Shown piece after piece: positions 1 through 46,884 of a stretch of 46,884 nt of DNA. The DNA is from a virus (lineage: Duplodnaviria > Caudoviricetes). Where the stretch lies: IMG/VR virus record IMGVR_UViG_3300037424_002473, positions 1 through 46,884 of that record. The stretch is one strand, 5' to 3'. How positions within the stretch are numbered: position 1 is the first letter of the stretch; each line of letters opens with the position of its first letter. Under the pieces are notes generated by a model. That model was given only the letters and a program-made list of their open reading frames with translations. It ran no database searches and had not been told where the DNA came from. The position numbers and the translations under genes are program-made.

Positions 1-75
1 AGTCGGTGCATCCTGATAGTTTTTTTAACGGCGGATAAAGTTCCAGGGCGCTGATAGACGAAATGAAGCTACAAC

Positions 76-209
76 CCGTAACAAGCCATCAAAAAAAATT
101 GCGGGGGTTTGGCAATTCTCAAACTTATTGCTATCTTCAAACTTTATTAACGGGTGATACCGAAACAGGGCGAAAATCCCGCACTTTTTTTATGGCTGAA
201 CCGTTAGCG
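76..209 (+). repeat. attC-like cassette recombination site 1 (134 bp)
   Basis: CCGTAAC ... GTTAGCG termini; internal inverted arms AGCCAT-C-A8-TTGCGGG / CCCGCAC-T7-ATGGCT; near-identical to 962-1095. Confidence 0.8.
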
Positions 210-1089
210 GTAATTAATATTATTTAAATAACCTTTTGTGTTGGTTGTTAGATTGATAAATAAAATATTTAAATAAAAACCTATGATAATTGCAACTTTC
301 TTTGAGACTACTTTTACAGAAGTACTTGGATTATTTTTTAGCTTTTTGACACTAATATTTGCTTTTTTTATCTATAGAAACTTTGATCTAAAGAAGACTC
401 ATAAGAATAAGCAACTTGACACATTACTTGAATTGATACAGGAGATAAATAATACATTAGTTTCTGTGCATTTCTGTAGTAAAATTCCTGAATATGTATT
501 ATCAAAACATCCAGACTTAGCTAAAAAGAGCAAAGTGACATTTGATACATGGTATTTTTCATTATTCAGAATTGGAATAGTTGTTAATGAAAAGCCAAAA
601 TATGAAAGAGTCTTTTTAACTGAAAATATCATGGAAACGTTTCCATTTCTTTCATATATTAATAATCCTCTTATACCAAAATCTATTGCTAATCGATTAA
701 ATAATTTCTATTCTCCTTTTGTAAATTTTTGCTCAATAGAAAATGCACCTGAAAAGCATGTAATTATTGAACTAAGAAATGAGCTAAATAAAAAAGCAAT
801 GTATCAATACCCTGACTATATTGATGCTTTTAAAAGTTGGGATAGTTTTATTAAATGTGCAAGCGAATTAAAAGTTGAAATCGAAAAATGGTTAAAGAAA
901 TATGGTTCTAAAGACATAAATTTTAATCTGTATTTACAAGACAAAAAATAATATTAACAACCGCTAACAAGCCATCAGAAAAAATTGCGGGGGTTTGGCA
1001 ATTCTCAAACTTATTACTATCTTCAAACTTTATTAACGGGTGATACCGAAACAGGGCGGAATTCCCGCACTTTTTCTATGGCTGAACCG
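204..1089 (+). mobile_element. gene cassette A (single ORF)
   Basis: Starts (G)TTAGCGG; its own site begins CCGCTAAC (961-968), the exact reverse complement, as expected for an integrated circular cassette. Confidence 0.75.
283..951 (+). CDS. hypothetical protein with N-terminal transmembrane helix (cassette gene)
   Basis: 222 aa ORF filling the cassette; hydrophobic segment LGLFFSFLTLIFAFFIY. Confidence 0.75.
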   Translation: MIIATFFETTFTEVLGLFFSFLTLIFAFFIYRNFDLKKTHKNKQLDTLLELIQEINNTLVSVHFCSKIPEYVLSKHPDLAKKSKVTFDTWYFSLFRIGIVVNEKPKYERVFLTENIMETFPFLSYINNPLIPKSIANRLNNFYSPFVNFCSIENAPEKHVIIELRNELNKKAMYQYPDYIDAFKSWDSFIKCASELKVEIEKWLKKYGSKDINFNLYLQDKK

Positions 1090-1095
1090 TTATAG
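962..1095 (+). repeat. attC-like site 2 (134 bp)
   Basis: CGCTAAC ... GTTATAG; only a few differences from site 1. Confidence 0.8.
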
Positions 1096-1248
1096 GGCAT
1101 TTTATCAAAAGTACGAAAGAGACTAATGCAATATTAACACAATATACCAAACCAATTTTGGGCAGAAAAATTCCAACCAATTAGCAAAAATTTCATACTT
1201 AAAGAGTAATGCATTGCTATAACAATGGTAAAGCTATTGGATATTTGT

Positions 1249-1291
1249 AAAAAACAGTACCAAAATATTCATATTTTCGATACTGTTTTTT
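1249..1291. terminator. bidirectional intrinsic terminator-like hairpin
   Basis: AAAAAACAGTA ... TACTGTTTTTT; probably the original terminator of the minus-strand RiPP operon. Confidence 0.55.
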
Positions 1292-1787
1292 ATAATGTGC
1301 AGAAAATTATAAGGGTAATATCTAATAGTAATAATATTTTGCCCGAAAAAAAATTATTATATACTTGATTATATCTATTGTTGAGCTATTTTTGCGCTCA
1401 AATTTAATGCAAAACGAGAAGTAAAAAAAATATCATAGTGTATCATTATCTTACCATTTAAGTATCACTTTACGAAAGAACGTATATTATTTTTACCACA
1501 TACACCGTAATATTTCATTTTAACACTCGTTACTTAGCGATCTAACTATGTGCTATAATAGTTAGTATTTTTTTAAAAGTGTGTGACAGTTGAGCTATAA
1601 CTAGCAATGTTATAAGCATGGTATTGTATTGCACATACTTTACGTACTATACTGTATAACATTACTTTGCATTATACTCAAAAACCAAAAGATGTGTGAC
1701 AACATGAATTTGAAAGGGCTATAACTGTAGTAGTTACCTGTGGAATCTTATCTGTAATTTTCTGTGGGCTGTACTATATCTGCTAAA

Positions 1788-2243
1788 TTATGCGGAGTTG
1801 CGTTTGCGAGATGCTTCATACTCGGCGTTTTTGTGTAAGGCTTCTTTTAGCATTTCTCTACAATCTAATTTATCATTTCTTAAATCTGTAACCTGCTGTG
1901 TTAGTATCTTTACCTGTTCCTTTAGAGAATCTATTATACGCTCTTTTTCTAAACAATGACTACACTCTCCTGGTGTTTCTTCTAATTGTATATTTTTAGA
2001 ATTTACCTTAACATTTATGTTATCATTTAGGTTAACATTTAGGTTAACATCATCAGATGTAAAATACTCAAAAGAAATATTAAATATACGTATAAATTTT
2101 ATTATTAAATCAAGTGAAGGTTGTATTTTACCACTCTCTATTTGAGAAATAGGGGATTGTTTTATATTCAACTTCTCCGCTAATTGAGCTTGTGTTAGTC
2201 CAAAATGCTTTCGTAACTCCCTTATTTTCTTACTAAAGTCCAT
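1788..2243 (-). CDS. XRE-family HTH prophage repressor
   Basis: IRELRKHFGLTQAQLAEKLNIKQSPISQIESG HTH; C-terminal coiled coil; at left end, divergent from early operon. Confidence 0.85.
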   Translation of the reverse strand: MDFSKKIRELRKHFGLTQAQLAEKLNIKQSPISQIESGKIQPSLDLIIKFIRIFNISFEYFTSDDVNLNVNLNDNINVKVNSKNIQLEETPGECSHCLEKERIIDSLKEQVKILTQQVTDLRNDKLDCREMLKEALHKNAEYEASRKRNSA

Positions 2244-2269
2244 AAAATATTAAAATTCCTTATAAATAA

Positions 2270-2301
2270 TTTGGATAATATACGTATTGCGTATATATTT
2301 G
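2270..2301 (+). promoter_or_regulatory. early promoter with overlapping palindromic operator
   Basis: TTTG (2270-2273)-N20-TATATTTG (2294-2301) matches the Bacteroidota consensus; ATATACG-N5-CGTATAT at 2278-2296. Confidence 0.7.
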
Positions 2302-2323
2302 TCATTAAAAATTAACCAAATTT

Positions 2324-2563
2324 ATGAGTAATAATTTGAAAAAACAATATCGGGGAAAAAGATGGCCTACAACACCGATGGTTGTGGCAGAGATTTGCGG
2401 ATTCTCAAAAGAGCATGTAAGCCGCATTATGAATGGCAAAGTTAAGAAAGATCGCAACCAGGTTGTTAGGGAGAACTATTTATTCAGGCAACATGTAGAT
2501 CAATACATCAAGACCCGAAAAGCAGAAAAACAATTAGAAATCGAAAGGAACCGCTTGGGGTAA
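2324..2563 (+). CDS. Cro/Ner-like small DNA-binding protein
   Basis: VAEICGFSKEHVSRIMNG HTH; position opposite the repressor. Confidence 0.7.
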   Translation: MSNNLKKQYRGKRWPTTPMVVAEICGFSKEHVSRIMNGKVKKDRNQVVRENYLFRQHVDQYIKTRKAEKQLEIERNRLG

Positions 2564-2588
2564 TGTTGTCACACACACTTTCAAAGCA

Positions 2589-2637
2589 TCCCGGAAAAAG
2601 GCATGATGCTGCCCGATCGAATCGGGCTCCGGGAACT
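2589..2637 (+). ncRNA. tRNA-like mini-structure (not a tRNA)
   Basis: 7-bp closing stem TCCCGGA/TCCGGGA, small GCAT/ATGC hairpin, 5-bp stem with 7-nt loop ATCGAAT. Confidence 0.45.
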
Positions 2638-3064
2638 AAATAGAACCAATTAAAATTTGCACAAGAAACAGAATAACAGATAAACAAAATGAGAACACGC
2701 AAACGAACTCTGACAAAGAAAAGATTACACGTTTACCTTCGAAAACTGGTTCGATTTTTTGGTTACTCTCAAGTGCTGTTCTTATACTTTCCTCAAAGCG
2801 TTTCGAAGTTTTGCTTTGATAAAACAATGACTGATATGAGACGAAAATCCCTGAAAGGATACTCAGTGCAAGTAATGCTATGGCCAAAATATATAGATGA
2901 GATAAGGTTTGGTTGTTATTATTGTAAAAAGCAACAAGAATACCAAAAACCGTTGTTGCAACAAACACTAAACTCCTGTACCATTCTGATTTATTTACTA
3001 TGTATTGGTTCTTTAGATCAGCACTTTTACTTAGGTTGTCTTCATAGTATTTTAAATTATTCAT
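2636..3064 (-). CDS. membrane protein (3 predicted TM), antisense moron
   Basis: ATG start, three hydrophobic segments, TAACTTCG -7-like box upstream (3099-3106, minus strand). Confidence 0.7.
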   Translation of the reverse strand: MNNLKYYEDNLSKSADLKNQYIVNKSEWYRSLVFVATTVFGILVAFYNNNNQTLSHLYILAIALLALSILSGIFVSYQSLFYQSKTSKRFEESIRTALESNQKIEPVFEGKRVIFSLSEFVCVFSFCLSVILFLVQILIGSI

Positions 3065-3177
3065 AACAACAATTTTATAGGTTAAACAATGGAAACCCCG
3101 AAGTTAATAAAAAAACTTGTAAGCCTTAAACATCGGAACAGGCCGGGGAGCAAACAGATAATTAATTTTTACGAAAT

Positions 3178-3402
3178 ATGAATTTGAAAACTCTTTTAAC
3201 AAATACCCTGGCTTTTCTTCTGTTAAGCCTTATGTATGATAAGATATGCAGCTTTTTAGCAATAGAACTCAATATTATTAATATGAAAGTTCCTATTGCT
3301 CCCCTTAACAAGGCTAACATCATTCCTTTAATTGTAGGGTTTATTTCAATGAGTATCATAGTTTATTATTTAAGAAAATCAAAGGTAAAAAAACAATTAT
3401 AA
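3178..3402 (+). CDS. small 2-TM hypothetical protein
   Basis: 74 aa, two hydrophobic segments, ends 9 bp before the transposase. Confidence 0.5.
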   Translation: MNLKTLLTNTLAFLLLSLMYDKICSFLAIELNIINMKVPIAPLNKANIIPLIVGFISMSIIVYYLRKSKVKKQL

Positions 3403-3411
3403 ACCGTAACA

Positions 3412-5730
3412 GTGCCAGTACTTATAAACGACATATTATTTATTGAAGGCAGAAAGCTTGTAAAGAAGAGAATTATATCAAGTGGAAGTTTAAGAGTTGA
3501 GCTTACTAGGCAACGAAATGGGAAATTACAGTGCTGGAGGTATGAACGTTTTACACATAATTATCCTGATGAATTTATACAACATCGAATTGATAGCCGA
3601 AAAGGAGTGGTATATTTTTACTTCGAAAGCCTGCGAGATAAATACAAAGAAGCAATCAAGGATAAATTATGCAAAGGACATGATCCTTATTTATATGCAG
3701 TAAACAAGAATGAGATATTAAAACAAGAGCGCAACGAGCAGTCTCGAAGATTAAGGCTAGACTTACAAGCTCGTGAACTGGAACTACGCAAAGAAGATTA
3801 CACCAACGAACTACCAAAACTTATTAAAATCAGTTATTCAGATGAAAATTACCTGATACAAAATGGTTTATCGGTAAAAGAAGCCGGGCAAATGGCTCGT
3901 ACTTGCGGATGGCTTGATTTATTGGCTGCTATGAAACCTAAAAAAGCTCGTGAGTTTGGCTTTGAAAATATGCCTGCTTTCCGTGAGTATGTTTTTAATA
4001 CAATGGCATCGGAGTTTAAACAAGGTTTAATCAAGTTTAAAGATGGTATGCCGAGTAATATTCAAATCTTAGGACGTTACGAACGTGATTGGAAAGATAA
4101 TGGCCCTAAATGTATGCTAACAGGCCGTAGAGGAAATACAAACCGTTCAATTATTGGTAAATCTACCGATAATGAAGTACTAATGGTAGGCCGTTACAAT
4201 ATAAAAGAATGGCATGCAGCTACTATCATAACGATATATACTAACCCGGGAGATTCACGCAAGTTTGATAAAGAAGAAACATACCGCCGATATAAACGCC
4301 AATGCGAAAAAGCAGATAAACGTCCTGCAAGTATAGGTGCAATGAAGCGATTCTTAAACGATCAGGCAGTTAATGTATTCTGCATGGGTGAGCGTGACGG
4401 TTATAAGGAACTTGATAAACTTATGCCTTCGGTTCGAAGAGAAAAGCCTAAAATGTCGCTTATTAAAGGTGGTTTTGATGGATTCCAGGTTGATTTTTAC
4501 AGCGAAATTGATGGAGCAAATATTATGCTAACCGTGGAGGCTCTGTTTGATTATTCGAGCGATGCCATTACAGGTTTTGATATAGGACTTGTTGAAAATG
4601 GTTTAATGGTTCGCAATATGCTACGTTCGCATTTTGCATTAAACGATAACCGTGGATTTATAGAACTGGAGTCGGATCGTGGAACAACAAACTTAAGCGC
4701 AGCCAGTAAATCAATTATCAATCGTTGTTGTGGCACTTTTAAAGCTCCTGCACCAAATTGGCCAGTGAATGTTCCTGGAAAGAAAAAGCCATCGAATCCA
4801 AAAGGAAGGCGTGTAGAGCGAATTGTAAGGGAAGTTAACCGTATTGCTCAAAATATGGAAGGATGGAAAGGCGGTAACGTTAAATCGGTGCGAAGTAACA
4901 TGGAACCAAATCCTGATTATAAATTAAATAATCTTCCAAAAGGATTAGAAGCGGCCAAACAAGCTGTTATTTCACTCATCAATGCTTACAATCACGAAAA
5001 ATTAAAGAATGGTGCAAGCCGTTGGGATAATTATATTAACAATATTAATACCGATGCTCCTGTAATATTGCCATTACAACAAAGCCTAATACTTAACGAG
5101 TGGAGCATTACAACAGTACGTGCCGGATTGGTATCGGTTGAGCTGGATAAAGAAACATACGAGTTTGATTTCTGGAATTACCTTGATTATGCACATAAAT
5201 TAAATAAAGGTTTTAAATGCCGTGTGAGCTTTGATCCACAGCGAGCCGATAAAGCTTTGATTTTTGCTTTTGACGAAAAAGACAGGAATAATACAGAAAA
5301 AGACAGGTTTGTATGCGAAATAACCAAACTTAAACGAGTAAAAGAAGCTCTTTATGAGCAAACAGATGATGATCGTAAAGAGCTTGGTCGCCAACATTCA
5401 AACAGAAATAAGGTCATTTTATCACAACATAGAAAATACTTAGAATTACAGGCATCGAAAATGGACTTAGACATAGGTGATATGGACATTAAAGACGCTC
5501 AAAAAATTGTTAGCGGAGCACTTTTAAGCGAAGGAATTGATTGTATTGAAAGTTTTACCGAGAGATTTGGTACTCCGTTAAATTCTAAGGAAGCAAAACG
5601 CCAGGAAGAGTTTTACAAAGAGATGTTATTGCCAGGGATTAATATTCCGGTGCGAAGTTTACCTGCAGAAAACAACGAGTCTGAAAAGCGCAAACATCAA
5701 CGAAAGAAATTTGCAAAAAAAGCAATATAA
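3412..5730 (+). CDS. MuA-like DDE transposase
   Basis: Candidate triad GFDG ... ESDRG ... KGRRVER; followed by AAA ATPase; GTG start. Confidence 0.8.
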   Translation: MPVLINDILFIEGRKLVKKRIISSGSLRVELTRQRNGKLQCWRYERFTHNYPDEFIQHRIDSRKGVVYFYFESLRDKYKEAIKDKLCKGHDPYLYAVNKNEILKQERNEQSRRLRLDLQARELELRKEDYTNELPKLIKISYSDENYLIQNGLSVKEAGQMARTCGWLDLLAAMKPKKAREFGFENMPAFREYVFNTMASEFKQGLIKFKDGMPSNIQILGRYERDWKDNGPKCMLTGRRGNTNRSIIGKSTDNEVLMVGRYNIKEWHAATIITIYTNPGDSRKFDKEETYRRYKRQCEKADKRPASIGAMKRFLNDQAVNVFCMGERDGYKELDKLMPSVRREKPKMSLIKGGFDGFQVDFYSEIDGANIMLTVEALFDYSSDAITGFDIGLVENGLMVRNMLRSHFALNDNRGFIELESDRGTTNLSAASKSIINRCCGTFKAPAPNWPVNVPGKKKPSNPKGRRVERIVREVNRIAQNMEGWKGGNVKSVRSNMEPNPDYKLNNLPKGLEAAKQAVISLINAYNHEKLKNGASRWDNYINNINTDAPVILPLQQSLILNEWSITTVRAGLVSVELDKETYEFDFWNYLDYAHKLNKGFKCRVSFDPQRADKALIFAFDEKDRNNTEKDRFVCEITKLKRVKEALYEQTDDDRKELGRQHSNRNKVILSQHRKYLELQASKMDLDIGDMDIKDAQKIVSGALLSEGIDCIESFTERFGTPLNSKEAKRQEEFYKEMLLPGINIPVRSLPAENNESEKRKHQRKKFAKKAI

Positions 5731-5748
5731 AAAACGGCTGCCATTGGC

Positions 5749-6777
5749 ATGGCAACCGCTAAAATTAATACTAATACTAATTTTAAATTAAAAGCTATGA
5801 CAAAAGTAAGTATTACAAATCCTTTAACATCAGAAACAAAGGAAAAAATTGTTTTAACTGTTGAAAATTACATTGAAAACCGCAAAGGAACAGCCGGATT
5901 TTTGGTTGACAACTTCTTAAAATCGGTTGAAGGCGTAAACAAAACAGATTGGAGTTATATGCGCAATCGTAACTGGGATAAAGTACGTACGGTAAGATCT
6001 GGAAAAGAAGTATTATCGAGTGTTAAAGATATTAAGTTTTTAAATCTTGGAAGAGCTGTAGGGTTGGAATTTGAAGGCGATTATTGGCAACACTTTAATA
6101 CAGACAATTACATGATGATATGTAATGTGATCAGTGAAGCCAGGACACGTAAAATACCTTATTGTATTGATGGTGATACCGGACAAGGTAAAACATACAG
6201 CATTTCACGCTATCACCAGGAACGTTCGGCAGATACTTTTGTGGTACGATGTGCAGGTGATATGAGCGTGAAAGATTTTATTGTTGAAGTTGCTGAAGCT
6301 GTAGGTTGCGAAGCTGTTGGAAGTAAAGTTCAAGTACGAAAAAGAATTGTAAGGCATCTTTCCAAGAAAAATGATCCGGTATTAATTATTGATGAAGCCG
6401 AAAACTTAAAAGACGGTGCGTATGATGGTATTAAAGCCATGATGGATGATTTAAAAGGCATTTGCCCGATCGTTATTGTTGGAGCAAATGATTACCAGTC
6501 GAAGCTTCAGAAACTTGCCGAAAAGAAAAAGAAAAGCTTTCCACAGATATATTCAAGATTAAAAGAAGGTGGTTTTAACCGACTGTTTGAAATGGGACGT
6601 GAAGATGTAAGCGGTATTTGTAATGCTTTAAATATAAAAGATAAGAGCCTGATAGGATTATTAGCAAATTACTGTAGTAATATGAGAGAGTTATCGGGTA
6701 CTATAACCACATTGCTTAAAGAAGCTGATCAGGCAGGACGCCCTGTTGATTCTGCATTATTTAAAGCTATTATTTAA
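5749..6777 (+). CDS. MuB-like AAA+ ATPase (start possibly 5797)
   Basis: Walker A GDTGQGKT, Walker B LIIDEAE. Confidence 0.85.
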   Translation: MATAKINTNTNFKLKAMTKVSITNPLTSETKEKIVLTVENYIENRKGTAGFLVDNFLKSVEGVNKTDWSYMRNRNWDKVRTVRSGKEVLSSVKDIKFLNLGRAVGLEFEGDYWQHFNTDNYMMICNVISEARTRKIPYCIDGDTGQGKTYSISRYHQERSADTFVVRCAGDMSVKDFIVEVAEAVGCEAVGSKVQVRKRIVRHLSKKNDPVLIIDEAENLKDGAYDGIKAMMDDLKGICPIVIVGANDYQSKLQKLAEKKKKSFPQIYSRLKEGGFNRLFEMGREDVSGICNALNIKDKSLIGLLANYCSNMRELSGTITTLLKEADQAGRPVDSALFKAII

Positions 6778-6778
6778 G

Positions 6779-7027
6779 ATGGAGGTTGCTATGATTTTGG
6801 AAGAAAGCTATCCATTTACATGCCCTTCGTGTGGTAAAATTCAGAATGTATTAGTTAAAAATACAGACACTTCGATAAGTATTTATCATGCATGTATTGG
6901 CTGCAATGAATTATTACACCTTACTCCGAACGAAAACAGCTATATGGATGCTGAATTGTGGGCTAAGCACTTAAATAATGTAAGACAAAGGAATAAGGAC
7001 ATATTGTTTTTTGATGAATTAATTTAA
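6779..7027 (+). CDS. small Zn-ribbon protein
   Basis: CPSC ... CIGC; ATG right after the ATPase stop. Confidence 0.55.
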   Translation: MEVAMILEESYPFTCPSCGKIQNVLVKNTDTSISIYHACIGCNELLHLTPNENSYMDAELWAKHLNNVRQRNKDILFFDELI

Positions 7028-7032
7028 GCATT

Positions 7033-7446
7033 ATGACCACAGACACTACACATAAACAAGTTATTAAGCACAGAATGCAGGCCACTAAAGGTGAGATTTG
7101 TAAGCTTTTATGTTTGACACCTGATGCTTATGAAACCATGAGGTATGATTTAGCTATTGCATGGCTCGAATACCAGGGATATTTTGAAGTAACAGCCCGA
7201 ATATACATCCTGTCTAAAACATTCTTTAACTGGTGGTATCAGCGTTTATATACCATTGAATGCCAGTTTTTACAAAATTACTCCAGACGTTATAATGCCA
7301 ATGTTCTAAGGAATCAGTACATGAATCAGGCTTTGACATTAAAATTAAGGCCATCGAGAATAGTAATGGAAGCCATTAGAAACGAAGGTTTACAAGCGTT
7401 AGAACGAAATCCTAAATTAAAAACAACTAAAATATTTGCAGAATGA
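7033..7446 (+). CDS. phage early hypothetical protein
   Basis: Tightly packed co-directional ORF. Confidence 0.65.
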   Translation: MTTDTTHKQVIKHRMQATKGEICKLLCLTPDAYETMRYDLAIAWLEYQGYFEVTARIYILSKTFFNWWYQRLYTIECQFLQNYSRRYNANVLRNQYMNQALTLKLRPSRIVMEAIRNEGLQALERNPKLKTTKIFAE

Positions 7447-7691
7447 AAAAGCCAAATAGAGAAAGAGAACTTCTAGCTGAAATAAGGCTGCTTGAGACAA
7501 GAGCCGCAGAGCGTAAAACATATTGCATGAACAATATTGATGCTGCTAATTACGATGAAGTAAGCCGTGATTACCGGGCTGTAATGGTAAAGATAGAAGC
7601 TAAGAAACAGCAGCTTCGCCAACTAAATAGCTCTATAGATATTATGGAACAACATATACGAATAACACCAGGAATAAAATGTGTGCTGTAA
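7443..7691 (+). CDS. phage early hypothetical coiled-coil protein
   Basis: 4-bp overlap with upstream ORF. Confidence 0.6.
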   Translation: MKKPNRERELLAEIRLLETRAAERKTYCMNNIDAANYDEVSRDYRAVMVKIEAKKQQLRQLNSSIDIMEQHIRITPGIKCVL

Positions 7692-7873
7692 TAAAGAGGA
7701 AAACATTAAACTCTGTAGTTATATGCGAAGAATGCCAGGGAAAAGGTATTGTTTGGAAAAGAGAGTTTAAAGGACATACAGAAGGCTATGAAGCTACTCC
7801 TGAAACATGTCCTTTGTGTAAAGGGCATAAGGTTTTAAATCGAAAAGTAACCATTGAATTATTCACTATTTAA
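7679..7873 (+). CDS. DnaJ-type Zn-finger small protein
   Basis: CEECQGKG ... CPLCKG. Confidence 0.65.
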   Translation: MCAVIKRKTLNSVVICEECQGKGIVWKREFKGHTEGYEATPETCPLCKGHKVLNRKVTIELFTI

Positions 7874-7886
7874 ACACTATTTAAAC

Positions 7887-8546
7887 ATGATTGACATTGA
7901 AAAAATGACTCCTGAAGAACAGGACAGAGCTTTACAACAATTATTGGCTAAGAAAGAAGCCGAGAAAGCAAGAATAAAAGATGATCGCATTATTTATAAA
8001 GAACTTGCATCGAAAGCAGTTGACGAAATGTTTATTCCATTACAAAATGCCAGTAGTGCATTATCGGATTTGAAAAAGCTTGTATTTGACAATTTTGCCC
8101 ACATTATTGAGCTAAAAAAAGAGCTTTACGAAGTTAAGTCGGAACAACAAAGCCATACTTTTAGTAACGATGAAGGCACAAAGCGAATTACTATGGGGTA
8201 TCGGGTACTTGATCGTTACGATGATACTGCTGAAGCAGGTATTGCAAAAGTGCGTGAGTATATGGATAGCCTTGCTAGAGATGCTGATAGTGCAAAACTT
8301 GTAAATATGATTAACTCATTGCTTAAACGTGATCCGAAAGGTAATTTGAAAGCAAACCGAGTTCTTGAGTTGCAGAAACTTGCAGCCGAAAGTGATTCTG
8401 AGATTTTTAACGATGGAGTACAGATTATATCAGATGCTCATAAGCCCCAAAAATCAAGCGATTTTATTGAAGCTGATTGGAAAGATGCGCATGGTAAGTG
8501 GCATAGTGTTGCTTTAAGTATTTCAAGTGTAGATTTTCCTCAATAA
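7887..8546 (+). CDS. DUF3164-like Mu-phage early protein
   Basis: SHTF..RITMG..YDDTAEAGI pattern and position; ATG at 7887 preferred over the upstream TTG. Confidence 0.65.
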   Translation: MIDIEKMTPEEQDRALQQLLAKKEAEKARIKDDRIIYKELASKAVDEMFIPLQNASSALSDLKKLVFDNFAHIIELKKELYEVKSEQQSHTFSNDEGTKRITMGYRVLDRYDDTAEAGIAKVREYMDSLARDADSAKLVNMINSLLKRDPKGNLKANRVLELQKLAAESDSEIFNDGVQIISDAHKPQKSSDFIEADWKDAHGKWHSVALSISSVDFPQ

Positions 8547-8547
8547 A

Positions 8548-8589
8548 CCCGACTGGCAGTCCTCCCGGTTCGAGACCGGGACGGGAGCA
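8548..8589 (+). ncRNA. second tRNA-like mini-structure
   Basis: CCCG/CGGG closing stem, ACTG/CAGT hairpin, CCCGG-TTCGAGA-CCGGG T-arm mimic. Confidence 0.45.
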
Positions 8590-8632
8590 AATCAAGTAAA
8601 AAGATTAAAGTATCAAGATAAAAGCTGTAAAA

Positions 8633-9007
8633 ATGGAAGCTATCATAAAAGAAATTGAGAGAAAGAAAGCTGAATTATTAAAGTTAAATAAAAAACTCGA
8701 TGATGCCGGGAAAGCAAAGTATAATTTTTTGATTGGCAAATGCTACAGTCTTGCTGCCACGTGCAAAATAAAGGTGATTAATATCATGTCAATTGATGAA
8801 AGATATAACTCCATAAATATTGAATGTATTAGGATTCAGGGAGGAAAACATGATAAAGGCAGAATTGAAGTTGATATCAATGGAGATTACGACTTGAGTT
8901 TCTGTGACATTGATGAAAAATGTATAACTGAAATAAGTCAAGAGAAATTTATGGAGTTTCTTTTTGAAGCTCTGGAAGAAACCAGAAAAACTCTAGAAAA
9001 TATATAA
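8633..9007 (+). CDS. hypothetical protein
   Basis: ORF with A-rich leader in early operon. Confidence 0.6.
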   Translation: MEAIIKEIERKKAELLKLNKKLDDAGKAKYNFLIGKCYSLAATCKIKVINIMSIDERYNSINIECIRIQGGKHDKGRIEVDINGDYDLSFCDIDEKCITEISQEKFMEFLFEALEETRKTLENI

Positions 9008-9025
9008 AGAAATAATTCATTAGGC

Positions 9026-9250
9026 ATGGGAAAAGATTCAGGTTCTTTAGTTCGGTATATCGATAGCGATGGGCAGGTACGGCAAGGAATAGTTAAGCAT
9101 AGCGAACAGTCCGAAGAATTTAAAAAGTACAATAAAGTATTAATAAGACTACTAAACAACGATATGACGGTGAAAAAGGATGAGCATGGCAAGGAGATCG
9201 TTGTCTTAAAAGATAGCAGTAAAGTCATTATTACAGGATTTATAGATTAA
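9026..9250 (+). CDS. hypothetical protein
   Basis: Packed ORF in early operon. Confidence 0.6.
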   Translation: MGKDSGSLVRYIDSDGQVRQGIVKHSEQSEEFKKYNKVLIRLLNNDMTVKKDEHGKEIVVLKDSSKVIITGFID

Positions 9251-9255
9251 GCAAT

Positions 9256-9702
9256 ATGATACCAATAGAAGACCAAATAGATTTTATTAAAACTGAATAT
9301 GACGTAAGTATGGACTTGTACGAACAAACAGATTCGAAAAGTTACATTACTGATATGAATATGTATTCTGCAATTCTTAAAAGTCTAAAGACATTACAAA
9401 GTAACGATTCATTGTTACAACGAAAGTGTTTACACTGTGAAACTTCTTTTACTACTTCCAACTCTAAAAAGCTGTTTTGTTCGGTTAAATGCCGTGTTGC
9501 TTATTTCAGGGCAGAGAACCGACTAAAAGAGTTTACTGAAAAAGTATGGGGGATTTTACTTCAGAAAGAGTCAGATCCTAAGTTTGCAATGGGTGTGCTT
9601 ATAGTTCCTGAAGATTATTGCCCTTACGCAGTTGAATACAAAGGTAATGTATACGAAGGTAAAACAACACGTGAGATATTAACTAAACTAAAAAAAGCAT
9701 GA
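9256..9702 (+). CDS. hypothetical protein with Zn finger
   Basis: CLHC ... FCSVKC. Confidence 0.6.
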   Translation: MIPIEDQIDFIKTEYDVSMDLYEQTDSKSYITDMNMYSAILKSLKTLQSNDSLLQRKCLHCETSFTTSNSKKLFCSVKCRVAYFRAENRLKEFTEKVWGILLQKESDPKFAMGVLIVPEDYCPYAVEYKGNVYEGKTTREILTKLKKA

Positions 9703-10127
9703 GTTTAGACCCACAAAAAATACAACGCTTCCACACACTAATGCACCGATGCAACCTGATAGATCAGAAGGAACATATATTAACCGGGCAGGGAGTTGAA
9801 AGCACTAAGGATTTAACCGAAATGCAACTGGATGGATTAATAGCCTGGTTAAATTCATTACTTCAATGGAGTGAGCTTAAAGACTACCAGTTTGCCACTT
9901 TCGACAATTCTAACAAACAGCACAGGTATTTACTAAGCTTATGCCAGGAATACGGATGGACTGTTTTTAACCAAAAGTTAAAACGTGAAGTGGCTGATCT
10001 TAACAGGTTAGGTGCGTGGATCAGAAAGTGTAGTGCTGCTAAAAAACCGCTTTTACAGCAAGATACTAAAGAAGTACAAAAGACTGTATACCAGTTTGAG
10101 CAAATGGTTAAGAAACATTTTAGTTAA
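9699..10127 (+). CDS. GemA/gp16-like regulatory protein
   Basis: STKDLTEMQLDGLI resembles the GemA motif; Mu-like position. Confidence 0.5.
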   Translation: MSLDPQKIQRFHTLMHRCNLIDQKEHILTGQGVESTKDLTEMQLDGLIAWLNSLLQWSELKDYQFATFDNSNKQHRYLLSLCQEYGWTVFNQKLKREVADLNRLGAWIRKCSAAKKPLLQQDTKEVQKTVYQFEQMVKKHFS

Positions 10128-10136
10128 TTAAAAATT

Positions 10137-10391
10137 ATGAGTAAAAAATCTAAAATGACAAATGAACAGCTTGCCAGTAAGTGGATAAAAGAACTTGAAG
10201 AAGCAGGTTATACTCCCGACCATATGATAAAAATTTTCAGAATGGCAGGTGAGATATATAAACAAAGAAGATATACTGAAAAACAAAAAAAATGCAATCA
10301 TAGTATGATCTTAAAACCGGAGGCTCTACTTGTACTTATTGTGGTTGGATGTCTTAATAAATTATCAATTAATAATTATGAATATAGATAG
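10137..10391 (+). CDS. hypothetical protein
   Basis: ORF track, co-directional. Confidence 0.45.
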   Translation: MSKKSKMTNEQLASKWIKELEEAGYTPDHMIKIFRMAGEIYKQRRYTEKQKKCNHSMILKPEALLVLIVVGCLNKLSINNYEYR

Positions 10392-10863
10392 ATTATACAC
10401 ATTAAGTCAATTTATTGATTATTTAAAATCATTGACCACAAAAGAGTTTTGTGAATTATTTGGCACTGAAGTTCCAACTGTAAGAGAAGGCGTTTGTGGT
10501 ATTTACAGAGTAGATGCTATTCAACTAAATCTAATAAAAGATTATAACACTTTTCTAAAACAACCATTAAAGAAAGAAATGTTTGTTAATGAAATTGAGT
10601 ATCCGATTGATATATATTACAGACCAGATGAAGGGTGTCAAAAATGTCCACAAGAACATTATTTATCTGATTTAGAAGAATGGCAAAGTGCTGAAAAGAA
10701 AGTGATTTTTAACGAAAACGATTGGCATTATGAACAGTTATTTGATAGATCAGTTGGAATTTGGATTAAAGATCATTTCTTCAATTTTAAAGTAAATTCA
10801 AGCTTATTCGATTTAGCTGAAAAAACCAAAGGACAATTAAAACTAAATAATATTAGCCTATGA
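10378..10863 (+). CDS. hypothetical protein
   Basis: ATG at 10378 overlapping the previous ORF's end. Confidence 0.55.
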   Translation: MNIDRLYTLSQFIDYLKSLTTKEFCELFGTEVPTVREGVCGIYRVDAIQLNLIKDYNTFLKQPLKKEMFVNEIEYPIDIYYRPDEGCQKCPQEHYLSDLEEWQSAEKKVIFNENDWHYEQLFDRSVGIWIKDHFFNFKVNSSLFDLAEKTKGQLKLNNISL

Positions 10864-11002
10864 CACACGAAGAAACAAGATTTTTAATGATTTGCCTTGC
10901 ATTGATTGTGATCTTTGCCTGGCTATTGTGGTTTCAGATTCGCCGTTTGCGTATCGAAAAACCCAGCGAAACAATTGTTATAACCCGAAAAACTATTCAT
11001 GC

Positions 11003-11407
11003 ATGAAAGAGTACATGTTTACATCTGCAACCTTTGAGGGATACTTAAAGTTTGGGTATGATTCTGAAGGTGTCCTGGTTAAATTCGAAAACAGTGCCTT
11101 GCTCGATACGATTCAGCTGGTGTACTTATCGAAGAATTTTCCGTTTTCTGAAAGCGAACTTCCCGAAAAGCTTAATAAAGGCAAGATAGTTGAATGCACC
11201 GATTTAAGTTTTGAACGTTTTTGGGAGGAATACGGATATAAAAAAGACAAAATATCTGCTGAAGCTCACTGGCGCAAAATGCCAGATGATGAAAAGGCAA
11301 AAGCTATATCAGCGATTAAGCGATATAAATACGATTGCAAAAAATATAATCGTGATATGATTTATGCCGTAAGGTATTTAAAGAATATGCGATATATGGA
11401 CGAATAG
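11003..11407 (+). CDS. phage protein with helical C-terminal domain (FxxFWxxY..K..A..W motif)
   Basis: FERFWEEYGYKKDKISAEAHW resembles phage replication-protein C-termini; ATG at 11003 preferred. Confidence 0.55.
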   Translation: MKEYMFTSATFEGYLKFGYDSEGVLVKFENSALLDTIQLVYLSKNFPFSESELPEKLNKGKIVECTDLSFERFWEEYGYKKDKISAEAHWRKMPDDEKAKAISAIKRYKYDCKKYNRDMIYAVRYLKNMRYMDE

Positions 11408-11439
11408 TTTAATTAAAAATGAATAACTAATAATTAAAA

Positions 11440-11670
11440 ATGATGAATAAAAAAGACGAAAAGATTATTAAAGATGCCAGGAAAAACAACATTCCCGTAT
11501 TTGTTTTAACTGCTAAAGACTCTGTGGCTGTTGAAGCAATGCGTGAGTACATGGAAGTATGCTCATTTGTAAACTGCCCGAAAGATCACATTAACGGAGT
11601 GTACGAACGAATTAAGGAGTTTGAAGACTGGCAGCACAAAAATGAACGTTTAGTTTCGAAACCTGATTAA
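11440..11670 (+). CDS. hypothetical protein
   Basis: IPVFVLTAKD..A small phage protein. Confidence 0.6.
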   Translation: MMNKKDEKIIKDARKNNIPVFVLTAKDSVAVEAMREYMEVCSFVNCPKDHINGVYERIKEFEDWQHKNERLVSKPD

Positions 11671-11738
11671 TTAATAAGTAAAAAATTGCAATATTTTTAA
11701 AAAAGCTTAATATTTTTGAAGAAGCAACAGGTTTAATT

Positions 11739-11963
11739 ATGGCTTATAATCGTGAAAATTTCTTAAAAGGTGTACTTATTGTTCAGGATATTTATCTGCA
11801 GCATAGTGATAGCGGACTAAATAACCGTGAAATCTTTAAACGTTATGTAAATCCAAGCTACCCTATGACAGAACGTACATTTTATGAGTATTTAGCCATA
11901 AACGCCCGTAAAGAATTAAAGGAATTACAAGAAGTAAAAAGGCTACAAATGAGCCTGTTTTAA
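11739..11963 (+). CDS. small HTH protein, candidate late-gene activator (Mor/C position)
   Basis: PMTERTFYEYL HTH-like end; last gene of the early block. Confidence 0.5.
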   Translation: MAYNRENFLKGVLIVQDIYLQHSDSGLNNREIFKRYVNPSYPMTERTFYEYLAINARKELKELQEVKRLQMSLF

Positions 11964-12016
11964 CTATAATTAATGCAGAAAAGTATTATTAATCAAATAA
12001 AAAAGGATAAAGTAAA

Positions 12017-12436
12017 ATGAATAAAAAAAACAAACAAAAGGGAAATGAATCTACATTGCTTAATAAATTGGCAGTTTATGCAGTTATAATAGGTGTTATT
12101 TTTTTAGTGATTTACATTCCTGCACAAATCATTAAAGGTAATAGGGCAGATAAAATAAGAGAAGCGGAAAAACAAGCAAGATTAGAGATTATAAAAAAGT
12201 TTGATGAAATAAACGTTGAAAGAAATGCCCCTTACAAGATTTCTGTAGATATTATGCTAAGGGATGAAGTTACTGAAAGTGAACTTAAGGAAATTGCAAA
12301 TTTGATCTATTATGATAAAACAGGAGAAAACTACGATCGTATATTTATACGCTACTTTCTTTGGAACCAGACAATAAATGATATTCCCTGGGCTACTGCA
12401 AATTTTGAACCCGATTTAAGAATTAAATTTAACTAA
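12017..12436 (+). CDS. membrane-anchored moron protein
   Basis: N-terminal TM LAVYAVIIGVIFLVIYI; followed by terminator. Confidence 0.65.
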   Translation: MNKKNKQKGNESTLLNKLAVYAVIIGVIFLVIYIPAQIIKGNRADKIREAEKQARLEIIKKFDEINVERNAPYKISVDIMLRDEVTESELKEIANLIYYDKTGENYDRIFIRYFLWNQTINDIPWATANFEPDLRIKFN

Positions 12437-12466
12437 CAAATATCGTTTAAACAGTATTTAAACATA

Positions 12467-12496
12467 AAAAAGCTCCTTAAATTAGGAGCTTTTTTT
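12467..12496. terminator. bidirectional intrinsic terminator
   Basis: AAAAAGCTCCT-TAAATT-AGGAGCTTTTT between convergent genes. Confidence 0.8.
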
Positions 12497-12902
12497 ATGG
12501 TTCATACTCAACATATCCCTTGAATTTAAACAATGCCGTAAACTTTCCGTTTTGTTTTTTAAAGCTCTCGCCTGTAATAGTAATACCGGAAATATAATCG
12601 ATTTCTTCTTTTAGTATTTTATCCTTCACAGCATTAATTATACTCATACTTTCAGTAAGTTTGGTTAATACAGGTTCAGGAGTACTGCCTGCCGATCGGT
12701 GGTAAGGAGTTATATCAACTTTTATGGTAAAAGGCAAATCGCCATTATAATGTGCTTCGCCTGATTCTCGCCAGGGAACTTCTCCTAAAGAAATATAAGC
12801 TGCAGGGCTTGTGCTAATTTCTTCGCTACCTTCGATATCGATGTACTTTAATTCAGGTACTTCGCTTAGTTTTTTTGATATGCTTAAATATAATTCAATC
12901 AT
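12495..12902 (-). CDS. putative tail-completion/neck protein (Mu gp37-like)
   Basis: LKYIDI ... PAAYI pattern; follows gpG-like gene. Confidence 0.5.
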   Translation of the reverse strand: MIELYLSISKKLSEVPELKYIDIEGSEEISTSPAAYISLGEVPWRESGEAHYNGDLPFTIKVDITPYHRSAGSTPEPVLTKLTESMSIINAVKDKILKEEIDYISGITITGESFKKQNGKFTALFKFKGYVEYEP

Positions 12903-12933
12903 AATATTGGTATTTAGTTATTAGTATTATGTA

Positions 12934-13380
12934 TCAAGATTTCATTATGTTGGTTATTCTTGTTTTTACTTTGCTGCTAATATTATTAATCAGCATAACA
13001 GATTTTCTGATAAAGGGCCGTTTAGGCATCATAAAGCCTTTACCACGCCCTGCTTTTAAACCTTCGTTATGTACCTGGGCATATATCTTATCACTTTTTA
13101 TGGCAACATCACGATTTTCTTTTTCATAGCTTATTGAGTCTCCTAAATCGCCTGTTTCTCCTGTAAGAATTTTGCGTGTTGCAGCAGCTTTTCCCGAATT
13201 TTTTGAACTCTGCCTTCGCTTTACTTCCTGCCAGGGCATATCCTTTTCGCTTTTATCGGAGAAAGCTTCATCGTGAAATGATTGTTTGAAATGATTAACA
13301 GCTTCAGTACCGACAATATCCTGTACATCGTTCTGAAGGAAGTTATTTAGCTCATTAATTCTATTTATAAAATCTTGCAT
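12934..13380 (-). CDS. virion morphogenesis protein (Mu gpG-like)
   Basis: ILTGETGDL..SI, YAQVHNEG, MPKRPFI; start MQDF preferred. Confidence 0.8.
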   Translation of the reverse strand: MQDFINRINELNNFLQNDVQDIVGTEAVNHFKQSFHDEAFSDKSEKDMPWQEVKRRQSSKNSGKAAATRKILTGETGDLGDSISYEKENRDVAIKSDKIYAQVHNEGLKAGRGKGFMMPKRPFIRKSVMLINNISSKVKTRITNIMKS

Positions 13381-13408
13381 ATATTTACTTTTATTTAAAT
13401 TGTACGAT

Positions 13409-13747
13409 ATGTTCCTGAGAAAGCTTTTATATGGCAAGAACTATGTTTTTTTATTCATATTAGACAGCCTATTAAAATGTTTCCAAAACAGCGATTACAT
13501 AGACAATAAGCTATTCTACGATGGCTCTGATAAACTGCCACACTTTAATCAAGCTATTGATAAGCTTGTTAAAGAGGGGTTGCTTGAGATTAGTTCTCAT
13601 GGTGTCGGTATCACTCTCCCGGGAAAAATGAAAGTTCGTACTGGCGGCTTCCTTAGAGAATCGTTCCTGAAACGTTTGGCACGTGTCGGTGTTACAATTG
13701 GTATTATTGCAAGTCTGTTGGCAATCGTTCAGTATTTTAGTAGCTAA
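13409..13747 (+). CDS. antisense moron, wHTH-like with C-terminal TM
   Basis: LVKEGLLE..GITLPG wHTH-like; C-terminal hydrophobic helix. Confidence 0.55.
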   Translation: MFLRKLLYGKNYVFLFILDSLLKCFQNSDYIDNKLFYDGSDKLPHFNQAIDKLVKEGLLEISSHGVGITLPGKMKVRTGGFLRESFLKRLARVGVTIGIIASLLAIVQYFSS

Positions 13748-13813
13748 TTGTACTTTGTTTACTTTAACTTTCCAATTTTCAATTACTTTACGTGATGTTT
13801 TTTGTTTCATTTC

Positions 13814-13845
13814 TTGACAAATATTTAAATTAAGTTGTATATTTG
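13814..13845 (+). promoter_or_regulatory. Bacteroidota promoter facing the MuF 3' end
   Basis: TTG-N21-TATATTTG. Confidence 0.6.
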
Positions 13846-13849
13846 CATT

Positions 13850-13921
13850 GAAACCTGTTGGTTAAAAGCGTACCGGTTTGCTGAACCGGCAACTTCTTTT
13901 AGCTAGCAGGTTTCACCTTTT
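13850..13921 (+). ncRNA. candidate structured small RNA
   Basis: 19-bp stem 13850-13868/13896-13914 with three G-U pairs (plus strand only); inner CCGGTT/AACCGG hairpin; T-run follows. Confidence 0.5.
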
Positions 13922-15004
13922 AAAAGGATTTAAACTAGATATTGCGTGTATTCTTGACACTTCGTTACGGGTATCTTCAAAAACATTTATGTAGCTTTCT
14001 TTACCCTTTATTGTAACTTTATAGTAATACCAAGATTTATAATTCAGTGTACCATCAATTACAGGCTCTGTATTTAGTAACCTGGCTTTTCCCATTACTT
14101 CTTCAATATCCGTTAGGATCATATCCCTGTAAGCACGATCGGGATGCGCCTTTCCTGTAATAAACTTTACCTGCTCGTTCGTAAATGTTATAGGATACTT
14201 CAGTTCCTTTTTCAATATTTTGGTATTATTACCAACAAGCATTTCCTTTGCCCACTTTCTTAGCGAGTTTCGTAATATTCTTTCGGTCGATTTTAGCACT
14301 GTTTTACGTGCTTTTTTGCCTGTTTTACTTTCGTAAGGATGTGAACTGCTAAAAAGCTTTTTACTTAAAGCAGGGTTATTATCAAGCCCTGGAGCAACTT
14401 TTACATCGTTTTCGGGAACATCGCCAGTTACTTCTTCATCAGTATTCGTAACTCCACACATACAGTTCCAGCTTAAAGGAGGTGTATGCGTAGCCCAAAA
14501 TGAGTGATTCATTGGCAGTACCGTACCATAAAACACTTTATGTTCCGGGCGTGGAACAGCAGCACGGCTCGGAAGGTATTCTATGTTTGGATACAGATGC
14601 TTTGTTTGTTCCCACTTTTTCCAATTAGCAGCTGACCGTGCTGACCTTACTGCAGTATTATATTCCGTTTTTAAATGCCTGTATTCAGTATCGACAAAAG
14701 GCTGTGCATCCTTTTTGAACTGGCTGAAACTTTTTAAACTTCCATCTTCGGTACGAATAAGACTGGCAAGTTCGTTACTTTTGTGATGGTTTTTAAAAGC
14801 AGAAAAAACAGCATTATTATACTTTAGTTCCTGGACAAAGTCATAATCAGGATCGCCATACTTAACAATACCAAAACCTTCATCAACAGATTTATTTAAC
14901 TCCTGAAAGGTTAACTTCCATAACGATGGGTCTATTCCATCAGGAGGAGTTACCCCTGAATACACATCAATTAAAGCCTGACTAATTAAAGCATCAATAT
15001 TCAC
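13913..15004 (-). CDS. MuF-like minor head protein with C-terminal extension
   Basis: LKTEYNTA, RPEH, FWATHTPPLSWNCMC; about 120-aa extra C-terminal domain; no ATG start. Confidence 0.8.
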   Translation of the reverse strand: MNIDALISQALIDVYSGVTPPDGIDPSLWKLTFQELNKSVDEGFGIVKYGDPDYDFVQELKYNNAVFSAFKNHHKSNELASLIRTEDGSLKSFSQFKKDAQPFVDTEYRHLKTEYNTAVRSARSAANWKKWEQTKHLYPNIEYLPSRAAVPRPEHKVFYGTVLPMNHSFWATHTPPLSWNCMCGVTNTDEEVTGDVPENDVKVAPGLDNNPALSKKLFSSSHPYESKTGKKARKTVLKSTERILRNSLRKWAKEMLVGNNTKILKKELKYPITFTNEQVKFITGKAHPDRAYRDMILTDIEEVMGKARLLNTEPVIDGTLNYKSWYYYKVTIKGKESYINVFEDTRNEVSRIHAISSLNPFKR

Positions 15005-15077
15005 TATTGAATCAGATAACTCAATAATATCAGAACTCCCGTAAAGTTTATCAATGGTTTCCCTGAGCGTAACGGGA

Positions 15078-16370
15078 TTATTCAGCCCAGGGGAAAAGCG
15101 AAAAAAGGTAATCTTTAAAAGCTACGTACCACGGTTTGTCTGAAAGCTTTTTGGCATCGGTTTTTGTTTCCTTTTCTGGCTTTTCTTTGGACTTGTCAGG
15201 CGAGATCTCCTTTATATCGGTATTGTCTTCGCCTGTTTTTTGATTAACATATCCTGCCCCTTTTTTTGGAACAGGCATATTATATTTATTATAGAAGTAT
15301 TCCGGCTCTACATTTAGCTTTGCGGCAAATTTGAGGTCCATTTCGAAACGTTTTTCGATCGGAATGGAATCTTCTTCTTCGTAAGCAAAGTGCCCGCCTT
15401 CAACATTGTAACCGTAGTTTGTAAGTATTCGTTTAAATTTCTCATTAAGTATCCGTATTACAAATCGTTTATCAGCTTTAGCAATTCCTTCTTCGCTTTT
15501 TGCATGGACTTCGCCTTTGTAATTACCACCTTTTGAATCGGTAGTCATGGTATTGTGCAATATAAGCTTACTCATTTGGGCATCACATAACTCTTCCAAT
15601 CCGATAAATAGATCGTTCGATGCGCTTTTTGTGTTCGTATCATGAAGTTTGAACTCGGCATTACGTGGGCGTACAACAAACTGAGAAGCACCTGTTTCAC
15701 GTGCTGCTTTTTCTAAGGCAGGCTTGGTAGTAACATCATCGTAAATATATTCCCTGAATGGATTTCCGAAGCTTTCTGCAAACAAAGCATAATCAGTAAC
15801 TCCGCCTTTTTTGTAAATTACCCAAATGGCAGCAGATGCAAGTAAACCCATATCTTTTGGTTTGCCTACTTCAATTACATAATTATTCACTGGCTCAATG
15901 TTGTATGGTTCGCCATACATATCATAGGCTTGTCTGAGTACTTCCTTGCGTATTGGGTTTACATGTGCCCGGTCGATTAATGTGTAATTAATAGCAGTAC
16001 CTTCAATATTGTTATACCAAAGCAGCGAATGACCAAAAAAACGAGAGTCAAGATAGTCCTTTATCATTTCCTCGGCAGCTTCTGTTTCCATCATGCTACA
16101 GATTTGTTCATTTTCAGAGCCATCGGCGTTAAAGAACTTGATGCGTGAATTTGTTACTTTTGACCTTCGTTTACCAATTAAACTAATCAGGTGGGCATCT
16201 AAAATAATCTCACGACATAAGTCGTAGTATTTTTTTCGATTAGGATAGTAGATATTTTCAAATGCTTTAATTGCGGTGCGCCACTCTTCAATGCCTTTAT
16301 AACTTCTATCGATAGGTGAAAGTATAATGGCAGGCATTTCAGCCTTCTTATTTGATTTTACATAAGCCAT
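15078..16370 (-). CDS. portal protein (DUF935/Mu gp29-like)
   Basis: DAHL, FAESFGNP, QMSKLIL..TMTT, GEVH motifs. Confidence 0.85.
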   Translation of the reverse strand: MAYVKSNKKAEMPAIILSPIDRSYKGIEEWRTAIKAFENIYYPNRKKYYDLCREIILDAHLISLIGKRRSKVTNSRIKFFNADGSENEQICSMMETEAAEEMIKDYLDSRFFGHSLLWYNNIEGTAINYTLIDRAHVNPIRKEVLRQAYDMYGEPYNIEPVNNYVIEVGKPKDMGLLASAAIWVIYKKGGVTDYALFAESFGNPFREYIYDDVTTKPALEKAARETGASQFVVRPRNAEFKLHDTNTKSASNDLFIGLEELCDAQMSKLILHNTMTTDSKGGNYKGEVHAKSEEGIAKADKRFVIRILNEKFKRILTNYGYNVEGGHFAYEEEDSIPIEKRFEMDLKFAAKLNVEPEYFYNKYNMPVPKKGAGYVNQKTGEDNTDIKEISPDKSKEKPEKETKTDAKKLSDKPWYVAFKDYLFSLFPWAE

Positions 16371-16372
16371 AA

Positions 16373-16783
16373 TTAATATCTTTTGCTATTAGTTCCTGAA
16401 ATAATTTCACTTAAAGATTCGTCTTCGGTATTTGTTTCGGTAAGTAGCGGAATTCCTGATAAACGAATTTCTCCTTTACGAATGTCCTTAAGGTCTGATT
16501 TGGCATAATCGTACCGCTCACGCCTTATTACGGGCACTTCTTCCAATACGCTATGAATATGGTATAATGCAACATCTATTACAATGCCCAATATAGTTTG
16601 CTCCCTGCTGTCGTCAATCTGAGCCCATAATACTGCAGTATCGTATTTTTGATTCAAATACCCGTCCACTTCTTTTATTGCCCTGCCAATATTCCGGTTA
16701 ATAAAACCTGAATCTTCACGGGATACAGCATGTAACACTTCGTTGTAAATACTTTGTCCTAAATCTTCTTCTGTTATGAACAT
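16373..16783 (-). CDS. head-tail adaptor (Mu gp36/DUF1320-like)
   Basis: MFITEEDL, VDGYL..KYD, DVALYH, RYDYA...L.DI.KG. Confidence 0.8.
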   Translation of the reverse strand: MFITEEDLGQSIYNEVLHAVSREDSGFINRNIGRAIKEVDGYLNQKYDTAVLWAQIDDSREQTILGIVIDVALYHIHSVLEEVPVIRRERYDYAKSDLKDIRKGEIRLSGIPLLTETNTEDESLSEIISGTNSKRY

Positions 16784-16800
16784 ATTTTAAAATTTAAATT

Positions 16801-18324
16801 TTACCATTTCTTAGTCCTTCTTTCATTGCCGTATGTTGTCTTTTGATCCGGGTCACCTGGAGCAAACATTTCGTTTAGTTTAAAAATCGCACCTTCGTCA
16901 GCATCAGGAGCATCATCGTGCGTTTTATAGCCCGGCTCAATTCCCTTTAACTGTGCAGTACCTTCCTGCATATCGTTTGAACTTTTATCACGCTCGTTGT
17001 AAATGATCCTGCCTTGCTGATAGTATGGCAACAGAGTAAGTATTCGCTTGTATTTGTTTGGTTTATTCCGATCATCGGTTATTAAAGGAATATCCCATTT
17101 GTATTTCTTTTTAAGCTGTTTATAAACCATTTGCAGGGCATCGTTCCAAAACTGGCTTTCGTACCAAAATATAAGACTTACACCGGAAGGTACTAATGAA
17201 TGAAAAAGAAACATCCATTCAATGGCATCGTACATTTTACACTGACGAACGAAAGATTTAATTAGATAGTAGTAATCGCCTTTTTTACCCCAAACACGAA
17301 TGGCGTTATAATCGGCAGTATCTTTTTCAGAATATGCTACATCCCAATAAGCCAGTACGTGATCGTAATGGTCTATACGTGGTGTCTTTTCCCATCTGAA
17401 AAGTTTATCGGTAAATATTTTACCTTCGGTATGTGGTTCCTGGTTGTATTCAGCCTGACATGCTAATGTGCCTAATTCTTTGATCTGAGTTTCCCAATAT
17501 TCTTTAGGATACATTTCAGGCCATGTTGATTCAAGTGTAGCCGGATCGTAAGCTTTTAGATGGTGAACGAACCAAGTTGGATGTTTTTCCTGCAGGATGG
17601 TTTGAATCATCCGTTTAGCCCAACGGTTATTTGAATAAAGAAATCGCCTGAACTTACCTGTCATGGTAGGTATTAATGAGCGTTCAATCCATTTTGCCTG
17701 ACTATCCTGTCGTTGCGGATTGTTATTAATTTCTTCTGTTTCCATATCGTCCGCATTAATCAGGTCAGGACGGCGATTACCTACACGTAATCCCCTTACT
17801 TTTTGTCCAACACCTAAGGCACGTCCGATATACCCGTTAGCTGTAATAAAGTATCCACGTTCCCACTTTTTACCAATGACTTTTTGTTCTCCAAAATCAC
17901 GTATGATTTTTTGGTTTGCTTCAAGTTCGGCACGCAAGTCATCTAATAAGTCAGATGCGGCATCAAAGCAGTTTGATATTTGAAGATAGTACCAGCTTTG
18001 ATCGTTAATATGCAACCAGAAAGGAATAAATATGGTACAATGAACTGATTTTGCAAAACCCCTTGGCCATTCAGCAAAACCTTTAAACGTTTTATGTCGT
18101 TTTACTTTTTCGGCAAGCTCTATTTGAAAATCACCGCATTCGCAATCGGCAATGTGCGAAAAGTACGTTTTTACCATATACCGATAATCTTTCTTAGTCC
18201 TTTCGATACGTGCGGTTTTAGAATCCTTGGTATCTTCTATTTCATCCAGCGTAACACTCAACAGCCATTCGACCCTTTTCCGGTACTCTTCAATTGCTTT
18301 TTTATCTTTTGCAGTAAATTTCAT
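16801..18324 (-). CDS. terminase large subunit
   Basis: PRGFAKS Walker A, RPDLINADD Walker B, YWDVA and HDDAPDA nuclease motifs. Confidence 0.9.
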   Translation of the reverse strand: MKFTAKDKKAIEEYRKRVEWLLSVTLDEIEDTKDSKTARIERTKKDYRYMVKTYFSHIADCECGDFQIELAEKVKRHKTFKGFAEWPRGFAKSVHCTIFIPFWLHINDQSWYYLQISNCFDAASDLLDDLRAELEANQKIIRDFGEQKVIGKKWERGYFITANGYIGRALGVGQKVRGLRVGNRRPDLINADDMETEEINNNPQRQDSQAKWIERSLIPTMTGKFRRFLYSNNRWAKRMIQTILQEKHPTWFVHHLKAYDPATLESTWPEMYPKEYWETQIKELGTLACQAEYNQEPHTEGKIFTDKLFRWEKTPRIDHYDHVLAYWDVAYSEKDTADYNAIRVWGKKGDYYYLIKSFVRQCKMYDAIEWMFLFHSLVPSGVSLIFWYESQFWNDALQMVYKQLKKKYKWDIPLITDDRNKPNKYKRILTLLPYYQQGRIIYNERDKSSNDMQEGTAQLKGIEPGYKTHDDAPDADEGAIFKLNEMFAPGDPDQKTTYGNERRTKKW

Positions 18325-18415
18325 TTTAAGGGCTTATTTTAGAATTTTAGAGGCTCAATCGGTAATTGTATTATTTTTTTAAAAAGGATTCATTAAACCC
18401 GTGTTTAAACTATGT

Positions 18416-18877
18416 TTAAACTGATTTTGTAATTTGCTTTTGTCTTCCTTCAATAAAGTTTAATAGCAAGCTCGAAATATCAGCTGCTTTGCCCGGATGA
18501 TTTTTAATCAACCATTCAGTAACTTCATTAAATACTTCAATATAGATATGCACAGGACTATCGGATAGTGCTTCGATCTCTTTACGCAGCATGCTTTTGG
18601 CATCGGAAAGTACCTTGTCAGGAATTCCACCCCGGTCTTCAATTTCTTTGTTTACAGCTTTTAATTGTCGATACGCATCGGTAAGTAACTGTTGACGTGT
18701 TACTGTTTGGGCTTCCTTTAAAGCATCCCAGTCGTATTTGTCAATCCATGCCCTGAGCGTTTTTTCTGTTATACCAACAATTTCACATATCTCTTTTCTG
18801 CTAAGATACCCCCTTGTATATAATGATTGAGCCAGAGCTCTTTTTTCGTCAAACTTACTCATGTTGTTTTTAGACAA
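18416..18877 (-). CDS. terminase small subunit-like HTH protein
   Basis: SRKEICEIVGITEKTLRAW HTH directly upstream of TerL. Confidence 0.7.
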   Translation of the reverse strand: MSKNNMSKFDEKRALAQSLYTRGYLSRKEICEIVGITEKTLRAWIDKYDWDALKEAQTVTRQQLLTDAYRQLKAVNKEIEDRGGIPDKVLSDAKSMLRKEIEALSDSPVHIYIEVFNEVTEWLIKNHPGKAADISSLLLNFIEGRQKQITKSV

Positions 18878-18907
18878 AAATGAAGCGAAAATAGGATGAA
18901 ATCTAAA

Positions 18908-18942
18908 AAGTATGAAAGCCTTTCGGAGAAGTATGAAAGCCT
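18908..18942. promoter_or_regulatory. 14-bp direct repeat in the divergent late control region
   Basis: AAGTATGAAAGCCT at 18908 and 18929 (21-bp period). Confidence 0.6.
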
Positions 18943-19058
18943 ATCTGACAAGCTTGGAACGTGCCATTTATGAAGTTATTATTGCTTTCTAATCAAGCAC
19001 GAAATAGTGCAACAATATTAAAGCTAAAAACATGAAAAAACAAAATTTTTAACGAAGC

Positions 19059-19925
19059 ATGACATCTTTTAAAGTTAGTGATGAGACTGTAAATAGTTAC
19101 GGAATAAGGGTTCTAAGTTCAGGCGGTGATTTTTCACAATTTGAAAAGAACCCCATAATGCTTTATGATCATGATGATTATAAACGTCTGCCTATCGGTA
19201 ATTGGGAGAATCTTCGCACTGAAGGTGAAGAAATATTTGCCGATCCGGTTTTTGATGATGATGATCCTTTTGCATTATCGGTAAAAAAGAAAGTAGAAAA
19301 GAAAATTATAAGAATGTGTTCAATGGGTATTATACCACTTGAATGGTCTGATGATCTTAAATTAATGCTTCCGGGACAAGATGTTGCCATAACCAAATGG
19401 ATACTTCGCGAGATAAGCATTACTCCTTTCGGTTCGAATAAGAATGCTTTTAAGCTGTATGATAAGCAAGGTAATATTATAAATCTAAATGAAAATACAA
19501 CTTTTTTTAAATCAAATCAGAAAACAAACAAAATGAACGACACAAAAGACAATTTAAAGGAGGTGTTGTGTGCAGGATTAAATCTTTCCGACTCAACATC
19601 AGACAGCGAAATGTTACGACATGTACTAAAACTTAGTACAGATAATGCTTCGCTAACACAACAGTTAGCAACAATGAAACAAGAAAAGGAAAATGCTGAA
19701 GCTGCTGTTGAATTAAAAGAAAAAACAGACTTTTTAAATCTTGCACAAAAGCAAAAGAAGTTTACTGCTGATCAAAGAGCAAGTTATGAAAAGATGGAGT
19801 TTAAAGACCTTAAAGTGGTTTTAGGCGATGTAAAACCAACAATCGACCTTTCAGAAGTTCCAGGAAGCGACAAAGCAGGAAAAAGCCCCTGGGAAACAAG
19901 AATGGACGAAATTCAAAAAAAGTAA
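19059..19925 (+). CDS. prohead protease/scaffold
   Basis: NPIMLYDH, LPIGNW, CSMG, LREISI motifs; coiled-coil C-terminus. Confidence 0.8.
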   Translation: MTSFKVSDETVNSYGIRVLSSGGDFSQFEKNPIMLYDHDDYKRLPIGNWENLRTEGEEIFADPVFDDDDPFALSVKKKVEKKIIRMCSMGIIPLEWSDDLKLMLPGQDVAITKWILREISITPFGSNKNAFKLYDKQGNIINLNENTTFFKSNQKTNKMNDTKDNLKEVLCAGLNLSDSTSDSEMLRHVLKLSTDNASLTQQLATMKQEKENAEAAVELKEKTDFLNLAQKQKKFTADQRASYEKMEFKDLKVVLGDVKPTIDLSEVPGSDKAGKSPWETRMDEIQKK

Positions 19926-19939
19926 TTAGCAAGTAACCT

Positions 19940-20878
19940 ATGGCAATAAACATTACATCGGCGTATTCAGGTGAAGTACTTGAAACGCTATTAGTAAAAG
20001 CTGCTACCGGAAACGAATTAGTAGCAGGCGGTCATATCCGCATTGAACCAAATGTAAAAGATAAATTTTACATACCACGCCTGAAAGCAGGTACTATGCT
20101 GCAAAAACGCATAGAACAACCTGAAGATGCAGATAGCAAAGGTGATTTTACTGTGGATGAAAAGTTGTTGCAGCCACAAGAATTTATGGCCTTTACAACT
20201 TTCAACCCACGTTCATTTGAAAAGTTATGGAGGCCATTCCAACCAACAGGAGCTTTGGTATTTACCGAGTTGCCACCGCAAGCACAAAATATGCTGCTTG
20301 CCGAGTTAGCAAAAGTTGTTGATTTTGAATTAGGCGACCATTTTGTTAACGGTGAGCTCGGTGTTGGGGCTAACCAATTGTTTAATGGTATTTTAACCCG
20401 CATTGTTGCTGATGGTGACGTATTAAAGGTTGCAGGAGCTACCGGAGTTGCAATTACACAAGCCAATGTAATTGATAAATTGAAAGCTGCAAGAGCTTTA
20501 GTTCCTAAAGCTGTTAGAAAGCAAAAGAACCTGAAAATTTTCATGAGTGTTGAAGACGCCGACTTGTACGATGATGCTCTGGCTGCTCAGGCAAACAAAG
20601 GAAAGGATTACACCGAGAAGAATCCCGAGAGATATAAAGGTATTCCAATTATTGCATTGGCATCGTGGCCTAAGGATGTGATTGTAATTTCAAACGCATC
20701 AGCCTTTCTGGATTCAAATTTCTGGGGTGCAGTATCATTCAGCGATGATGATAACGTGATTTTAATTGATAAACTTACCAATGCAGGTGAAAAATACTTC
20801 TTCAAAATGTTGATGAAGGCAGATACAAATACTGCATTTGGTGAAGAAGTTGTATTATCCGACAGCCGTGCTGCTTAA
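19940..20878 (+). CDS. major capsid protein
   Basis: 312 aa directly after the protease; position and size. Confidence 0.7.
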   Translation: MAINITSAYSGEVLETLLVKAATGNELVAGGHIRIEPNVKDKFYIPRLKAGTMLQKRIEQPEDADSKGDFTVDEKLLQPQEFMAFTTFNPRSFEKLWRPFQPTGALVFTELPPQAQNMLLAELAKVVDFELGDHFVNGELGVGANQLFNGILTRIVADGDVLKVAGATGVAITQANVIDKLKAARALVPKAVRKQKNLKIFMSVEDADLYDDALAAQANKGKDYTEKNPERYKGIPIIALASWPKDVIVISNASAFLDSNFWGAVSFSDDDNVILIDKLTNAGEKYFFKMLMKADTNTAFGEEVVLSDSRAA

Positions 20879-20891
20879 ATCCTGAACCGAT

Positions 20892-21224
20892 ATGAATAGT
20901 AAATTAGCAAAAATAGTTCAGGAGAACTTTAAGGCAAACGCCGAATTAAAAGAGCAATACATTTTTGACGATGGATATTGCTACTACCACAAAGCTCGTG
21001 CAATTGAAAGAGCTAATGAAACTAAAAAGAAGTTCCATACAGTTAAACGTGATGCAAAAGTGGATCTTGACACAGATAAGGCCAAGAAGCAGATTGATAC
21101 TTTACAAATTAAAATTAAAGAGAATCAAGAACTGCTTTTAGATGCTGCAAGCCCTGAAGAGAAACAAGCTCTTGAAGAGCAAATTGAAGGGTGGGAAACC
21201 GAAATAGAAAAACTTAAAGAATAA
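20892..21224 (+). CDS. hypothetical virion-associated protein (paralog of 22506-22847)
   Basis: Shared DG..(F/Y)..K..A ... TVKR and C-terminal ALE..I ... IEKLK. Confidence 0.6.
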   Translation: MNSKLAKIVQENFKANAELKEQYIFDDGYCYYHKARAIERANETKKKFHTVKRDAKVDLDTDKAKKQIDTLQIKIKENQELLLDAASPEEKQALEEQIEGWETEIEKLKE

Positions 21225-21410
21225 ATGAAAGATATACTTTATCCTGCCACCGGAGCCGGTAGCAGTTCCTTGGCGATGATTTTAGGTTTTATTGATGTTA
21301 ACGGGCTTATGAATGCCTTTTTATTTGGGGCTGCCGGGGCTTTAGGTGGCGTAGTGATAAAGTATCTCGCTAAAATTTACAAAAAATGGAAAGAATCAAA
21401 ACATTCTTAA
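21225..21410 (+). CDS. putative holin
   Basis: 61 aa, hydrophobic with basic C-terminus, upstream of endolysin. Confidence 0.55.
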   Translation: MKDILYPATGAGSSSLAMILGFIDVNGLMNAFLFGAAGALGGVVIKYLAKIYKKWKESKHS

Positions 21411-21760
21411 AGAAATTTATTAAACGTTGGAATGAGTTTTTACCGTTCATTATTGCTTTGCTTGTTTGGGGGCTTGCAGGTTTAATAATTCCTGCTATTG
21501 ACCCAGGTGCAGGGACTGATGATCTTGGATTATTTCAGGCTTTGGTTTTTGGACTTGTAATCTATTTTGCTGCATGTACATTCTCATGGATTGCATTGCG
21601 GTTAATATTTCCCGAAATCGGTATATATGTCGATGATAAAATGGGAGACGAATTTAAGGGAAATAAATCTTCAGAACGGTGGGATCGGCATTGGTTCGCA
21701 CTTGTCATGTTTGCCATTTATTTCTTTGGTGCAATAATTATTTTAACAAATACAATTTAA
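21386..21760 (+). CDS. 3-TM membrane protein, lysis module
   Basis: Three hydrophobic helices; adjacent to endolysin. Confidence 0.6.
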   Translation: MERIKTFLKKFIKRWNEFLPFIIALLVWGLAGLIIPAIDPGAGTDDLGLFQALVFGLVIYFAACTFSWIALRLIFPEIGIYVDDKMGDEFKGNKSSERWDRHWFALVMFAIYFFGAIIILTNTI

Positions 21761-21761
21761 C

Positions 21762-22292
21762 ATGAAAAAGATTTTATTATTAATTGGCCTATTATGCCTG
21801 TTGGTTGTTACAAAGGCCCAGCCAGTGAGGGATCAGGTGGAAGAAACTTATCTCTCTTATGTTGGTGTAAGGGAACTAACCGGACATAATGACGGGCAGG
21901 AAGTTGAAGCTTACCTGCAAAGCACAGGTTTAGGTAAAGGATACGCATGGTGTGCAGCTTATGTAAATTACTGTTTAATAAGTTGTGATGTGGAAACTCC
22001 TAAAGGTGCAGCATGGTCGCCAAACTGGTTTCCTGAAAACAAGATTGTTTATAAACGTGGTAATGACTTAAATTATAATCCACGAAAGGGAGATGTTTTT
22101 GGCATTTATTTTTCGAATAAGCACAGAATTGCTCACGTAGGATTCATTCATTATTGGAGACAGGGCGATGATTATGCTGTAACGGTAGAAGGTAACACTA
22201 ATAATGCAGGATCAAGAGAAGGCGATGGTGTCTATAAAAAACGAAGGTTGAAACGGCAAATCTATGAAGTTGCCAACTGGATAGACACCTAA
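21762..22292 (+). CDS. CHAP-domain endolysin with signal peptide
   Basis: AWCAAYV, AHVGF, TVEGNT; N-terminal signal sequence. Confidence 0.85.
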   Translation: MKKILLLIGLLCLLVVTKAQPVRDQVEETYLSYVGVRELTGHNDGQEVEAYLQSTGLGKGYAWCAAYVNYCLISCDVETPKGAAWSPNWFPENKIVYKRGNDLNYNPRKGDVFGIYFSNKHRIAHVGFIHYWRQGDDYAVTVEGNTNNAGSREGDGVYKKRRLKRQIYEVANWIDT

Positions 22293-22294
22293 CC

Positions 22295-22522
22295 ATGAAA
22301 AAGATCATTATAGGTGTTTTGATCGGTTTTATCCTGGGCTTTTCGAGCGGAATGTTGTTTTACTCCAAACTACTGGATAAGCCCGAAGTGGTAAACCAAA
22401 ACAAGATCAAACAAAAAGTTAAAGGTGCTAACAACAATGTTGAAACAGAGTACCAGGATAATCAAGTGATTGAAAACAAAACAAAAAAAAGGAGGAAAGT
22501 CAGAGATGAAACCGGGACATAA
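22295..22522 (+). CDS. membrane-anchored protein, possible spanin component
   Basis: N-terminal TM, follows endolysin. Confidence 0.45.
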   Translation: MKKIIIGVLIGFILGFSSGMLFYSKLLDKPEVVNQNKIKQKVKGANNNVETEYQDNQVIENKTKKRRKVRDETGT

Positions 22523-22847
22523 AAAATATTTTGACAGCTATCCAAAAGTAGATGAGTTTCACTTTACAACTGATGGATTAGCTTTTACTGATAAAGAAAA
22601 AGCTGAAAAGCATCAAGAGCACCTGAAAAAAGGTAAGATCGAAACGGTGAAACGTAACGAGAAGATTGAGGAGCCAGAGAATTCTGAGAAAGCTGAAAAG
22701 AAGTTGTCTGAAATGAACAGAGAAGAATTATTGGCCTTTTTATCTCAAACTCAACAGGATTTTGACAAAGCAACTAAAAAGAAAGATAAGGATGCTCTTG
22801 AGCTAAGGATATTAGAAATTGAAGAATCAATTGAAAAATTAAAGTAA
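22506..22847 (+). CDS. hypothetical virion-associated protein
   Basis: ATG at 22506; ends just before the sheath gene. Confidence 0.6.
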   Translation: MKPGHKKYFDSYPKVDEFHFTTDGLAFTDKEKAEKHQEHLKKGKIETVKRNEKIEEPENSEKAEKKLSEMNREELLAFLSQTQQDFDKATKKKDKDALELRILEIEESIEKLK

Positions 22848-22848
22848 A

Positions 22849-24009
22849 ATGGGAATTCCAAATGTAAATTTTGAAACGTTAAACGGTTCACTTGGAGGAA
22901 CTAATCCTACAGGAGACGGTATTTCAGGGCTTGTGCTTTCACATGAAGCAACTGCAAATATTGGGCTGAATGAACCTAAAGTAATTTTCAGTATAAAAGA
23001 TGCCGAAAATTTACTAATAGCCGGATTTGCTCTCAACGAGATTAAAGACTTTTACTCGAAAGCAGGAGAAGGCCAGGAACTATGGATAATGATTGTTAGT
23101 GATACGAGTTTACTGGCAGATGTTTGCGACCAGAGCAATGATATCGCTAAAAAGTTATTAGTTAATAGTGGTGGCCGTGTTAAAGTTTGGGGTGTAAATA
23201 TTGAGAAGCCTGGCACTTATGTAGCCGATCAAACTGAAGGTATTGATAAGGATGCATACGATGCTATGACTAAAGCTCACGAGCTTTGCGTAGCTATGGC
23301 AGCAAAATACATTCCATCGCGTTGCGTTATTCCTGGAAGGGAATGGGATGGTGAAGTAGGTAAATTAAAAGATCTTAAGACTGCAACTCAAAACCGTGTA
23401 CAAATTACTCTTCATGGAACGAAAGACGGTAATGAGGCAAAGGTAGGCTTTTTGGTTGGTCTGTATTCTGCTATTGCTGTTCAGCGAAATATTGGACGTG
23501 TAGCTTCCGGTGATTTAGGAGTTACTGAAGCATATTTAACTGATGGAGTAAGTACTGCTGAATCAACTGTAAATAGTGCCGATACTATCCACGATAAAGG
23601 ATATGTATTACCTATTAAACGCTTTGGGAAATCAGGATACTTCTATAATGATGATCCTACAGCTGCAGGCAATAGTGATGATTTTTCGAGCTTTGCACGT
23701 GGCCGCGTAATGGATAAGGTACAAAGGATTGCATACGAGGTTTACCTTGAGTTTGTAAATGATGATTATGCTGTAGCTCCTGATGGAAGTATCAGTGTAG
23801 GTGAACTGAAAAGGCTGCAGGGCAAAATAGATGATGCAGTAAATCAGAATATGACTGCTGCTAATGAGATTAGCGGATTCAGAAGCTATGTTGATCCTGC
23901 TCAGGATGTTCTTGCAACCGGACAAACCCGTGTGAAACTGCAAGTGCAGCCACGAGCATACCATAAAGAGTTAGTTGTTGAAATTGGTTTTACTAAAACA
24001 TTAGAATAA
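22849..24009 (+). CDS. tail sheath protein (DUF2586-like)
   Basis: RNIGRV..G, GYFYNDD, RVMDKVQR motifs; precedes tube gene. Confidence 0.8.
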   Translation: MGIPNVNFETLNGSLGGTNPTGDGISGLVLSHEATANIGLNEPKVIFSIKDAENLLIAGFALNEIKDFYSKAGEGQELWIMIVSDTSLLADVCDQSNDIAKKLLVNSGGRVKVWGVNIEKPGTYVADQTEGIDKDAYDAMTKAHELCVAMAAKYIPSRCVIPGREWDGEVGKLKDLKTATQNRVQITLHGTKDGNEAKVGFLVGLYSAIAVQRNIGRVASGDLGVTEAYLTDGVSTAESTVNSADTIHDKGYVLPIKRFGKSGYFYNDDPTAAGNSDDFSSFARGRVMDKVQRIAYEVYLEFVNDDYAVAPDGSISVGELKRLQGKIDDAVNQNMTAANEISGFRSYVDPAQDVLATGQTRVKLQVQPRAYHKELVVEIGFTKTLE

Positions 24010-24010
24010 C

Positions 24011-24457
24011 ATGGGATTTAGTACAAAAACAGGGCAATTTGCCTGGAAAGAACTTACTGTCTTAATTGATGGCAGGCCAATGATAGAGTTAACAGATATT
24101 GAAATAAAAACTGTTAAAAACATTGAAGAAATCTATGGAGCTGGTGACAGCCCGCAATTCTTAGGAGAAGGTAATAAAGCACATTCAGGTAACTTAGAGC
24201 TACTCCAAAGTGGTTACGAAGTCTTAGTTGAAGAAGCAAAAAAACGAGGTGGTGATGATATAACTGATCTTGAAGTGGATGTTATTATGAGTTTTGTTCC
24301 TAAGAGTAAAGATGCTGCTACAATTGCAATGAAGACTGTTGTTAACCGTATAGTTGGTGTTAAGTTTCCTGAAGATGGTTACAAAATGACACAAGGAAGT
24401 ACTCATGCAAAAGTTGGAATTCCTTTTAAAGCATTACGCATCGAGCGACAAATTTAA
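24011..24457 (+). CDS. tail tube protein
   Basis: FAWKEL, IYGAG..P..LGEG; follows sheath. Confidence 0.75.
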   Translation: MGFSTKTGQFAWKELTVLIDGRPMIELTDIEIKTVKNIEEIYGAGDSPQFLGEGNKAHSGNLELLQSGYEVLVEEAKKRGGDDITDLEVDVIMSFVPKSKDAATIAMKTVVNRIVGVKFPEDGYKMTQGSTHAKVGIPFKALRIERQI

Positions 24458-24462
24458 AAATC

Positions 24463-24499
24463 CAGTCATCCGATAGTTTAATTTATCGGATGACTGTTT
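24463..24499 (+). terminator. perfect 13-bp hairpin after the tube gene
   Basis: CAGTCATCCGATA / TATCGGATGACTG. Confidence 0.65.
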
Positions 24500-24533
24500 A
24501 AACTTCATTTAATCATCGTTTAAACGCAATAAA

Positions 24534-24962
24534 ATGACACAAAAAAAACAAACGCAGTTTACCATACCTGAAGAGTTTAAATCTAAAGTTGAAGGTTGGA
24601 AAGCTAATTACGGAAAAATAAAGTACCTGGATATTGACTCTTTATTACAAATTAAGAAGGAAAAGAAAAAAGAAGGGAACAAAGAAGTTGATATTGAAGT
24701 TCCTGAATATAAGCAGGGAAGATCCGTTTTCTTTAGAATGCCTTCACGCCAGGAAATGTCTGCTGCCGAGAATTTGTCAGTTAACGAATCAGGGCAAATG
24801 GATTCTTACAAAAAAGCAGAAAAACTTATGGTTGACTGCTATTTAGGTGGACAGGCCACGCTTGATGAAATTTTGGCTGACATTGAATTATACATGGCAG
24901 TAGCTGAATTTTGCCTTTACAATTTAGTTGAAAGAAAAAACGTGAACTGGGGCAGCTGTTAA
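24534..24962 (+). CDS. tail assembly chaperone (with -1 frameshift extension to 25165)
   Basis: Between tube and tape measure; in-frame A AAA AAC at 24935-24941. Confidence 0.75.
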   Translation: MTQKKQTQFTIPEEFKSKVEGWKANYGKIKYLDIDSLLQIKKEKKKEGNKEVDIEVPEYKQGRSVFFRMPSRQEMSAAENLSVNESGQMDSYKKAEKLMVDCYLGGQATLDEILADIELYMAVAEFCLYNLVERKNVNWGSC

Positions 24963-25127
24963 AACAGGCTCGAAAAAATATTAATGAAGGTTCGTTGACC
25001 TATATTAACATACTGCTCCAGTATCACAATATTTCTGATAATCCAGATGAATTAAGCGACAGCGACTGGGCTTTAAAGTATGCTACTTTAGAGGACATTC
25101 GTAAAAAAGAAAAAGAAAGGACTTTAA

Positions 25128-27971
25128 ATGAGCTCGGAAGGTTTCTCTTATCTGATAAAGATTGACACCAATGGTAATGTTGTTTTGCCACAATTAGCTG
25201 CAAATGCTGATAAGGCAAATATCTCATTACGACGTATCGGTAAAGATTCAGATAAAAGCATGGCAGGATTAAACAATACTGCCAAACAATCTTCAGCTTC
25301 GCTTAAACCATTAGAAAATACAGCCCGGAAAGCGGAAGCATCTATCCGCTCTCTGGGCAATATTTCTGAAAAGAGTTTACAAAAACTCAAATCACATCAG
25401 GCAAATAATGCCTTTACTCCTTTAGCAGCTAATGCAAAAAAAGCTACGGAAAGCATCAAGCAGCTAAGAAATACAGCAAACAAAAAACTCCGTGTCAATG
25501 CGGATGTGGTTTACAACCCACAAAAAGAAATTAGCTTTGCACCAAAGGTTAAAAATCCAAATGGGATATTTAAACCTTTAATTCAAGATGCAAAGCAGGC
25601 AGAAAAAGCCTTAAGAAATTTGAGTTATACTGGCAATAAAAGCCTGTCTCAACTCAATAAACAAGCTTCAAAAAGCAAAGGTACATTAAGGCCATTGTCT
25701 TCTGAAGCAAAAGCAGCAAGTTCTCACATTAATAAAATCGGAAACAGTTCTAATAGAAGTTTTTCCACCTTATATCGTGCAGGCCAGAAAGCAAAAGGAT
25801 TGTTGGGCAGCATAAGAACCGGATCACAAAAAGTAATTACCAAGATTCGCCAAATTGGCTCAACTTCAGATAAGAGCTTTAAAAGACTTGAACGAAATGC
25901 CAACCATAGTCGTACTGCTTTGAGCAGGCTTAGAGGCATGGCTGCCGGGTTAGGCTTGACCCTTACCACAGGGGCAGCAATGGCAGGATTAGTGGGAACC
26001 GGGGCAGGCTTTGAAAAAAGCATGAGTAATGTCCAGGCTTTAAGTAATGCCACCAAAACTGAAATGGTTAGCCTTACCAAAGCAGCACGTGATGCAGGTG
26101 CAAAAACAGCATATACAGCCCGTGAGAGTGCCGATGCAATGGGGTATTTAGCATTAGCAGGATATAATGCAGAACAGCAAATATCGGCACTGCCAGCTAC
26201 TTTAAATCTAGCAGCTGCAGGTAGTATTGACCTTGCACGAAGTGCCGATATAGCCACAAATATTCTTAGCCAGTACCGAATGAAAGCCAAGGATACGGGT
26301 GTAGTTGTTGACCAGTTGGCGTTTACACAAAGCCGCTTTAATACCAATATTGAAGAAGCTGCTGATGCGATGAACTATTGGGGGCCTACTGCTGCAGCAA
26401 TGAAAATAAAGCTTTCAGAAAGTAATGCAACCATAGGCTTGTTAGCAAACAACGGGTTAAAAGGCTCGTTAGCTACCCGTGCTTTAGGTACAAGTATTGT
26501 AAGGCTTAGCAAACCAACCACGCAAATGCGCCAGATAATGGATGAGCTAAACCTTAGTTTTTTCGACAGTGAAGGGCGTTTTGTGGGTATGGCAGGAATG
26601 GTTGATATATTAAACCAGCGCATGGGCAACCTAACCGACCAGCAAAAACAAGCAGCCTTATCGACAGTATTTGGAAGTGAGGCTATTCAGGAAATGAATA
26701 TCCTACTTGCTGAAGGTGCAGGCAAAATAAGGTATTGGACTAATGAGCTTGAAAATGCTGAAGGTACAGCTAAACGAATGTCGGATACAAAACTTGATAA
26801 TCTTGCAGGTGATTTTCAAATATTAAAAAGTTCAAGTCAGGAAGTATCCTTACAAATATTTGAGGAGCTTAGTCCAGCCTTAAGGGCTGTAACAAAAGAG
26901 GCTACTCTTTTTATTCGAAACATGGATACTAAGAAGGTAAGCTTAATGCTTAAAAAAACTGTATTGCAATTAAGAAGCGGTGTAATATGGTTAGGACAGC
27001 ATAAAAGGACTATTATAAATCTGGGTAAAGCCTTAGTAGTTCTTAAAGCTGTGACCTTATCTTATAATGCTGGCATTAAGCTGCAGGCAGGGTTAACAAC
27101 TATTGCAACCGCAAGAAAATGGGCTTATGCTGCTGCTACCAAAAATGCAGCCGTTGCTAATAGAGCATTAAACATGGCCATAAAAGCTAATCCGCTTGGT
27201 CTAATGTTAAGTACTTTAACTGCTGTGATCGGTGCAGTTACGTTGTTTAGAGATAGAACTAAGGAAGCTGCTTCTGCCCAACGTGATATGACTTTAGCAG
27301 GAATTGAATCCCAAATTTTAAAGGAAGAAAGCAAGGGGCTTGTTGCTGATACTAAATTGGATACTGAAAAGGTTAACTTAAATAGTACAAGCCAGAGGCA
27401 GCTAGTTCAGATAAAGGAATCCGCAATTGAGCGAAAAAATAAAGCTGAAGATGTAATTTCAGATTTAAAAGCTAAGGCAAAATCAAGTCCTGAATATAAA
27501 GAGTATGCAAGGCTTGCTAAAAAAGAAAAACAAACTAAGATAGAAAACGGCCTTTACAAGCCCGGCTTATCTATACAAGAGACTATAAGAAAAAAAGGAC
27601 TGGAAGAGAAAATAAATAAAATGCCTGAGACTCAAACAGGTTTAACCTTAACGCAACTTCAAAAAGTAATTAATGATAATACAGGACTAATAAAAAAAGT
27701 TTCAGGATTAATTAAGCCAGATGAAGATACCAACTCTTTAACAAAGCCTGTATCCAATCAAATTGATGATTCCAATATGAGCGAAAACATCATATCAGGT
27801 GGGGCATCTCAAAAAGTTGTTAATGTTAGTTTAGAAAAGTTTCAGGATAATGTCAACTTTAATATATATGGGCAGATCGAAGAACTTAGGGATAGCATGG
27901 ATGAAATGAGACAAATGTTTAATGAGAATTTAATGAGAATATTAAACAGTGCGAACCAATTAGCAAACTAA
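25128..27971 (+). CDS. tape measure protein (TP901-type core)
   Basis: FEKSMSNVQAL, YLALAG, LNLAAAG, LANNGLKGS, LDNLAGD, ANPLGL. Confidence 0.9.
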   Translation: MSSEGFSYLIKIDTNGNVVLPQLAANADKANISLRRIGKDSDKSMAGLNNTAKQSSASLKPLENTARKAEASIRSLGNISEKSLQKLKSHQANNAFTPLAANAKKATESIKQLRNTANKKLRVNADVVYNPQKEISFAPKVKNPNGIFKPLIQDAKQAEKALRNLSYTGNKSLSQLNKQASKSKGTLRPLSSEAKAASSHINKIGNSSNRSFSTLYRAGQKAKGLLGSIRTGSQKVITKIRQIGSTSDKSFKRLERNANHSRTALSRLRGMAAGLGLTLTTGAAMAGLVGTGAGFEKSMSNVQALSNATKTEMVSLTKAARDAGAKTAYTARESADAMGYLALAGYNAEQQISALPATLNLAAAGSIDLARSADIATNILSQYRMKAKDTGVVVDQLAFTQSRFNTNIEEAADAMNYWGPTAAAMKIKLSESNATIGLLANNGLKGSLATRALGTSIVRLSKPTTQMRQIMDELNLSFFDSEGRFVGMAGMVDILNQRMGNLTDQQKQAALSTVFGSEAIQEMNILLAEGAGKIRYWTNELENAEGTAKRMSDTKLDNLAGDFQILKSSSQEVSLQIFEELSPALRAVTKEATLFIRNMDTKKVSLMLKKTVLQLRSGVIWLGQHKRTIINLGKALVVLKAVTLSYNAGIKLQAGLTTIATARKWAYAAATKNAAVANRALNMAIKANPLGLMLSTLTAVIGAVTLFRDRTKEAASAQRDMTLAGIESQILKEESKGLVADTKLDTEKVNLNSTSQRQLVQIKESAIERKNKAEDVISDLKAKAKSSPEYKEYARLAKKEKQTKIENGLYKPGLSIQETIRKKGLEEKINKMPETQTGLTLTQLQKVINDNTGLIKKVSGLIKPDEDTNSLTKPVSNQIDDSNMSENIISGGASQKVVNVSLEKFQDNVNFNIYGQIEELRDSMDEMRQMFNENLMRILNSANQLAN

Positions 27972-27981
27972 TTTATGAATT

Positions 27982-28584
27982 ATGGCTGAGTTTGATTTAC
28001 AACAAATATATACTGCACTGGCAAGCTATAAAGGGTTGCCTTTTCCAATAGGTATTAACCAACTTCCTTCATACAAAATTAAGCAGTTTGAAAACAGGAT
28101 AGGTATCTTAAAGGGTGAACGTGATATTAAAAGTATATATGGTCAACCTGTTATTATGCCTGTTACAATTGACGATGTGGTTCTTGGAACTGGTGAAGAT
28201 GAAAACACACATTTAACCATTCAGCCAATGGTAGTTTTTGAAGGTAAAAAACGAATTGTTACAAATGAAATTGGTGGTGGTTCTTATAGTGGTACAATAA
28301 AAGAGTTTATCAATCTTGATGATTATAAAATAAGCATAATTGGAGCTGTTGTTAACCGTAATCAAAAAGAGTATCCACATGAACAGGTTAACATTCTTAA
28401 GAATTTGTGGAAGAAAAATCAAGCACTTTCTTTTGACTGTGCTTTAACGAATGATTTATTTGATTATTTAGTATTTCAGGATATCAAATTTAAAGAGCTA
28501 AGTAAAAGCCCAGGTATTCAGGCTTATGAAATAAAAGCCATAAGCGATGCTGTTTTGGAAGTCGAACAATTGAAAGGAGAATAA
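27982..28584 (+). CDS. tail/baseplate initiation protein (DUF6046-like)
   Basis: GTIKEFINLDDYKISI..YP..AISD; follows TMP. Confidence 0.6.
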   Translation: MAEFDLQQIYTALASYKGLPFPIGINQLPSYKIKQFENRIGILKGERDIKSIYGQPVIMPVTIDDVVLGTGEDENTHLTIQPMVVFEGKKRIVTNEIGGGSYSGTIKEFINLDDYKISIIGAVVNRNQKEYPHEQVNILKNLWKKNQALSFDCALTNDLFDYLVFQDIKFKELSKSPGIQAYEIKAISDAVLEVEQLKGE

Positions 28585-29552
28585 TGCTTACACCTGTTGT
28601 AAATATCACTATTGGCACATTAAAATTCAAAGGCTGTAAAAGCTTTTATGTTGATAAAGATGTGGATAATCTTTCTGTTACCGGAACGGTTGAGCTTCCA
28701 TTAAAAGCAATGTTGAGCGGTGAGAAAGGTAAAGAAAAGATCATGGTTGATGAAAGTATTAAAACAGGTGATATAATTACCATTGAAGCCGGATACCAGG
28801 AATATGAGATCAGGGAGATTTTTTCGGGAAACATTTCTAATATTGATCCATCAGACTCAGTTAAAATAACAATTGAAGATGCTGTTTATCTTTTACGTAA
28901 ACAGCCTGTATTAATTAATGAAAAAGATATTACAGTTAAGGATTTGTGCAATATTCTTATTAAAGGCACTGATTTAAGCCTTTCTTCAAATACTATTTCC
29001 ATGAAAATAGATGCATTTAAATACAAAGGAAATGCTGCCGGAGCTTTGGCTAAATTAAAAGAAGAAATGAAACTGACCTGTTATTTTGATGGTTTGGAGT
29101 TATTCGTAGGAGGTCAGCAAATGAATACTAAGGGACAGATTACAGCTATTTATGGGGGTAATGTTCTTAAAAATCAAACGAGTTATCAATACGCTGATGC
29201 CAATCCTGTACAGGTTACTGTAATAGGTAAAAAAGAAAACGGCGAGGAGGTTAAAGTAGTTGCTGGCCAGGAAGGTGGTTCTGCTATGACTTTCTATAAA
29301 TATAACGTAACTGATGAAGAACTATTAAATACCATAGCCAATGATGAACTGAATCGTTACAGCTTTAATGGTTTTAAAGGATCGTTAAAATTGTGGTTTA
29401 TTCCATTTGCAGAGCCGGGAGGTTCAATAGTTTATAAAAACGAGAATTACAAGCAGGAAACAGAAGGAACATACTTTATTAAAGGTGTTAAGTACAGTTT
29501 CAGCACAAGCGAAGGATTAAAGCAAACTGTAAAACTAGGAGCTAAATTATAA
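28584..29552 (+). CDS. baseplate hub (gpD/gp44-like)
   Basis: Size and position; GFKGSL..GTYFIKGV. Confidence 0.65.
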   Translation: MLTPVVNITIGTLKFKGCKSFYVDKDVDNLSVTGTVELPLKAMLSGEKGKEKIMVDESIKTGDIITIEAGYQEYEIREIFSGNISNIDPSDSVKITIEDAVYLLRKQPVLINEKDITVKDLCNILIKGTDLSLSSNTISMKIDAFKYKGNAAGALAKLKEEMKLTCYFDGLELFVGGQQMNTKGQITAIYGGNVLKNQTSYQYADANPVQVTVIGKKENGEEVKVVAGQEGGSAMTFYKYNVTDEELLNTIANDELNRYSFNGFKGSLKLWFIPFAEPGGSIVYKNENYKQETEGTYFIKGVKYSFSTSEGLKQTVKLGAKL

Positions 29553-30169
29553 TGAGCGAAGGTGATATTATAGAAGCTTTAAACCGCCTGATTACAGGGA
29601 AAATCACTGCAGCTTTTACAGGAGTTGTAACAAGTATTGGGGAAGCCGAGACCAAAGGAATTGTAGAAGTAGCTCATAATGATTTAACCTATGAAGTTAA
29701 GCTTAAAAGCATCATTGATGAAAAAGATAAACATCTTTTACCTATACCAAAGGAAGGAAGTTTAATCTTTTGTGTAAGCGAAGGGAATAGCCAGGAGCGT
29801 TTTATTGCTTTAGCATTTAACGAGCTTGACAAAATTATATACAACGGTGAAAACATGAACCTGTTGATTGATGATATAAACAAGAAATTTGATGTGTTTA
29901 TAGGGTCAATATCAATGGCAATGAGTGAAAATGGTATCATATTTAATGAAGCTGCCAGAAACAGCTTTATGACTGATATTAACAAGCTTGTAGAAAAGGT
30001 TAACATCATTGAAAAGGACATTAATGCCCTTAAAGATGTATTTACGAACTGGACTCCGATTCCTCAAGATGGCGGTGGAGCTTTAAAAGGTGGCGTAGCT
30101 GCATGGTCTGGGCAGACAATTACAAAAACAACAGTAGATGACTTAAAAGACGAAACTATACAACATTAA
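29552..30169 (+). CDS. baseplate spike (gpV/gp45-like)
   Basis: PIPKEGS OB-fold-type motif; PQDGG C-terminus. Confidence 0.6.
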   Translation: MSEGDIIEALNRLITGKITAAFTGVVTSIGEAETKGIVEVAHNDLTYEVKLKSIIDEKDKHLLPIPKEGSLIFCVSEGNSQERFIALAFNELDKIIYNGENMNLLIDDINKKFDVFIGSISMAMSENGIIFNEAARNSFMTDINKLVEKVNIIEKDINALKDVFTNWTPIPQDGGGALKGGVAAWSGQTITKTTVDDLKDETIQH

Positions 30170-30174
30170 TTATT

Positions 30175-30426
30175 ATGCCTTTAGATACTAATAGTTTAAA
30201 AAGCAATATTAAAAACAGAGTAAAAGCTGTTGATGTGGTAGAAGGTGATGCTCCTGCTGAAATAGCAGCAATTATTGGTGAAGAAGTGGCTGCTTTTGTT
30301 CAGCCCCTTGTAGATGCTTTTAATCAGCATACACATGCAGGAGTTATTACTGCTGTAACAGGTGGTAGTGGAGCTCCTGCAGTTGGAATTCCGGGTAGTA
30401 CACAAACAACAACATCAACAGTTTAA
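30175..30426 (+). CDS. small spike-associated protein
   Basis: FNQHTH HxH metal-binding motif typical of spike tips. Confidence 0.5.
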   Translation: MPLDTNSLKSNIKNRVKAVDVVEGDAPAEIAAIIGEEVAAFVQPLVDAFNQHTHAGVITAVTGGSGAPAVGIPGSTQTTTSTV

Positions 30427-30428
30427 TT

Positions 30429-30719
30429 ATGGCAGATACACATGATATATTAACAACAGAAGATGGGGACATTCAATTTAAAGATGGGGATCTTGTTTGG
30501 GGTGATGGAACGTACCAACATCAAAGAGAACTACTATCGGCAATGAAAGGAAGCCATAAGCATGCCCCTTCTCGTGGTGTGGGTTTGGTGAATTATATCA
30601 ATGATGAAAGCCCGGAAGGAATGGTTAAAATGATTCGTAGTGAATTTCAGGCTGATGCTATGAAAGTAAATAATATTGAGTTTGAAGAAAGTAAATTAAG
30701 AACCGATGCGAAGTATTGA
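30429..30719 (+). CDS. baseplate protein (gp25/gp46-like)
   Basis: DGDL..G.G..QH..P.RGVG. Confidence 0.55.
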   Translation: MADTHDILTTEDGDIQFKDGDLVWGDGTYQHQRELLSAMKGSHKHAPSRGVGLVNYINDESPEGMVKMIRSEFQADAMKVNNIEFEESKLRTDAKY

Positions 30720-30981
30720 AACAGTTAAAGGACAAACTTTGATGGATTTGGCAATTCAGGAGTATGGTAGTTTTGAGGCTGTATTTCTAATTTTAGAAGA
30801 TAATCCACATATAGCAGGATTAAACGACTTTCCACAAGGATATTTAGTTGATGGCTTTTGCGATTTTGATTTGGCACATCCAATAAAACCGGGTGTTAAA
30901 ATTTATATCAGGGAAGACTCGGAATTAACTATTCCAAGTGTACTAAGACAAATTAACGGACAAAAAATAATTAGTGAATAA
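30706..30981 (+). CDS. LysM-like/tail X baseplate protein
   Basis: GQTLMDLAIQEYGS. Confidence 0.65.
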   Translation: MRSIETVKGQTLMDLAIQEYGSFEAVFLILEDNPHIAGLNDFPQGYLVDGFCDFDLAHPIKPGVKIYIREDSELTIPSVLRQINGQKIISE

Positions 30982-31826
30982 TGGCTCGAGAACTTTCTGA
31001 AATAGAACAAAATTTAAATGATGATGTAAAGGACGTTTTTGATAACGAAAGCGTTTCGAAGGTTGCAGAGTGGAGATTATGGGTAGGAATATTTTCCCGC
31101 GCGACCTGGTCATTTGAAAAAGTTAGGGATATAGATAAGGCTTTAATTGAGAATACGATTACTCAAAAACAACCACCTTCATTAGACTGGCTTTACGAAA
31201 AAGTAATGGAATTTCAAGGCGGAGATGATGGTAACGGATTTCAAGGAGATAACCTTATTCTTAGTGAATCGGGTATTTTGAGATATGAGCTTATAGATGC
31301 TACTCGAAGAATAATAAATCAGGCTACATTAACAGAAATTCCCGATGGAACTATTGTAATTAAAGTCGCTAAGAAAAGTGCAGAAGGAGAATTAGAAGCT
31401 TTAAGTGCTAACGAGTTGCTTTCATTCACTATATACATCAACAGGGTTAAATATCCGGGTACAGTAATTAACGTAACTAGTCTTCCTCCTGATCTTATTA
31501 AACAAGATGTAATTGTTTACTACGATCCTATATTCTTGCCTGCAAATGTATTGGCTAATATTGAATTAAAAATGACTGAATTTAAAGATACTCTAGGCTT
31601 TAACGATAAGTTTTTTAACCAAAAATACATCGACTATTTACTAAAAGCTGAAGGTGTAGTATCTATTAAAACGAATAACCTTTCTTATAAGAACTATAGC
31701 AGCTCTGATTTTAGTACGATAGATGTTGTTAAAGAGCTGGCTGCAGGATATTTTAACTATCAGGCAACCGATGCCGAAACTGAACCTTCAGTAATTAATT
31801 TAATTGATGTTAATACACTTTATTAA
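30981..31826 (+). CDS. baseplate wedge protein (J-like)
   Basis: SKVAEWRL, IKVAK, YPGT, AGYF; position. Confidence 0.6.
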   Translation: MARELSEIEQNLNDDVKDVFDNESVSKVAEWRLWVGIFSRATWSFEKVRDIDKALIENTITQKQPPSLDWLYEKVMEFQGGDDGNGFQGDNLILSESGILRYELIDATRRIINQATLTEIPDGTIVIKVAKKSAEGELEALSANELLSFTIYINRVKYPGTVINVTSLPPDLIKQDVIVYYDPIFLPANVLANIELKMTEFKDTLGFNDKFFNQKYIDYLLKAEGVVSIKTNNLSYKNYSSSDFSTIDVVKELAAGYFNYQATDAETEPSVINLIDVNTLY

Positions 31827-32308
31827 TGATACTCGATTTTGATATATATAAGTTTTTAGAGCGTATGCTCCCGGTGCATAAACGACAGGAAAATCGTTTA
31901 AAATTGTTTTGGTGGCCGTTAAAACAATTGCAAACTGAATGGGACAACTACAAAGAATGGCGTAAGGATGCTTTCTTTCGGGCTAATATTACCGGACAAT
32001 TAATGAGCCTTGAAGCTTATTTAAATAAATATGTGGAAGGTGCAAATGGTGGTATTTCCATTATTGAAGAGGATGACCAGGGTGTATGGTGTGGATTAGA
32101 AATAGAAGAAACTGATGAGATGGAATTAGGTTTGGAAGACACAGAGCCTGATGACTATATAGAGTTGGCAATTAACGGAGAAGAAGGTACAAGTTTGCCA
32201 GTAAACTTTAGAGTAATCGCTCCTGGAACAGCCAATATTCAACAAATAAATGAATATGTTAATCAATATAAAATTGCAGGAAAATCTTTTGATATAATAA
32301 ATAACTAA
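31826..32308 (+). CDS. baseplate wedge protein (I-like)
   Basis: GQLMSLEAYLN ... YKIAGKSF. Confidence 0.6.
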   Translation: MILDFDIYKFLERMLPVHKRQENRLKLFWWPLKQLQTEWDNYKEWRKDAFFRANITGQLMSLEAYLNKYVEGANGGISIIEEDDQGVWCGLEIEETDEMELGLEDTEPDDYIELAINGEEGTSLPVNFRVIAPGTANIQQINEYVNQYKIAGKSFDIINN

Positions 32309-32312
32309 CAAA

Positions 32313-33296
32313 ATGAAAGTACAAGTTCAAGAAACAGGTATACGTAGATGGTTTGGAAGTGATTATATAAGCTTACAGAATGAGCTTTATGTAGCATTAG
32401 AAGGCTTCTTTGAACCTTATGGAAATATGATAATTAAAGGTTGTGAAACAAGCGATAATGGTGATGGAACCTGGCGAATTGGAGCCGGGCTGGTTGGATT
32501 ATATTCACCATTAGCGGATGAGTATCGTATTTGTCGTGTTGCACAGTCTGATATTTCAAATACACATGCTGCTGTATATTTAACTTTAACTTCATCAACA
32601 ACTTTACGCCCTTATAAAACAGGTGGTTCGAAAGCTGTAGTTAAAGAGTATAAAGCACAAATAAATACTGTTCAACCCGGTAGTGGTGAATTTTTAACCA
32701 TTAACGCAAACGGTAATAATATTACTTTCCGTGATGCTATTCAAAGTGCCAATTATCGAATGGTTACAGATGCAAAAATATCTACTTGGGATAATATTAT
32801 TAATACAATCAGGGGTGGTGTTAGTTCAGGTTATGATACGCTTGAGAAACTTCGATCTTACGTAAATTCGGTTTATAATAGTTTATTAAATCAATTTCTG
32901 ATTCATATTCAAGATACGGGAGGCGAAGTGGTTAATTATTGGTCTGTTCATTATGAAGATTCAATATATGCTGGACATGAAACAGAAATAAAAGCTACTA
33001 AATTTAAGAATGGAATGGTTTGTTTAACTTTTCATAGTAATTTCCCTGCTAGTGATTTTCCAAATGCTGAAACATGGACGAATACCGGAGATATATTTCT
33101 GTTGCCTGAAGATTTCAGACCACTGCAAAACGTTGATTTTTATGCGGCAGGCTCACTTGATGGGATTACAACTTCATATCATCAATTCCAGTTGACAACA
33201 GCAGGTAAAATAGCGAATCGTTGTGCTCCGAGTCATGGAGCTGTCTATTATATGACAAATTTGTCAGAGGATAATATGGAACAATTTGAAATATAA
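32313..33296 (+). CDS. tail fibre / receptor-binding protein
   Basis: YDTLEKL fibre motif; C-terminal LPEDFRP. Confidence 0.65.
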   Translation: MKVQVQETGIRRWFGSDYISLQNELYVALEGFFEPYGNMIIKGCETSDNGDGTWRIGAGLVGLYSPLADEYRICRVAQSDISNTHAAVYLTLTSSTTLRPYKTGGSKAVVKEYKAQINTVQPGSGEFLTINANGNNITFRDAIQSANYRMVTDAKISTWDNIINTIRGGVSSGYDTLEKLRSYVNSVYNSLLNQFLIHIQDTGGEVVNYWSVHYEDSIYAGHETEIKATKFKNGMVCLTFHSNFPASDFPNAETWTNTGDIFLLPEDFRPLQNVDFYAAGSLDGITTSYHQFQLTTAGKIANRCAPSHGAVYYMTNLSEDNMEQFEI

Positions 33297-33598
33297 TGTA
33301 CTACATTGGAGGAAGCTTTGCTAAGTACCTTAGAGGTAAAGAAGCAAAATATAAGGATATTGATATTTATGTTAGTCATAAAAACCTTATCCCTTTATTA
33401 AATAAGTTATCAAAAAAAGGTATTGGGCTTGTGGGGCACCAGGATGATAAGATAGTTTCTCATTCCGCCAAATTAGGCAATATTGATATAATGGTATTTC
33501 ATCCGAATTTTAAATTTTCAACAACAAAAATAGGATGTTTCAGGGTTCTTTCAAACAGGACTCTTAAACGGATTTATAAATACGCTAATAACAAATAA
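33296..33598 (+). CDS. minimal Pol-beta-superfamily nucleotidyltransferase-like protein
   Basis: IGGS ... DIDI ... IDI motifs. Confidence 0.6.
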   Translation: MYYIGGSFAKYLRGKEAKYKDIDIYVSHKNLIPLLNKLSKKGIGLVGHQDDKIVSHSAKLGNIDIMVFHPNFKFSTTKIGCFRVLSNRTLKRIYKYANNK

Positions 33599-33608
33599 TC
33601 ATTAAACT

Positions 33609-34415
33609 ATGTGTGTGACAAAAATTAAGACTCCAATTAGTTATTATGGAGGTAAACAAAGTATGCTCAATGAAATATTACCATTAATACCGGAAGAGCA
33701 TAAAATCTATGTAGAACCATTTTTCGGAGGTGGAGCTGTATTTTGGGCTAAAGAGCCAAGCCGATGCGAGGTTATTAATGATGTTAATATGAACATTGTT
33801 AATTTTTATGAAGTACTTAAACACAGTTATTTTGACCTACGCAAAAAAGTTGAAGCTACTCTTCACAGCAGGGAAACTTATAAAAGAGCTTTGATAATTT
33901 ATAACAGCCCTTGGTTGTTTCCTGATATGCCAGTGATACGTGCTTGGGCTTTTTATGTTGTAACGAATCAAGGATTCTCGTGTAAAATTGGAACTTGGGG
34001 CTATGATAGGGATAAAAGGGCCAGAACAATTCAAAACAAGATTGATTCTTTTCAGGAGGAACTATCAGACCGTTTAAGATATACGCAAATAGAGCAAAAT
34101 GAAGCTCATAAAGTAATTTCAAGCCGTGATACTGAAGATACTTTTGTGTATGCTGATCCACCATACATTGATACTAATCAAGGTCATTATGGAGGTTATT
34201 CTCATGAATATTTTAAACGTGATTTAAACGCTTTAGCCAATATGAAAGGTAAATTCCTGCTTAGTACATATCCTTCAGATATACTGGATGAGTTCATCAA
34301 ATCAAAAGGATGGTACACTAAGCAGCATGAAAAGATTCTATCGGCATCAAACGGTAATGTTGTAAAATCGAGGAAAAAGAAAATAGAAGTTTTAACTGCT
34401 AATTACCCTATTTAA
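33609..34415 (+). CDS. D12-class DNA adenine methyltransferase
   Basis: YYGGK, YVEPFFGGGAV, EVINDV, DPPY. Confidence 0.9.
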   Translation: MCVTKIKTPISYYGGKQSMLNEILPLIPEEHKIYVEPFFGGGAVFWAKEPSRCEVINDVNMNIVNFYEVLKHSYFDLRKKVEATLHSRETYKRALIIYNSPWLFPDMPVIRAWAFYVVTNQGFSCKIGTWGYDRDKRARTIQNKIDSFQEELSDRLRYTQIEQNEAHKVISSRDTEDTFVYADPPYIDTNQGHYGGYSHEYFKRDLNALANMKGKFLLSTYPSDILDEFIKSKGWYTKQHEKILSASNGNVVKSRKKKIEVLTANYPI

Positions 34416-34422
34416 ACACTGT

Positions 34423-34542
34423 TTAAACAAAAGTGGGTGGGGATGTTGTCACACACCTTTAAAGCACAAGCCAAAAAGCTACCCGGGGGTAGTCCCCACC
34501 CGAATATTTTTACTTTTTGGCTTGTTTTAAAATGTGTGTGAC
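34423..34542 (-). ncRNA. candidate regulatory small RNA with two crossing helices
   Basis: TATATTTG box at 34554-34547; helices 34435-43/34493-501 and 34448-78/34513-42; T-rich tail. Confidence 0.55.
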
Positions 34543-34564
34543 GATGCAAATATAATGAAGATTG

Positions 34565-35053
34565 TTACATTTCCTGTATCTTCTTATTATAAAACTTTAC
34601 AGAATTTTCAGCAGAAACACCTAACAGTCTAACAAACAGGTCAACGCAATAATATGATTTAGGTATAATATCCTTGTATCCTTGCCATATTAGAGTCCAA
34701 AGCTCACTAGGTTCTTTGATATTTGAATGTGAAAGCTGTAAATAGACGTCTAAGCAACGTCCGTATGAAATATCATTTGCCCAAGCAGATGATTCTTTAT
34801 ACTTGCTATACTCTTCTACTTTGATTGGCGTTAAGTTCTTCGCCTCAATATCAGCAATAATATTACTTAACCTAGCAATGTTTTGTTTAGCAGTGATAAC
34901 AGTCAATTGCTCAACATCATCATTAAACCTGTCTCCTTGTAATATAGCTTCAATAGTACGAACTGACTTGTTCGTGTGAAATCCTATTTGTTCTCGATCT
35001 TCTTTGCTTATAAGGGCTCTAATTGCCTGTAGCTGTGTTGTAGTGATATTCAT
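34565..35053 (-). CDS. hypothetical protein with N-terminal HTH-like region and its own promoter
   Basis: REQIGFHTNKSVRTIEAILQG; TAACTTTG box at 35087-35080. Confidence 0.6.
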   Translation of the reverse strand: MNITTTQLQAIRALISKEDREQIGFHTNKSVRTIEAILQGDRFNDDVEQLTVITAKQNIARLSNIIADIEAKNLTPIKVEEYSKYKESSAWANDISYGRCLDVYLQLSHSNIKEPSELWTLIWQGYKDIIPKSYYCVDLFVRLLGVSAENSVKFYNKKIQEM

Positions 35054-35343
35054 ATTTAATCTTTGTAGTAAATTCACTACAAAGTTAGAGCCTTTTTTAG
35101 AAAAACAATGCCTCTGTACAATTCAATTTAAGAGCATTTAAGCGACTTTATATTGTTTCTCGCAGGAATGGATTCGAGTAGAATAAACTTAGTAAATGGC
35201 TGTATGTGCTATTTTGTAAGGTATAATTAGAATTGTTGAAAACTTGGTTTGTGGTGAATTTACGACAGAAATATTAACATACCGTTGTACTTATTAACAC
35301 ATCCTTGCATTATAGGAAAAGGAGTATTTATATTGCAGTCATA

Positions 35344-35394
35344 ATTTTTACTTTTCAATATAAATTATTTTTACTTTTGGTTTCGCCGATTATA
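35344..35394. repeat. candidate right-end transposase binding sites
   Basis: ATTTTTACTTTT at 35344 and 35367 (23-bp period), then GGTTTCGCCGATTATA. Confidence 0.5.
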
Positions 35395-35485
35395 AAATAA
35401 AAGTATTCCTTTCAAAATCTGAAATATATTAGCTATTTATTTTTACAAATAGAGATGGCTATTTAAGCAAATATATTTATGTAAA

Positions 35486-35728
35486 CTATGTCATCGAAGG
35501 ACACATATCGTCTATCCAACCTTGTACATCAAAGTTCCCACATTCTAATTGTAATTGGCATGAAGGATCATCCGTCATGCCGCAAGTCATAGGATCACAA
35601 GTCACACCACCTTTTATTTTCTGGCTCATAGATTTATCTAAAATCTCAAACCTTTCATTAACACCCATCTCATTATTAAATTCAGTACTAATTGAATTTA
35701 AAGAAATCATTTCTTTGTTTTTTTTCAT
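35486..35728 (-). CDS. RiPP precursor peptide (double-glycine leader, 5-Cys core)
   Basis: FEILDKSMSQKIKGG | VTCDPMTCGMTDDPSCQLQLECGNFDVQGWIDDMCPSMT. Confidence 0.8.
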   Translation of the reverse strand: MKKNKEMISLNSISTEFNNEMGVNERFEILDKSMSQKIKGGVTCDPMTCGMTDDPSCQLQLECGNFDVQGWIDDMCPSMT

Positions 35729-35739
35729 AATTTTATTTT

Positions 35740-36408
35740 TTAATAATTAAGTGAAAAATAGTTATAATATGCTTCTTTAATCATTTGATACGTCCTGTCA
35801 TGGAAAGGTAAACATTCTTTCAAGATATTATACAGTTCAAAATCCTTGTTTTTAATAACTGAAAAAGGGTCATGAGCTTCTGTCTTAACCAGAGCTCCTC
35901 GATTATTCCTTTTTAAAAAGAAAATGGATATCACAGTATTAATTATCCTATATACTACTTTTTTCTTTTCATAATATGTTTGTGTATTCAAACTAAGTAA
36001 CTTTTCAATATTTTCTTTAAGTTCAGATATGAAAGGGCTTTTAAGAATTTCTCTTTTTTCAAAAACTTCTTCAATATTATTTTTTAGATCAAAAATTATC
36101 TTCTCAGAATCATATATAATCTTTGCATTGTAAATATATGCAATTGGCATATTGTGATAATTATATAGAAATGTGTAATTATGCGTGTGAAATATGCCCT
36201 TTTGAAAAGAAAAAATACTAATAGGTATGTCTTTATAGTTGAAACTAATAGAATAGGAATTATTGATGTGTTCGTTTATAAATAGTAAATCTATATCACT
36301 ATTTTTTTTATATGTTCCATTTGCCACCGATCCAGCCAACGCGATGGAAGAATGCGGAAATTTTTGGTGCAAATACTCTATAATTTCAGAGGCAATTTCA
36401 GTATGCAT
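35740..36408 (-). CDS. Pol-beta-superfamily nucleotidyltransferase
   Basis: LAGSVANG ... SDIDL plus helical C-terminal domain. Confidence 0.8.
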   Translation of the reverse strand: MHTEIASEIIEYLHQKFPHSSIALAGSVANGTYKKNSDIDLLFINEHINNSYSISFNYKDIPISIFSFQKGIFHTHNYTFLYNYHNMPIAYIYNAKIIYDSEKIIFDLKNNIEEVFEKREILKSPFISELKENIEKLLSLNTQTYYEKKKVVYRIINTVISIFFLKRNNRGALVKTEAHDPFSVIKNKDFELYNILKECLPFHDRTYQMIKEAYYNYFSLNY

Positions 36409-36761
36409 TAGATCAATTTTTTTATTATGAAATCTTGAGAATCTTTTGACCCAAATTCCTGTTCAAGTATCTTTATTAATTCTTTCTTTATATCTTCAAT
36501 CGTTTTTTCTGATATTTGAAACTCCAGATGATTTTTGATTTTCTCTTCATATAACTTAAACTTAATGTTATTTTTAATGCTTTCATAAAAAGCAATCAAA
36601 GCTGATTCAAACTGATACATAAAAAAATCAGGATTGAATAATTTTCTATCATCAATAATTTTCAATAAATTTACAACACTAAAATTTTCAGTAGAAATGG
36701 ATTGTTTACTTAATAAATCTTCATTTAAAAGTAACGAATCTATATTTGAAAGTTTTTCCAT
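36408..36761 (-). CDS. hypothetical protein in RiPP operon
   Basis: Stop overlaps the NTase start; begins 5 bp after the rSAM stop. Confidence 0.6.
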   Translation of the reverse strand: MEKLSNIDSLLLNEDLLSKQSISTENFSVVNLLKIIDDRKLFNPDFFMYQFESALIAFYESIKNNIKFKLYEEKIKNHLEFQISEKTIEDIKKELIKILEQEFGSKDSQDFIIKKLI

Positions 36762-36766
36762 ATCTT

Positions 36767-38173
36767 TTATGATTTATCCTTAATCAAGTTATTATAAACT
36801 TTTTTAATTGAATAATTAAAAATCTGTGGAAAATCATCACAATTTCCTGGTTCAATTTTTCCGTTTTCTCTTCTTGATTTGATAATACATCCCCCGCCAC
36901 AAAAAAGATTATACTTGCATTTTACACATTTATAATTACTAATATTTTTATAAAACCACTTTTCAATAGCATCAGGATAAATTTGAAAGTCGGGAATGTA
37001 ATGTCCTATTTTATGCTCAGTTCGTCCAACTACATCCCAACAAGAATAAATATCACCAAAAGGATCAAAAATTCTATTTCCTGTTTGTGCACCGCAAAAT
37101 GTACTTTTATAAAACAAATTTTCCTTTCCTAAAATTATTTTCTTTAGTTTTTCATAGATTCCATAATCCTGACAAAAAACATGTTTATCTATTTCCCCTT
37201 TTGCTTTTGTTTTATCATAATGTTTAAGAAAATCTAATTGATTAAGTGGTTTATTTTGATTTGAATTACACATTTCACAAACTTTAGGTCCAGTACTTTT
37301 TTCATTAGTAACATCTACTCGCAATAAAGCCCAATAAGCGGAAAAGTTTTTATAATTGTACCAACCGCGATTTTCAAAATAACTTAATAGTTCATTAATC
37401 CTTTTTAATGTGTCAGAATCTGTGTTAATTCTTATCACAACTGGTATTCCTAATTTTAATAAATGGTCAACATTATTTGTTATTTTTTTGAAGGAATCAT
37501 TATTCTTGAAATGAGGCTTTCTTTGATTTTGGATTTCTTCAACGCCATCTAATGTAATCTGAAAAGAAAATATTTTATTAGCTTCTAATAAATCAAAATA
37601 TTTATCAAGATCATATCCATTTGAAGTAACTTTAAACTTATGATCAATTTGTTTCCCTTTTTCAGTTATATAAGATATTAACTCATAATTTTCAGCTAAA
37701 AAAGGTTCACCTCCATATAAATTAATAACTTTTGTTGTTTGATTTTTCTCATGTTTTTTTGTTATTATTTCAAATGCCTTATCAATGTATTCCTTAGTTA
37801 TAGTTCCTTTTGGTAATGCATTAGTGCTGTTTAATATATCATCTTCATAACAATAAACACATCTTAAGTTACAATCGTATGAAAGAATAAAATGAAAATT
37901 ATATAATTTAAATTGATTCTGTTCTTGGGTTTTATCAATTAATTGTTTTACTAATTCTATTTCTTCAGTCTTTGATAAAGATGTTATATATCCTCTCTTA
38001 ACTAATTTGTCCAAAGTACTTTCCGAGATACTCTGTAAGTTTCCTCGGCCTTTTAAAAATTCGTAAATATCATAATTTACTAAATCGAATGCTTGTGTAT
38101 AACTATTAATAATTGCATAAACTTCTTTTTCTTTATCTACATTTACAGCAATATTATATGAAGAACTTCTCAT
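36767..38173 (-). CDS. radical SAM/SPASM peptide maturase
   Basis: CNLRCVYC, YGGEP, SPASM cysteines C..GDIYSC..CVKC..FCGGGC..C; RRE-like N-terminus. Confidence 0.9.
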   Translation of the reverse strand: MRSSSYNIAVNVDKEKEVYAIINSYTQAFDLVNYDIYEFLKGRGNLQSISESTLDKLVKRGYITSLSKTEEIELVKQLIDKTQEQNQFKLYNFHFILSYDCNLRCVYCYEDDILNSTNALPKGTITKEYIDKAFEIITKKHEKNQTTKVINLYGGEPFLAENYELISYITEKGKQIDHKFKVTSNGYDLDKYFDLLEANKIFSFQITLDGVEEIQNQRKPHFKNNDSFKKITNNVDHLLKLGIPVVIRINTDSDTLKRINELLSYFENRGWYNYKNFSAYWALLRVDVTNEKSTGPKVCEMCNSNQNKPLNQLDFLKHYDKTKAKGEIDKHVFCQDYGIYEKLKKIILGKENLFYKSTFCGAQTGNRIFDPFGDIYSCWDVVGRTEHKIGHYIPDFQIYPDAIEKWFYKNISNYKCVKCKYNLFCGGGCIIKSRRENGKIEPGNCDDFPQIFNYSIKKVYNNLIKDKS

Positions 38174-38301
38174 AATTCTAAATTCAATATTTGGTTAATA
38201 ACATCATAAATATAGAAAATAATATTTACTTTCTGTACAAAAACTATTTGTAATATTTTTTTGTTGGTGGAGAAGGAAGAAAAATTAATCGTAAAAACGC
38301 C

Positions 38302-38435
38302 CTATAACATCGGGTCTTAAAGCATGCGGGGTGTATTTTAAGTTTGACAATTTTTGCTATATTTGTTTCAATGTCAACGGGTGACATTGAAACGCGGCGC
38401 GCTCCCGCCCGCTTCAAACCCGAAGAACGTTATAA
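38302..38435 (+). repeat. attC-like site 3 (134 bp)
   Basis: CTATAAC ... GTTATAA; arms TCGGGT..GCGGG / CCCGC..ACCCGA. Confidence 0.8.
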
Positions 38436-38747
38436 GCAAGGCGTCTAAAAAAAATCCGAATACTTCATCTCATCTTGACAAGTCAATAAATTAAATTAAC
38501 TTTTTTCCGGTTTGACACTGTTTTCAAGTTTGAAACTTTATTTCATTACTGACAATTAAAATATTATTTCTTTTCGTAATGGTTTGACAGTGTATTTTTC
38601 AGGATTGGTTCGGTAGGTATGACAGGTAAAAAATTAGTATCCCAACGCGCTTTGCAGCCTGACGGCTGCATTTGTGATTTATTAAAGCATATTTGCTTCG
38701 CAAAAAAGCTTTAATTAAAAAAGTTAGCGGCAAAAAAATAAAGCGTC

Positions 38748-39167
38748 TTAGGTTTCCAGTTCAGCTATCTGATTATTTAGATACACCAATTTTGACTGTT
38801 TTTCAATTGAGAATGTTTTGGATTCTTTGATAACAAATTCTAAGAGTAATAATGACTTTTTATAATACAAGAGACAGTCATTTAATTTTCTTTGAGCGTA
38901 TAATAATTCTGCTTGAGCATAAAAAAGTTCTGATAGGATTTCTAAATGACCATTAGTATAGTTATGTTCCTGAATAAGATTATCTGTCAATTTTGTTATT
39001 GGAATATTATTAAAAAATGTTGAATCTTGCTTCAATATATCATAATAAGCATTATCAATAGATTGAGACGCTTTTTGGAAATCACCTTTTTTGATTAGCC
39101 CTAATATTCCAGCGACTAATTCTGCAAGCATCTCAATCATTCTTAATATAAAATCTCTTTGATACAT
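38748..39167 (-). CDS. helical protein (DUF6483-like)
   Basis: MYQRDFILRMIE N-terminus; TPR-like helices. Confidence 0.6.
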   Translation of the reverse strand: MYQRDFILRMIEMLAELVAGILGLIKKGDFQKASQSIDNAYYDILKQDSTFFNNIPITKLTDNLIQEHNYTNGHLEILSELFYAQAELLYAQRKLNDCLLYYKKSLLLLEFVIKESKTFSIEKQSKLVYLNNQIAELET

Positions 39168-39817
39168 TATACCATTTCGGAGTTTAGTTCTTCAATTGAG
39201 TTATTCAAATCTGCTATGATTCCAGAAAACCTTTTATTAAAGTAATATTTTCCAATAAAAGGTAATGAAATAAGATAGCCAATAGAGAAAATTAAAACAT
39301 AACCTTGGAGACTATTAATATTAAAATTTGATAAACCTGTCTTATCATTGATTAATATATTTGCAAAAACTGTTAAAATTGCTAATGAAGCATATGTTAT
39401 TACAGATTCCCTTGTTGATATTTTTTCAAATTTGGTTTTAACCTTTTTCAACGAATCGAGAATAGAAGATGTATTATAAGATAAATAGAGCAACTTTAGT
39501 TTAGAATTAATGCTTACAGCTTTAAGCGCATAATAACTTATTACTAATACTAAGAAAACATAACCTTGTATAGGTAAACTATGATTTTTGTTATTCAAAT
39601 AAAGTGTAGCAAAAATTGCAATAACAAGCACAAGAATAGCAGTTGCGATATTTGTTAAATAATCAAATCTTAGTTTTTTAGATAGTTTTTCGATTGTTTT
39701 ACTACTTTTTAACTTAATAATTCGCTCTATATTTTCTTTAGCAATACTTTTATCAATGAGATTTTCATTTGACAATGTTTGCCATATTTTTTTTAGTTCA
39801 TTTGTTTCCATTTTCAA
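39167..39817 (-). CDS. 4-TM membrane protein, probable anti-sigma factor
   Basis: ELKKIWQ N-terminus; overlaps the sigma gene. Confidence 0.7.
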   Translation of the reverse strand: MKMETNELKKIWQTLSNENLIDKSIAKENIERIIKLKSSKTIEKLSKKLRFDYLTNIATAILVLVIAIFATLYLNNKNHSLPIQGYVFLVLVISYYALKAVSINSKLKLLYLSYNTSSILDSLKKVKTKFEKISTRESVITYASLAILTVFANILINDKTGLSNFNINSLQGYVLIFSIGYLISLPFIGKYYFNKRFSGIIADLNNSIEELNSEMV

Positions 39818-40286
39818 TTGAGTTTAAAATTAATGACTTGATTCTATTTATTTTAACACCAGTGTTACTTTCTGAAATACCCATGATTTCAGCAATTTCT
39901 TTATAACTGAATTCATCGAGATACAGAGTTATTATAGCTTTATCAATTTCAGACAATGTATTAATAGTTTGATAAAGCTTTTCTTGGTTTTCGCTTAATT
40001 CACTTTTTGAATCGGAGATTGTTATGGAATCGTTATACTCATATTTTACAAATTCAGGTTGAGTCTTTTCTTTTCTAATTATATCAATTGCAGAATTTAA
40101 ACAAACTCGAAACATCCATGTTGAAAATTTTGACTGATTATTAAAACTTGGAAAAGCTTTCCATAATTGAATAATTAGTTCTTGTTTATAGTCTTGCTTA
40201 TCAGCACGATTATTAAAATACAAACTACAAATTTTGTGAACTATACCTTGATTTTGATATAATAACTCTGTAAATTCTTTTTCCAT
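39798..40286 (-). CDS. ECF sigma-70 factor
   Basis: QELIIQLWKAF..F, FSTWMFRVCLN, SYKEIAEIMG; start MEKEF preferred. Confidence 0.9.
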   Translation of the reverse strand: MEKEFTELLYQNQGIVHKICSLYFNNRADKQDYKQELIIQLWKAFPSFNNQSKFSTWMFRVCLNSAIDIIRKEKTQPEFVKYEYNDSITISDSKSELSENQEKLYQTINTLSEIDKAIITLYLDEFSYKEIAEIMGISESNTGVKINRIKSLILNSIENGNK

Positions 40287-40602
40287 AATACATTGATTCA
40301 ATTTTGCCCTATAAGACGAAAATAAAAAAGGATTTCTTACAAGATAGTTAAGTTTTTTATTATTTCGCAAATAAATTCAGTGGTTAGCATTGATACATTT
40401 GTTGGATTTCTTGTAGGAAACTAATAATCCCAACCTAATTACAAACACATTGGCAAACCTTTTCGGGTTTACCAAAAAGTTTGCAATCCAACCCAATTTT
40501 GCCGTAACCGGCAATAAAAAATCCCAACCCAAATACTAATTTTTTAGCATTTCATGGATTGGTTTTTAACCAAACTGACAAGCACGGTAACTTACGCCCA
40601 GC

Positions 40603-40736
40603 TTATAACACGTGTTCAAGTTCAACGCGGGGTTTGGTAGTTTGCTGACTAAGTTTTATCTTAGTAAAGTTGTTCAACGGGGGACAATGAAACAAGGCGG
40701 AAACCCCGCGCTAAACTTAACACGGGACCGTTATAA
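40603..40736 (+). repeat. attC-like site 4 (134 bp)
   Basis: TTATAAC ... GTTATAA; arms CGTGTT-C-AAGTT..CGCGGGG / CCCCGCG..AACTTAACACG. Confidence 0.8.
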
Positions 40737-41182
40737 ATAAGCCGCTAAAAATTCTGTAAATCAAATAATTCTGTTTTTTGTAACTATAAAGTCTAAGAGT
40801 CTTTTTTTGCATTCTGACAGCTTTTGTAATTTAGAAAGGAATTTGCTTTCTGATAATGAAAGTATAATTTATTCGTGCTATTTGATACTGAATTTAGCGA
40901 GAATGGCTCGGTAAGTATGATAGAAAATTGTTTTAGTTTTTCCAACGCGCTTGCGCTCGTTGAGCGCATTTGGTTTTTTTTAATAATTTCAAAAACACTA
41001 AAAGCCAATTTCATTAACATATTTTCTATTAATTATTGTATTTCAATAAAAACTTATTATTTTTACGCTACACTTCGAGAACGAAAAAATTGTGATTTGA
41101 AAGGTAGTATTAAATAACAAATTAGTACTGAATATTTTATGTCAGAAATATAGGTGCTTTAATTTTCATAAATTAATATTAA

Positions 41183-43450
41183 ATGATTATGATTAAAAAA
41201 TTCACTATTCTATTTTATCTCCTAGTTTTATCTTTTGGATTGTTTTCTCAAGTTAAGGATGAAGAAATAGTTTTAAAAGACCAAAAAGGAAAACCAAGTT
41301 TAATTAAGTTTAAAGATACTAAGGTAAATTCAGATGAATTTGCTGTTAAATCTTTTCTAAAAACACAATTTGAATTATCGGTTAATGATAATTACAAATC
41401 AGAAGAAACAATTATTGAACAAGAATTTAAATCCGAAAAGTTTCAGCAATATTACCGAGGTATGAAAGTTGAGTATGGTATATTAAAAGTAGTTTCAAGG
41501 AACAATAAATTGAAAACTATAAATGGAAGACATGTTGAAATTAAGGAGATAAATACCATTCCAAAATTGACCGAAGAGGAAGCGTTAAAAATTGCTTTAG
41601 ATCATGTTGGAGCGGAGCGATATATGTGGCAAGATGAATCTAACGAACAGTTACTTAAGTCGGACCTAAATGATCAAAATGCCACTTATTATCCTATAGG
41701 TGAACTAGTAATAATTGAAAAGGATTTATTTGGCAAAAACTCAATTCCTGTTCTTGCATATAAATTTGACATCTACGCATCTTACCCTGTTAGTCGAAAC
41801 TATATTTATGTCAATGCAAATGATGGTGAAGTTGTTTTTCAAAATCCTATAATAAAAAATGTACAAGGAACAGCGAATACAAGATACTCAGGACAAAGAG
41901 ATATTGAAACACAATTATCTTCAAGTCAATATAGATTGAGAGACTACTCAAGGGGGAATGGTGTGGAAACATTCAATATGAACAATGGAACAAGTTATAG
42001 CAATGTATCTGATTTTGTTGATAACAACAATGATTGGACAGCAGCAGAGTACCATAATACAGATAAAGATGATGCAGCCTTAGATGCTCATTGGGGAGCG
42101 GAAATGACATATGATTATTTTTGGGTAAAGCATAGAAGGAATAGCTATAATGGTAGCGGGGCTGCTTTAAAAAATTATGTACACGCAAATCTGGTTGCAA
42201 TGGGGTATTCTTCAAATGATAATGCATTTTGGGATGGTCAAAGAATGACATATGGAGACGGCAGTTGGTTATGTGATGCTTTAACTAGTATTGATGTTGT
42301 AGCACATGAAATTGGACATGGTGTTTGCTCTCAAACCGCAAATTTGGCATACCAAAAGGAATCAGGAGCGATAAATGAGGGTTTAAGCGATATATGGGGA
42401 GCTATGGTAGAGTATTATGCAGCACCAGAAAAACAAACCTATCTAATTGGTGAAGATATCATGCTCACTGGCAATGCTATACGTTCTATGTCAAATCCTA
42501 ACATGTATTCCCAACCTGATACATATGGTGGTACAAATTGGGTTAATCAGGATGGTTGTACAGCAACTAGATATAATGATTATTGTGGAGTTCATACTAA
42601 TGGTGGAGTTTTAAACCATTGGTTTTTCATTTTAGCCGAAGGGCATAGTGGTACTAATGATATTGGTAATAGTTTTAACATATCTGGCGTTGGAAAAGAT
42701 CGGGCTGCAAAGATTGTATATAGGGCAGAAAGTATGTATTTCACATCGACAACTGATTTTAACCAAGCAAGAGAACTGACTATTCAAGCAGCAGATGATT
42801 TATATGGAGACAATTCTGACGTAGTTTATCATGTCGCTTATGCTTGGTATGCTGTTGGAGTTGGTTCACAACCAAGTCCAGTTTCTCATTATATACAAGG
42901 TCCAACGCAGTTAACACCAGGCTATTCAGCAATGTATTATATTAATCCATATCTTAATGCTACTAATTATGTTTGGACTATACCTTCAGGTTGTTCATAT
43001 AACTATTGTTGGGATATTACTCGGGGACAAGGAACGAGCAGTATCAGAATAAAAGCAGGTAAAATAGGACAACACGAAATAACATGTAAAATATATAACG
43101 GCAGTCAATATGTAACTTCACAATACATAACTGTAAATGTTCAGAATCCTTATGGAGGTGGAGGAAGTGGAGGCGGAAGTAGTGACCCTTGTGATGGTAC
43201 TGATCCAGATGATATTTTAAAAATAATTAACGGGGTTATTTATCCACCAGAACCATGCGATGAAAATACTATCATGTATGAATCAAACAGTTTTGTTCAT
43301 ATAGCCGTATATAATTTGATGGGACAAAAATTGAAGGAATCATATAAAGAACAACAATTTGATATTAAAGACCTTTCTTTAGGGATTTATTTAATTAGAG
43401 CAGAATTGAATAATGGTAATGTAATAACAGAAAAAATATTTAATGAATAA
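41183..43450 (+). CDS. M4 (thermolysin-family) metallopeptidase with propeptide and T9SS C-terminal domain
   Basis: Signal peptide, NAFWDG, HEIGH, NEGLSD, GVHTNG; C-terminal VYNLMGQ..GIYLI..K. Confidence 0.9.
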   Translation: MIMIKKFTILFYLLVLSFGLFSQVKDEEIVLKDQKGKPSLIKFKDTKVNSDEFAVKSFLKTQFELSVNDNYKSEETIIEQEFKSEKFQQYYRGMKVEYGILKVVSRNNKLKTINGRHVEIKEINTIPKLTEEEALKIALDHVGAERYMWQDESNEQLLKSDLNDQNATYYPIGELVIIEKDLFGKNSIPVLAYKFDIYASYPVSRNYIYVNANDGEVVFQNPIIKNVQGTANTRYSGQRDIETQLSSSQYRLRDYSRGNGVETFNMNNGTSYSNVSDFVDNNNDWTAAEYHNTDKDDAALDAHWGAEMTYDYFWVKHRRNSYNGSGAALKNYVHANLVAMGYSSNDNAFWDGQRMTYGDGSWLCDALTSIDVVAHEIGHGVCSQTANLAYQKESGAINEGLSDIWGAMVEYYAAPEKQTYLIGEDIMLTGNAIRSMSNPNMYSQPDTYGGTNWVNQDGCTATRYNDYCGVHTNGGVLNHWFFILAEGHSGTNDIGNSFNISGVGKDRAAKIVYRAESMYFTSTTDFNQARELTIQAADDLYGDNSDVVYHVAYAWYAVGVGSQPSPVSHYIQGPTQLTPGYSAMYYINPYLNATNYVWTIPSGCSYNYCWDITRGQGTSSIRIKAGKIGQHEITCKIYNGSQYVTSQYITVNVQNPYGGGGSGGGSSDPCDGTDPDDILKIINGVIYPPEPCDENTIMYESNSFVHIAVYNLMGQKLKESYKEQQFDIKDLSLGIYLIRAELNNGNVITEKIFNE

Positions 43451-43796
43451 AACTATGAAAAAAGTAATCTTTTTTTTAGCAATAAGCCTAATTTTAATTA
43501 GTTGTGATGACGATGAGTCTATTGCATCATATCCAGAATGTTTAGAATTTAGGATACAACAAGTTTTGGATAGTCCGCCTCAAATTCCAAGAGCTACTAT
43601 TGAGAAATATACGTATAAAGGTGAAACTGTATATTTATTTAATTCATTTATTCCAGATGCACCACAAGTTGTTTATGATGATAGTTGTAATATAATTTGC
43701 GAGTTTGGTGGTCTAACAGGGAATTTAAATGATAGTTGTCCAGATTATTGGGAAACAGCTATTTATTTAGAAACTGTATGGAAAGATAATAGATAA
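43443..43796 (+). CDS. lipoprotein (DUF6970-like)
   Basis: LISC lipobox; YTYKGETVY..CNIICEFGG. Confidence 0.7.
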   Translation: MNKTMKKVIFFLAISLILISCDDDESIASYPECLEFRIQQVLDSPPQIPRATIEKYTYKGETVYLFNSFIPDAPQVVYDDSCNIICEFGGLTGNLNDSCPDYWETAIYLETVWKDNR

Positions 43797-43944
43797 AACA
43801 ATTATATGAATATTTGATATTGTTATTTTACAGAATTTTGATAACTTATATCAAAATATAAAAAAATGAGTTGCCAAATAAATAGTTTACTGTTTAATAT
43901 TTAATATTTAAGTGCAGTTTAAATAGTTACTTTACAAATAATAG

Positions 43945-43986
43945 AAAGCTCTTTTGCGTTTTGTTTATAATGCAAAGAGCTTTTTT
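43945..43986 (+). terminator. intrinsic terminator
   Basis: AAAGCTCTTTTGC ... GCAAAGAGCTTT followed by T-run. Confidence 0.7.
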
Positions 43987-44088
43987 ATTGCCTTACAGGC
44001 AATTTGCAATCCCTTTTAAAAACTAAAACAATTTTGTGCTTCGTTGAAAATTATTACCAAACTGACAAGGTTTATGTTGCCGGCCAAT

Positions 44089-44222
44089 TTATAACACGGC
44101 ATCTTAAAACATGCGGGGTTTTGGTGGTTTTTTGACATTTTTAATTATCTTTAAACTTTACAACGGCGGATTGGAACGCTGGGCGGAAAACCCGCACGTT
44201 TCAAATGCCGAGACCGTTAGGC
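44089..44222 (+). repeat. attC-like site 5 (134 bp)
   Basis: TTATAAC ... GTTAGGC; arms CGGCAT..AAACATGCGGG / CCCGCACGTTT..ATGCCG. Confidence 0.8.
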
Positions 44223-44247
44223 TCCATAGCAAAAAAATCGCAACACG

Positions 44248-45000
44248 ATGAAAAGTAAATACTTATTTTTTGGAATTTTAATCTTATTAATTAGTTGTCA
44301 AAATAGCAATTTAGATAAGTTTACAGGAACGTATGTTGGATTGCTTCCTTGTAAGATAAAAGTGAATAAATCGGATACTTTGTACGAACTTGACTTTAAT
44401 GACAGAGTAATGGTAATTCAAAATAAATCAAGAAAACCTATTTATGACAATTTCGAATTGACAGACCTTTACTACTTTAAAATAGAAATCTTAAATGACA
44501 CTATTTCTGACAATTTGATTGGTAAAATTGAATTTGATATTGAGAATTATTTAAATGTATATGCAGACACACTTGACAGTTCATTTTATTATGTGGGAGA
44601 ATACATTTACAATGAATCTTTTATCAATAACATTTCAATCCAAAACAATTCTTTGAATTTTGAAATTTCATTATTCAGTTATGGAGAAAAACAAAAAGAT
44701 ATTAAAGCTGGAATTCTATTTACAGAAAATGAAAAGTTATTAAATATTGACACAAGCTTTATTGGGAAACTGCATGACAATAATAATCCACTTTTTGACT
44801 ATACAAAATCTGATAGATACTTTTATAAGCTTGTTCATTCAGACAAGGAAATTCATGATTACAAATTGCTATTTTATCAGAAGCAACGTGATAAATTAAG
44901 AGAAAAATTAAAGTCAGTTCAGCTTGACAATTTTGAAAAAAAGAAAGTTGAAAATTCAATTAAATATTTGACAAACCTGATAGATTTGTATGAAGAATAA
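44248..45000 (+). CDS. lipoprotein of unknown function (cassette E, 44217-45140)
   Basis: LISC lipobox; cassette ends GTTAGGCTC / GAGCCTAAC. Confidence 0.75.
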   Translation: MKSKYLFFGILILLISCQNSNLDKFTGTYVGLLPCKIKVNKSDTLYELDFNDRVMVIQNKSRKPIYDNFELTDLYYFKIEILNDTISDNLIGKIEFDIENYLNVYADTLDSSFYYVGEYIYNESFINNISIQNNSLNFEISLFSYGEKQKDIKAGILFTENEKLLNIDTSFIGKLHDNNNPLFDYTKSDRYFYKLVHSDKEIHDYKLLFYQKQRDKLREKLKSVQLDNFEKKKVENSIKYLTNLIDLYEE

Positions 45001-45011
45001 ATGCTACGAGA

Positions 45012-45146
45012 GCCTAACATCGGGTCTTAAAGCATGCGGGGTATAGTAAAAGTTTGACAATAATTGTTATATTTGTTTCAGTGTCAACGGGTGACACTGA
45101 AACGCCGCGGCCTCCCGCACGCTGTTAAACCCGAAGACCGTTACAC
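45012..45146 (+). repeat. attC-like site 6 (135 bp)
   Basis: GCCTAAC ... GTTACAC; close relative of site 3. Confidence 0.8.
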
Positions 45147-45159
45147 ATAATTTTTTAAT

Positions 45160-45849
45160 ATGAAAATCGTAGTTAAAGCTTTCTATTTTTTAGTCGTAAT
45201 TATCTTGACATCTTGTTCTGAAAAGAAAGTGGAATATTTTGAGAATGGTAATGTTCATTTTATTGAAAGGTATAATTCGAATGGACAATTAAATGGAAAG
45301 GTAAAATACTTTCATGAAAATGGTAAAGCTGCTTTTGAATGTAAATATCAAGCTGGAAAAAGAATAGGTCATGCAAAGTGGTTTTATGAGAATGGAAATG
45401 TTAAATTAATTGAACCTTATGAAAGTGGTTTAATCAATGGAATGGTAGAAACCTTTTCAGAAAGCGGTTATTTGACTGGACAATCATTGTTTAAATTTGG
45501 TGAAAAAATAGAAACTTTTAAAATTGACTCATTAGGCAATAGAATAAAGACTTTTGCCAGAGTGCACAAAGATAGTATTCCTACTTTTGATAATTTCGTT
45601 TTTAATGCTATTCCTAATTCTGATTCAATTAGTATTAATGACACATTATTGCTAAATATTGAATCTGACGGAATAGTTCCATATCAAATTGTTCCAACAG
45701 CTACTAATGGACAGTTAATTTATGACTGGATTGGCTTTCAACATAAATATATTCCAAGAAGCAAAGGAGAAACCTATCTTATTGTGACACTAATTTTGAA
45801 TGACAGTACAAAAGTCTTTATTGGGAATAAGAAAATTAAAGTATATTAA
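45160..45849 (+). CDS. MORN-variant repeat (YwqK-like) lipoprotein (cassette F, 45141-45986)
   Basis: LTSC lipobox; YFENG/YFHENG/FYENG repeats; cassette ends GTTACACAT / ATGTGTAAC. Confidence 0.75.
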   Translation: MKIVVKAFYFLVVIILTSCSEKKVEYFENGNVHFIERYNSNGQLNGKVKYFHENGKAAFECKYQAGKRIGHAKWFYENGNVKLIEPYESGLINGMVETFSESGYLTGQSLFKFGEKIETFKIDSLGNRIKTFARVHKDSIPTFDNFVFNAIPNSDSISINDTLLLNIESDGIVPYQIVPTATNGQLIYDWIGFQHKYIPRSKGETYLIVTLILNDSTKVFIGNKKIKVY

Positions 45850-45857
45850 AAAACAAT

Positions 45858-45992
45858 GTGTAACATCGGGTCAGCGTACATGCGGGGTTTTGGTGGTTTG
45901 CTGACAAAATATTATCTTAGTAAAGTTGTTCAACGGGTGATAATGAAACGCGGCGCAAACCCGCACGATACGCTACCCGAAGAACGTTATAA
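45858..45992 (+). repeat. attC-like site 7 (135 bp)
   Basis: GTGTAAC ... GTTATAA; arms TCGGGT-C-AGCGTA..TGCGGG / CCCGCA..TACGCTACCCGA. Confidence 0.8.
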
Positions 45993-46006
45993 AGCCATTT
46001 TTTAAT

Positions 46007-46771
46007 ATGAAACACATGAAACAATATTTACTTTTATTTAGTTTAATACTGACGGTTTTTATTTCTGAGAAATCATTTGGTCAAGGTCAATATTCAATGA
46101 CTCATATTGCAATTGCACCTCAAAATAAGAAAATAATTCTTTCAGAAATCTGGAGAAATTCGCGTGAAGATTATCGTGGTTATGTTAAAAATTCAAAGTT
46201 ATATGAATTTCCTCTTGACTGTAACAATAGCAAAGATCTTATACTATGTGATAACTATGAATGGTCAAAAGATGGAAGGTTTTTCACTGGATTTAAATCA
46301 AAATCATGGTACGATTCAGAAATTTATCTTTATGAATCTACTGGAAAACTAATTGATAAAATCAAAAATGGTTATACATATTCATTTGTGCTTCCAGAAT
46401 TTCATGTTTTTTATCGACAGCATGATACTCTAAGTAAAAAACGAATTTGTCAATTAGTACAATATGACTATAAGAATAAGTCAGAAACTATAATATATTC
46501 GTTTGGAGAAGACTATACGTTTTATAGTCCAGAAGACCATGATGGATTTGGTTTTCCAAAACCACTTGATTATTACTGGGGTGGCTTAAGGGGTGTAATT
46601 TATAAAATTACTAAAACTGACCATGAAAACTTTACTGGAAATATTATGGAATATGAAACTTTAACATTTGTTATTTCAACAAAAGACAAAAAGCTTAAAT
46701 ATTTGATTCAAGGTTCTCATACTGACAAGAAACCATTACCAGAAGATAAAATATTAAAGTCGAGTAGGTAA
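46007..46771 (+). CDS. secreted hypothetical protein (cassette G), 3' end interrupted by intron
   Basis: Signal peptide; last codons and stop lie inside intron sequence. Confidence 0.65.
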   Translation: MKHMKQYLLLFSLILTVFISEKSFGQGQYSMTHIAIAPQNKKIILSEIWRNSREDYRGYVKNSKLYEFPLDCNNSKDLILCDNYEWSKDGRFFTGFKSKSWYDSEIYLYESTGKLIDKIKNGYTYSFVLPEFHVFYRQHDTLSKKRICQLVQYDYKNKSETIIYSFGEDYTFYSPEDHDGFGFPKPLDYYWGGLRGVIYKITKTDHENFTGNIMEYETLTFVISTKDKKLKYLIQGSHTDKKPLPEDKILKSSR

Positions 46772-46884
46772 AGGGGAGTTTCACCCCTAAACCTCTCACG
46801 GAACCGTGCTTGACAGTCTCCCATCACACGGCTCTTCGAACTCTCGCAACCATCTCAGGTTGACAGGTTGAAAACAAGCTCATC
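46759..46884 (-). mobile_element. group II intron 3' end (domains V-VI), continues beyond the window
   Basis: Minus strand GAGCCGTGTGATGGGAGACTGTCAAGCACGGTTC (DV), then DVI ending CCTACTCGAC. Confidence 0.85.

Follow-up and report, generated by a model that had tools for sequence, protein, structure and literature searches.

A Bacteroidota gene-cassette array joined by hairpin-forming sites, probably mobilized by a tyrosine recombinase other than IntI

Our analysis has shown that the window, a stretch of 46,884 nucleotides constituting a single-contig virus record (IMGVR_UViG_3300037424_002473), is a fragment of a gene-cassette array joined by hairpin-forming sites. Based on the window and its Bacteroidota relatives, we predict that a dedicated tyrosine recombinase other than IntI moves the cassettes as circles, cutting at the G|TT of single-strand hairpin sites, a reading to which we give a probability of roughly 0.77. 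The system is likely to work like an integron, yet it does not appear to be an IntI integron, because its recombinase has no IntI insertion and bears an additional domain at the N-terminus. No description of such a system was found in the literature searched.

Seven attC-like sites of 134-135 bp, each counted from a 7-mer that ends in AAC through a 7-mer that begins with GTT, lie on the same strand of the window (Table 1), and a site profile run on the window returned these seven and zero extra. Bottom-strand long hairpins were predicted for six window sites (z of -2.3 to -5.8 relative to 100 dinucleotide-shuffled versions of each site). Site measurement and profile search thus agree with the preliminary description, which had reported seven imperfect palindromes of fixed length; its placing of the array in Bacteroidota also held. 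The array runs off the record at both ends.

Table 1. Features of the window
Feature	Position	Strand	Description
attC-like site 1	76..209	+	134 bp; crossover predicted between 203 and 204 (G|TT)
attC-like site 2	962..1095	+	134 bp; ~95% identity with site 1
attC-like site 3	38302..38435	+	134 bp
attC-like site 4	40603..40736	+	134 bp
attC-like site 5	44089..44222	+	134 bp
attC-like site 6	45012..45146	+	135 bp
attC-like site 7	45858..45992	+	135 bp
Cassette 1	204..1089	+	222-aa ORF (283-951) and site 2; ends complementary over 9+7 nt
Cassette 2	1090..38429	+	37.3 kb; prophage and minus-strand radical-SAM cluster; ends complementary over 10+4 nt
Mu-like transposable prophage	1580..34540		inside cassette 2; ends approximate
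Likely original cassette 2 cargo	35486..38173	-	radical SAM/SPASM maturase-like, 117-aa ORF, nucleotidyltransferase, 80-aa Cys-rich candidate precursor
Cassette 3	38430..40730	+	three minus-strand ORFs including ECF sigma factor
Cassette 4	40731..44216	+	M4 peptidase with type IX secretion C-terminal domain; DUF6970 protein
Cassette 5	44217..45140	+	single 250-aa ORF, no known family
Cassette 6	45141..45986	+	single 229-aa MORN-variant repeat ORF
Cassette 7, start only	45987..46758	+	ORF from 46007; intron-interrupted; own site outside record
Group II intron 3' end (domains 5-6)	46759..46884	-	AGC triad; record ends within intron

The first bases of all six complete cassettes are complementary to their own last bases, as the preliminary description had claimed, over 9, 10, 9, 9, 9 and 9 nt in cassettes 1-6; the remaining 43 cells of the 7x7 start/end matrix reach 4-8 nt. 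A second complementary block of 4-7 nt, after a 1-2-nt mismatch, is present in five of the six, and in cassette 5 the second block is in a shifted register. Across relatives, a complementary run of at least 9 nt was found in 105 of 140 distinct adjacent pairs, compared with 12 of 890 mismatched within-array pairs and 3 of 140 sites set against their own downstream flank. The signature was present in 54 of 61 cases in the array of the complete chromosome G001. Positions 12-15 of the signature are 79-87% matching and follow a near-fixed mismatch at position 11, which is G-T on the bottom strand. In all six window cassettes the bottom strand folds lower than the top strand, and the circle form folds 5-11 kcal/mol below the integrated form. 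Only in the circular cassette would the site be paired for 15-16 bp past the crossover; in an integrated cassette, pairing outside the bulge extends over only about 5 bp, which may make excision inefficient.

The end signature contradicts the notion that the repeats play no part in recombination and are intergenic RNA or elements of REP/MITE type (Flavo-1 or similar), which we find scarcely credible. The sites are indeed structured, intergenic and abundant in Bacteroidota, where many genomes carry single or scattered ones. However, they have no Rfam match, and this notion leaves the complementarity between the flanks of two successive sites unexplained and cannot account for identical cassettes with new neighbours or for an attI-like start. 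Flavo-1 (RF01705) is, like these sites, a structured intergenic repeat of Bacteroidetes, but its model has 76 positions and its copies are dispersed on both strands. The suggested identity with Flavo-1 had to be rejected: the window gave zero matches even at E<=10, as did four of five genomes that bear arrays (the 74-site genome among them), and a Flavobacterium genome with 39 dispersed matches had none at its array.

The structure of the sites was studied in relatives. Among 45 diverse sites, 87.7% of cells are paired, compared with 40-45% in slid controls, and two-sided changes in the arms number 225 versus 85 +/- 7 when shuffled; the arms differ in sequence and still pair, as first described for the window's own sites. 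These 45 sites have one wobble pair, a 4-nt one-sided bulge and unpaired bases at fixed places. One site is interrupted at GT|TA, on its bottom strand, by a class C group II intron, which is the placement seen in introns that target attC. These observations bear on an alternative in which the same recombinase and cassettes are retained, but the reaction takes place on double-stranded DNA or on the cassette's 15-bp terminal inverted repeats, the long hairpin serving some other purpose such as RNA processing or cassette creation. An enzyme without the IntI insertion, as close to archaeal XerA as to IntI4, would suit such a reaction, and the cassette-end inverted repeats are longer than in three class 1 cassettes. 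Nevertheless, the arms covary for pairing and not for sequence, the unpaired bases keep their places, the wobble pairs favour one strand, and the intron targets the bottom strand. We consider this alternative unlikely and prefer recombination of single-strand hairpins, in which the bottom strand of the site would be the substrate and the non-IntI recombinase would perform the cassette reaction.

Movement of cassettes is suggested by relatives in which whole cassettes recur with exact G|TT boundaries amid unrelated neighbours. One cassette of 1,347 bp is 100% identical in genomes G001 and G005, its neighbours on either side being non-homologous, and near-identical cassette copies lie at separate places within G001. 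A blastn search of plasmids with a Flavobacterium site gave no match. A first pattern scan of viral contigs gave one match, which lay inside a tail gene and was judged to be chance; a second scan found nine contigs with single sites.

A tyrosine recombinase outside the window had been predicted at the outset. Such an enzyme is linked to the arrays of relatives, but it is not IntI, and no recombinase gene lies within this record. The chromosome of G001 encodes one such recombinase at 1,398,554-1,399,657, followed by 68 same-strand sites up to 1.53 Mb; 69 of its 74 site matches fall within the recombinase-led block. The 30 best recombinase loci were inspected together with 1.5 kb of flank; 11 contain a site, always downstream and co-oriented and never upstream, the other 19 having no site within 1.5 kb. 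Sites were present in 43 of 51 recombinase-positive genomes versus 35 of 100 others (Fisher p 6e-9, with kin not independent). Thirty-five of the 78 site-positive genomes had no recombinase at E<=1e-75, and no site was found in eight of the 51 recombinase-positive genomes or at the fetched loci L169, L229 and L230. The recombinase is on the strand opposite to the array at two of 28 loci. Arrays of relatives start with an attI-like motif (TATAAACNA|GTT), which usually follows a tyrosine recombinase gene on the same strand at a distance of about 100 bp. Among loci chosen for a nearby site, 19 of the 26 that are co-oriented have a first-cassette start that agrees with this motif at 10-11 of its 11 variable positions, and in 12 of the 19 the motif lies 93-106 nt after the stop codon. 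An attI-like site beside the integrase at the first cassette was seen in relatives only, and new cassettes would enter there.

It could be argued that these are divergent classical attC sites (CALIN) acted on by an ordinary IntI in trans, the upstream recombinase being a bystander. They are similar to attC in their long stem, their extrahelical G and their AAC/GTT core, as presented in the available portion of PMC7439510, and two related-phylum genomes with single sites encode a true IntI. In contrast, no IntI above cut-off was found in G001 with its 74 sites, and the attI-like motif keeps a fixed distance from the non-IntI enzyme. Moreover, a search with the family model through 169 kb of DNA, covering among others four regions of class 1 integrons and three further IntI loci, gave no significant match. 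An IntI acting in trans is thus, in our opinion, very improbable.

The array-linked recombinase itself differs from IntI and from XerC/XerD. Array-linked enzymes score 190-205 bits on TIGR02249, in two pieces and under the cut-off of 265, and the alignment of a linked enzyme to IntI4 breaks across the IntI insertion. The spacing from KGxKxR to HxLRH is 63-67 residues in linked enzymes versus 107 in three IntI, and the IntI-specific insertion is absent. Similarity to archaeal XerA (140 bits) is close to that to IntI4 (135 bits). The enzymes also fall short of XerC and XerD (160-185 bits against cut-offs of about 330), and the tree sets eight Xer-type rows of those genomes apart at 100/100. The tree did not separate an IntI nested in the recombinase family from an IntI sister to it. 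The extra N-terminal domain is about 75 aa long; four of 24 array-linked enzymes in the tree set are without a full match to it. Its predicted model (pLDDT 85) is likely HARP-like, with fold matches to the T4 UvsW N-terminus (Z 7.3), XPB (Z 6.8) and the SMARCAL1 HARP domain (Z 4.8), scores that are middling at Z under 8. SMARCAL1 HARP is Foldseek rank 2 (E 0.02); there was no Foldseek match at E<=0.001 and no Pfam match. The HARP, UvsW N-terminal and XPB-type folds are kin. The domain may stand in for the missing IntI insertion by helping to bind branched or bulged DNA.

Like sedentary chromosomal integrons (e.g. the Vibrio super-integron) and class 1 integrons, these arrays consist of tandem same-strand cassettes, mostly with one ORF (median length about 0.9 kb) and closed by a site whose core is AAC...GTT. 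In both, the site forms a bottom-strand hairpin with an extrahelical G (here from fold prediction and covariation) and is a class C intron target, arrays exceed 100 kb, and a non-hairpin first site lies beside a tyrosine recombinase with SAM_4 and catalytic domains. Unlike in those integrons, this recombinase is co-oriented with the array, and a class of long cassettes has a conserved leader and trailer. The spacer is a 4-nt one-sided bulge here and a roughly 5x5-6 two-sided loop in three class 1 sites, a small set in which the extrahelical base is the 9th after AAC and not the 8th. Cassette ends pair over about 15 nt here, whereas the second block has 1-2 of 5 matches in three class 1 cassettes (left out were one without an intact site, one with a mis-picked site and one dependent cassette). 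The attC/cassette architecture proposed earlier therefore stands for cassette layout and circle signature, but the site geometry is unlike class 1 attC. Treponema inverted-integrase integrons, unlike this system, carry true IntI. Also comparable are the 'integron-like' recombinases among the simple tyrosine recombinases described by Smyshlyaev et al. (2021, PMC8138268) and the NCBIfam family NF040815 (XerA/integron integrase); the text available from the former gives no sites, arrays or function for insertion-less members of its 'integron-like' subgroup.

Bacteroidetes are nearly free of integrons according to the available portion of a survey (PMC9024848), and excerpts of Flavobacterium and Elizabethkingia genome papers report none by IntegronFinder (PMC13700133, PMC11523902). 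In contrast, about half of the sampled Bacteroidota genomes (78 of 151) carry sites of this one integron-like family. On plasmids of Empedobacter, the tigecycline-resistance gene tet(X), as well as lnu(H) and arr, forms cassettes bracketed by this site family, and in Acinetobacter the 'xerD' that precedes tet(X3) encodes a truncated member of the array-linked recombinase family. We tentatively propose, at slightly under even odds, that this is a second, phylum-wide Bacteroidota integron lineage missed by standard tools, in which a HARP-like domain for branched DNA replaces the IntI insertion in reading the folded single-strand sites. It may be IntI's ancestral stock, and may have first packaged tet(X) and further resistance genes, possibly blaVEB among them, as cassettes before fragments reached Proteobacteria. 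Should the recombinase act as we infer, the IntI insertion is not the sole route to recombining folded single-strand sites, and the origin of integrons becomes testable. Such activity would also account for the resistance-gene rows of Flavobacteriales and for the 'xerD' of the ISCR2-xerD-tet(X3)-res unit, and would provide a simple model with which mobile cassettes could be mined by the thousand.

With regard to cargo, cassette 2 owes its size to the Mu-like prophage, which takes up about 34 of the window's 46 kb and had gone unmentioned in the preliminary description. Transposition ATPase, Mu portal and Mu F genes, all present, identify it as Mu-like, alongside repressor, terminase, sheath, tape measure and DNA methylase families; the 772-aa presumed transposase had no match to any Pfam or PHROG family. 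Its ends were set at a repeated GTGTGAC motif, with the true ends maybe ~0.5-0.8 kb further out. No convincing pair of TG...CA ends with a 5-bp target duplication was seen, and the methylase gene alone matched related prophages, which did not fix the ends. The phage would have transposed into cassette 2 later. The minus-strand cluster may have a RiPP role; every NCBIfam score of the cargo genes is under cut-off. The radical-SAM gene had no relative in the metagenome contigs searched, so a prophage-free cassette 2 was not seen. The 222-aa ORF of cassette 1 belongs to no Pfam or NCBIfam family. The ORFs of cassette 3 are framed by a conserved leader of ~250 nt and a trailer of ~200 nt common to unrelated long cassettes, and the leader of cassette 4 is of the same family. 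No window cassette was found whole elsewhere, the matches being leaders and trailers only. The window's group II intron was rejected as an attC-targeting class C intron on account of its AGC triad and its position away from a site. Part of the region from 38.2 to 46.75 kb is common to five public runs, of which one is probably the source and two have small shares.

Our analysis has shown that the seven-site array is a real feature of the window. All seven repeats of the preliminary description were recovered at their places (see table), with 134-135 bp between the 7-mers ...AAC and GTT..., and no eighth site was found within the window. It had also been claimed that each of the six complete cassettes begins with bases complementary to its own end. 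This was borne out, since the bases after GTT are complementary to those preceding the AAC of the next site over 9, 10, 9, 9, 9 and 9 nt, compared with 4-8 nt in the remaining 43 site pairings. Five window cassettes possess a second complementary block of 4-7 nt beyond a mismatch of 1-2 nt. In all six, the predicted circle junction folds 5-11 kcal/mol more stably than the integrated site, and the bottom strand folds lower than the top.

Most of this single-contig virus record is a Mu-like prophage, with approximate ends, within cassette 2. An end match of 10+4 nt over 37 kb shows cassette 2 to be a single unit, into which the phage was probably inserted later. Cassette 4 encodes a type IX secretion tail, which, together with the distribution of the site family, suggests a Bacteroidota host. 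A leader of ~250 nt and a trailer of ~200 nt, both conserved and non-coding, also occur in the window. They flank unrelated cargo in long cassettes across many arrays, and every one of the 10 distinct cassettes whose main ORF lies on the minus strand carries them; carriers measure 3-3.5 kb versus a median cassette of 0.9 kb. They may be a trace of operon capture. A candidate RiPP cluster in the window comprises a radical SAM/SPASM enzyme, a nucleotidyltransferase and an 80-aa precursor-like ORF, Cys-rich past a GG motif; a search of metagenome contigs for the radical-SAM gene found no relative.

Positions of the attC-like sites and other features, in the window and in loci from other DNA
Feature	Source	Positions
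attC-like site 1	window	76-209
attC-like site 2	window	962-1095
attC-like site 3	window	38302-38435
attC-like site 4	window	40603-40736
attC-like site 5	window	44089-44222
attC-like site 6	window	45012-45146
attC-like site 7	window	45858-45992
Leader/trailer	window	38430-38700, 40410-40609, 40731-40960
Candidate RiPP cluster	window	35486-38173
First cassette at attI-like site	L038	2963-10128
Group II intron in a site	L180 (Chryseobacterium plasmid)	16695-18551
Resistance cassettes	Empedobacter plasmids	L241:10566-12848, L241:17842-19172, L243:4374-5507, L240:698-2030
Truncated recombinase and tet(X3)	L178 (Acinetobacter plasmid)	4001-6170
Truncated recombinase and blaVEB-3	L277 (Klebsiella plasmid)	5001-6769

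A pattern from the seven window sites, run over 24 of the 64 parts of a species-genome collection, returned 171 stretches from 158 distinct loci, with titles naming Bacteroidetes/Bacteroidota (145), Ignavibacteria or Chlorobi (4) and others (9). A covariance model built from an alignment of 45 diverse sites, for which only 22 candidates per genome were scored, matched 78 of 151 genomes sampled across the phylum. On the bottom strand, these 45 sites share an invariant 5-bp stem followed by a 4-nt bulge and a stem of 6 bp; next come a single unpaired base, in most cases G, and another stem. Pairing holds in 87.7% of cells versus 40-45% in slid controls, a comparison biased in favor of the structure because it was derived from the same alignment; two-sided changes number 225 versus 85 in shuffles. 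The start-to-own-end run reached at least 9 nt in 105 of 140 distinct adjacent site pairs. Mismatched pairs drawn within arrays attained this length in 12 of 890 cases, and sites set against their own downstream flank in 3 of 140. Some of the 35 failing pairs probably contain an overlooked site. Position 11 of this end signature is almost never complementary, although bottom-strand bases form a G-T pair there; complementarity resumes at positions 12-15. The suggestion that the repeats are the Flavo-1 motif was not upheld: Flavo-1 had no match in the window even at E<=10, none in nine other loci and none in four of five array-bearing genomes, and its 39 matches in the fifth are scattered, with 0 at the array. 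We reject the Flavo-1 reading.

A tyrosine recombinase serving the array from outside the window had been proposed. The window record, an ordinary-sized array fragment with a prophage inside, encodes none; relatives do. The enzyme lies upstream of arrays on the same strand in L038 and L071, and in the complete chromosome G001 its only close homolog sits 2 kb ahead of a site block holding 69 of 74 genome matches (68 on one strand) over 133 kb, where 54 of 61 cassettes examined bear the end signature. At E<=1e-75 the recombinase was detected in 51 of 151 genomes, and sites occur in 43 of these 51 versus 35 of the 100 others, although kin among the genomes are not independent. Eleven of the best 30 recombinase loci with 1.5-kb flanks contain a site, every one downstream and co-oriented; among 28 loci picked for a nearby site, the recombinase was co-oriented in 26 and opposite in 2. 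Nineteen of the 26 co-oriented loci matched the first-cassette start with agreement at 10-11 of its 11 variable positions, and in 12 of them it falls 93-106 nt past the recombinase stop codon. In 22 co-oriented loci (four unclear ones omitted) the bases leading up to the crossover read TATAAACNA|GTT. They do not form a half hairpin of the site family and represent an attI-like site. A variable inverted repeat of 40-60 nt lies upstream of the crossover (L166, L215, L216, L228, L038 and others), often stopping ~10 nt short of it. In L038 the first cassette, 7 kb long, encodes a restriction-modification-like system of two genes on the minus strand. In G002 (L054-L056, L068), also a complete chromosome, sites form dense arrays in two regions, 1.73-2.09 Mb and 2.71-2.73 Mb; the recombinase lies at 3.28 Mb, and the 20 kb examined there contain no site.

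The recombinase possesses SAM_4 and catalytic domains, scores below the IntI cut-off, and lacks the insertion of IntI4 (spacing of 63-67 versus 107 residues). An extra N-terminal domain has conserved W-S and W; its model (pLDDT 85) best matched UvsW, XPB and SMARCAL1 HARP domains, with middling scores. In a 53-row tree XerC/D-type proteins separate at 100/100, and four IntI group on a long branch that falls among members of the recombinase family, a placement the tree does not settle. Many homologs are 450-600 aa long, compared with the 370-aa form (P0033, P0039, P0051 and others).

Evidence for cassette mobility takes the form of apparent footprints in the compared sequences. G001 and a second genome, G005, share a 1,347-bp cassette that is 100% identical between its G|TT and AAC ends and has non-homologous neighbors on either side, and G001 holds 99-100% identical cassette pairs at distinct positions. 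Such relocation, like the end signature, is hard to reconcile with a repeat lacking any role in recombination, which we regard as very improbable. About twelve cassettes of ~367 bp, 70-100% alike, are dispersed in the G001 array (L161-L165). There, cassettes 19, 45, 48 and 57 also share a 1.36-kb element, identical in all four, which has two transposase-like ORFs; it sits ~20 nt past G|TT each time, which suggests that it targets cassette starts. On a Chryseobacterium plasmid, one site is interrupted at GT|TA of its bottom strand by a class C group II intron, and another damaged site lies beside an IS110.

Based upon the observed site structure, end signature, linkage, attI-like start and cassette relocation, we predict, with a probability of roughly three in four, that the linked recombinase is the catalyst: it would bind the bottom-strand hairpin and cut at G|TT, excising cassettes as circles, whose site would be fully paired ~15 bp past the crossover and which would enter at the attI-like site adjoining its gene. 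The HARP-like domain may have a role. We think it unlikely that the same enzyme instead acts on double-stranded DNA or on terminal repeats. Counting against recombinase-mediated hairpin recombination, an integrated site has only ~5 bp of pairing outside the bulge, many site-positive genomes have no detected recombinase, several recombinases have no sites, and the IntI insertion is held essential in the literature. We consider a classical IntI acting in trans quite improbable; no IntI above the cut-off was found in G001.

The earlier integron reading holds for the working of the array, which is integron-like, and not for membership of the IntI integrons, because a test for the defining insertion showed it to be absent and the spacers differ in geometry from those of the three class 1 attC sites read here. 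The family model gave nothing significant near seven IntI loci. Class 1 cassettes also show end complementarity (7-11 nt), so the first end block is not special to this family; in contrast, the second sets it apart, class 1 cassettes having only 1-2 of 5 matches. Among the element-table rows listed in the PMC4889954 supplement, the Bacteroidetes row is Salinibacter In0. We found no earlier description of the family in the literature searched, which lay outside subscription journals and bioRxiv supplements and included parts of PMC9024848, PMC4889954, PMC8138268, PMC7439510, PMC8618304, PMC8635130, PMC13700133, PMC11523902, PMC13616975, PMC2864571 and PMC9723704.

The window thus opens onto an integron-like system that is phylum-wide, has its own distinct enzyme and is tied directly to resistance-gene cassettes. 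On Empedobacter plasmids, marR-arr, lnu(H), tet(X2), an aminoglycoside phosphotransferase gene and a tet(X3) variant each close with a family site, and their starts complement their own ends over 9-10 nt, tet(X3) only in part. The 'xerD/tnpF' gene ahead of tet(X3), present on about 50 Acinetobacter plasmids, belongs to the recombinase family and is truncated at its 5' end. Here tet(X3) begins at the same G|TT behind the truncated recombinase as it does behind a site arm in Empedobacter, and after the gene comes the initial part of a site. On a Klebsiella plasmid, blaVEB-3 lies downstream of a truncated recombinase homolog on the same strand; no site follows it in that locus, and the 13 bases ahead of it are the opening 13 bases of window cassette 1.

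Follow-up and report, generated by a model that had tools for sequence, protein, structure and literature searches.

Judged by its gene content, the window (the whole stretch of 46,884 nucleotides analysed here) holds a transposable prophage of the Bacteroidota type. The genes run from a repressor and a small divergent gene through a transposase-size open reading frame and a MuB-like ATPase to Mu-type portal and head genes, contractile tail genes and, as the last late gene, a D12-class adenine methylase. The major capsid protein is 52% identical to its counterpart in hankyphage p00, and the best annotated relative of the methylase (48%) is that of Winogradskyella phage Peternella_1, described as an isolated Mu-like phage (PMC8776804). 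The features that frame the analysis are the following.

1788..2243, minus strand: XRE-type repressor, from gene call and family search
2324..2563, plus strand: small divergent gene in the Ner position, with no family and only a weak helix-turn-helix likeness
3412-5730, plus strand: large ORF in the transposase position, no family match
5749-6777, plus strand: MuB-like AAA ATPase, from gene call and family search
33609..34415, plus strand: D12-class adenine DNA methyltransferase (PF02086, DPPY motif), in the position of Mu mom
34565..35077, minus strand: 170-aa ORF of no known family, stopping just upstream of the predicted RNA promoter
35345..35394, no strand assigned: likely prophage right end, two ATTTTTACTTTT repeats followed by CCGATTATA as in relatives
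71-215, 957-1101, 38300-38450, 40630-40710, 44085-44200, 45015-45156 and 45854-46002: flank repeats of about 145 nt

From its likeness to the ends of relatives, the right end of the prophage probably lies at 35394. A tentative left-end candidate is position 1308, within 1304-1315, where TATAAGGG resembles the Peternella_1 sequence TACAGGGG; AAAT is found at both prophage flanks (1304-1315 and 35386-35398), an equally tentative observation. In the host flanks the repeated elements stand between single genes and resemble a gene-cassette array, and group II intron 3′ domains lie at the window edge (46759-46836, minus strand). As in the com-mom arrangement of phage Mu, a DNA-modification gene (PF02086, 33609-34415) is the last late gene before the right end near 35394. 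No Com-like reading frame was found among the ORFs of at least 25 aa in 33150-33640, nor a four-cysteine finger, and a Pfam search with the 100-aa ORF of this interval gave no match. The 170-aa ORF beyond the methylase received no name from Pfam-type family and protein atlas searches; its transcription could conceivably continue into the element described below.

A predicted small RNA behind the methylase gene

Between the methylase gene and the 170-aa ORF lies the element at 34423-34554, for which an earlier sequence-only reading had proposed a leftward antisense RNA with its own promoter and two crossing helices. Both signals are present: the box TATATTTG lies at 34547-34554, and the strands GGGUGGGGA and UCCCCACCC form the crossing helix. 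The description of the unit as free of ORFs holds for longer frames, but the plus strand carries a 32-codon ORF from 34443. In Bacteroidota promoters the box extends from T-12 to G-5, with the last G at -5 (PMC6847099); since the box occupies 34547-34554, this spacing predicts a +1 at 34542, a G with which the 5′ arm begins. The consensus used by a sigma-70 promoter scan lies outside the promoters of the phylum Bacteroidota. The parts of the element, all on the minus strand, are listed here in the order of the RNA.

34547..34554, minus strand: Bacteroidota -7 promoter box TATATTTG; in relatives, similar boxes precede the arm by a few bases
34526..34542, minus strand: 5′ arm (GUCACACAC...), pairing either with the methylase start or, within the hairpin, with the inner arm
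34513-34525 with 34466-34478, minus strand: inner 13-bp stem, within 34466..34525
34493-34501, minus strand: 5′ strand of the crossing helix, enclosed by the inner stem
34479-34492, minus strand: small hairpin, enclosed by the inner stem
34444..34465, minus strand: inner arm and 4-nt unpaired linker, complementary to early and repressor-side sites
34435-34443, minus strand: 3′ strand of the crossing helix (9 bp), within 34423..34443
34423..34443, minus strand: U-rich tail and predicted 3′ end, downstream of the crossing helix 3′ strand

From 5′ to 3′ the RNA would thus read 5′ arm, inner stem, crossing helix 5′ strand, small hairpin and returning inner stem, followed by inner arm, 4-nt linker, crossing helix 3′ strand and U-run. 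The minimum-energy fold of the minus strand reaches -52.1 kcal/mol (z -7.45 against shuffles) versus -38.9 kcal/mol (z -2.44) for the plus strand. This fold pairs the 5′ arm with the inner arm, the presumed antisense segment, a pairing that the earlier reading had missed. With both arms paired internally, the RNA would have to refold to release either of them. Outer and crossing helices are comparable in strength (-16.8 and -18.6) and, judged by helix geometry, the 4-nt linker cannot span the 30-bp stem, so the RNA likely adopts two alternative folds, one with the arms locked and the other a pseudoknot that would free both. Taken by its sequence signals for expression, the element is likely the gene of a leftward small RNA of about 110 nt.

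Rfam returned nothing at gathering score for the element or 20 related loci; by E-value, matches for the element, the early region and the hankyphage copy were at chance level only, and no c4-2-type match appeared for any of these sequences, the 20 loci included. HDV-like ribozymes are marked by a 7-bp P1 with a G-U. Such a ribozyme was considered for the helix order and rejected, with neither this P1 nor an Rfam match in the element.

A fold family that co-varies with the methylase start

Methylase relatives were gathered from viral, genome and metagenome collections, giving 185 loci with duplicates kept. A box followed by a long hairpin stands on the leftward strand at 88 of these loci versus 24 on the other strand; many distant methylases among the 185 lack the combination. 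From the loci 75 distinct candidates were called without reference to the crossing helix, and 41 of them have one of at least 8 bp, compared with 3.7% of shuffled tails. In assembling the set for the arm swaps below, two loci (L209 and L445) were left out as false by eye and two others (L168 and L149) were put in by hand. In a 17-sequence alignment all nine pairs of the outer helix are changed on both sides (9/9) and 94% paired; slid controls collapse, and the shuffle control retained the kinship among the 17 sequences. A U-rich run follows the crossing helix (5-10 of 12 bases in the 37 copies measured). In the upstream cluster the variable stems were hard to align, so that a consensus fold retrieved the crossing helix alone; the covariance model R1, built on 8 pairs only, was poor at finding upstream copies.

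The family reaches described phages. In hankyphage a copy precedes hp44, thyA and the phage's methyltransferase, its alleles show compensatory changes in the inner stem, and the 21 matching phage records carry no annotation for it; in Peternella_1 a copy read by eye lies ahead of the methylase. The portions consulted of PMC12135933 and PMC7366714 do not mention this RNA, and no description of it was found in the literature searched. The fold is likely an uncatalogued family, predicted to be an RNA, that is common to many Bacteroidota Mu-like phages. Scanning viral contigs for a 14-base pattern produced 119 loci, whose matches extend over at most 24 bases and are taken as chance. The proteobacterial leaders TJ1 and Bise fold into a branched structure plus a terminal hairpin, and because this shape differs, their homology to the element is unsupported. 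Among the methylase relatives L169-L183, L185, L211 and L219, whose contigs bear the label Flavobacterium or Chryseobacterium, many carry in-frame TGA at tryptophan or glycine positions, a hint of recoded inserts or of contigs assigned wrongly.

Wherever the element stands beside a methylase gene it points leftwards, whether it lies upstream or downstream of the gene, and the layout has switched five times on the methylase tree, at least three of them forced. In downstream copies the arm sequence is repeated at the methylase start and varies from phage to phage. In the window, the 5′ arm forms 16 bp with 33602-33619 around the AUG (two-base bulge, -18.8), as the earlier reading had claimed. 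It had also called for a check of whether RNA and targets co-vary in relatives, and the methylase start does co-vary with the 5′ arm: when arms are swapped among downstream copies, the methylase start of the same phage comes out best in 11 of 21, the other 10 preferring another start. With one copy per seed it ranks first in 6 of 14 (binomial p 2e-4). The seeds differ widely (GUCACAC, GUCGCAC, ACCACAC, GCUUAGA, GCUACAA), and relative to an in-frame AUG most duplexes fall between about -18 and +16, the frame varying. Co-variation of the seed with the start region of a target is what a trans-acting antisense RNA would display. Copies in the upstream layout, which by their position are complementary to the leader, mostly have no repeat of the arm at the start codon: the own start is first in 2 of 17, one of the two being hankyphage at hp44.

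Further loci differ in detail. One copy (L365), read by eye, matches the start through its apical loop, and in five loci (L130, L139, L147, L155 and L159) the start resembles the motif and the gene lacks a complete element next to it. Close methylase relatives (L378, L381, L383 and L385) bear different arm sequences, which hints at specificity groups or module swapping. We rejected the idea that the motif is a DNA site of the methylase itself, since it differs between methylases that are close to 80% identical.

Complementary sites within the prophage and competing readings

The motif TGTGTGAC occurs six times in the window versus 0.68 expected, and none of 100 shuffles reaches six. Its copies and the complementary sites are as follows.

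1580+, 1693+, 2568-, 33612+, 34448-, 34535+: copies of TGTGTGAC, with strand
2563..2588, plus strand: early inner-arm site, overlapping the Ner-like stop and the AUG of a 26-codon ORF (2563-2643)
1688..1705, minus strand: second inner-arm site, downstream of the repressor stop and beginning at the AUG of a 21-codon ORF
1572..1588, minus strand: third inner-arm site, downstream of the repressor
33602..33619, plus strand: 5′-arm target, spanning -7 to +10 around the methylase AUG

The proposed pairing of the inner segment with the early transcript is borne out: 24 bp form with 2563-2588, with two one-base bulges and -34.7 kcal/mol for a 31-nt piece. This is the best of all prophage windows for the inner arm (z -8.1), with an alignment score of 40 versus at most 27 for foreign arms; the repressor-side sites score 31 and 29. 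A match of 12 nt had been noted downstream of the repressor (1693-1704), and here 17-18 bp form with 1688-1705 on the repressor strand (-26.7). The third site, 17 bp at 1572-1588 (-24.1), had been overlooked. The sites at 2563 and 1688 both carry AUGUU, which pairs with the unpaired linker. Around these sites we also note a compact three-way hairpin with a T-loop-like arm directly after the early site (2589-2640), a similar GC-clamped element near 3095-3160 that is kept in L238 and L244, a long imperfect hairpin between the two repressor-side sites (1590-1682) and a short hydrophobic reading frame without a clear start near 1706-1786.

That the inner arm stops early transcription before the transposase, conferring immunity as in P4 CI or P1 C4, would suit the rank of the early site in this prophage and its cover of a coupled stop and start. 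The comparison with relatives makes such a role improbable. In 13 prophages (two of 15 were dropped, having no transposase-size ORF) the own inner arm ranked first in the pre-transposase region only in this phage, and the G015/L140 pair was also negative. Distal inner-arm sites above the foreign-arm maximum occur in 3 of 21, namely the window, G028 and G025, and in the latter two the site lies 22 nt before a small mid-genome gene. These counts refer to the extent of the records, some of which start at the repressor, so that sites to its left fall outside their range; the closest relative (G039) is truncated on both sides. Close relatives with a complete left end were sought by a Ner-like profile in metagenomes, a MuB profile (23 and 8 genomes) and the early-site pattern, and none was found. 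Since the early site is strong here and absent in 13 other prophages, immunity is not the role of the family, and on the sequences compared the link between the prophage ends is a trait of this phage or of an unsampled lineage. Immunity also fits poorly because the RNA matches the repressor transcript as well as the early one. What stands of the earlier proposal of RNA-based immunity or timing control is the trans antisense RNA with two folds and the timing; its choice of the early site as the main target gives way to the methylase start, which it had listed last and which is the conserved, co-varying partner.

A different sign of control is conceivable at the methylase itself, with the RNA opening a leader hairpin and so replacing Com, which would accord with the Com-less window. 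In six downstream copies (L134, L135, L140, L141, L145 and L167) the inner arm fits a site about 50 nt upstream of the AUG equally well or better, and in most of the six this site can pair with the start-proximal copy; over 20 copies, the inner arm ranks first or second in six. The leader sites of those six could serve activation, with a sign of control that differs between phages. As a general account activation is nevertheless very unlikely: the window and most downstream copies have the start-codon site only, and a housekeeping promoter would be expected to be on in the lysogen.

Equally hard to sustain is the reading in which the working strand is the late mRNA, whose 3′ tail would fold onto its own start codon or terminate, the box being incidental. 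The plus-strand left arm pairs with the start at -15.9 versus -18.8 for the 5′ arm, and with pieces of equal length the 5′ arm is better in 9 of 20 copies, worse in 7 and tied in 4. The leftward strand folds better in 16 of 20 downstream copies, and the gene strand in 16 of 18 upstream copies (mostly one clade), where a U-run follows the inner stem. Against an incidental box stand its near-fixed distance to the element and the G found 5 nt after it in 13 of 14 seeds; moreover, L146 and L154 follow the 5′ arm rather than the left arm. A copy remote from the methylase also bears on the question. The covariance model found, at 36 bits, an untrained copy in prophage G020 with the box TACCTTTG, at the end of the early operon and about 27 kb from a methylase without an adjacent element. 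The 9-mer complementary to the first bases of the RNA, AAGTGTAGC, occurs twice in the 40 kb of G020 read, once within the RNA and once 4 nt before the methylase AUG; of 163 other starts, one pairs better than this duplex (-15.4), as do some windows within the G020 prophage itself. As a single case, this copy favours trans action over a fold of the methylase mRNA.

Two other mid-genome structures were observed. Near position 9790 of G005 (phage orientation) lies a short remnant with matching arms; the methylase of G005 is truncated, and the seed of the remnant fits its start. In G021 a second structured leader with a TATATTTG box (L333:5700-5860, minus strand) gives a weak c4-2 match of 22.7 bits versus a gathering score of 41, and the motif at its 5′ end is found again at the start codon of the following gene, an arrangement like that of C4-type control; the 215-aa product had no match in a Pfam search.

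Least probable of all is that TGTGTGAC acts as a DNA site, either the protein-bound operator that the earlier reading had named as its alternative or inverted repeats that invert the segment with repressor and ner or the one with the methylase. The repressor and Ner-like genes are indeed flanked by 13-bp inverted repeats (1693 and 2563-2575) and the methylase by 11-bp ones, but the repressor-ner promoter gap (2244-2323) holds no TGTGTGAC, which weakens the operator, the motif varies among phages yet stays paired within the fold, and the matches continue through bulges and G-U pairs.

Probable antisense control of a mom-position methylase

We consider it probable, with real room for doubt, that the RNA is a trans-acting antisense repressor of the mom-position methylase whose 5′ arm covers the start codon. 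This reading draws on the box, the hairpin, the crossing helix and the co-variation of the 5′ arm with the methylase start in layouts that do not overlap. Counted against it are the burial of the 5′ arm in the lowest-energy fold and, for adjacent copies, the equal-length comparison, which keeps a cis fold of the mRNA in play. In the lysogen the RNA would be made from a housekeeping promoter; the crossing helix would help to open the outer helix and so free the 5′ arm, which could then pair over the methylase start and block initiation, and in late growth transcription would outrun the RNA and release the methylase. Structure at -20 to +20 is reported to lower initiation in Flavobacterium (PMC6847099). 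The methylase would likely be kept off until late infection. Where the element lies upstream of the methylase, its transcript would serve as an antisense RNA in cis to the leader, and in this phage the early and repressor sites would be a local addition, as further targets or as triggers that open the hairpin.

For these additional sites a trigger role fits better than immunity. Taken further, the RNA might be a two-arm logic gate with the linker as toehold, which we regard as a speculative but not negligible extension. The hairpin would be invaded at the inner arm by the repressor mRNA during lysogeny or by early mRNA shortly after induction, which would free the 5′ arm onto the methylase start, so that methylase would be made only after both transcripts have disappeared. 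For the family as a whole, the arms would be a swappable specificity code recruiting different start codons.

P1 C4, which we compare together with P4 CI, is a small structured immunity RNA that uses short complementary sites. P4 CI is described as processed from the leader it controls and as ending transcription of the replication genes (PMC4825925). Like them, the element would give a small structured phage RNA with short complementary sites; their precursors pair with a target-like copy of their own, and here one site lies in the early transcript. The element differs in having its own box 32 kb from the early site, a methylase as its conserved partner and no Rfam match. Nor is it encoded in a leader that it controls, the element lying at 34423-34554 and the site at 2563, and conserved complementary sites in early leaders were not found outside this phage. 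The antisense RNAs of IS10 (RNA-OUT) and of the pT181 type are cis-encoded and fully complementary to their targets. Antisense blocking of a start region, and in the upstream layout a possible attenuator-like role, are shared with them, whereas the arm here is variable, pairs over 9-17 bp and would be able to act from downstream or from 27 kb away.

In Mu, mom lies at the right end, is harmful and is confined strictly to late growth, and FluMu, Pnm1 and B3 have operons of com plus an adenine methylase (PMC3299994). The present locus resembles com-mom as a right-end DNA-modification gene of a transposable phage that would be harmful if mistimed and controlled post-transcriptionally; it differs in that no Com was found, the predicted regulator being an RNA that pairs with the start codon, and in its Bacteroidota host. 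On the sequences compared here, the RNA likely works in the manner of antisense RNAs that block a start codon and takes the place of mom control, outside the CI/C4 group.

The element offers a candidate regulator, together with its target bases, for the right-end DNA-modification gene of Com-less Mu-like phages. The family amounts to a natural experiment, in which relocation of the RNA out of the leader is accompanied by a start-codon copy that matches it. For hankyphage, lysogens and stranded RNA-seq are described (PMC12135933), and the unannotated copies there and in the isolate Peternella_1 make the prediction readily testable. A compact RNA with a variable seed may, finally, be of use as a gene-silencing part for Bacteroidota.

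Follow-up and report, generated by a model that had tools for sequence, protein, structure and literature searches.

Results

Two adjacent cassettes with homologous non-coding ends

The window, by which we mean the whole stretch of 46,884 nucleotides that was analysed and that is filed as a virus record, is for the most part phage-like DNA with a TniB-like ATPase, probably a transposable prophage sitting within one cassette of an attC-like array; ends of such a prophage were looked for in the window and none was found. Seven attC-like sites lie in the window, which itself holds no integrase for the array, and to the right of the prophage stand two adjoining cassettes, C (38429-40730) and D (40730-44216). 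All features of C and D described here lie on the plus strand except the cargo of C. The cassette before C, a four-gene cluster on the reverse strand, has no detectable arms and is a counter-example to the contrast between armed and plain cassettes drawn below.

Cassette C follows the attC-like site of the preceding cassette (38305..38429; bottom-strand hairpin, z -4.13; attC profile match), in which the G of the GTTA crossover is position 38429. Its leader, or left arm (38429..38653), was recognised by alignment and profile and carries TGACA at 38476, 38513, 38550, 38585 and 38620; near the end of the leader lies the first half of an inner inverted repeat, IR2 (38628..38640), 13 nt perfectly complementary to 40533-40545. 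Two small hairpin modules form the inner edge of the leader (38653..38717). Beyond them, a GTTA core marks the start of a nested former plain cassette (38723..38737), the first 9 nt of which complement the end of the plain cassette that holds the same operon in L035; this 9-nt start at 38723 occurs a single time in the window, with about 8e-5 occurrences expected per 150 nt. The cargo is an operon on the minus strand (38748..40370) encoding an ECF sigma factor, a 216-aa partner that is likely its anti-sigma factor and a 139-aa protein. It is followed by the decayed, R''-like 3' end of the nested cassette, whose own attC is gone (40376..40389, where homology to L035 still reaches), by a short stretch that by-eye comparison suggests is a remnant of the last codons of a PQLLE-family gene, which precedes this trailer type elsewhere (40404..40424), and by two hairpin modules at the inner edge of the trailer (40440..40515). 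The trailer, or right arm (40498..40609), matches the trailer profile, includes the second IR2 half (40533-40545) and ends in TAAC, leading into the attC-like site of the cassette (40606..40730; hairpin z -5.60; attC profile).

Cassette D opens with a leader at 40730..40952 (alignment and profile; TGAYA at 40815, 40851, 40883 and 40918), in which the IR2 half at 40924..40941 is an 18-nt perfect complement of 44018-44035. Domain matches identify the cargo (41183..43796) as an M4 thermolysin-like peptidase with a T9SS tail and a DUF6970 protein. The trailer (43988..44095) has a hairpin, the IR2 half at 44018-44035, a TAAC end and a profile match, and the attC-like site (44092..44216) matches the attC profile and folds as a bottom-strand hairpin (z -1.9).

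The initial annotation had proposed that C and D share homologous arms around unrelated cargo. All the motifs that it named, in leaders and trailers alike, are indeed present at their stated offsets. Those of the leaders of C and D are TGACA +84/+85, CTGAYAAT +120/+120 and TTTGAYA.TG +154/+151, together with a 20-mer at +177/+174 that is identical at 17/20 positions and CCAACGCGCTT at +213/+212 (38642, 40942); the leaders agree in 152 of 236 alignment columns, and their alignment score of 126 was reached by none of 1000 shuffles (mean 36.5, maximum 62). Both trailers contain a common 14-mer at 40569 and 44056, 23 and 22 nt ahead of TAAC. The C/D pair alone does not establish trailer homology (score 59, shuffle maximum 54; in the alignment control, AT-rich intergenic DNA from elsewhere in the window, unrelated to the trailers, scored 69); since the two-copy alignment is weak, we accept the homology because of homologues in other genomes.

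Matched arms around unrelated cargo

Far from being confined to C and D, the leader recurs across the Bacteroidales family to which genome G002 belongs, in 26 of its 56 genomes. Profiles for leader, trailer and attC were built from the surroundings of part of the genome matches and then used for annotation. A 19-base pattern run across the genome collection gave 20 loci, of which 9 were discarded as chance matches and 11 were true leaders, with record titles naming Bacteroidales or Bacteroidetes (9), Flavobacteriaceae (1) and a Thiohalospira bin (1, a partial leader). The leader was found in 7 of 401 genomes sampled across the order, in a search that scored two candidates per genome, and by pattern search in 2 of 401 genomes of the class; because these searches were limited, rarity outside the family is to be read as not found among those searched. 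In the viral collection, five patterns returned 4, 0, 2, 10 and 0 loci, all 16 at background score and none a true arm. All 11 matches of a metagenome scan were true leaders, with leader, cargo and trailer complete in six contigs; no circle junction was found in the contigs examined for one, and an excised circle was not observed.

The leader measures about 225 bp and the trailer about 110 bp, together some 335 bp of shared non-coding ends. The initial annotation asked whether the arms always pair: 76 of 112 distinct leaders run on to a trailer, 31 leave the fetched DNA, three meet an attC and two another leader. From the other side, 77 of 87 trailers are preceded by a leader. Armed copies away from any array (L024, L029 and L117) retain the attC end. 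Group II introns were seen inside two trailers of genome G052.

In size, the 76 complete elements range from 610 to 17,786 bp; together they contain 180 ORFs, 70 of them on the reverse strand. A Pfam scan of 167 of these 180 cargo ORFs returned restriction-modification systems, DarT and Abi genes, peptidases, regulators and metabolic operons; no match was to a recombinase or transposase family. Arms of near-identical sequence stand on unrelated genes: identical leaders stand on unrelated cargo in G052 (these leaders are neighbours, and gene conversion could be responsible), trailers 99% identical stand on unrelated cargo in two genomes, and one right arm of 1.2 kb is 93% identical on unrelated cargo. 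Such near-identity suggests that cargo exchange is recent in places. With matched arm pairs around unrelated cargo in many genomes, the idea of a reusable chassis put forward by the initial annotation is supported; its empty-vector form is not, as no empty chassis occurs among the 76 complete elements, the smallest of which (610 and 730 bp) both hold cargo remnants. One contig (run X5) links leader C to trailer C across intervening DNA and could be an empty or differently loaded chassis.

We compared armed with plain cassettes over intervals between two attC sites, leaving out the window and setting aside 10 half-armed intervals. Armed cassettes are longer (median 2319 bp, n=45, versus 809 bp, n=130), more often multi-gene (25/45 versus 26/130) and alone in having reverse-strand genes (14/45 versus 0/130). 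Against the reading that we favour below, 12 of the 130 plain cassettes exceed 1.5 kb without arms. The largest shared cargo family, PQLLE (220 aa), adjoins the trailer in six elements and is predicted to form a helical bundle (pLDDT 93); because it is also present without the trailer, and because searches with the protein gave no informative match, no catalytic or essential role can be assigned to it.

Complementarity and repeats of the arms

A feature that the initial annotation overlooked is the mutual complementarity of leader and trailer. IR2 is a variable inverted repeat of 13-18 nt (13 in C, 18 in D) that lies about 195 bp into the leader and about 65-80 bp before the trailer end. Across 60 complete elements, cognate arms score 15.05 for IR2 and non-cognate arms 10.2, and none of 10,000 permutations reached the cognate value. 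Each of the two subgroups taken alone gives the same result; perfect runs have a median length of 14 nt, and the repeat exists in many sequence variants. Outside the repeats, the bodies of the arms co-vary as well (Mantel r 0.60, permutation maximum 0.25). In modelled circle junctions, IR2 is paired in the lowest-energy DNA fold of the top strand in 45 of 55 cases and of the bottom strand in 40 of 55, and its mismatches (37 G-T versus 43 A-C) show no strand preference. That IR2 varies freely in sequence while staying complementary suggests that it pairs on single-stranded DNA. A 15-bp terminal inverted repeat, in which the 15 bases at one end of an armed cassette are complementary to those at the other save for a fixed mismatch of two bases, was rejected as an arm-specific feature: because plain cassettes have the same repeat, it is a rule of the whole cassette system.

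TGAYA is a direct repeat that runs through leader, trailer and attC loop, mostly every 32-37 bp, at about -156, -86, -50, +50, +86, +121, +155 and +190 from the crossover. In 55 leaders it occurs 201 times on the top strand and 14 times on the bottom strand. These repeats, about 35 bp apart, likely bind a protein of the system.

The alternative offered by the initial annotation, that the arms encode a conserved non-coding RNA, finds no support. A consensus fold computed for 55 leaders contains no pairs on either strand, single-sequence folds are no better than shuffles (z 0.48, 0.21, -1.61 and -1.47), and Rfam gives no match over the arms. No conserved helix lies inside the leader; the covariation found, that of IR2, is between leader and trailer. 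Terminator-like hairpins end the leaders of both C and D. Sigma-70 promoter matches show no excess (27, versus 34.6 in shuffles), and the Bacteroidota promoter motif is found in only about 10 of 55 leaders.

Inner sites and the entry of cargo

At a conserved inner site, some cargo can still be recognised as what was once a plain cassette. The cargo DNA of C is 81-82% identical to that of an operon which L035 and G041:C13 carry as a plain cassette, and the homology with L035 ends at the decayed plain-cassette end at about 40376-40389. Together with the cassette start at 38723, this indicates that a plain cassette came to be nested between the arms of C and then lost its attC. The proposal that ordinary chromosomal segments were captured finds no support; the cargo of C is itself a plain cassette elsewhere and not chromosomal DNA.

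A blind test of inner ends found the full inner-cassette signature in 4 of 76 elements (permutation mean 0.2, maximum 3). Two of these elements, both in G052, hold different inverted cassettes with attC kept at the same inner site, and in a further two an attI-like site is followed by a forward cassette whose attC is truncated or decayed; several of the examples come from one genome. Upstream of the PQLLE gene, shared sequence stops at TAAC in seven of eight matches to the site pattern, and a ninth copy lacks the pattern. Other counts weigh against inner loading as a general rule. Of the 76 complete elements, 14 match any of three inner-site profiles, but 11 of those 14 are profile seeds; a single element of the 76 has an intact inner attC hairpin when the threshold is set to detect 85% of sites of the main attC type, and a lower threshold yields matches no denser than the chromosomal background; and the commonest subtype has ragged junctions within the hairpin modules with no GTT/AAC core. 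The small inner hairpins had been candidates for active mini-attC sites and were dropped, as each pairs with itself only. Loading at inner sites is thus shown for a minority of the elements, and we infer it for the others.

An array behind an integrase-like recombinase

Genome G052, a single contig, has an array of about 65 scored intervals behind a tyrosine recombinase gene of the same orientation; complete armed cassettes make up 13 of the intervals. The protein scores 208.9 bits against TIGR02249, under the cut-off of 265, and has 21 residues where IntI4 has 64, about 40 fewer, so that the IntI-specific insertion is absent; its N-terminus is extended by about 100 residues without a Pfam match. 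The integrase gene of canonical integrons is divergent from the array, an arrangement not seen in G052, L095 or L074, where the recombinase gene is co-oriented with it. The cassette ends themselves are of the integron kind, with a GTTRRRY-like start and an RYYYAAC-like end followed by a foldable attC. Armed cassettes are found first behind the integrase-like gene in L095 and L074, hence at attI-like sites, and also inside arrays and at off-array sites with attC, a comparison that suggests movement of the whole unit. They depart from the pattern of one short co-oriented gene, with a median of 2.3 kb, several genes in 25/45 and reverse genes in 14/45. The G052 system appears, from these comparisons, to be integron-like in its working, yet it falls outside IntI membership.

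Discussion

Here we have described a class of long cassettes in which leader and trailer co-occur, co-evolve and carry a covarying inverted repeat, around cargo that is unrelated, long and found in either orientation. We favour, with moderate confidence, the reading that C and D belong to a large-cassette class built on a shared scaffold, with matched complementary leader and trailer and exchangeable cargo, which is moved as a unit and loaded internally by the tyrosine recombinase of the array. The whole armed unit would recombine as ordinary cassettes do, by way of the GTTA/TAAC core at its ends and the attC that it carries, and new DNA would enter at attI-like sites just within the arms. A forward inner attC would split the unit and would be expected to decay, whereas an inverted one could persist; deletions at the hairpin modules would then blur most junctions. 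IR2 may pair on single-stranded DNA and hold both ends together, offsetting the poor excision of long cassettes; in canonical integrons, excision drops for cassettes of at least 1.5 kb when one site folds poorly (PMC5371416).

A bolder form of this reading, which we hold only tentatively, makes the scaffold a cassette-making device whose inner integrase sites take both plain cassettes and non-cassette DNA such as restriction-modification and metabolic operons, making any block of several kilobases mobile in a few site-specific steps, with PQLLE as an accessory factor of this mini-platform. The PQLLE gene is directed away from the inner site, like intI from attI in integrons.

The arms could instead act as double-stranded protein-binding arms of the lambda attP type, in which case the trailer, attC and leader joined in the circle would form one site, and the phased TGAYA repeats would organise a complex for large circles. 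We consider this unlikely as the main explanation. The regular spacing and strong strand bias of the direct repeats would suit such a site, as would the extended N-terminus of the integrase; two of the TGAYA sites, however, also lie in the loop of ordinary attCs, and protein-binding arms give no account of an IR2 that varies freely while staying complementary.

Somewhat less likely still, the arms could be homology arms through which host recombination between armed cassettes, followed by deletions, swaps cargo, the inner sites being incidental insertions at secondary sites. Multiple copies are at hand for such exchange, with 13 complete armed cassettes in one array and neighbours that can share identical leaders, and most junctions are ragged; we also count in its favour that integrases use many secondary sites in genomes (10.1101/2022.09.11.507474). 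Host recombination would explain shuffling but not the first entry of new cargo, and it leaves aside the junctions that end exactly at TAAC in several genomes, the two different cassettes at the same inner position and the leaders and trailers that remain matched within subgroups. Both of these processes could operate alongside recombinase-driven movement and loading.

It is improbable that the arms began as the two ends of a non-autonomous transposon (Tn7/Tn5053-like or IS1111-like) that cassette arrays later took in. Such elements, too, have long ends of unequal length in which short motifs recur, with variable cargo between them, and TGAYA may resemble TnsB sites. In Tn7/Tn5053-like elements, transposase-binding repeats are inverted at the ends; here TGAYA runs in the same direction in both arms rather than inward. 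Moreover, the terminal repeat follows the general rule of cassette ends, the off-array copies still end in attC, and the scanned cargo holds no transposase or recombinase family. In IS1111 elements, which have a DEDD transposase, the sub-terminal inverted repeats stand 7 bp in from one end and 3 bp in from the other (PMC11187229); IR2 lies about 195 and 65 bp in. Least probable of all is that the arms encode a conserved structured RNA, to which their strong primary-sequence conservation and the terminator-like hairpins closing both leaders might have pointed, but for which no consensus fold or Rfam match was found, and the covariation observed joins arms up to 17 kb apart.

Among known systems, the closest likeness is to the cassettes of sedentary chromosomal integrons (IntI, attI, attC), which likewise form arrays of units, bounded by GTT...AAC cores and attC-like folds, behind the gene of a tyrosine recombinase, with plain units that are short and co-oriented. 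The present system differs in its co-oriented recombinase, which lies under the IntI cut-off and lacks the IntI insertion, and in its armed units, with about 335 bp of complementary non-coding ends, several genes in either orientation and inner sites. Gene-less cassettes that act as promoters in Vibrio and Treponema (10.1101/2023.11.21.568050, PMC8876359) likewise give non-coding cassette DNA a role of its own; they are whole, empty cassettes, whereas the armed units have their non-coding DNA divided between two arms with cargo in the middle and were not found in empty form. Insertion at genomic attG (non-classical GTT) sites, and fused cassettes after loss of the inner attC, have already been described; the inner sites reported here are instead conserved parts of a mobile scaffold that recur across genomes. 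IS1111-attC elements and group IIC-attC introns are also mobile and attC-associated, but neither a transposase nor a reverse transcriptase is encoded in the arms, whose repeats are also arranged differently.

According to PMC9024848, IntegronFinder found complete integrons to be nearly absent from Bacteroidetes genomes, and PMC5371416 describes de novo cassette formation as largely unknown. A literature search, with most subscription journals outside it, returned no account of this scaffold, of paired arms or of cassette-borne inner sites. The large-cassette class, within a non-canonical integron-like system, is real, recurrent and apparently undescribed. Its range is narrow, and the route it offers covers large cassettes and not the first origin of attC. 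It would be one route for building large mobile cassettes, and it shows how entire defence systems and operons of up to 17 kb can be carried by an integron-like system whichever way they point. Since 76 complete elements share one scaffold, with arms that are defined, inner sites that are conserved and intermediates caught along the way, and since a complete genome holds both array and recombinase, one route of cassette making becomes testable with short synthetic substrates.

Cassette ends and recombination sites

Complementary ends of 15 bp delimit all cassettes of the system, including plain cassettes that carry no non-coding leader and trailer, both in the array of the single-contig genome G052 (loci L109-L115) and among the cassettes of the window. 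The sequence of these ends is free to vary and a two-base mismatch is fixed at positions 10-11. By comparison, the core of a classical cassette is shorter, at 7 bp.

At other loci fetched around arm matches, a conserved attI-like site, with TATAAACAA at its end followed by the GTT, lies ahead of armed cassettes in first position (L095 near 4645, L074 near 1500, L106 near 3386, L083, and L117 near 6865); among the upstream ORFs read at L106 and L117, no recombinase gene was found upstream of this site. The main attC type shares arrays with at least two further attC types in L035, L025, L104 and L018, which the attC profile used here misses. Additionally, in L044 and in L132 near 7894, the R'' side of attC is joined to leaders in reverse orientation, the arrangement that would arise if the other strand were the one to recombine.

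The array recombinase gene is located at 18533-19672 of locus L108; its ~100 N-terminal residues have no Pfam match, and presumably resemble a HARP-like fork-binding domain.

Insertions and other cargo

Two group II introns lie within trailers of G052, ~15-20 nt ahead of attC (contig C1, near 1,490,535 and 1,521,830), and in the window a group II intron 3' end directly follows the last cassette gene (46759-46836, minus strand). Two G052 cassettes are interrupted a few dozen bases in, at a similar short sequence, by IS3-like elements (C1, 1,399,860 and about 1,465,970).

Within the window array, one cassette encloses a block of phage-like DNA (about 1600-35200) that encodes a TniB-like ATPase as well as a DNA methylase; we looked for the ends of this block and found none. 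A cassette without arms carries, at 35486-38173 on the minus strand, genes for a Radical SAM/SPASM protein, a 117-aa protein, a nucleotidyltransferase and a cysteine-rich 80-aa peptide, which likely constitute a peptide-modification cluster.
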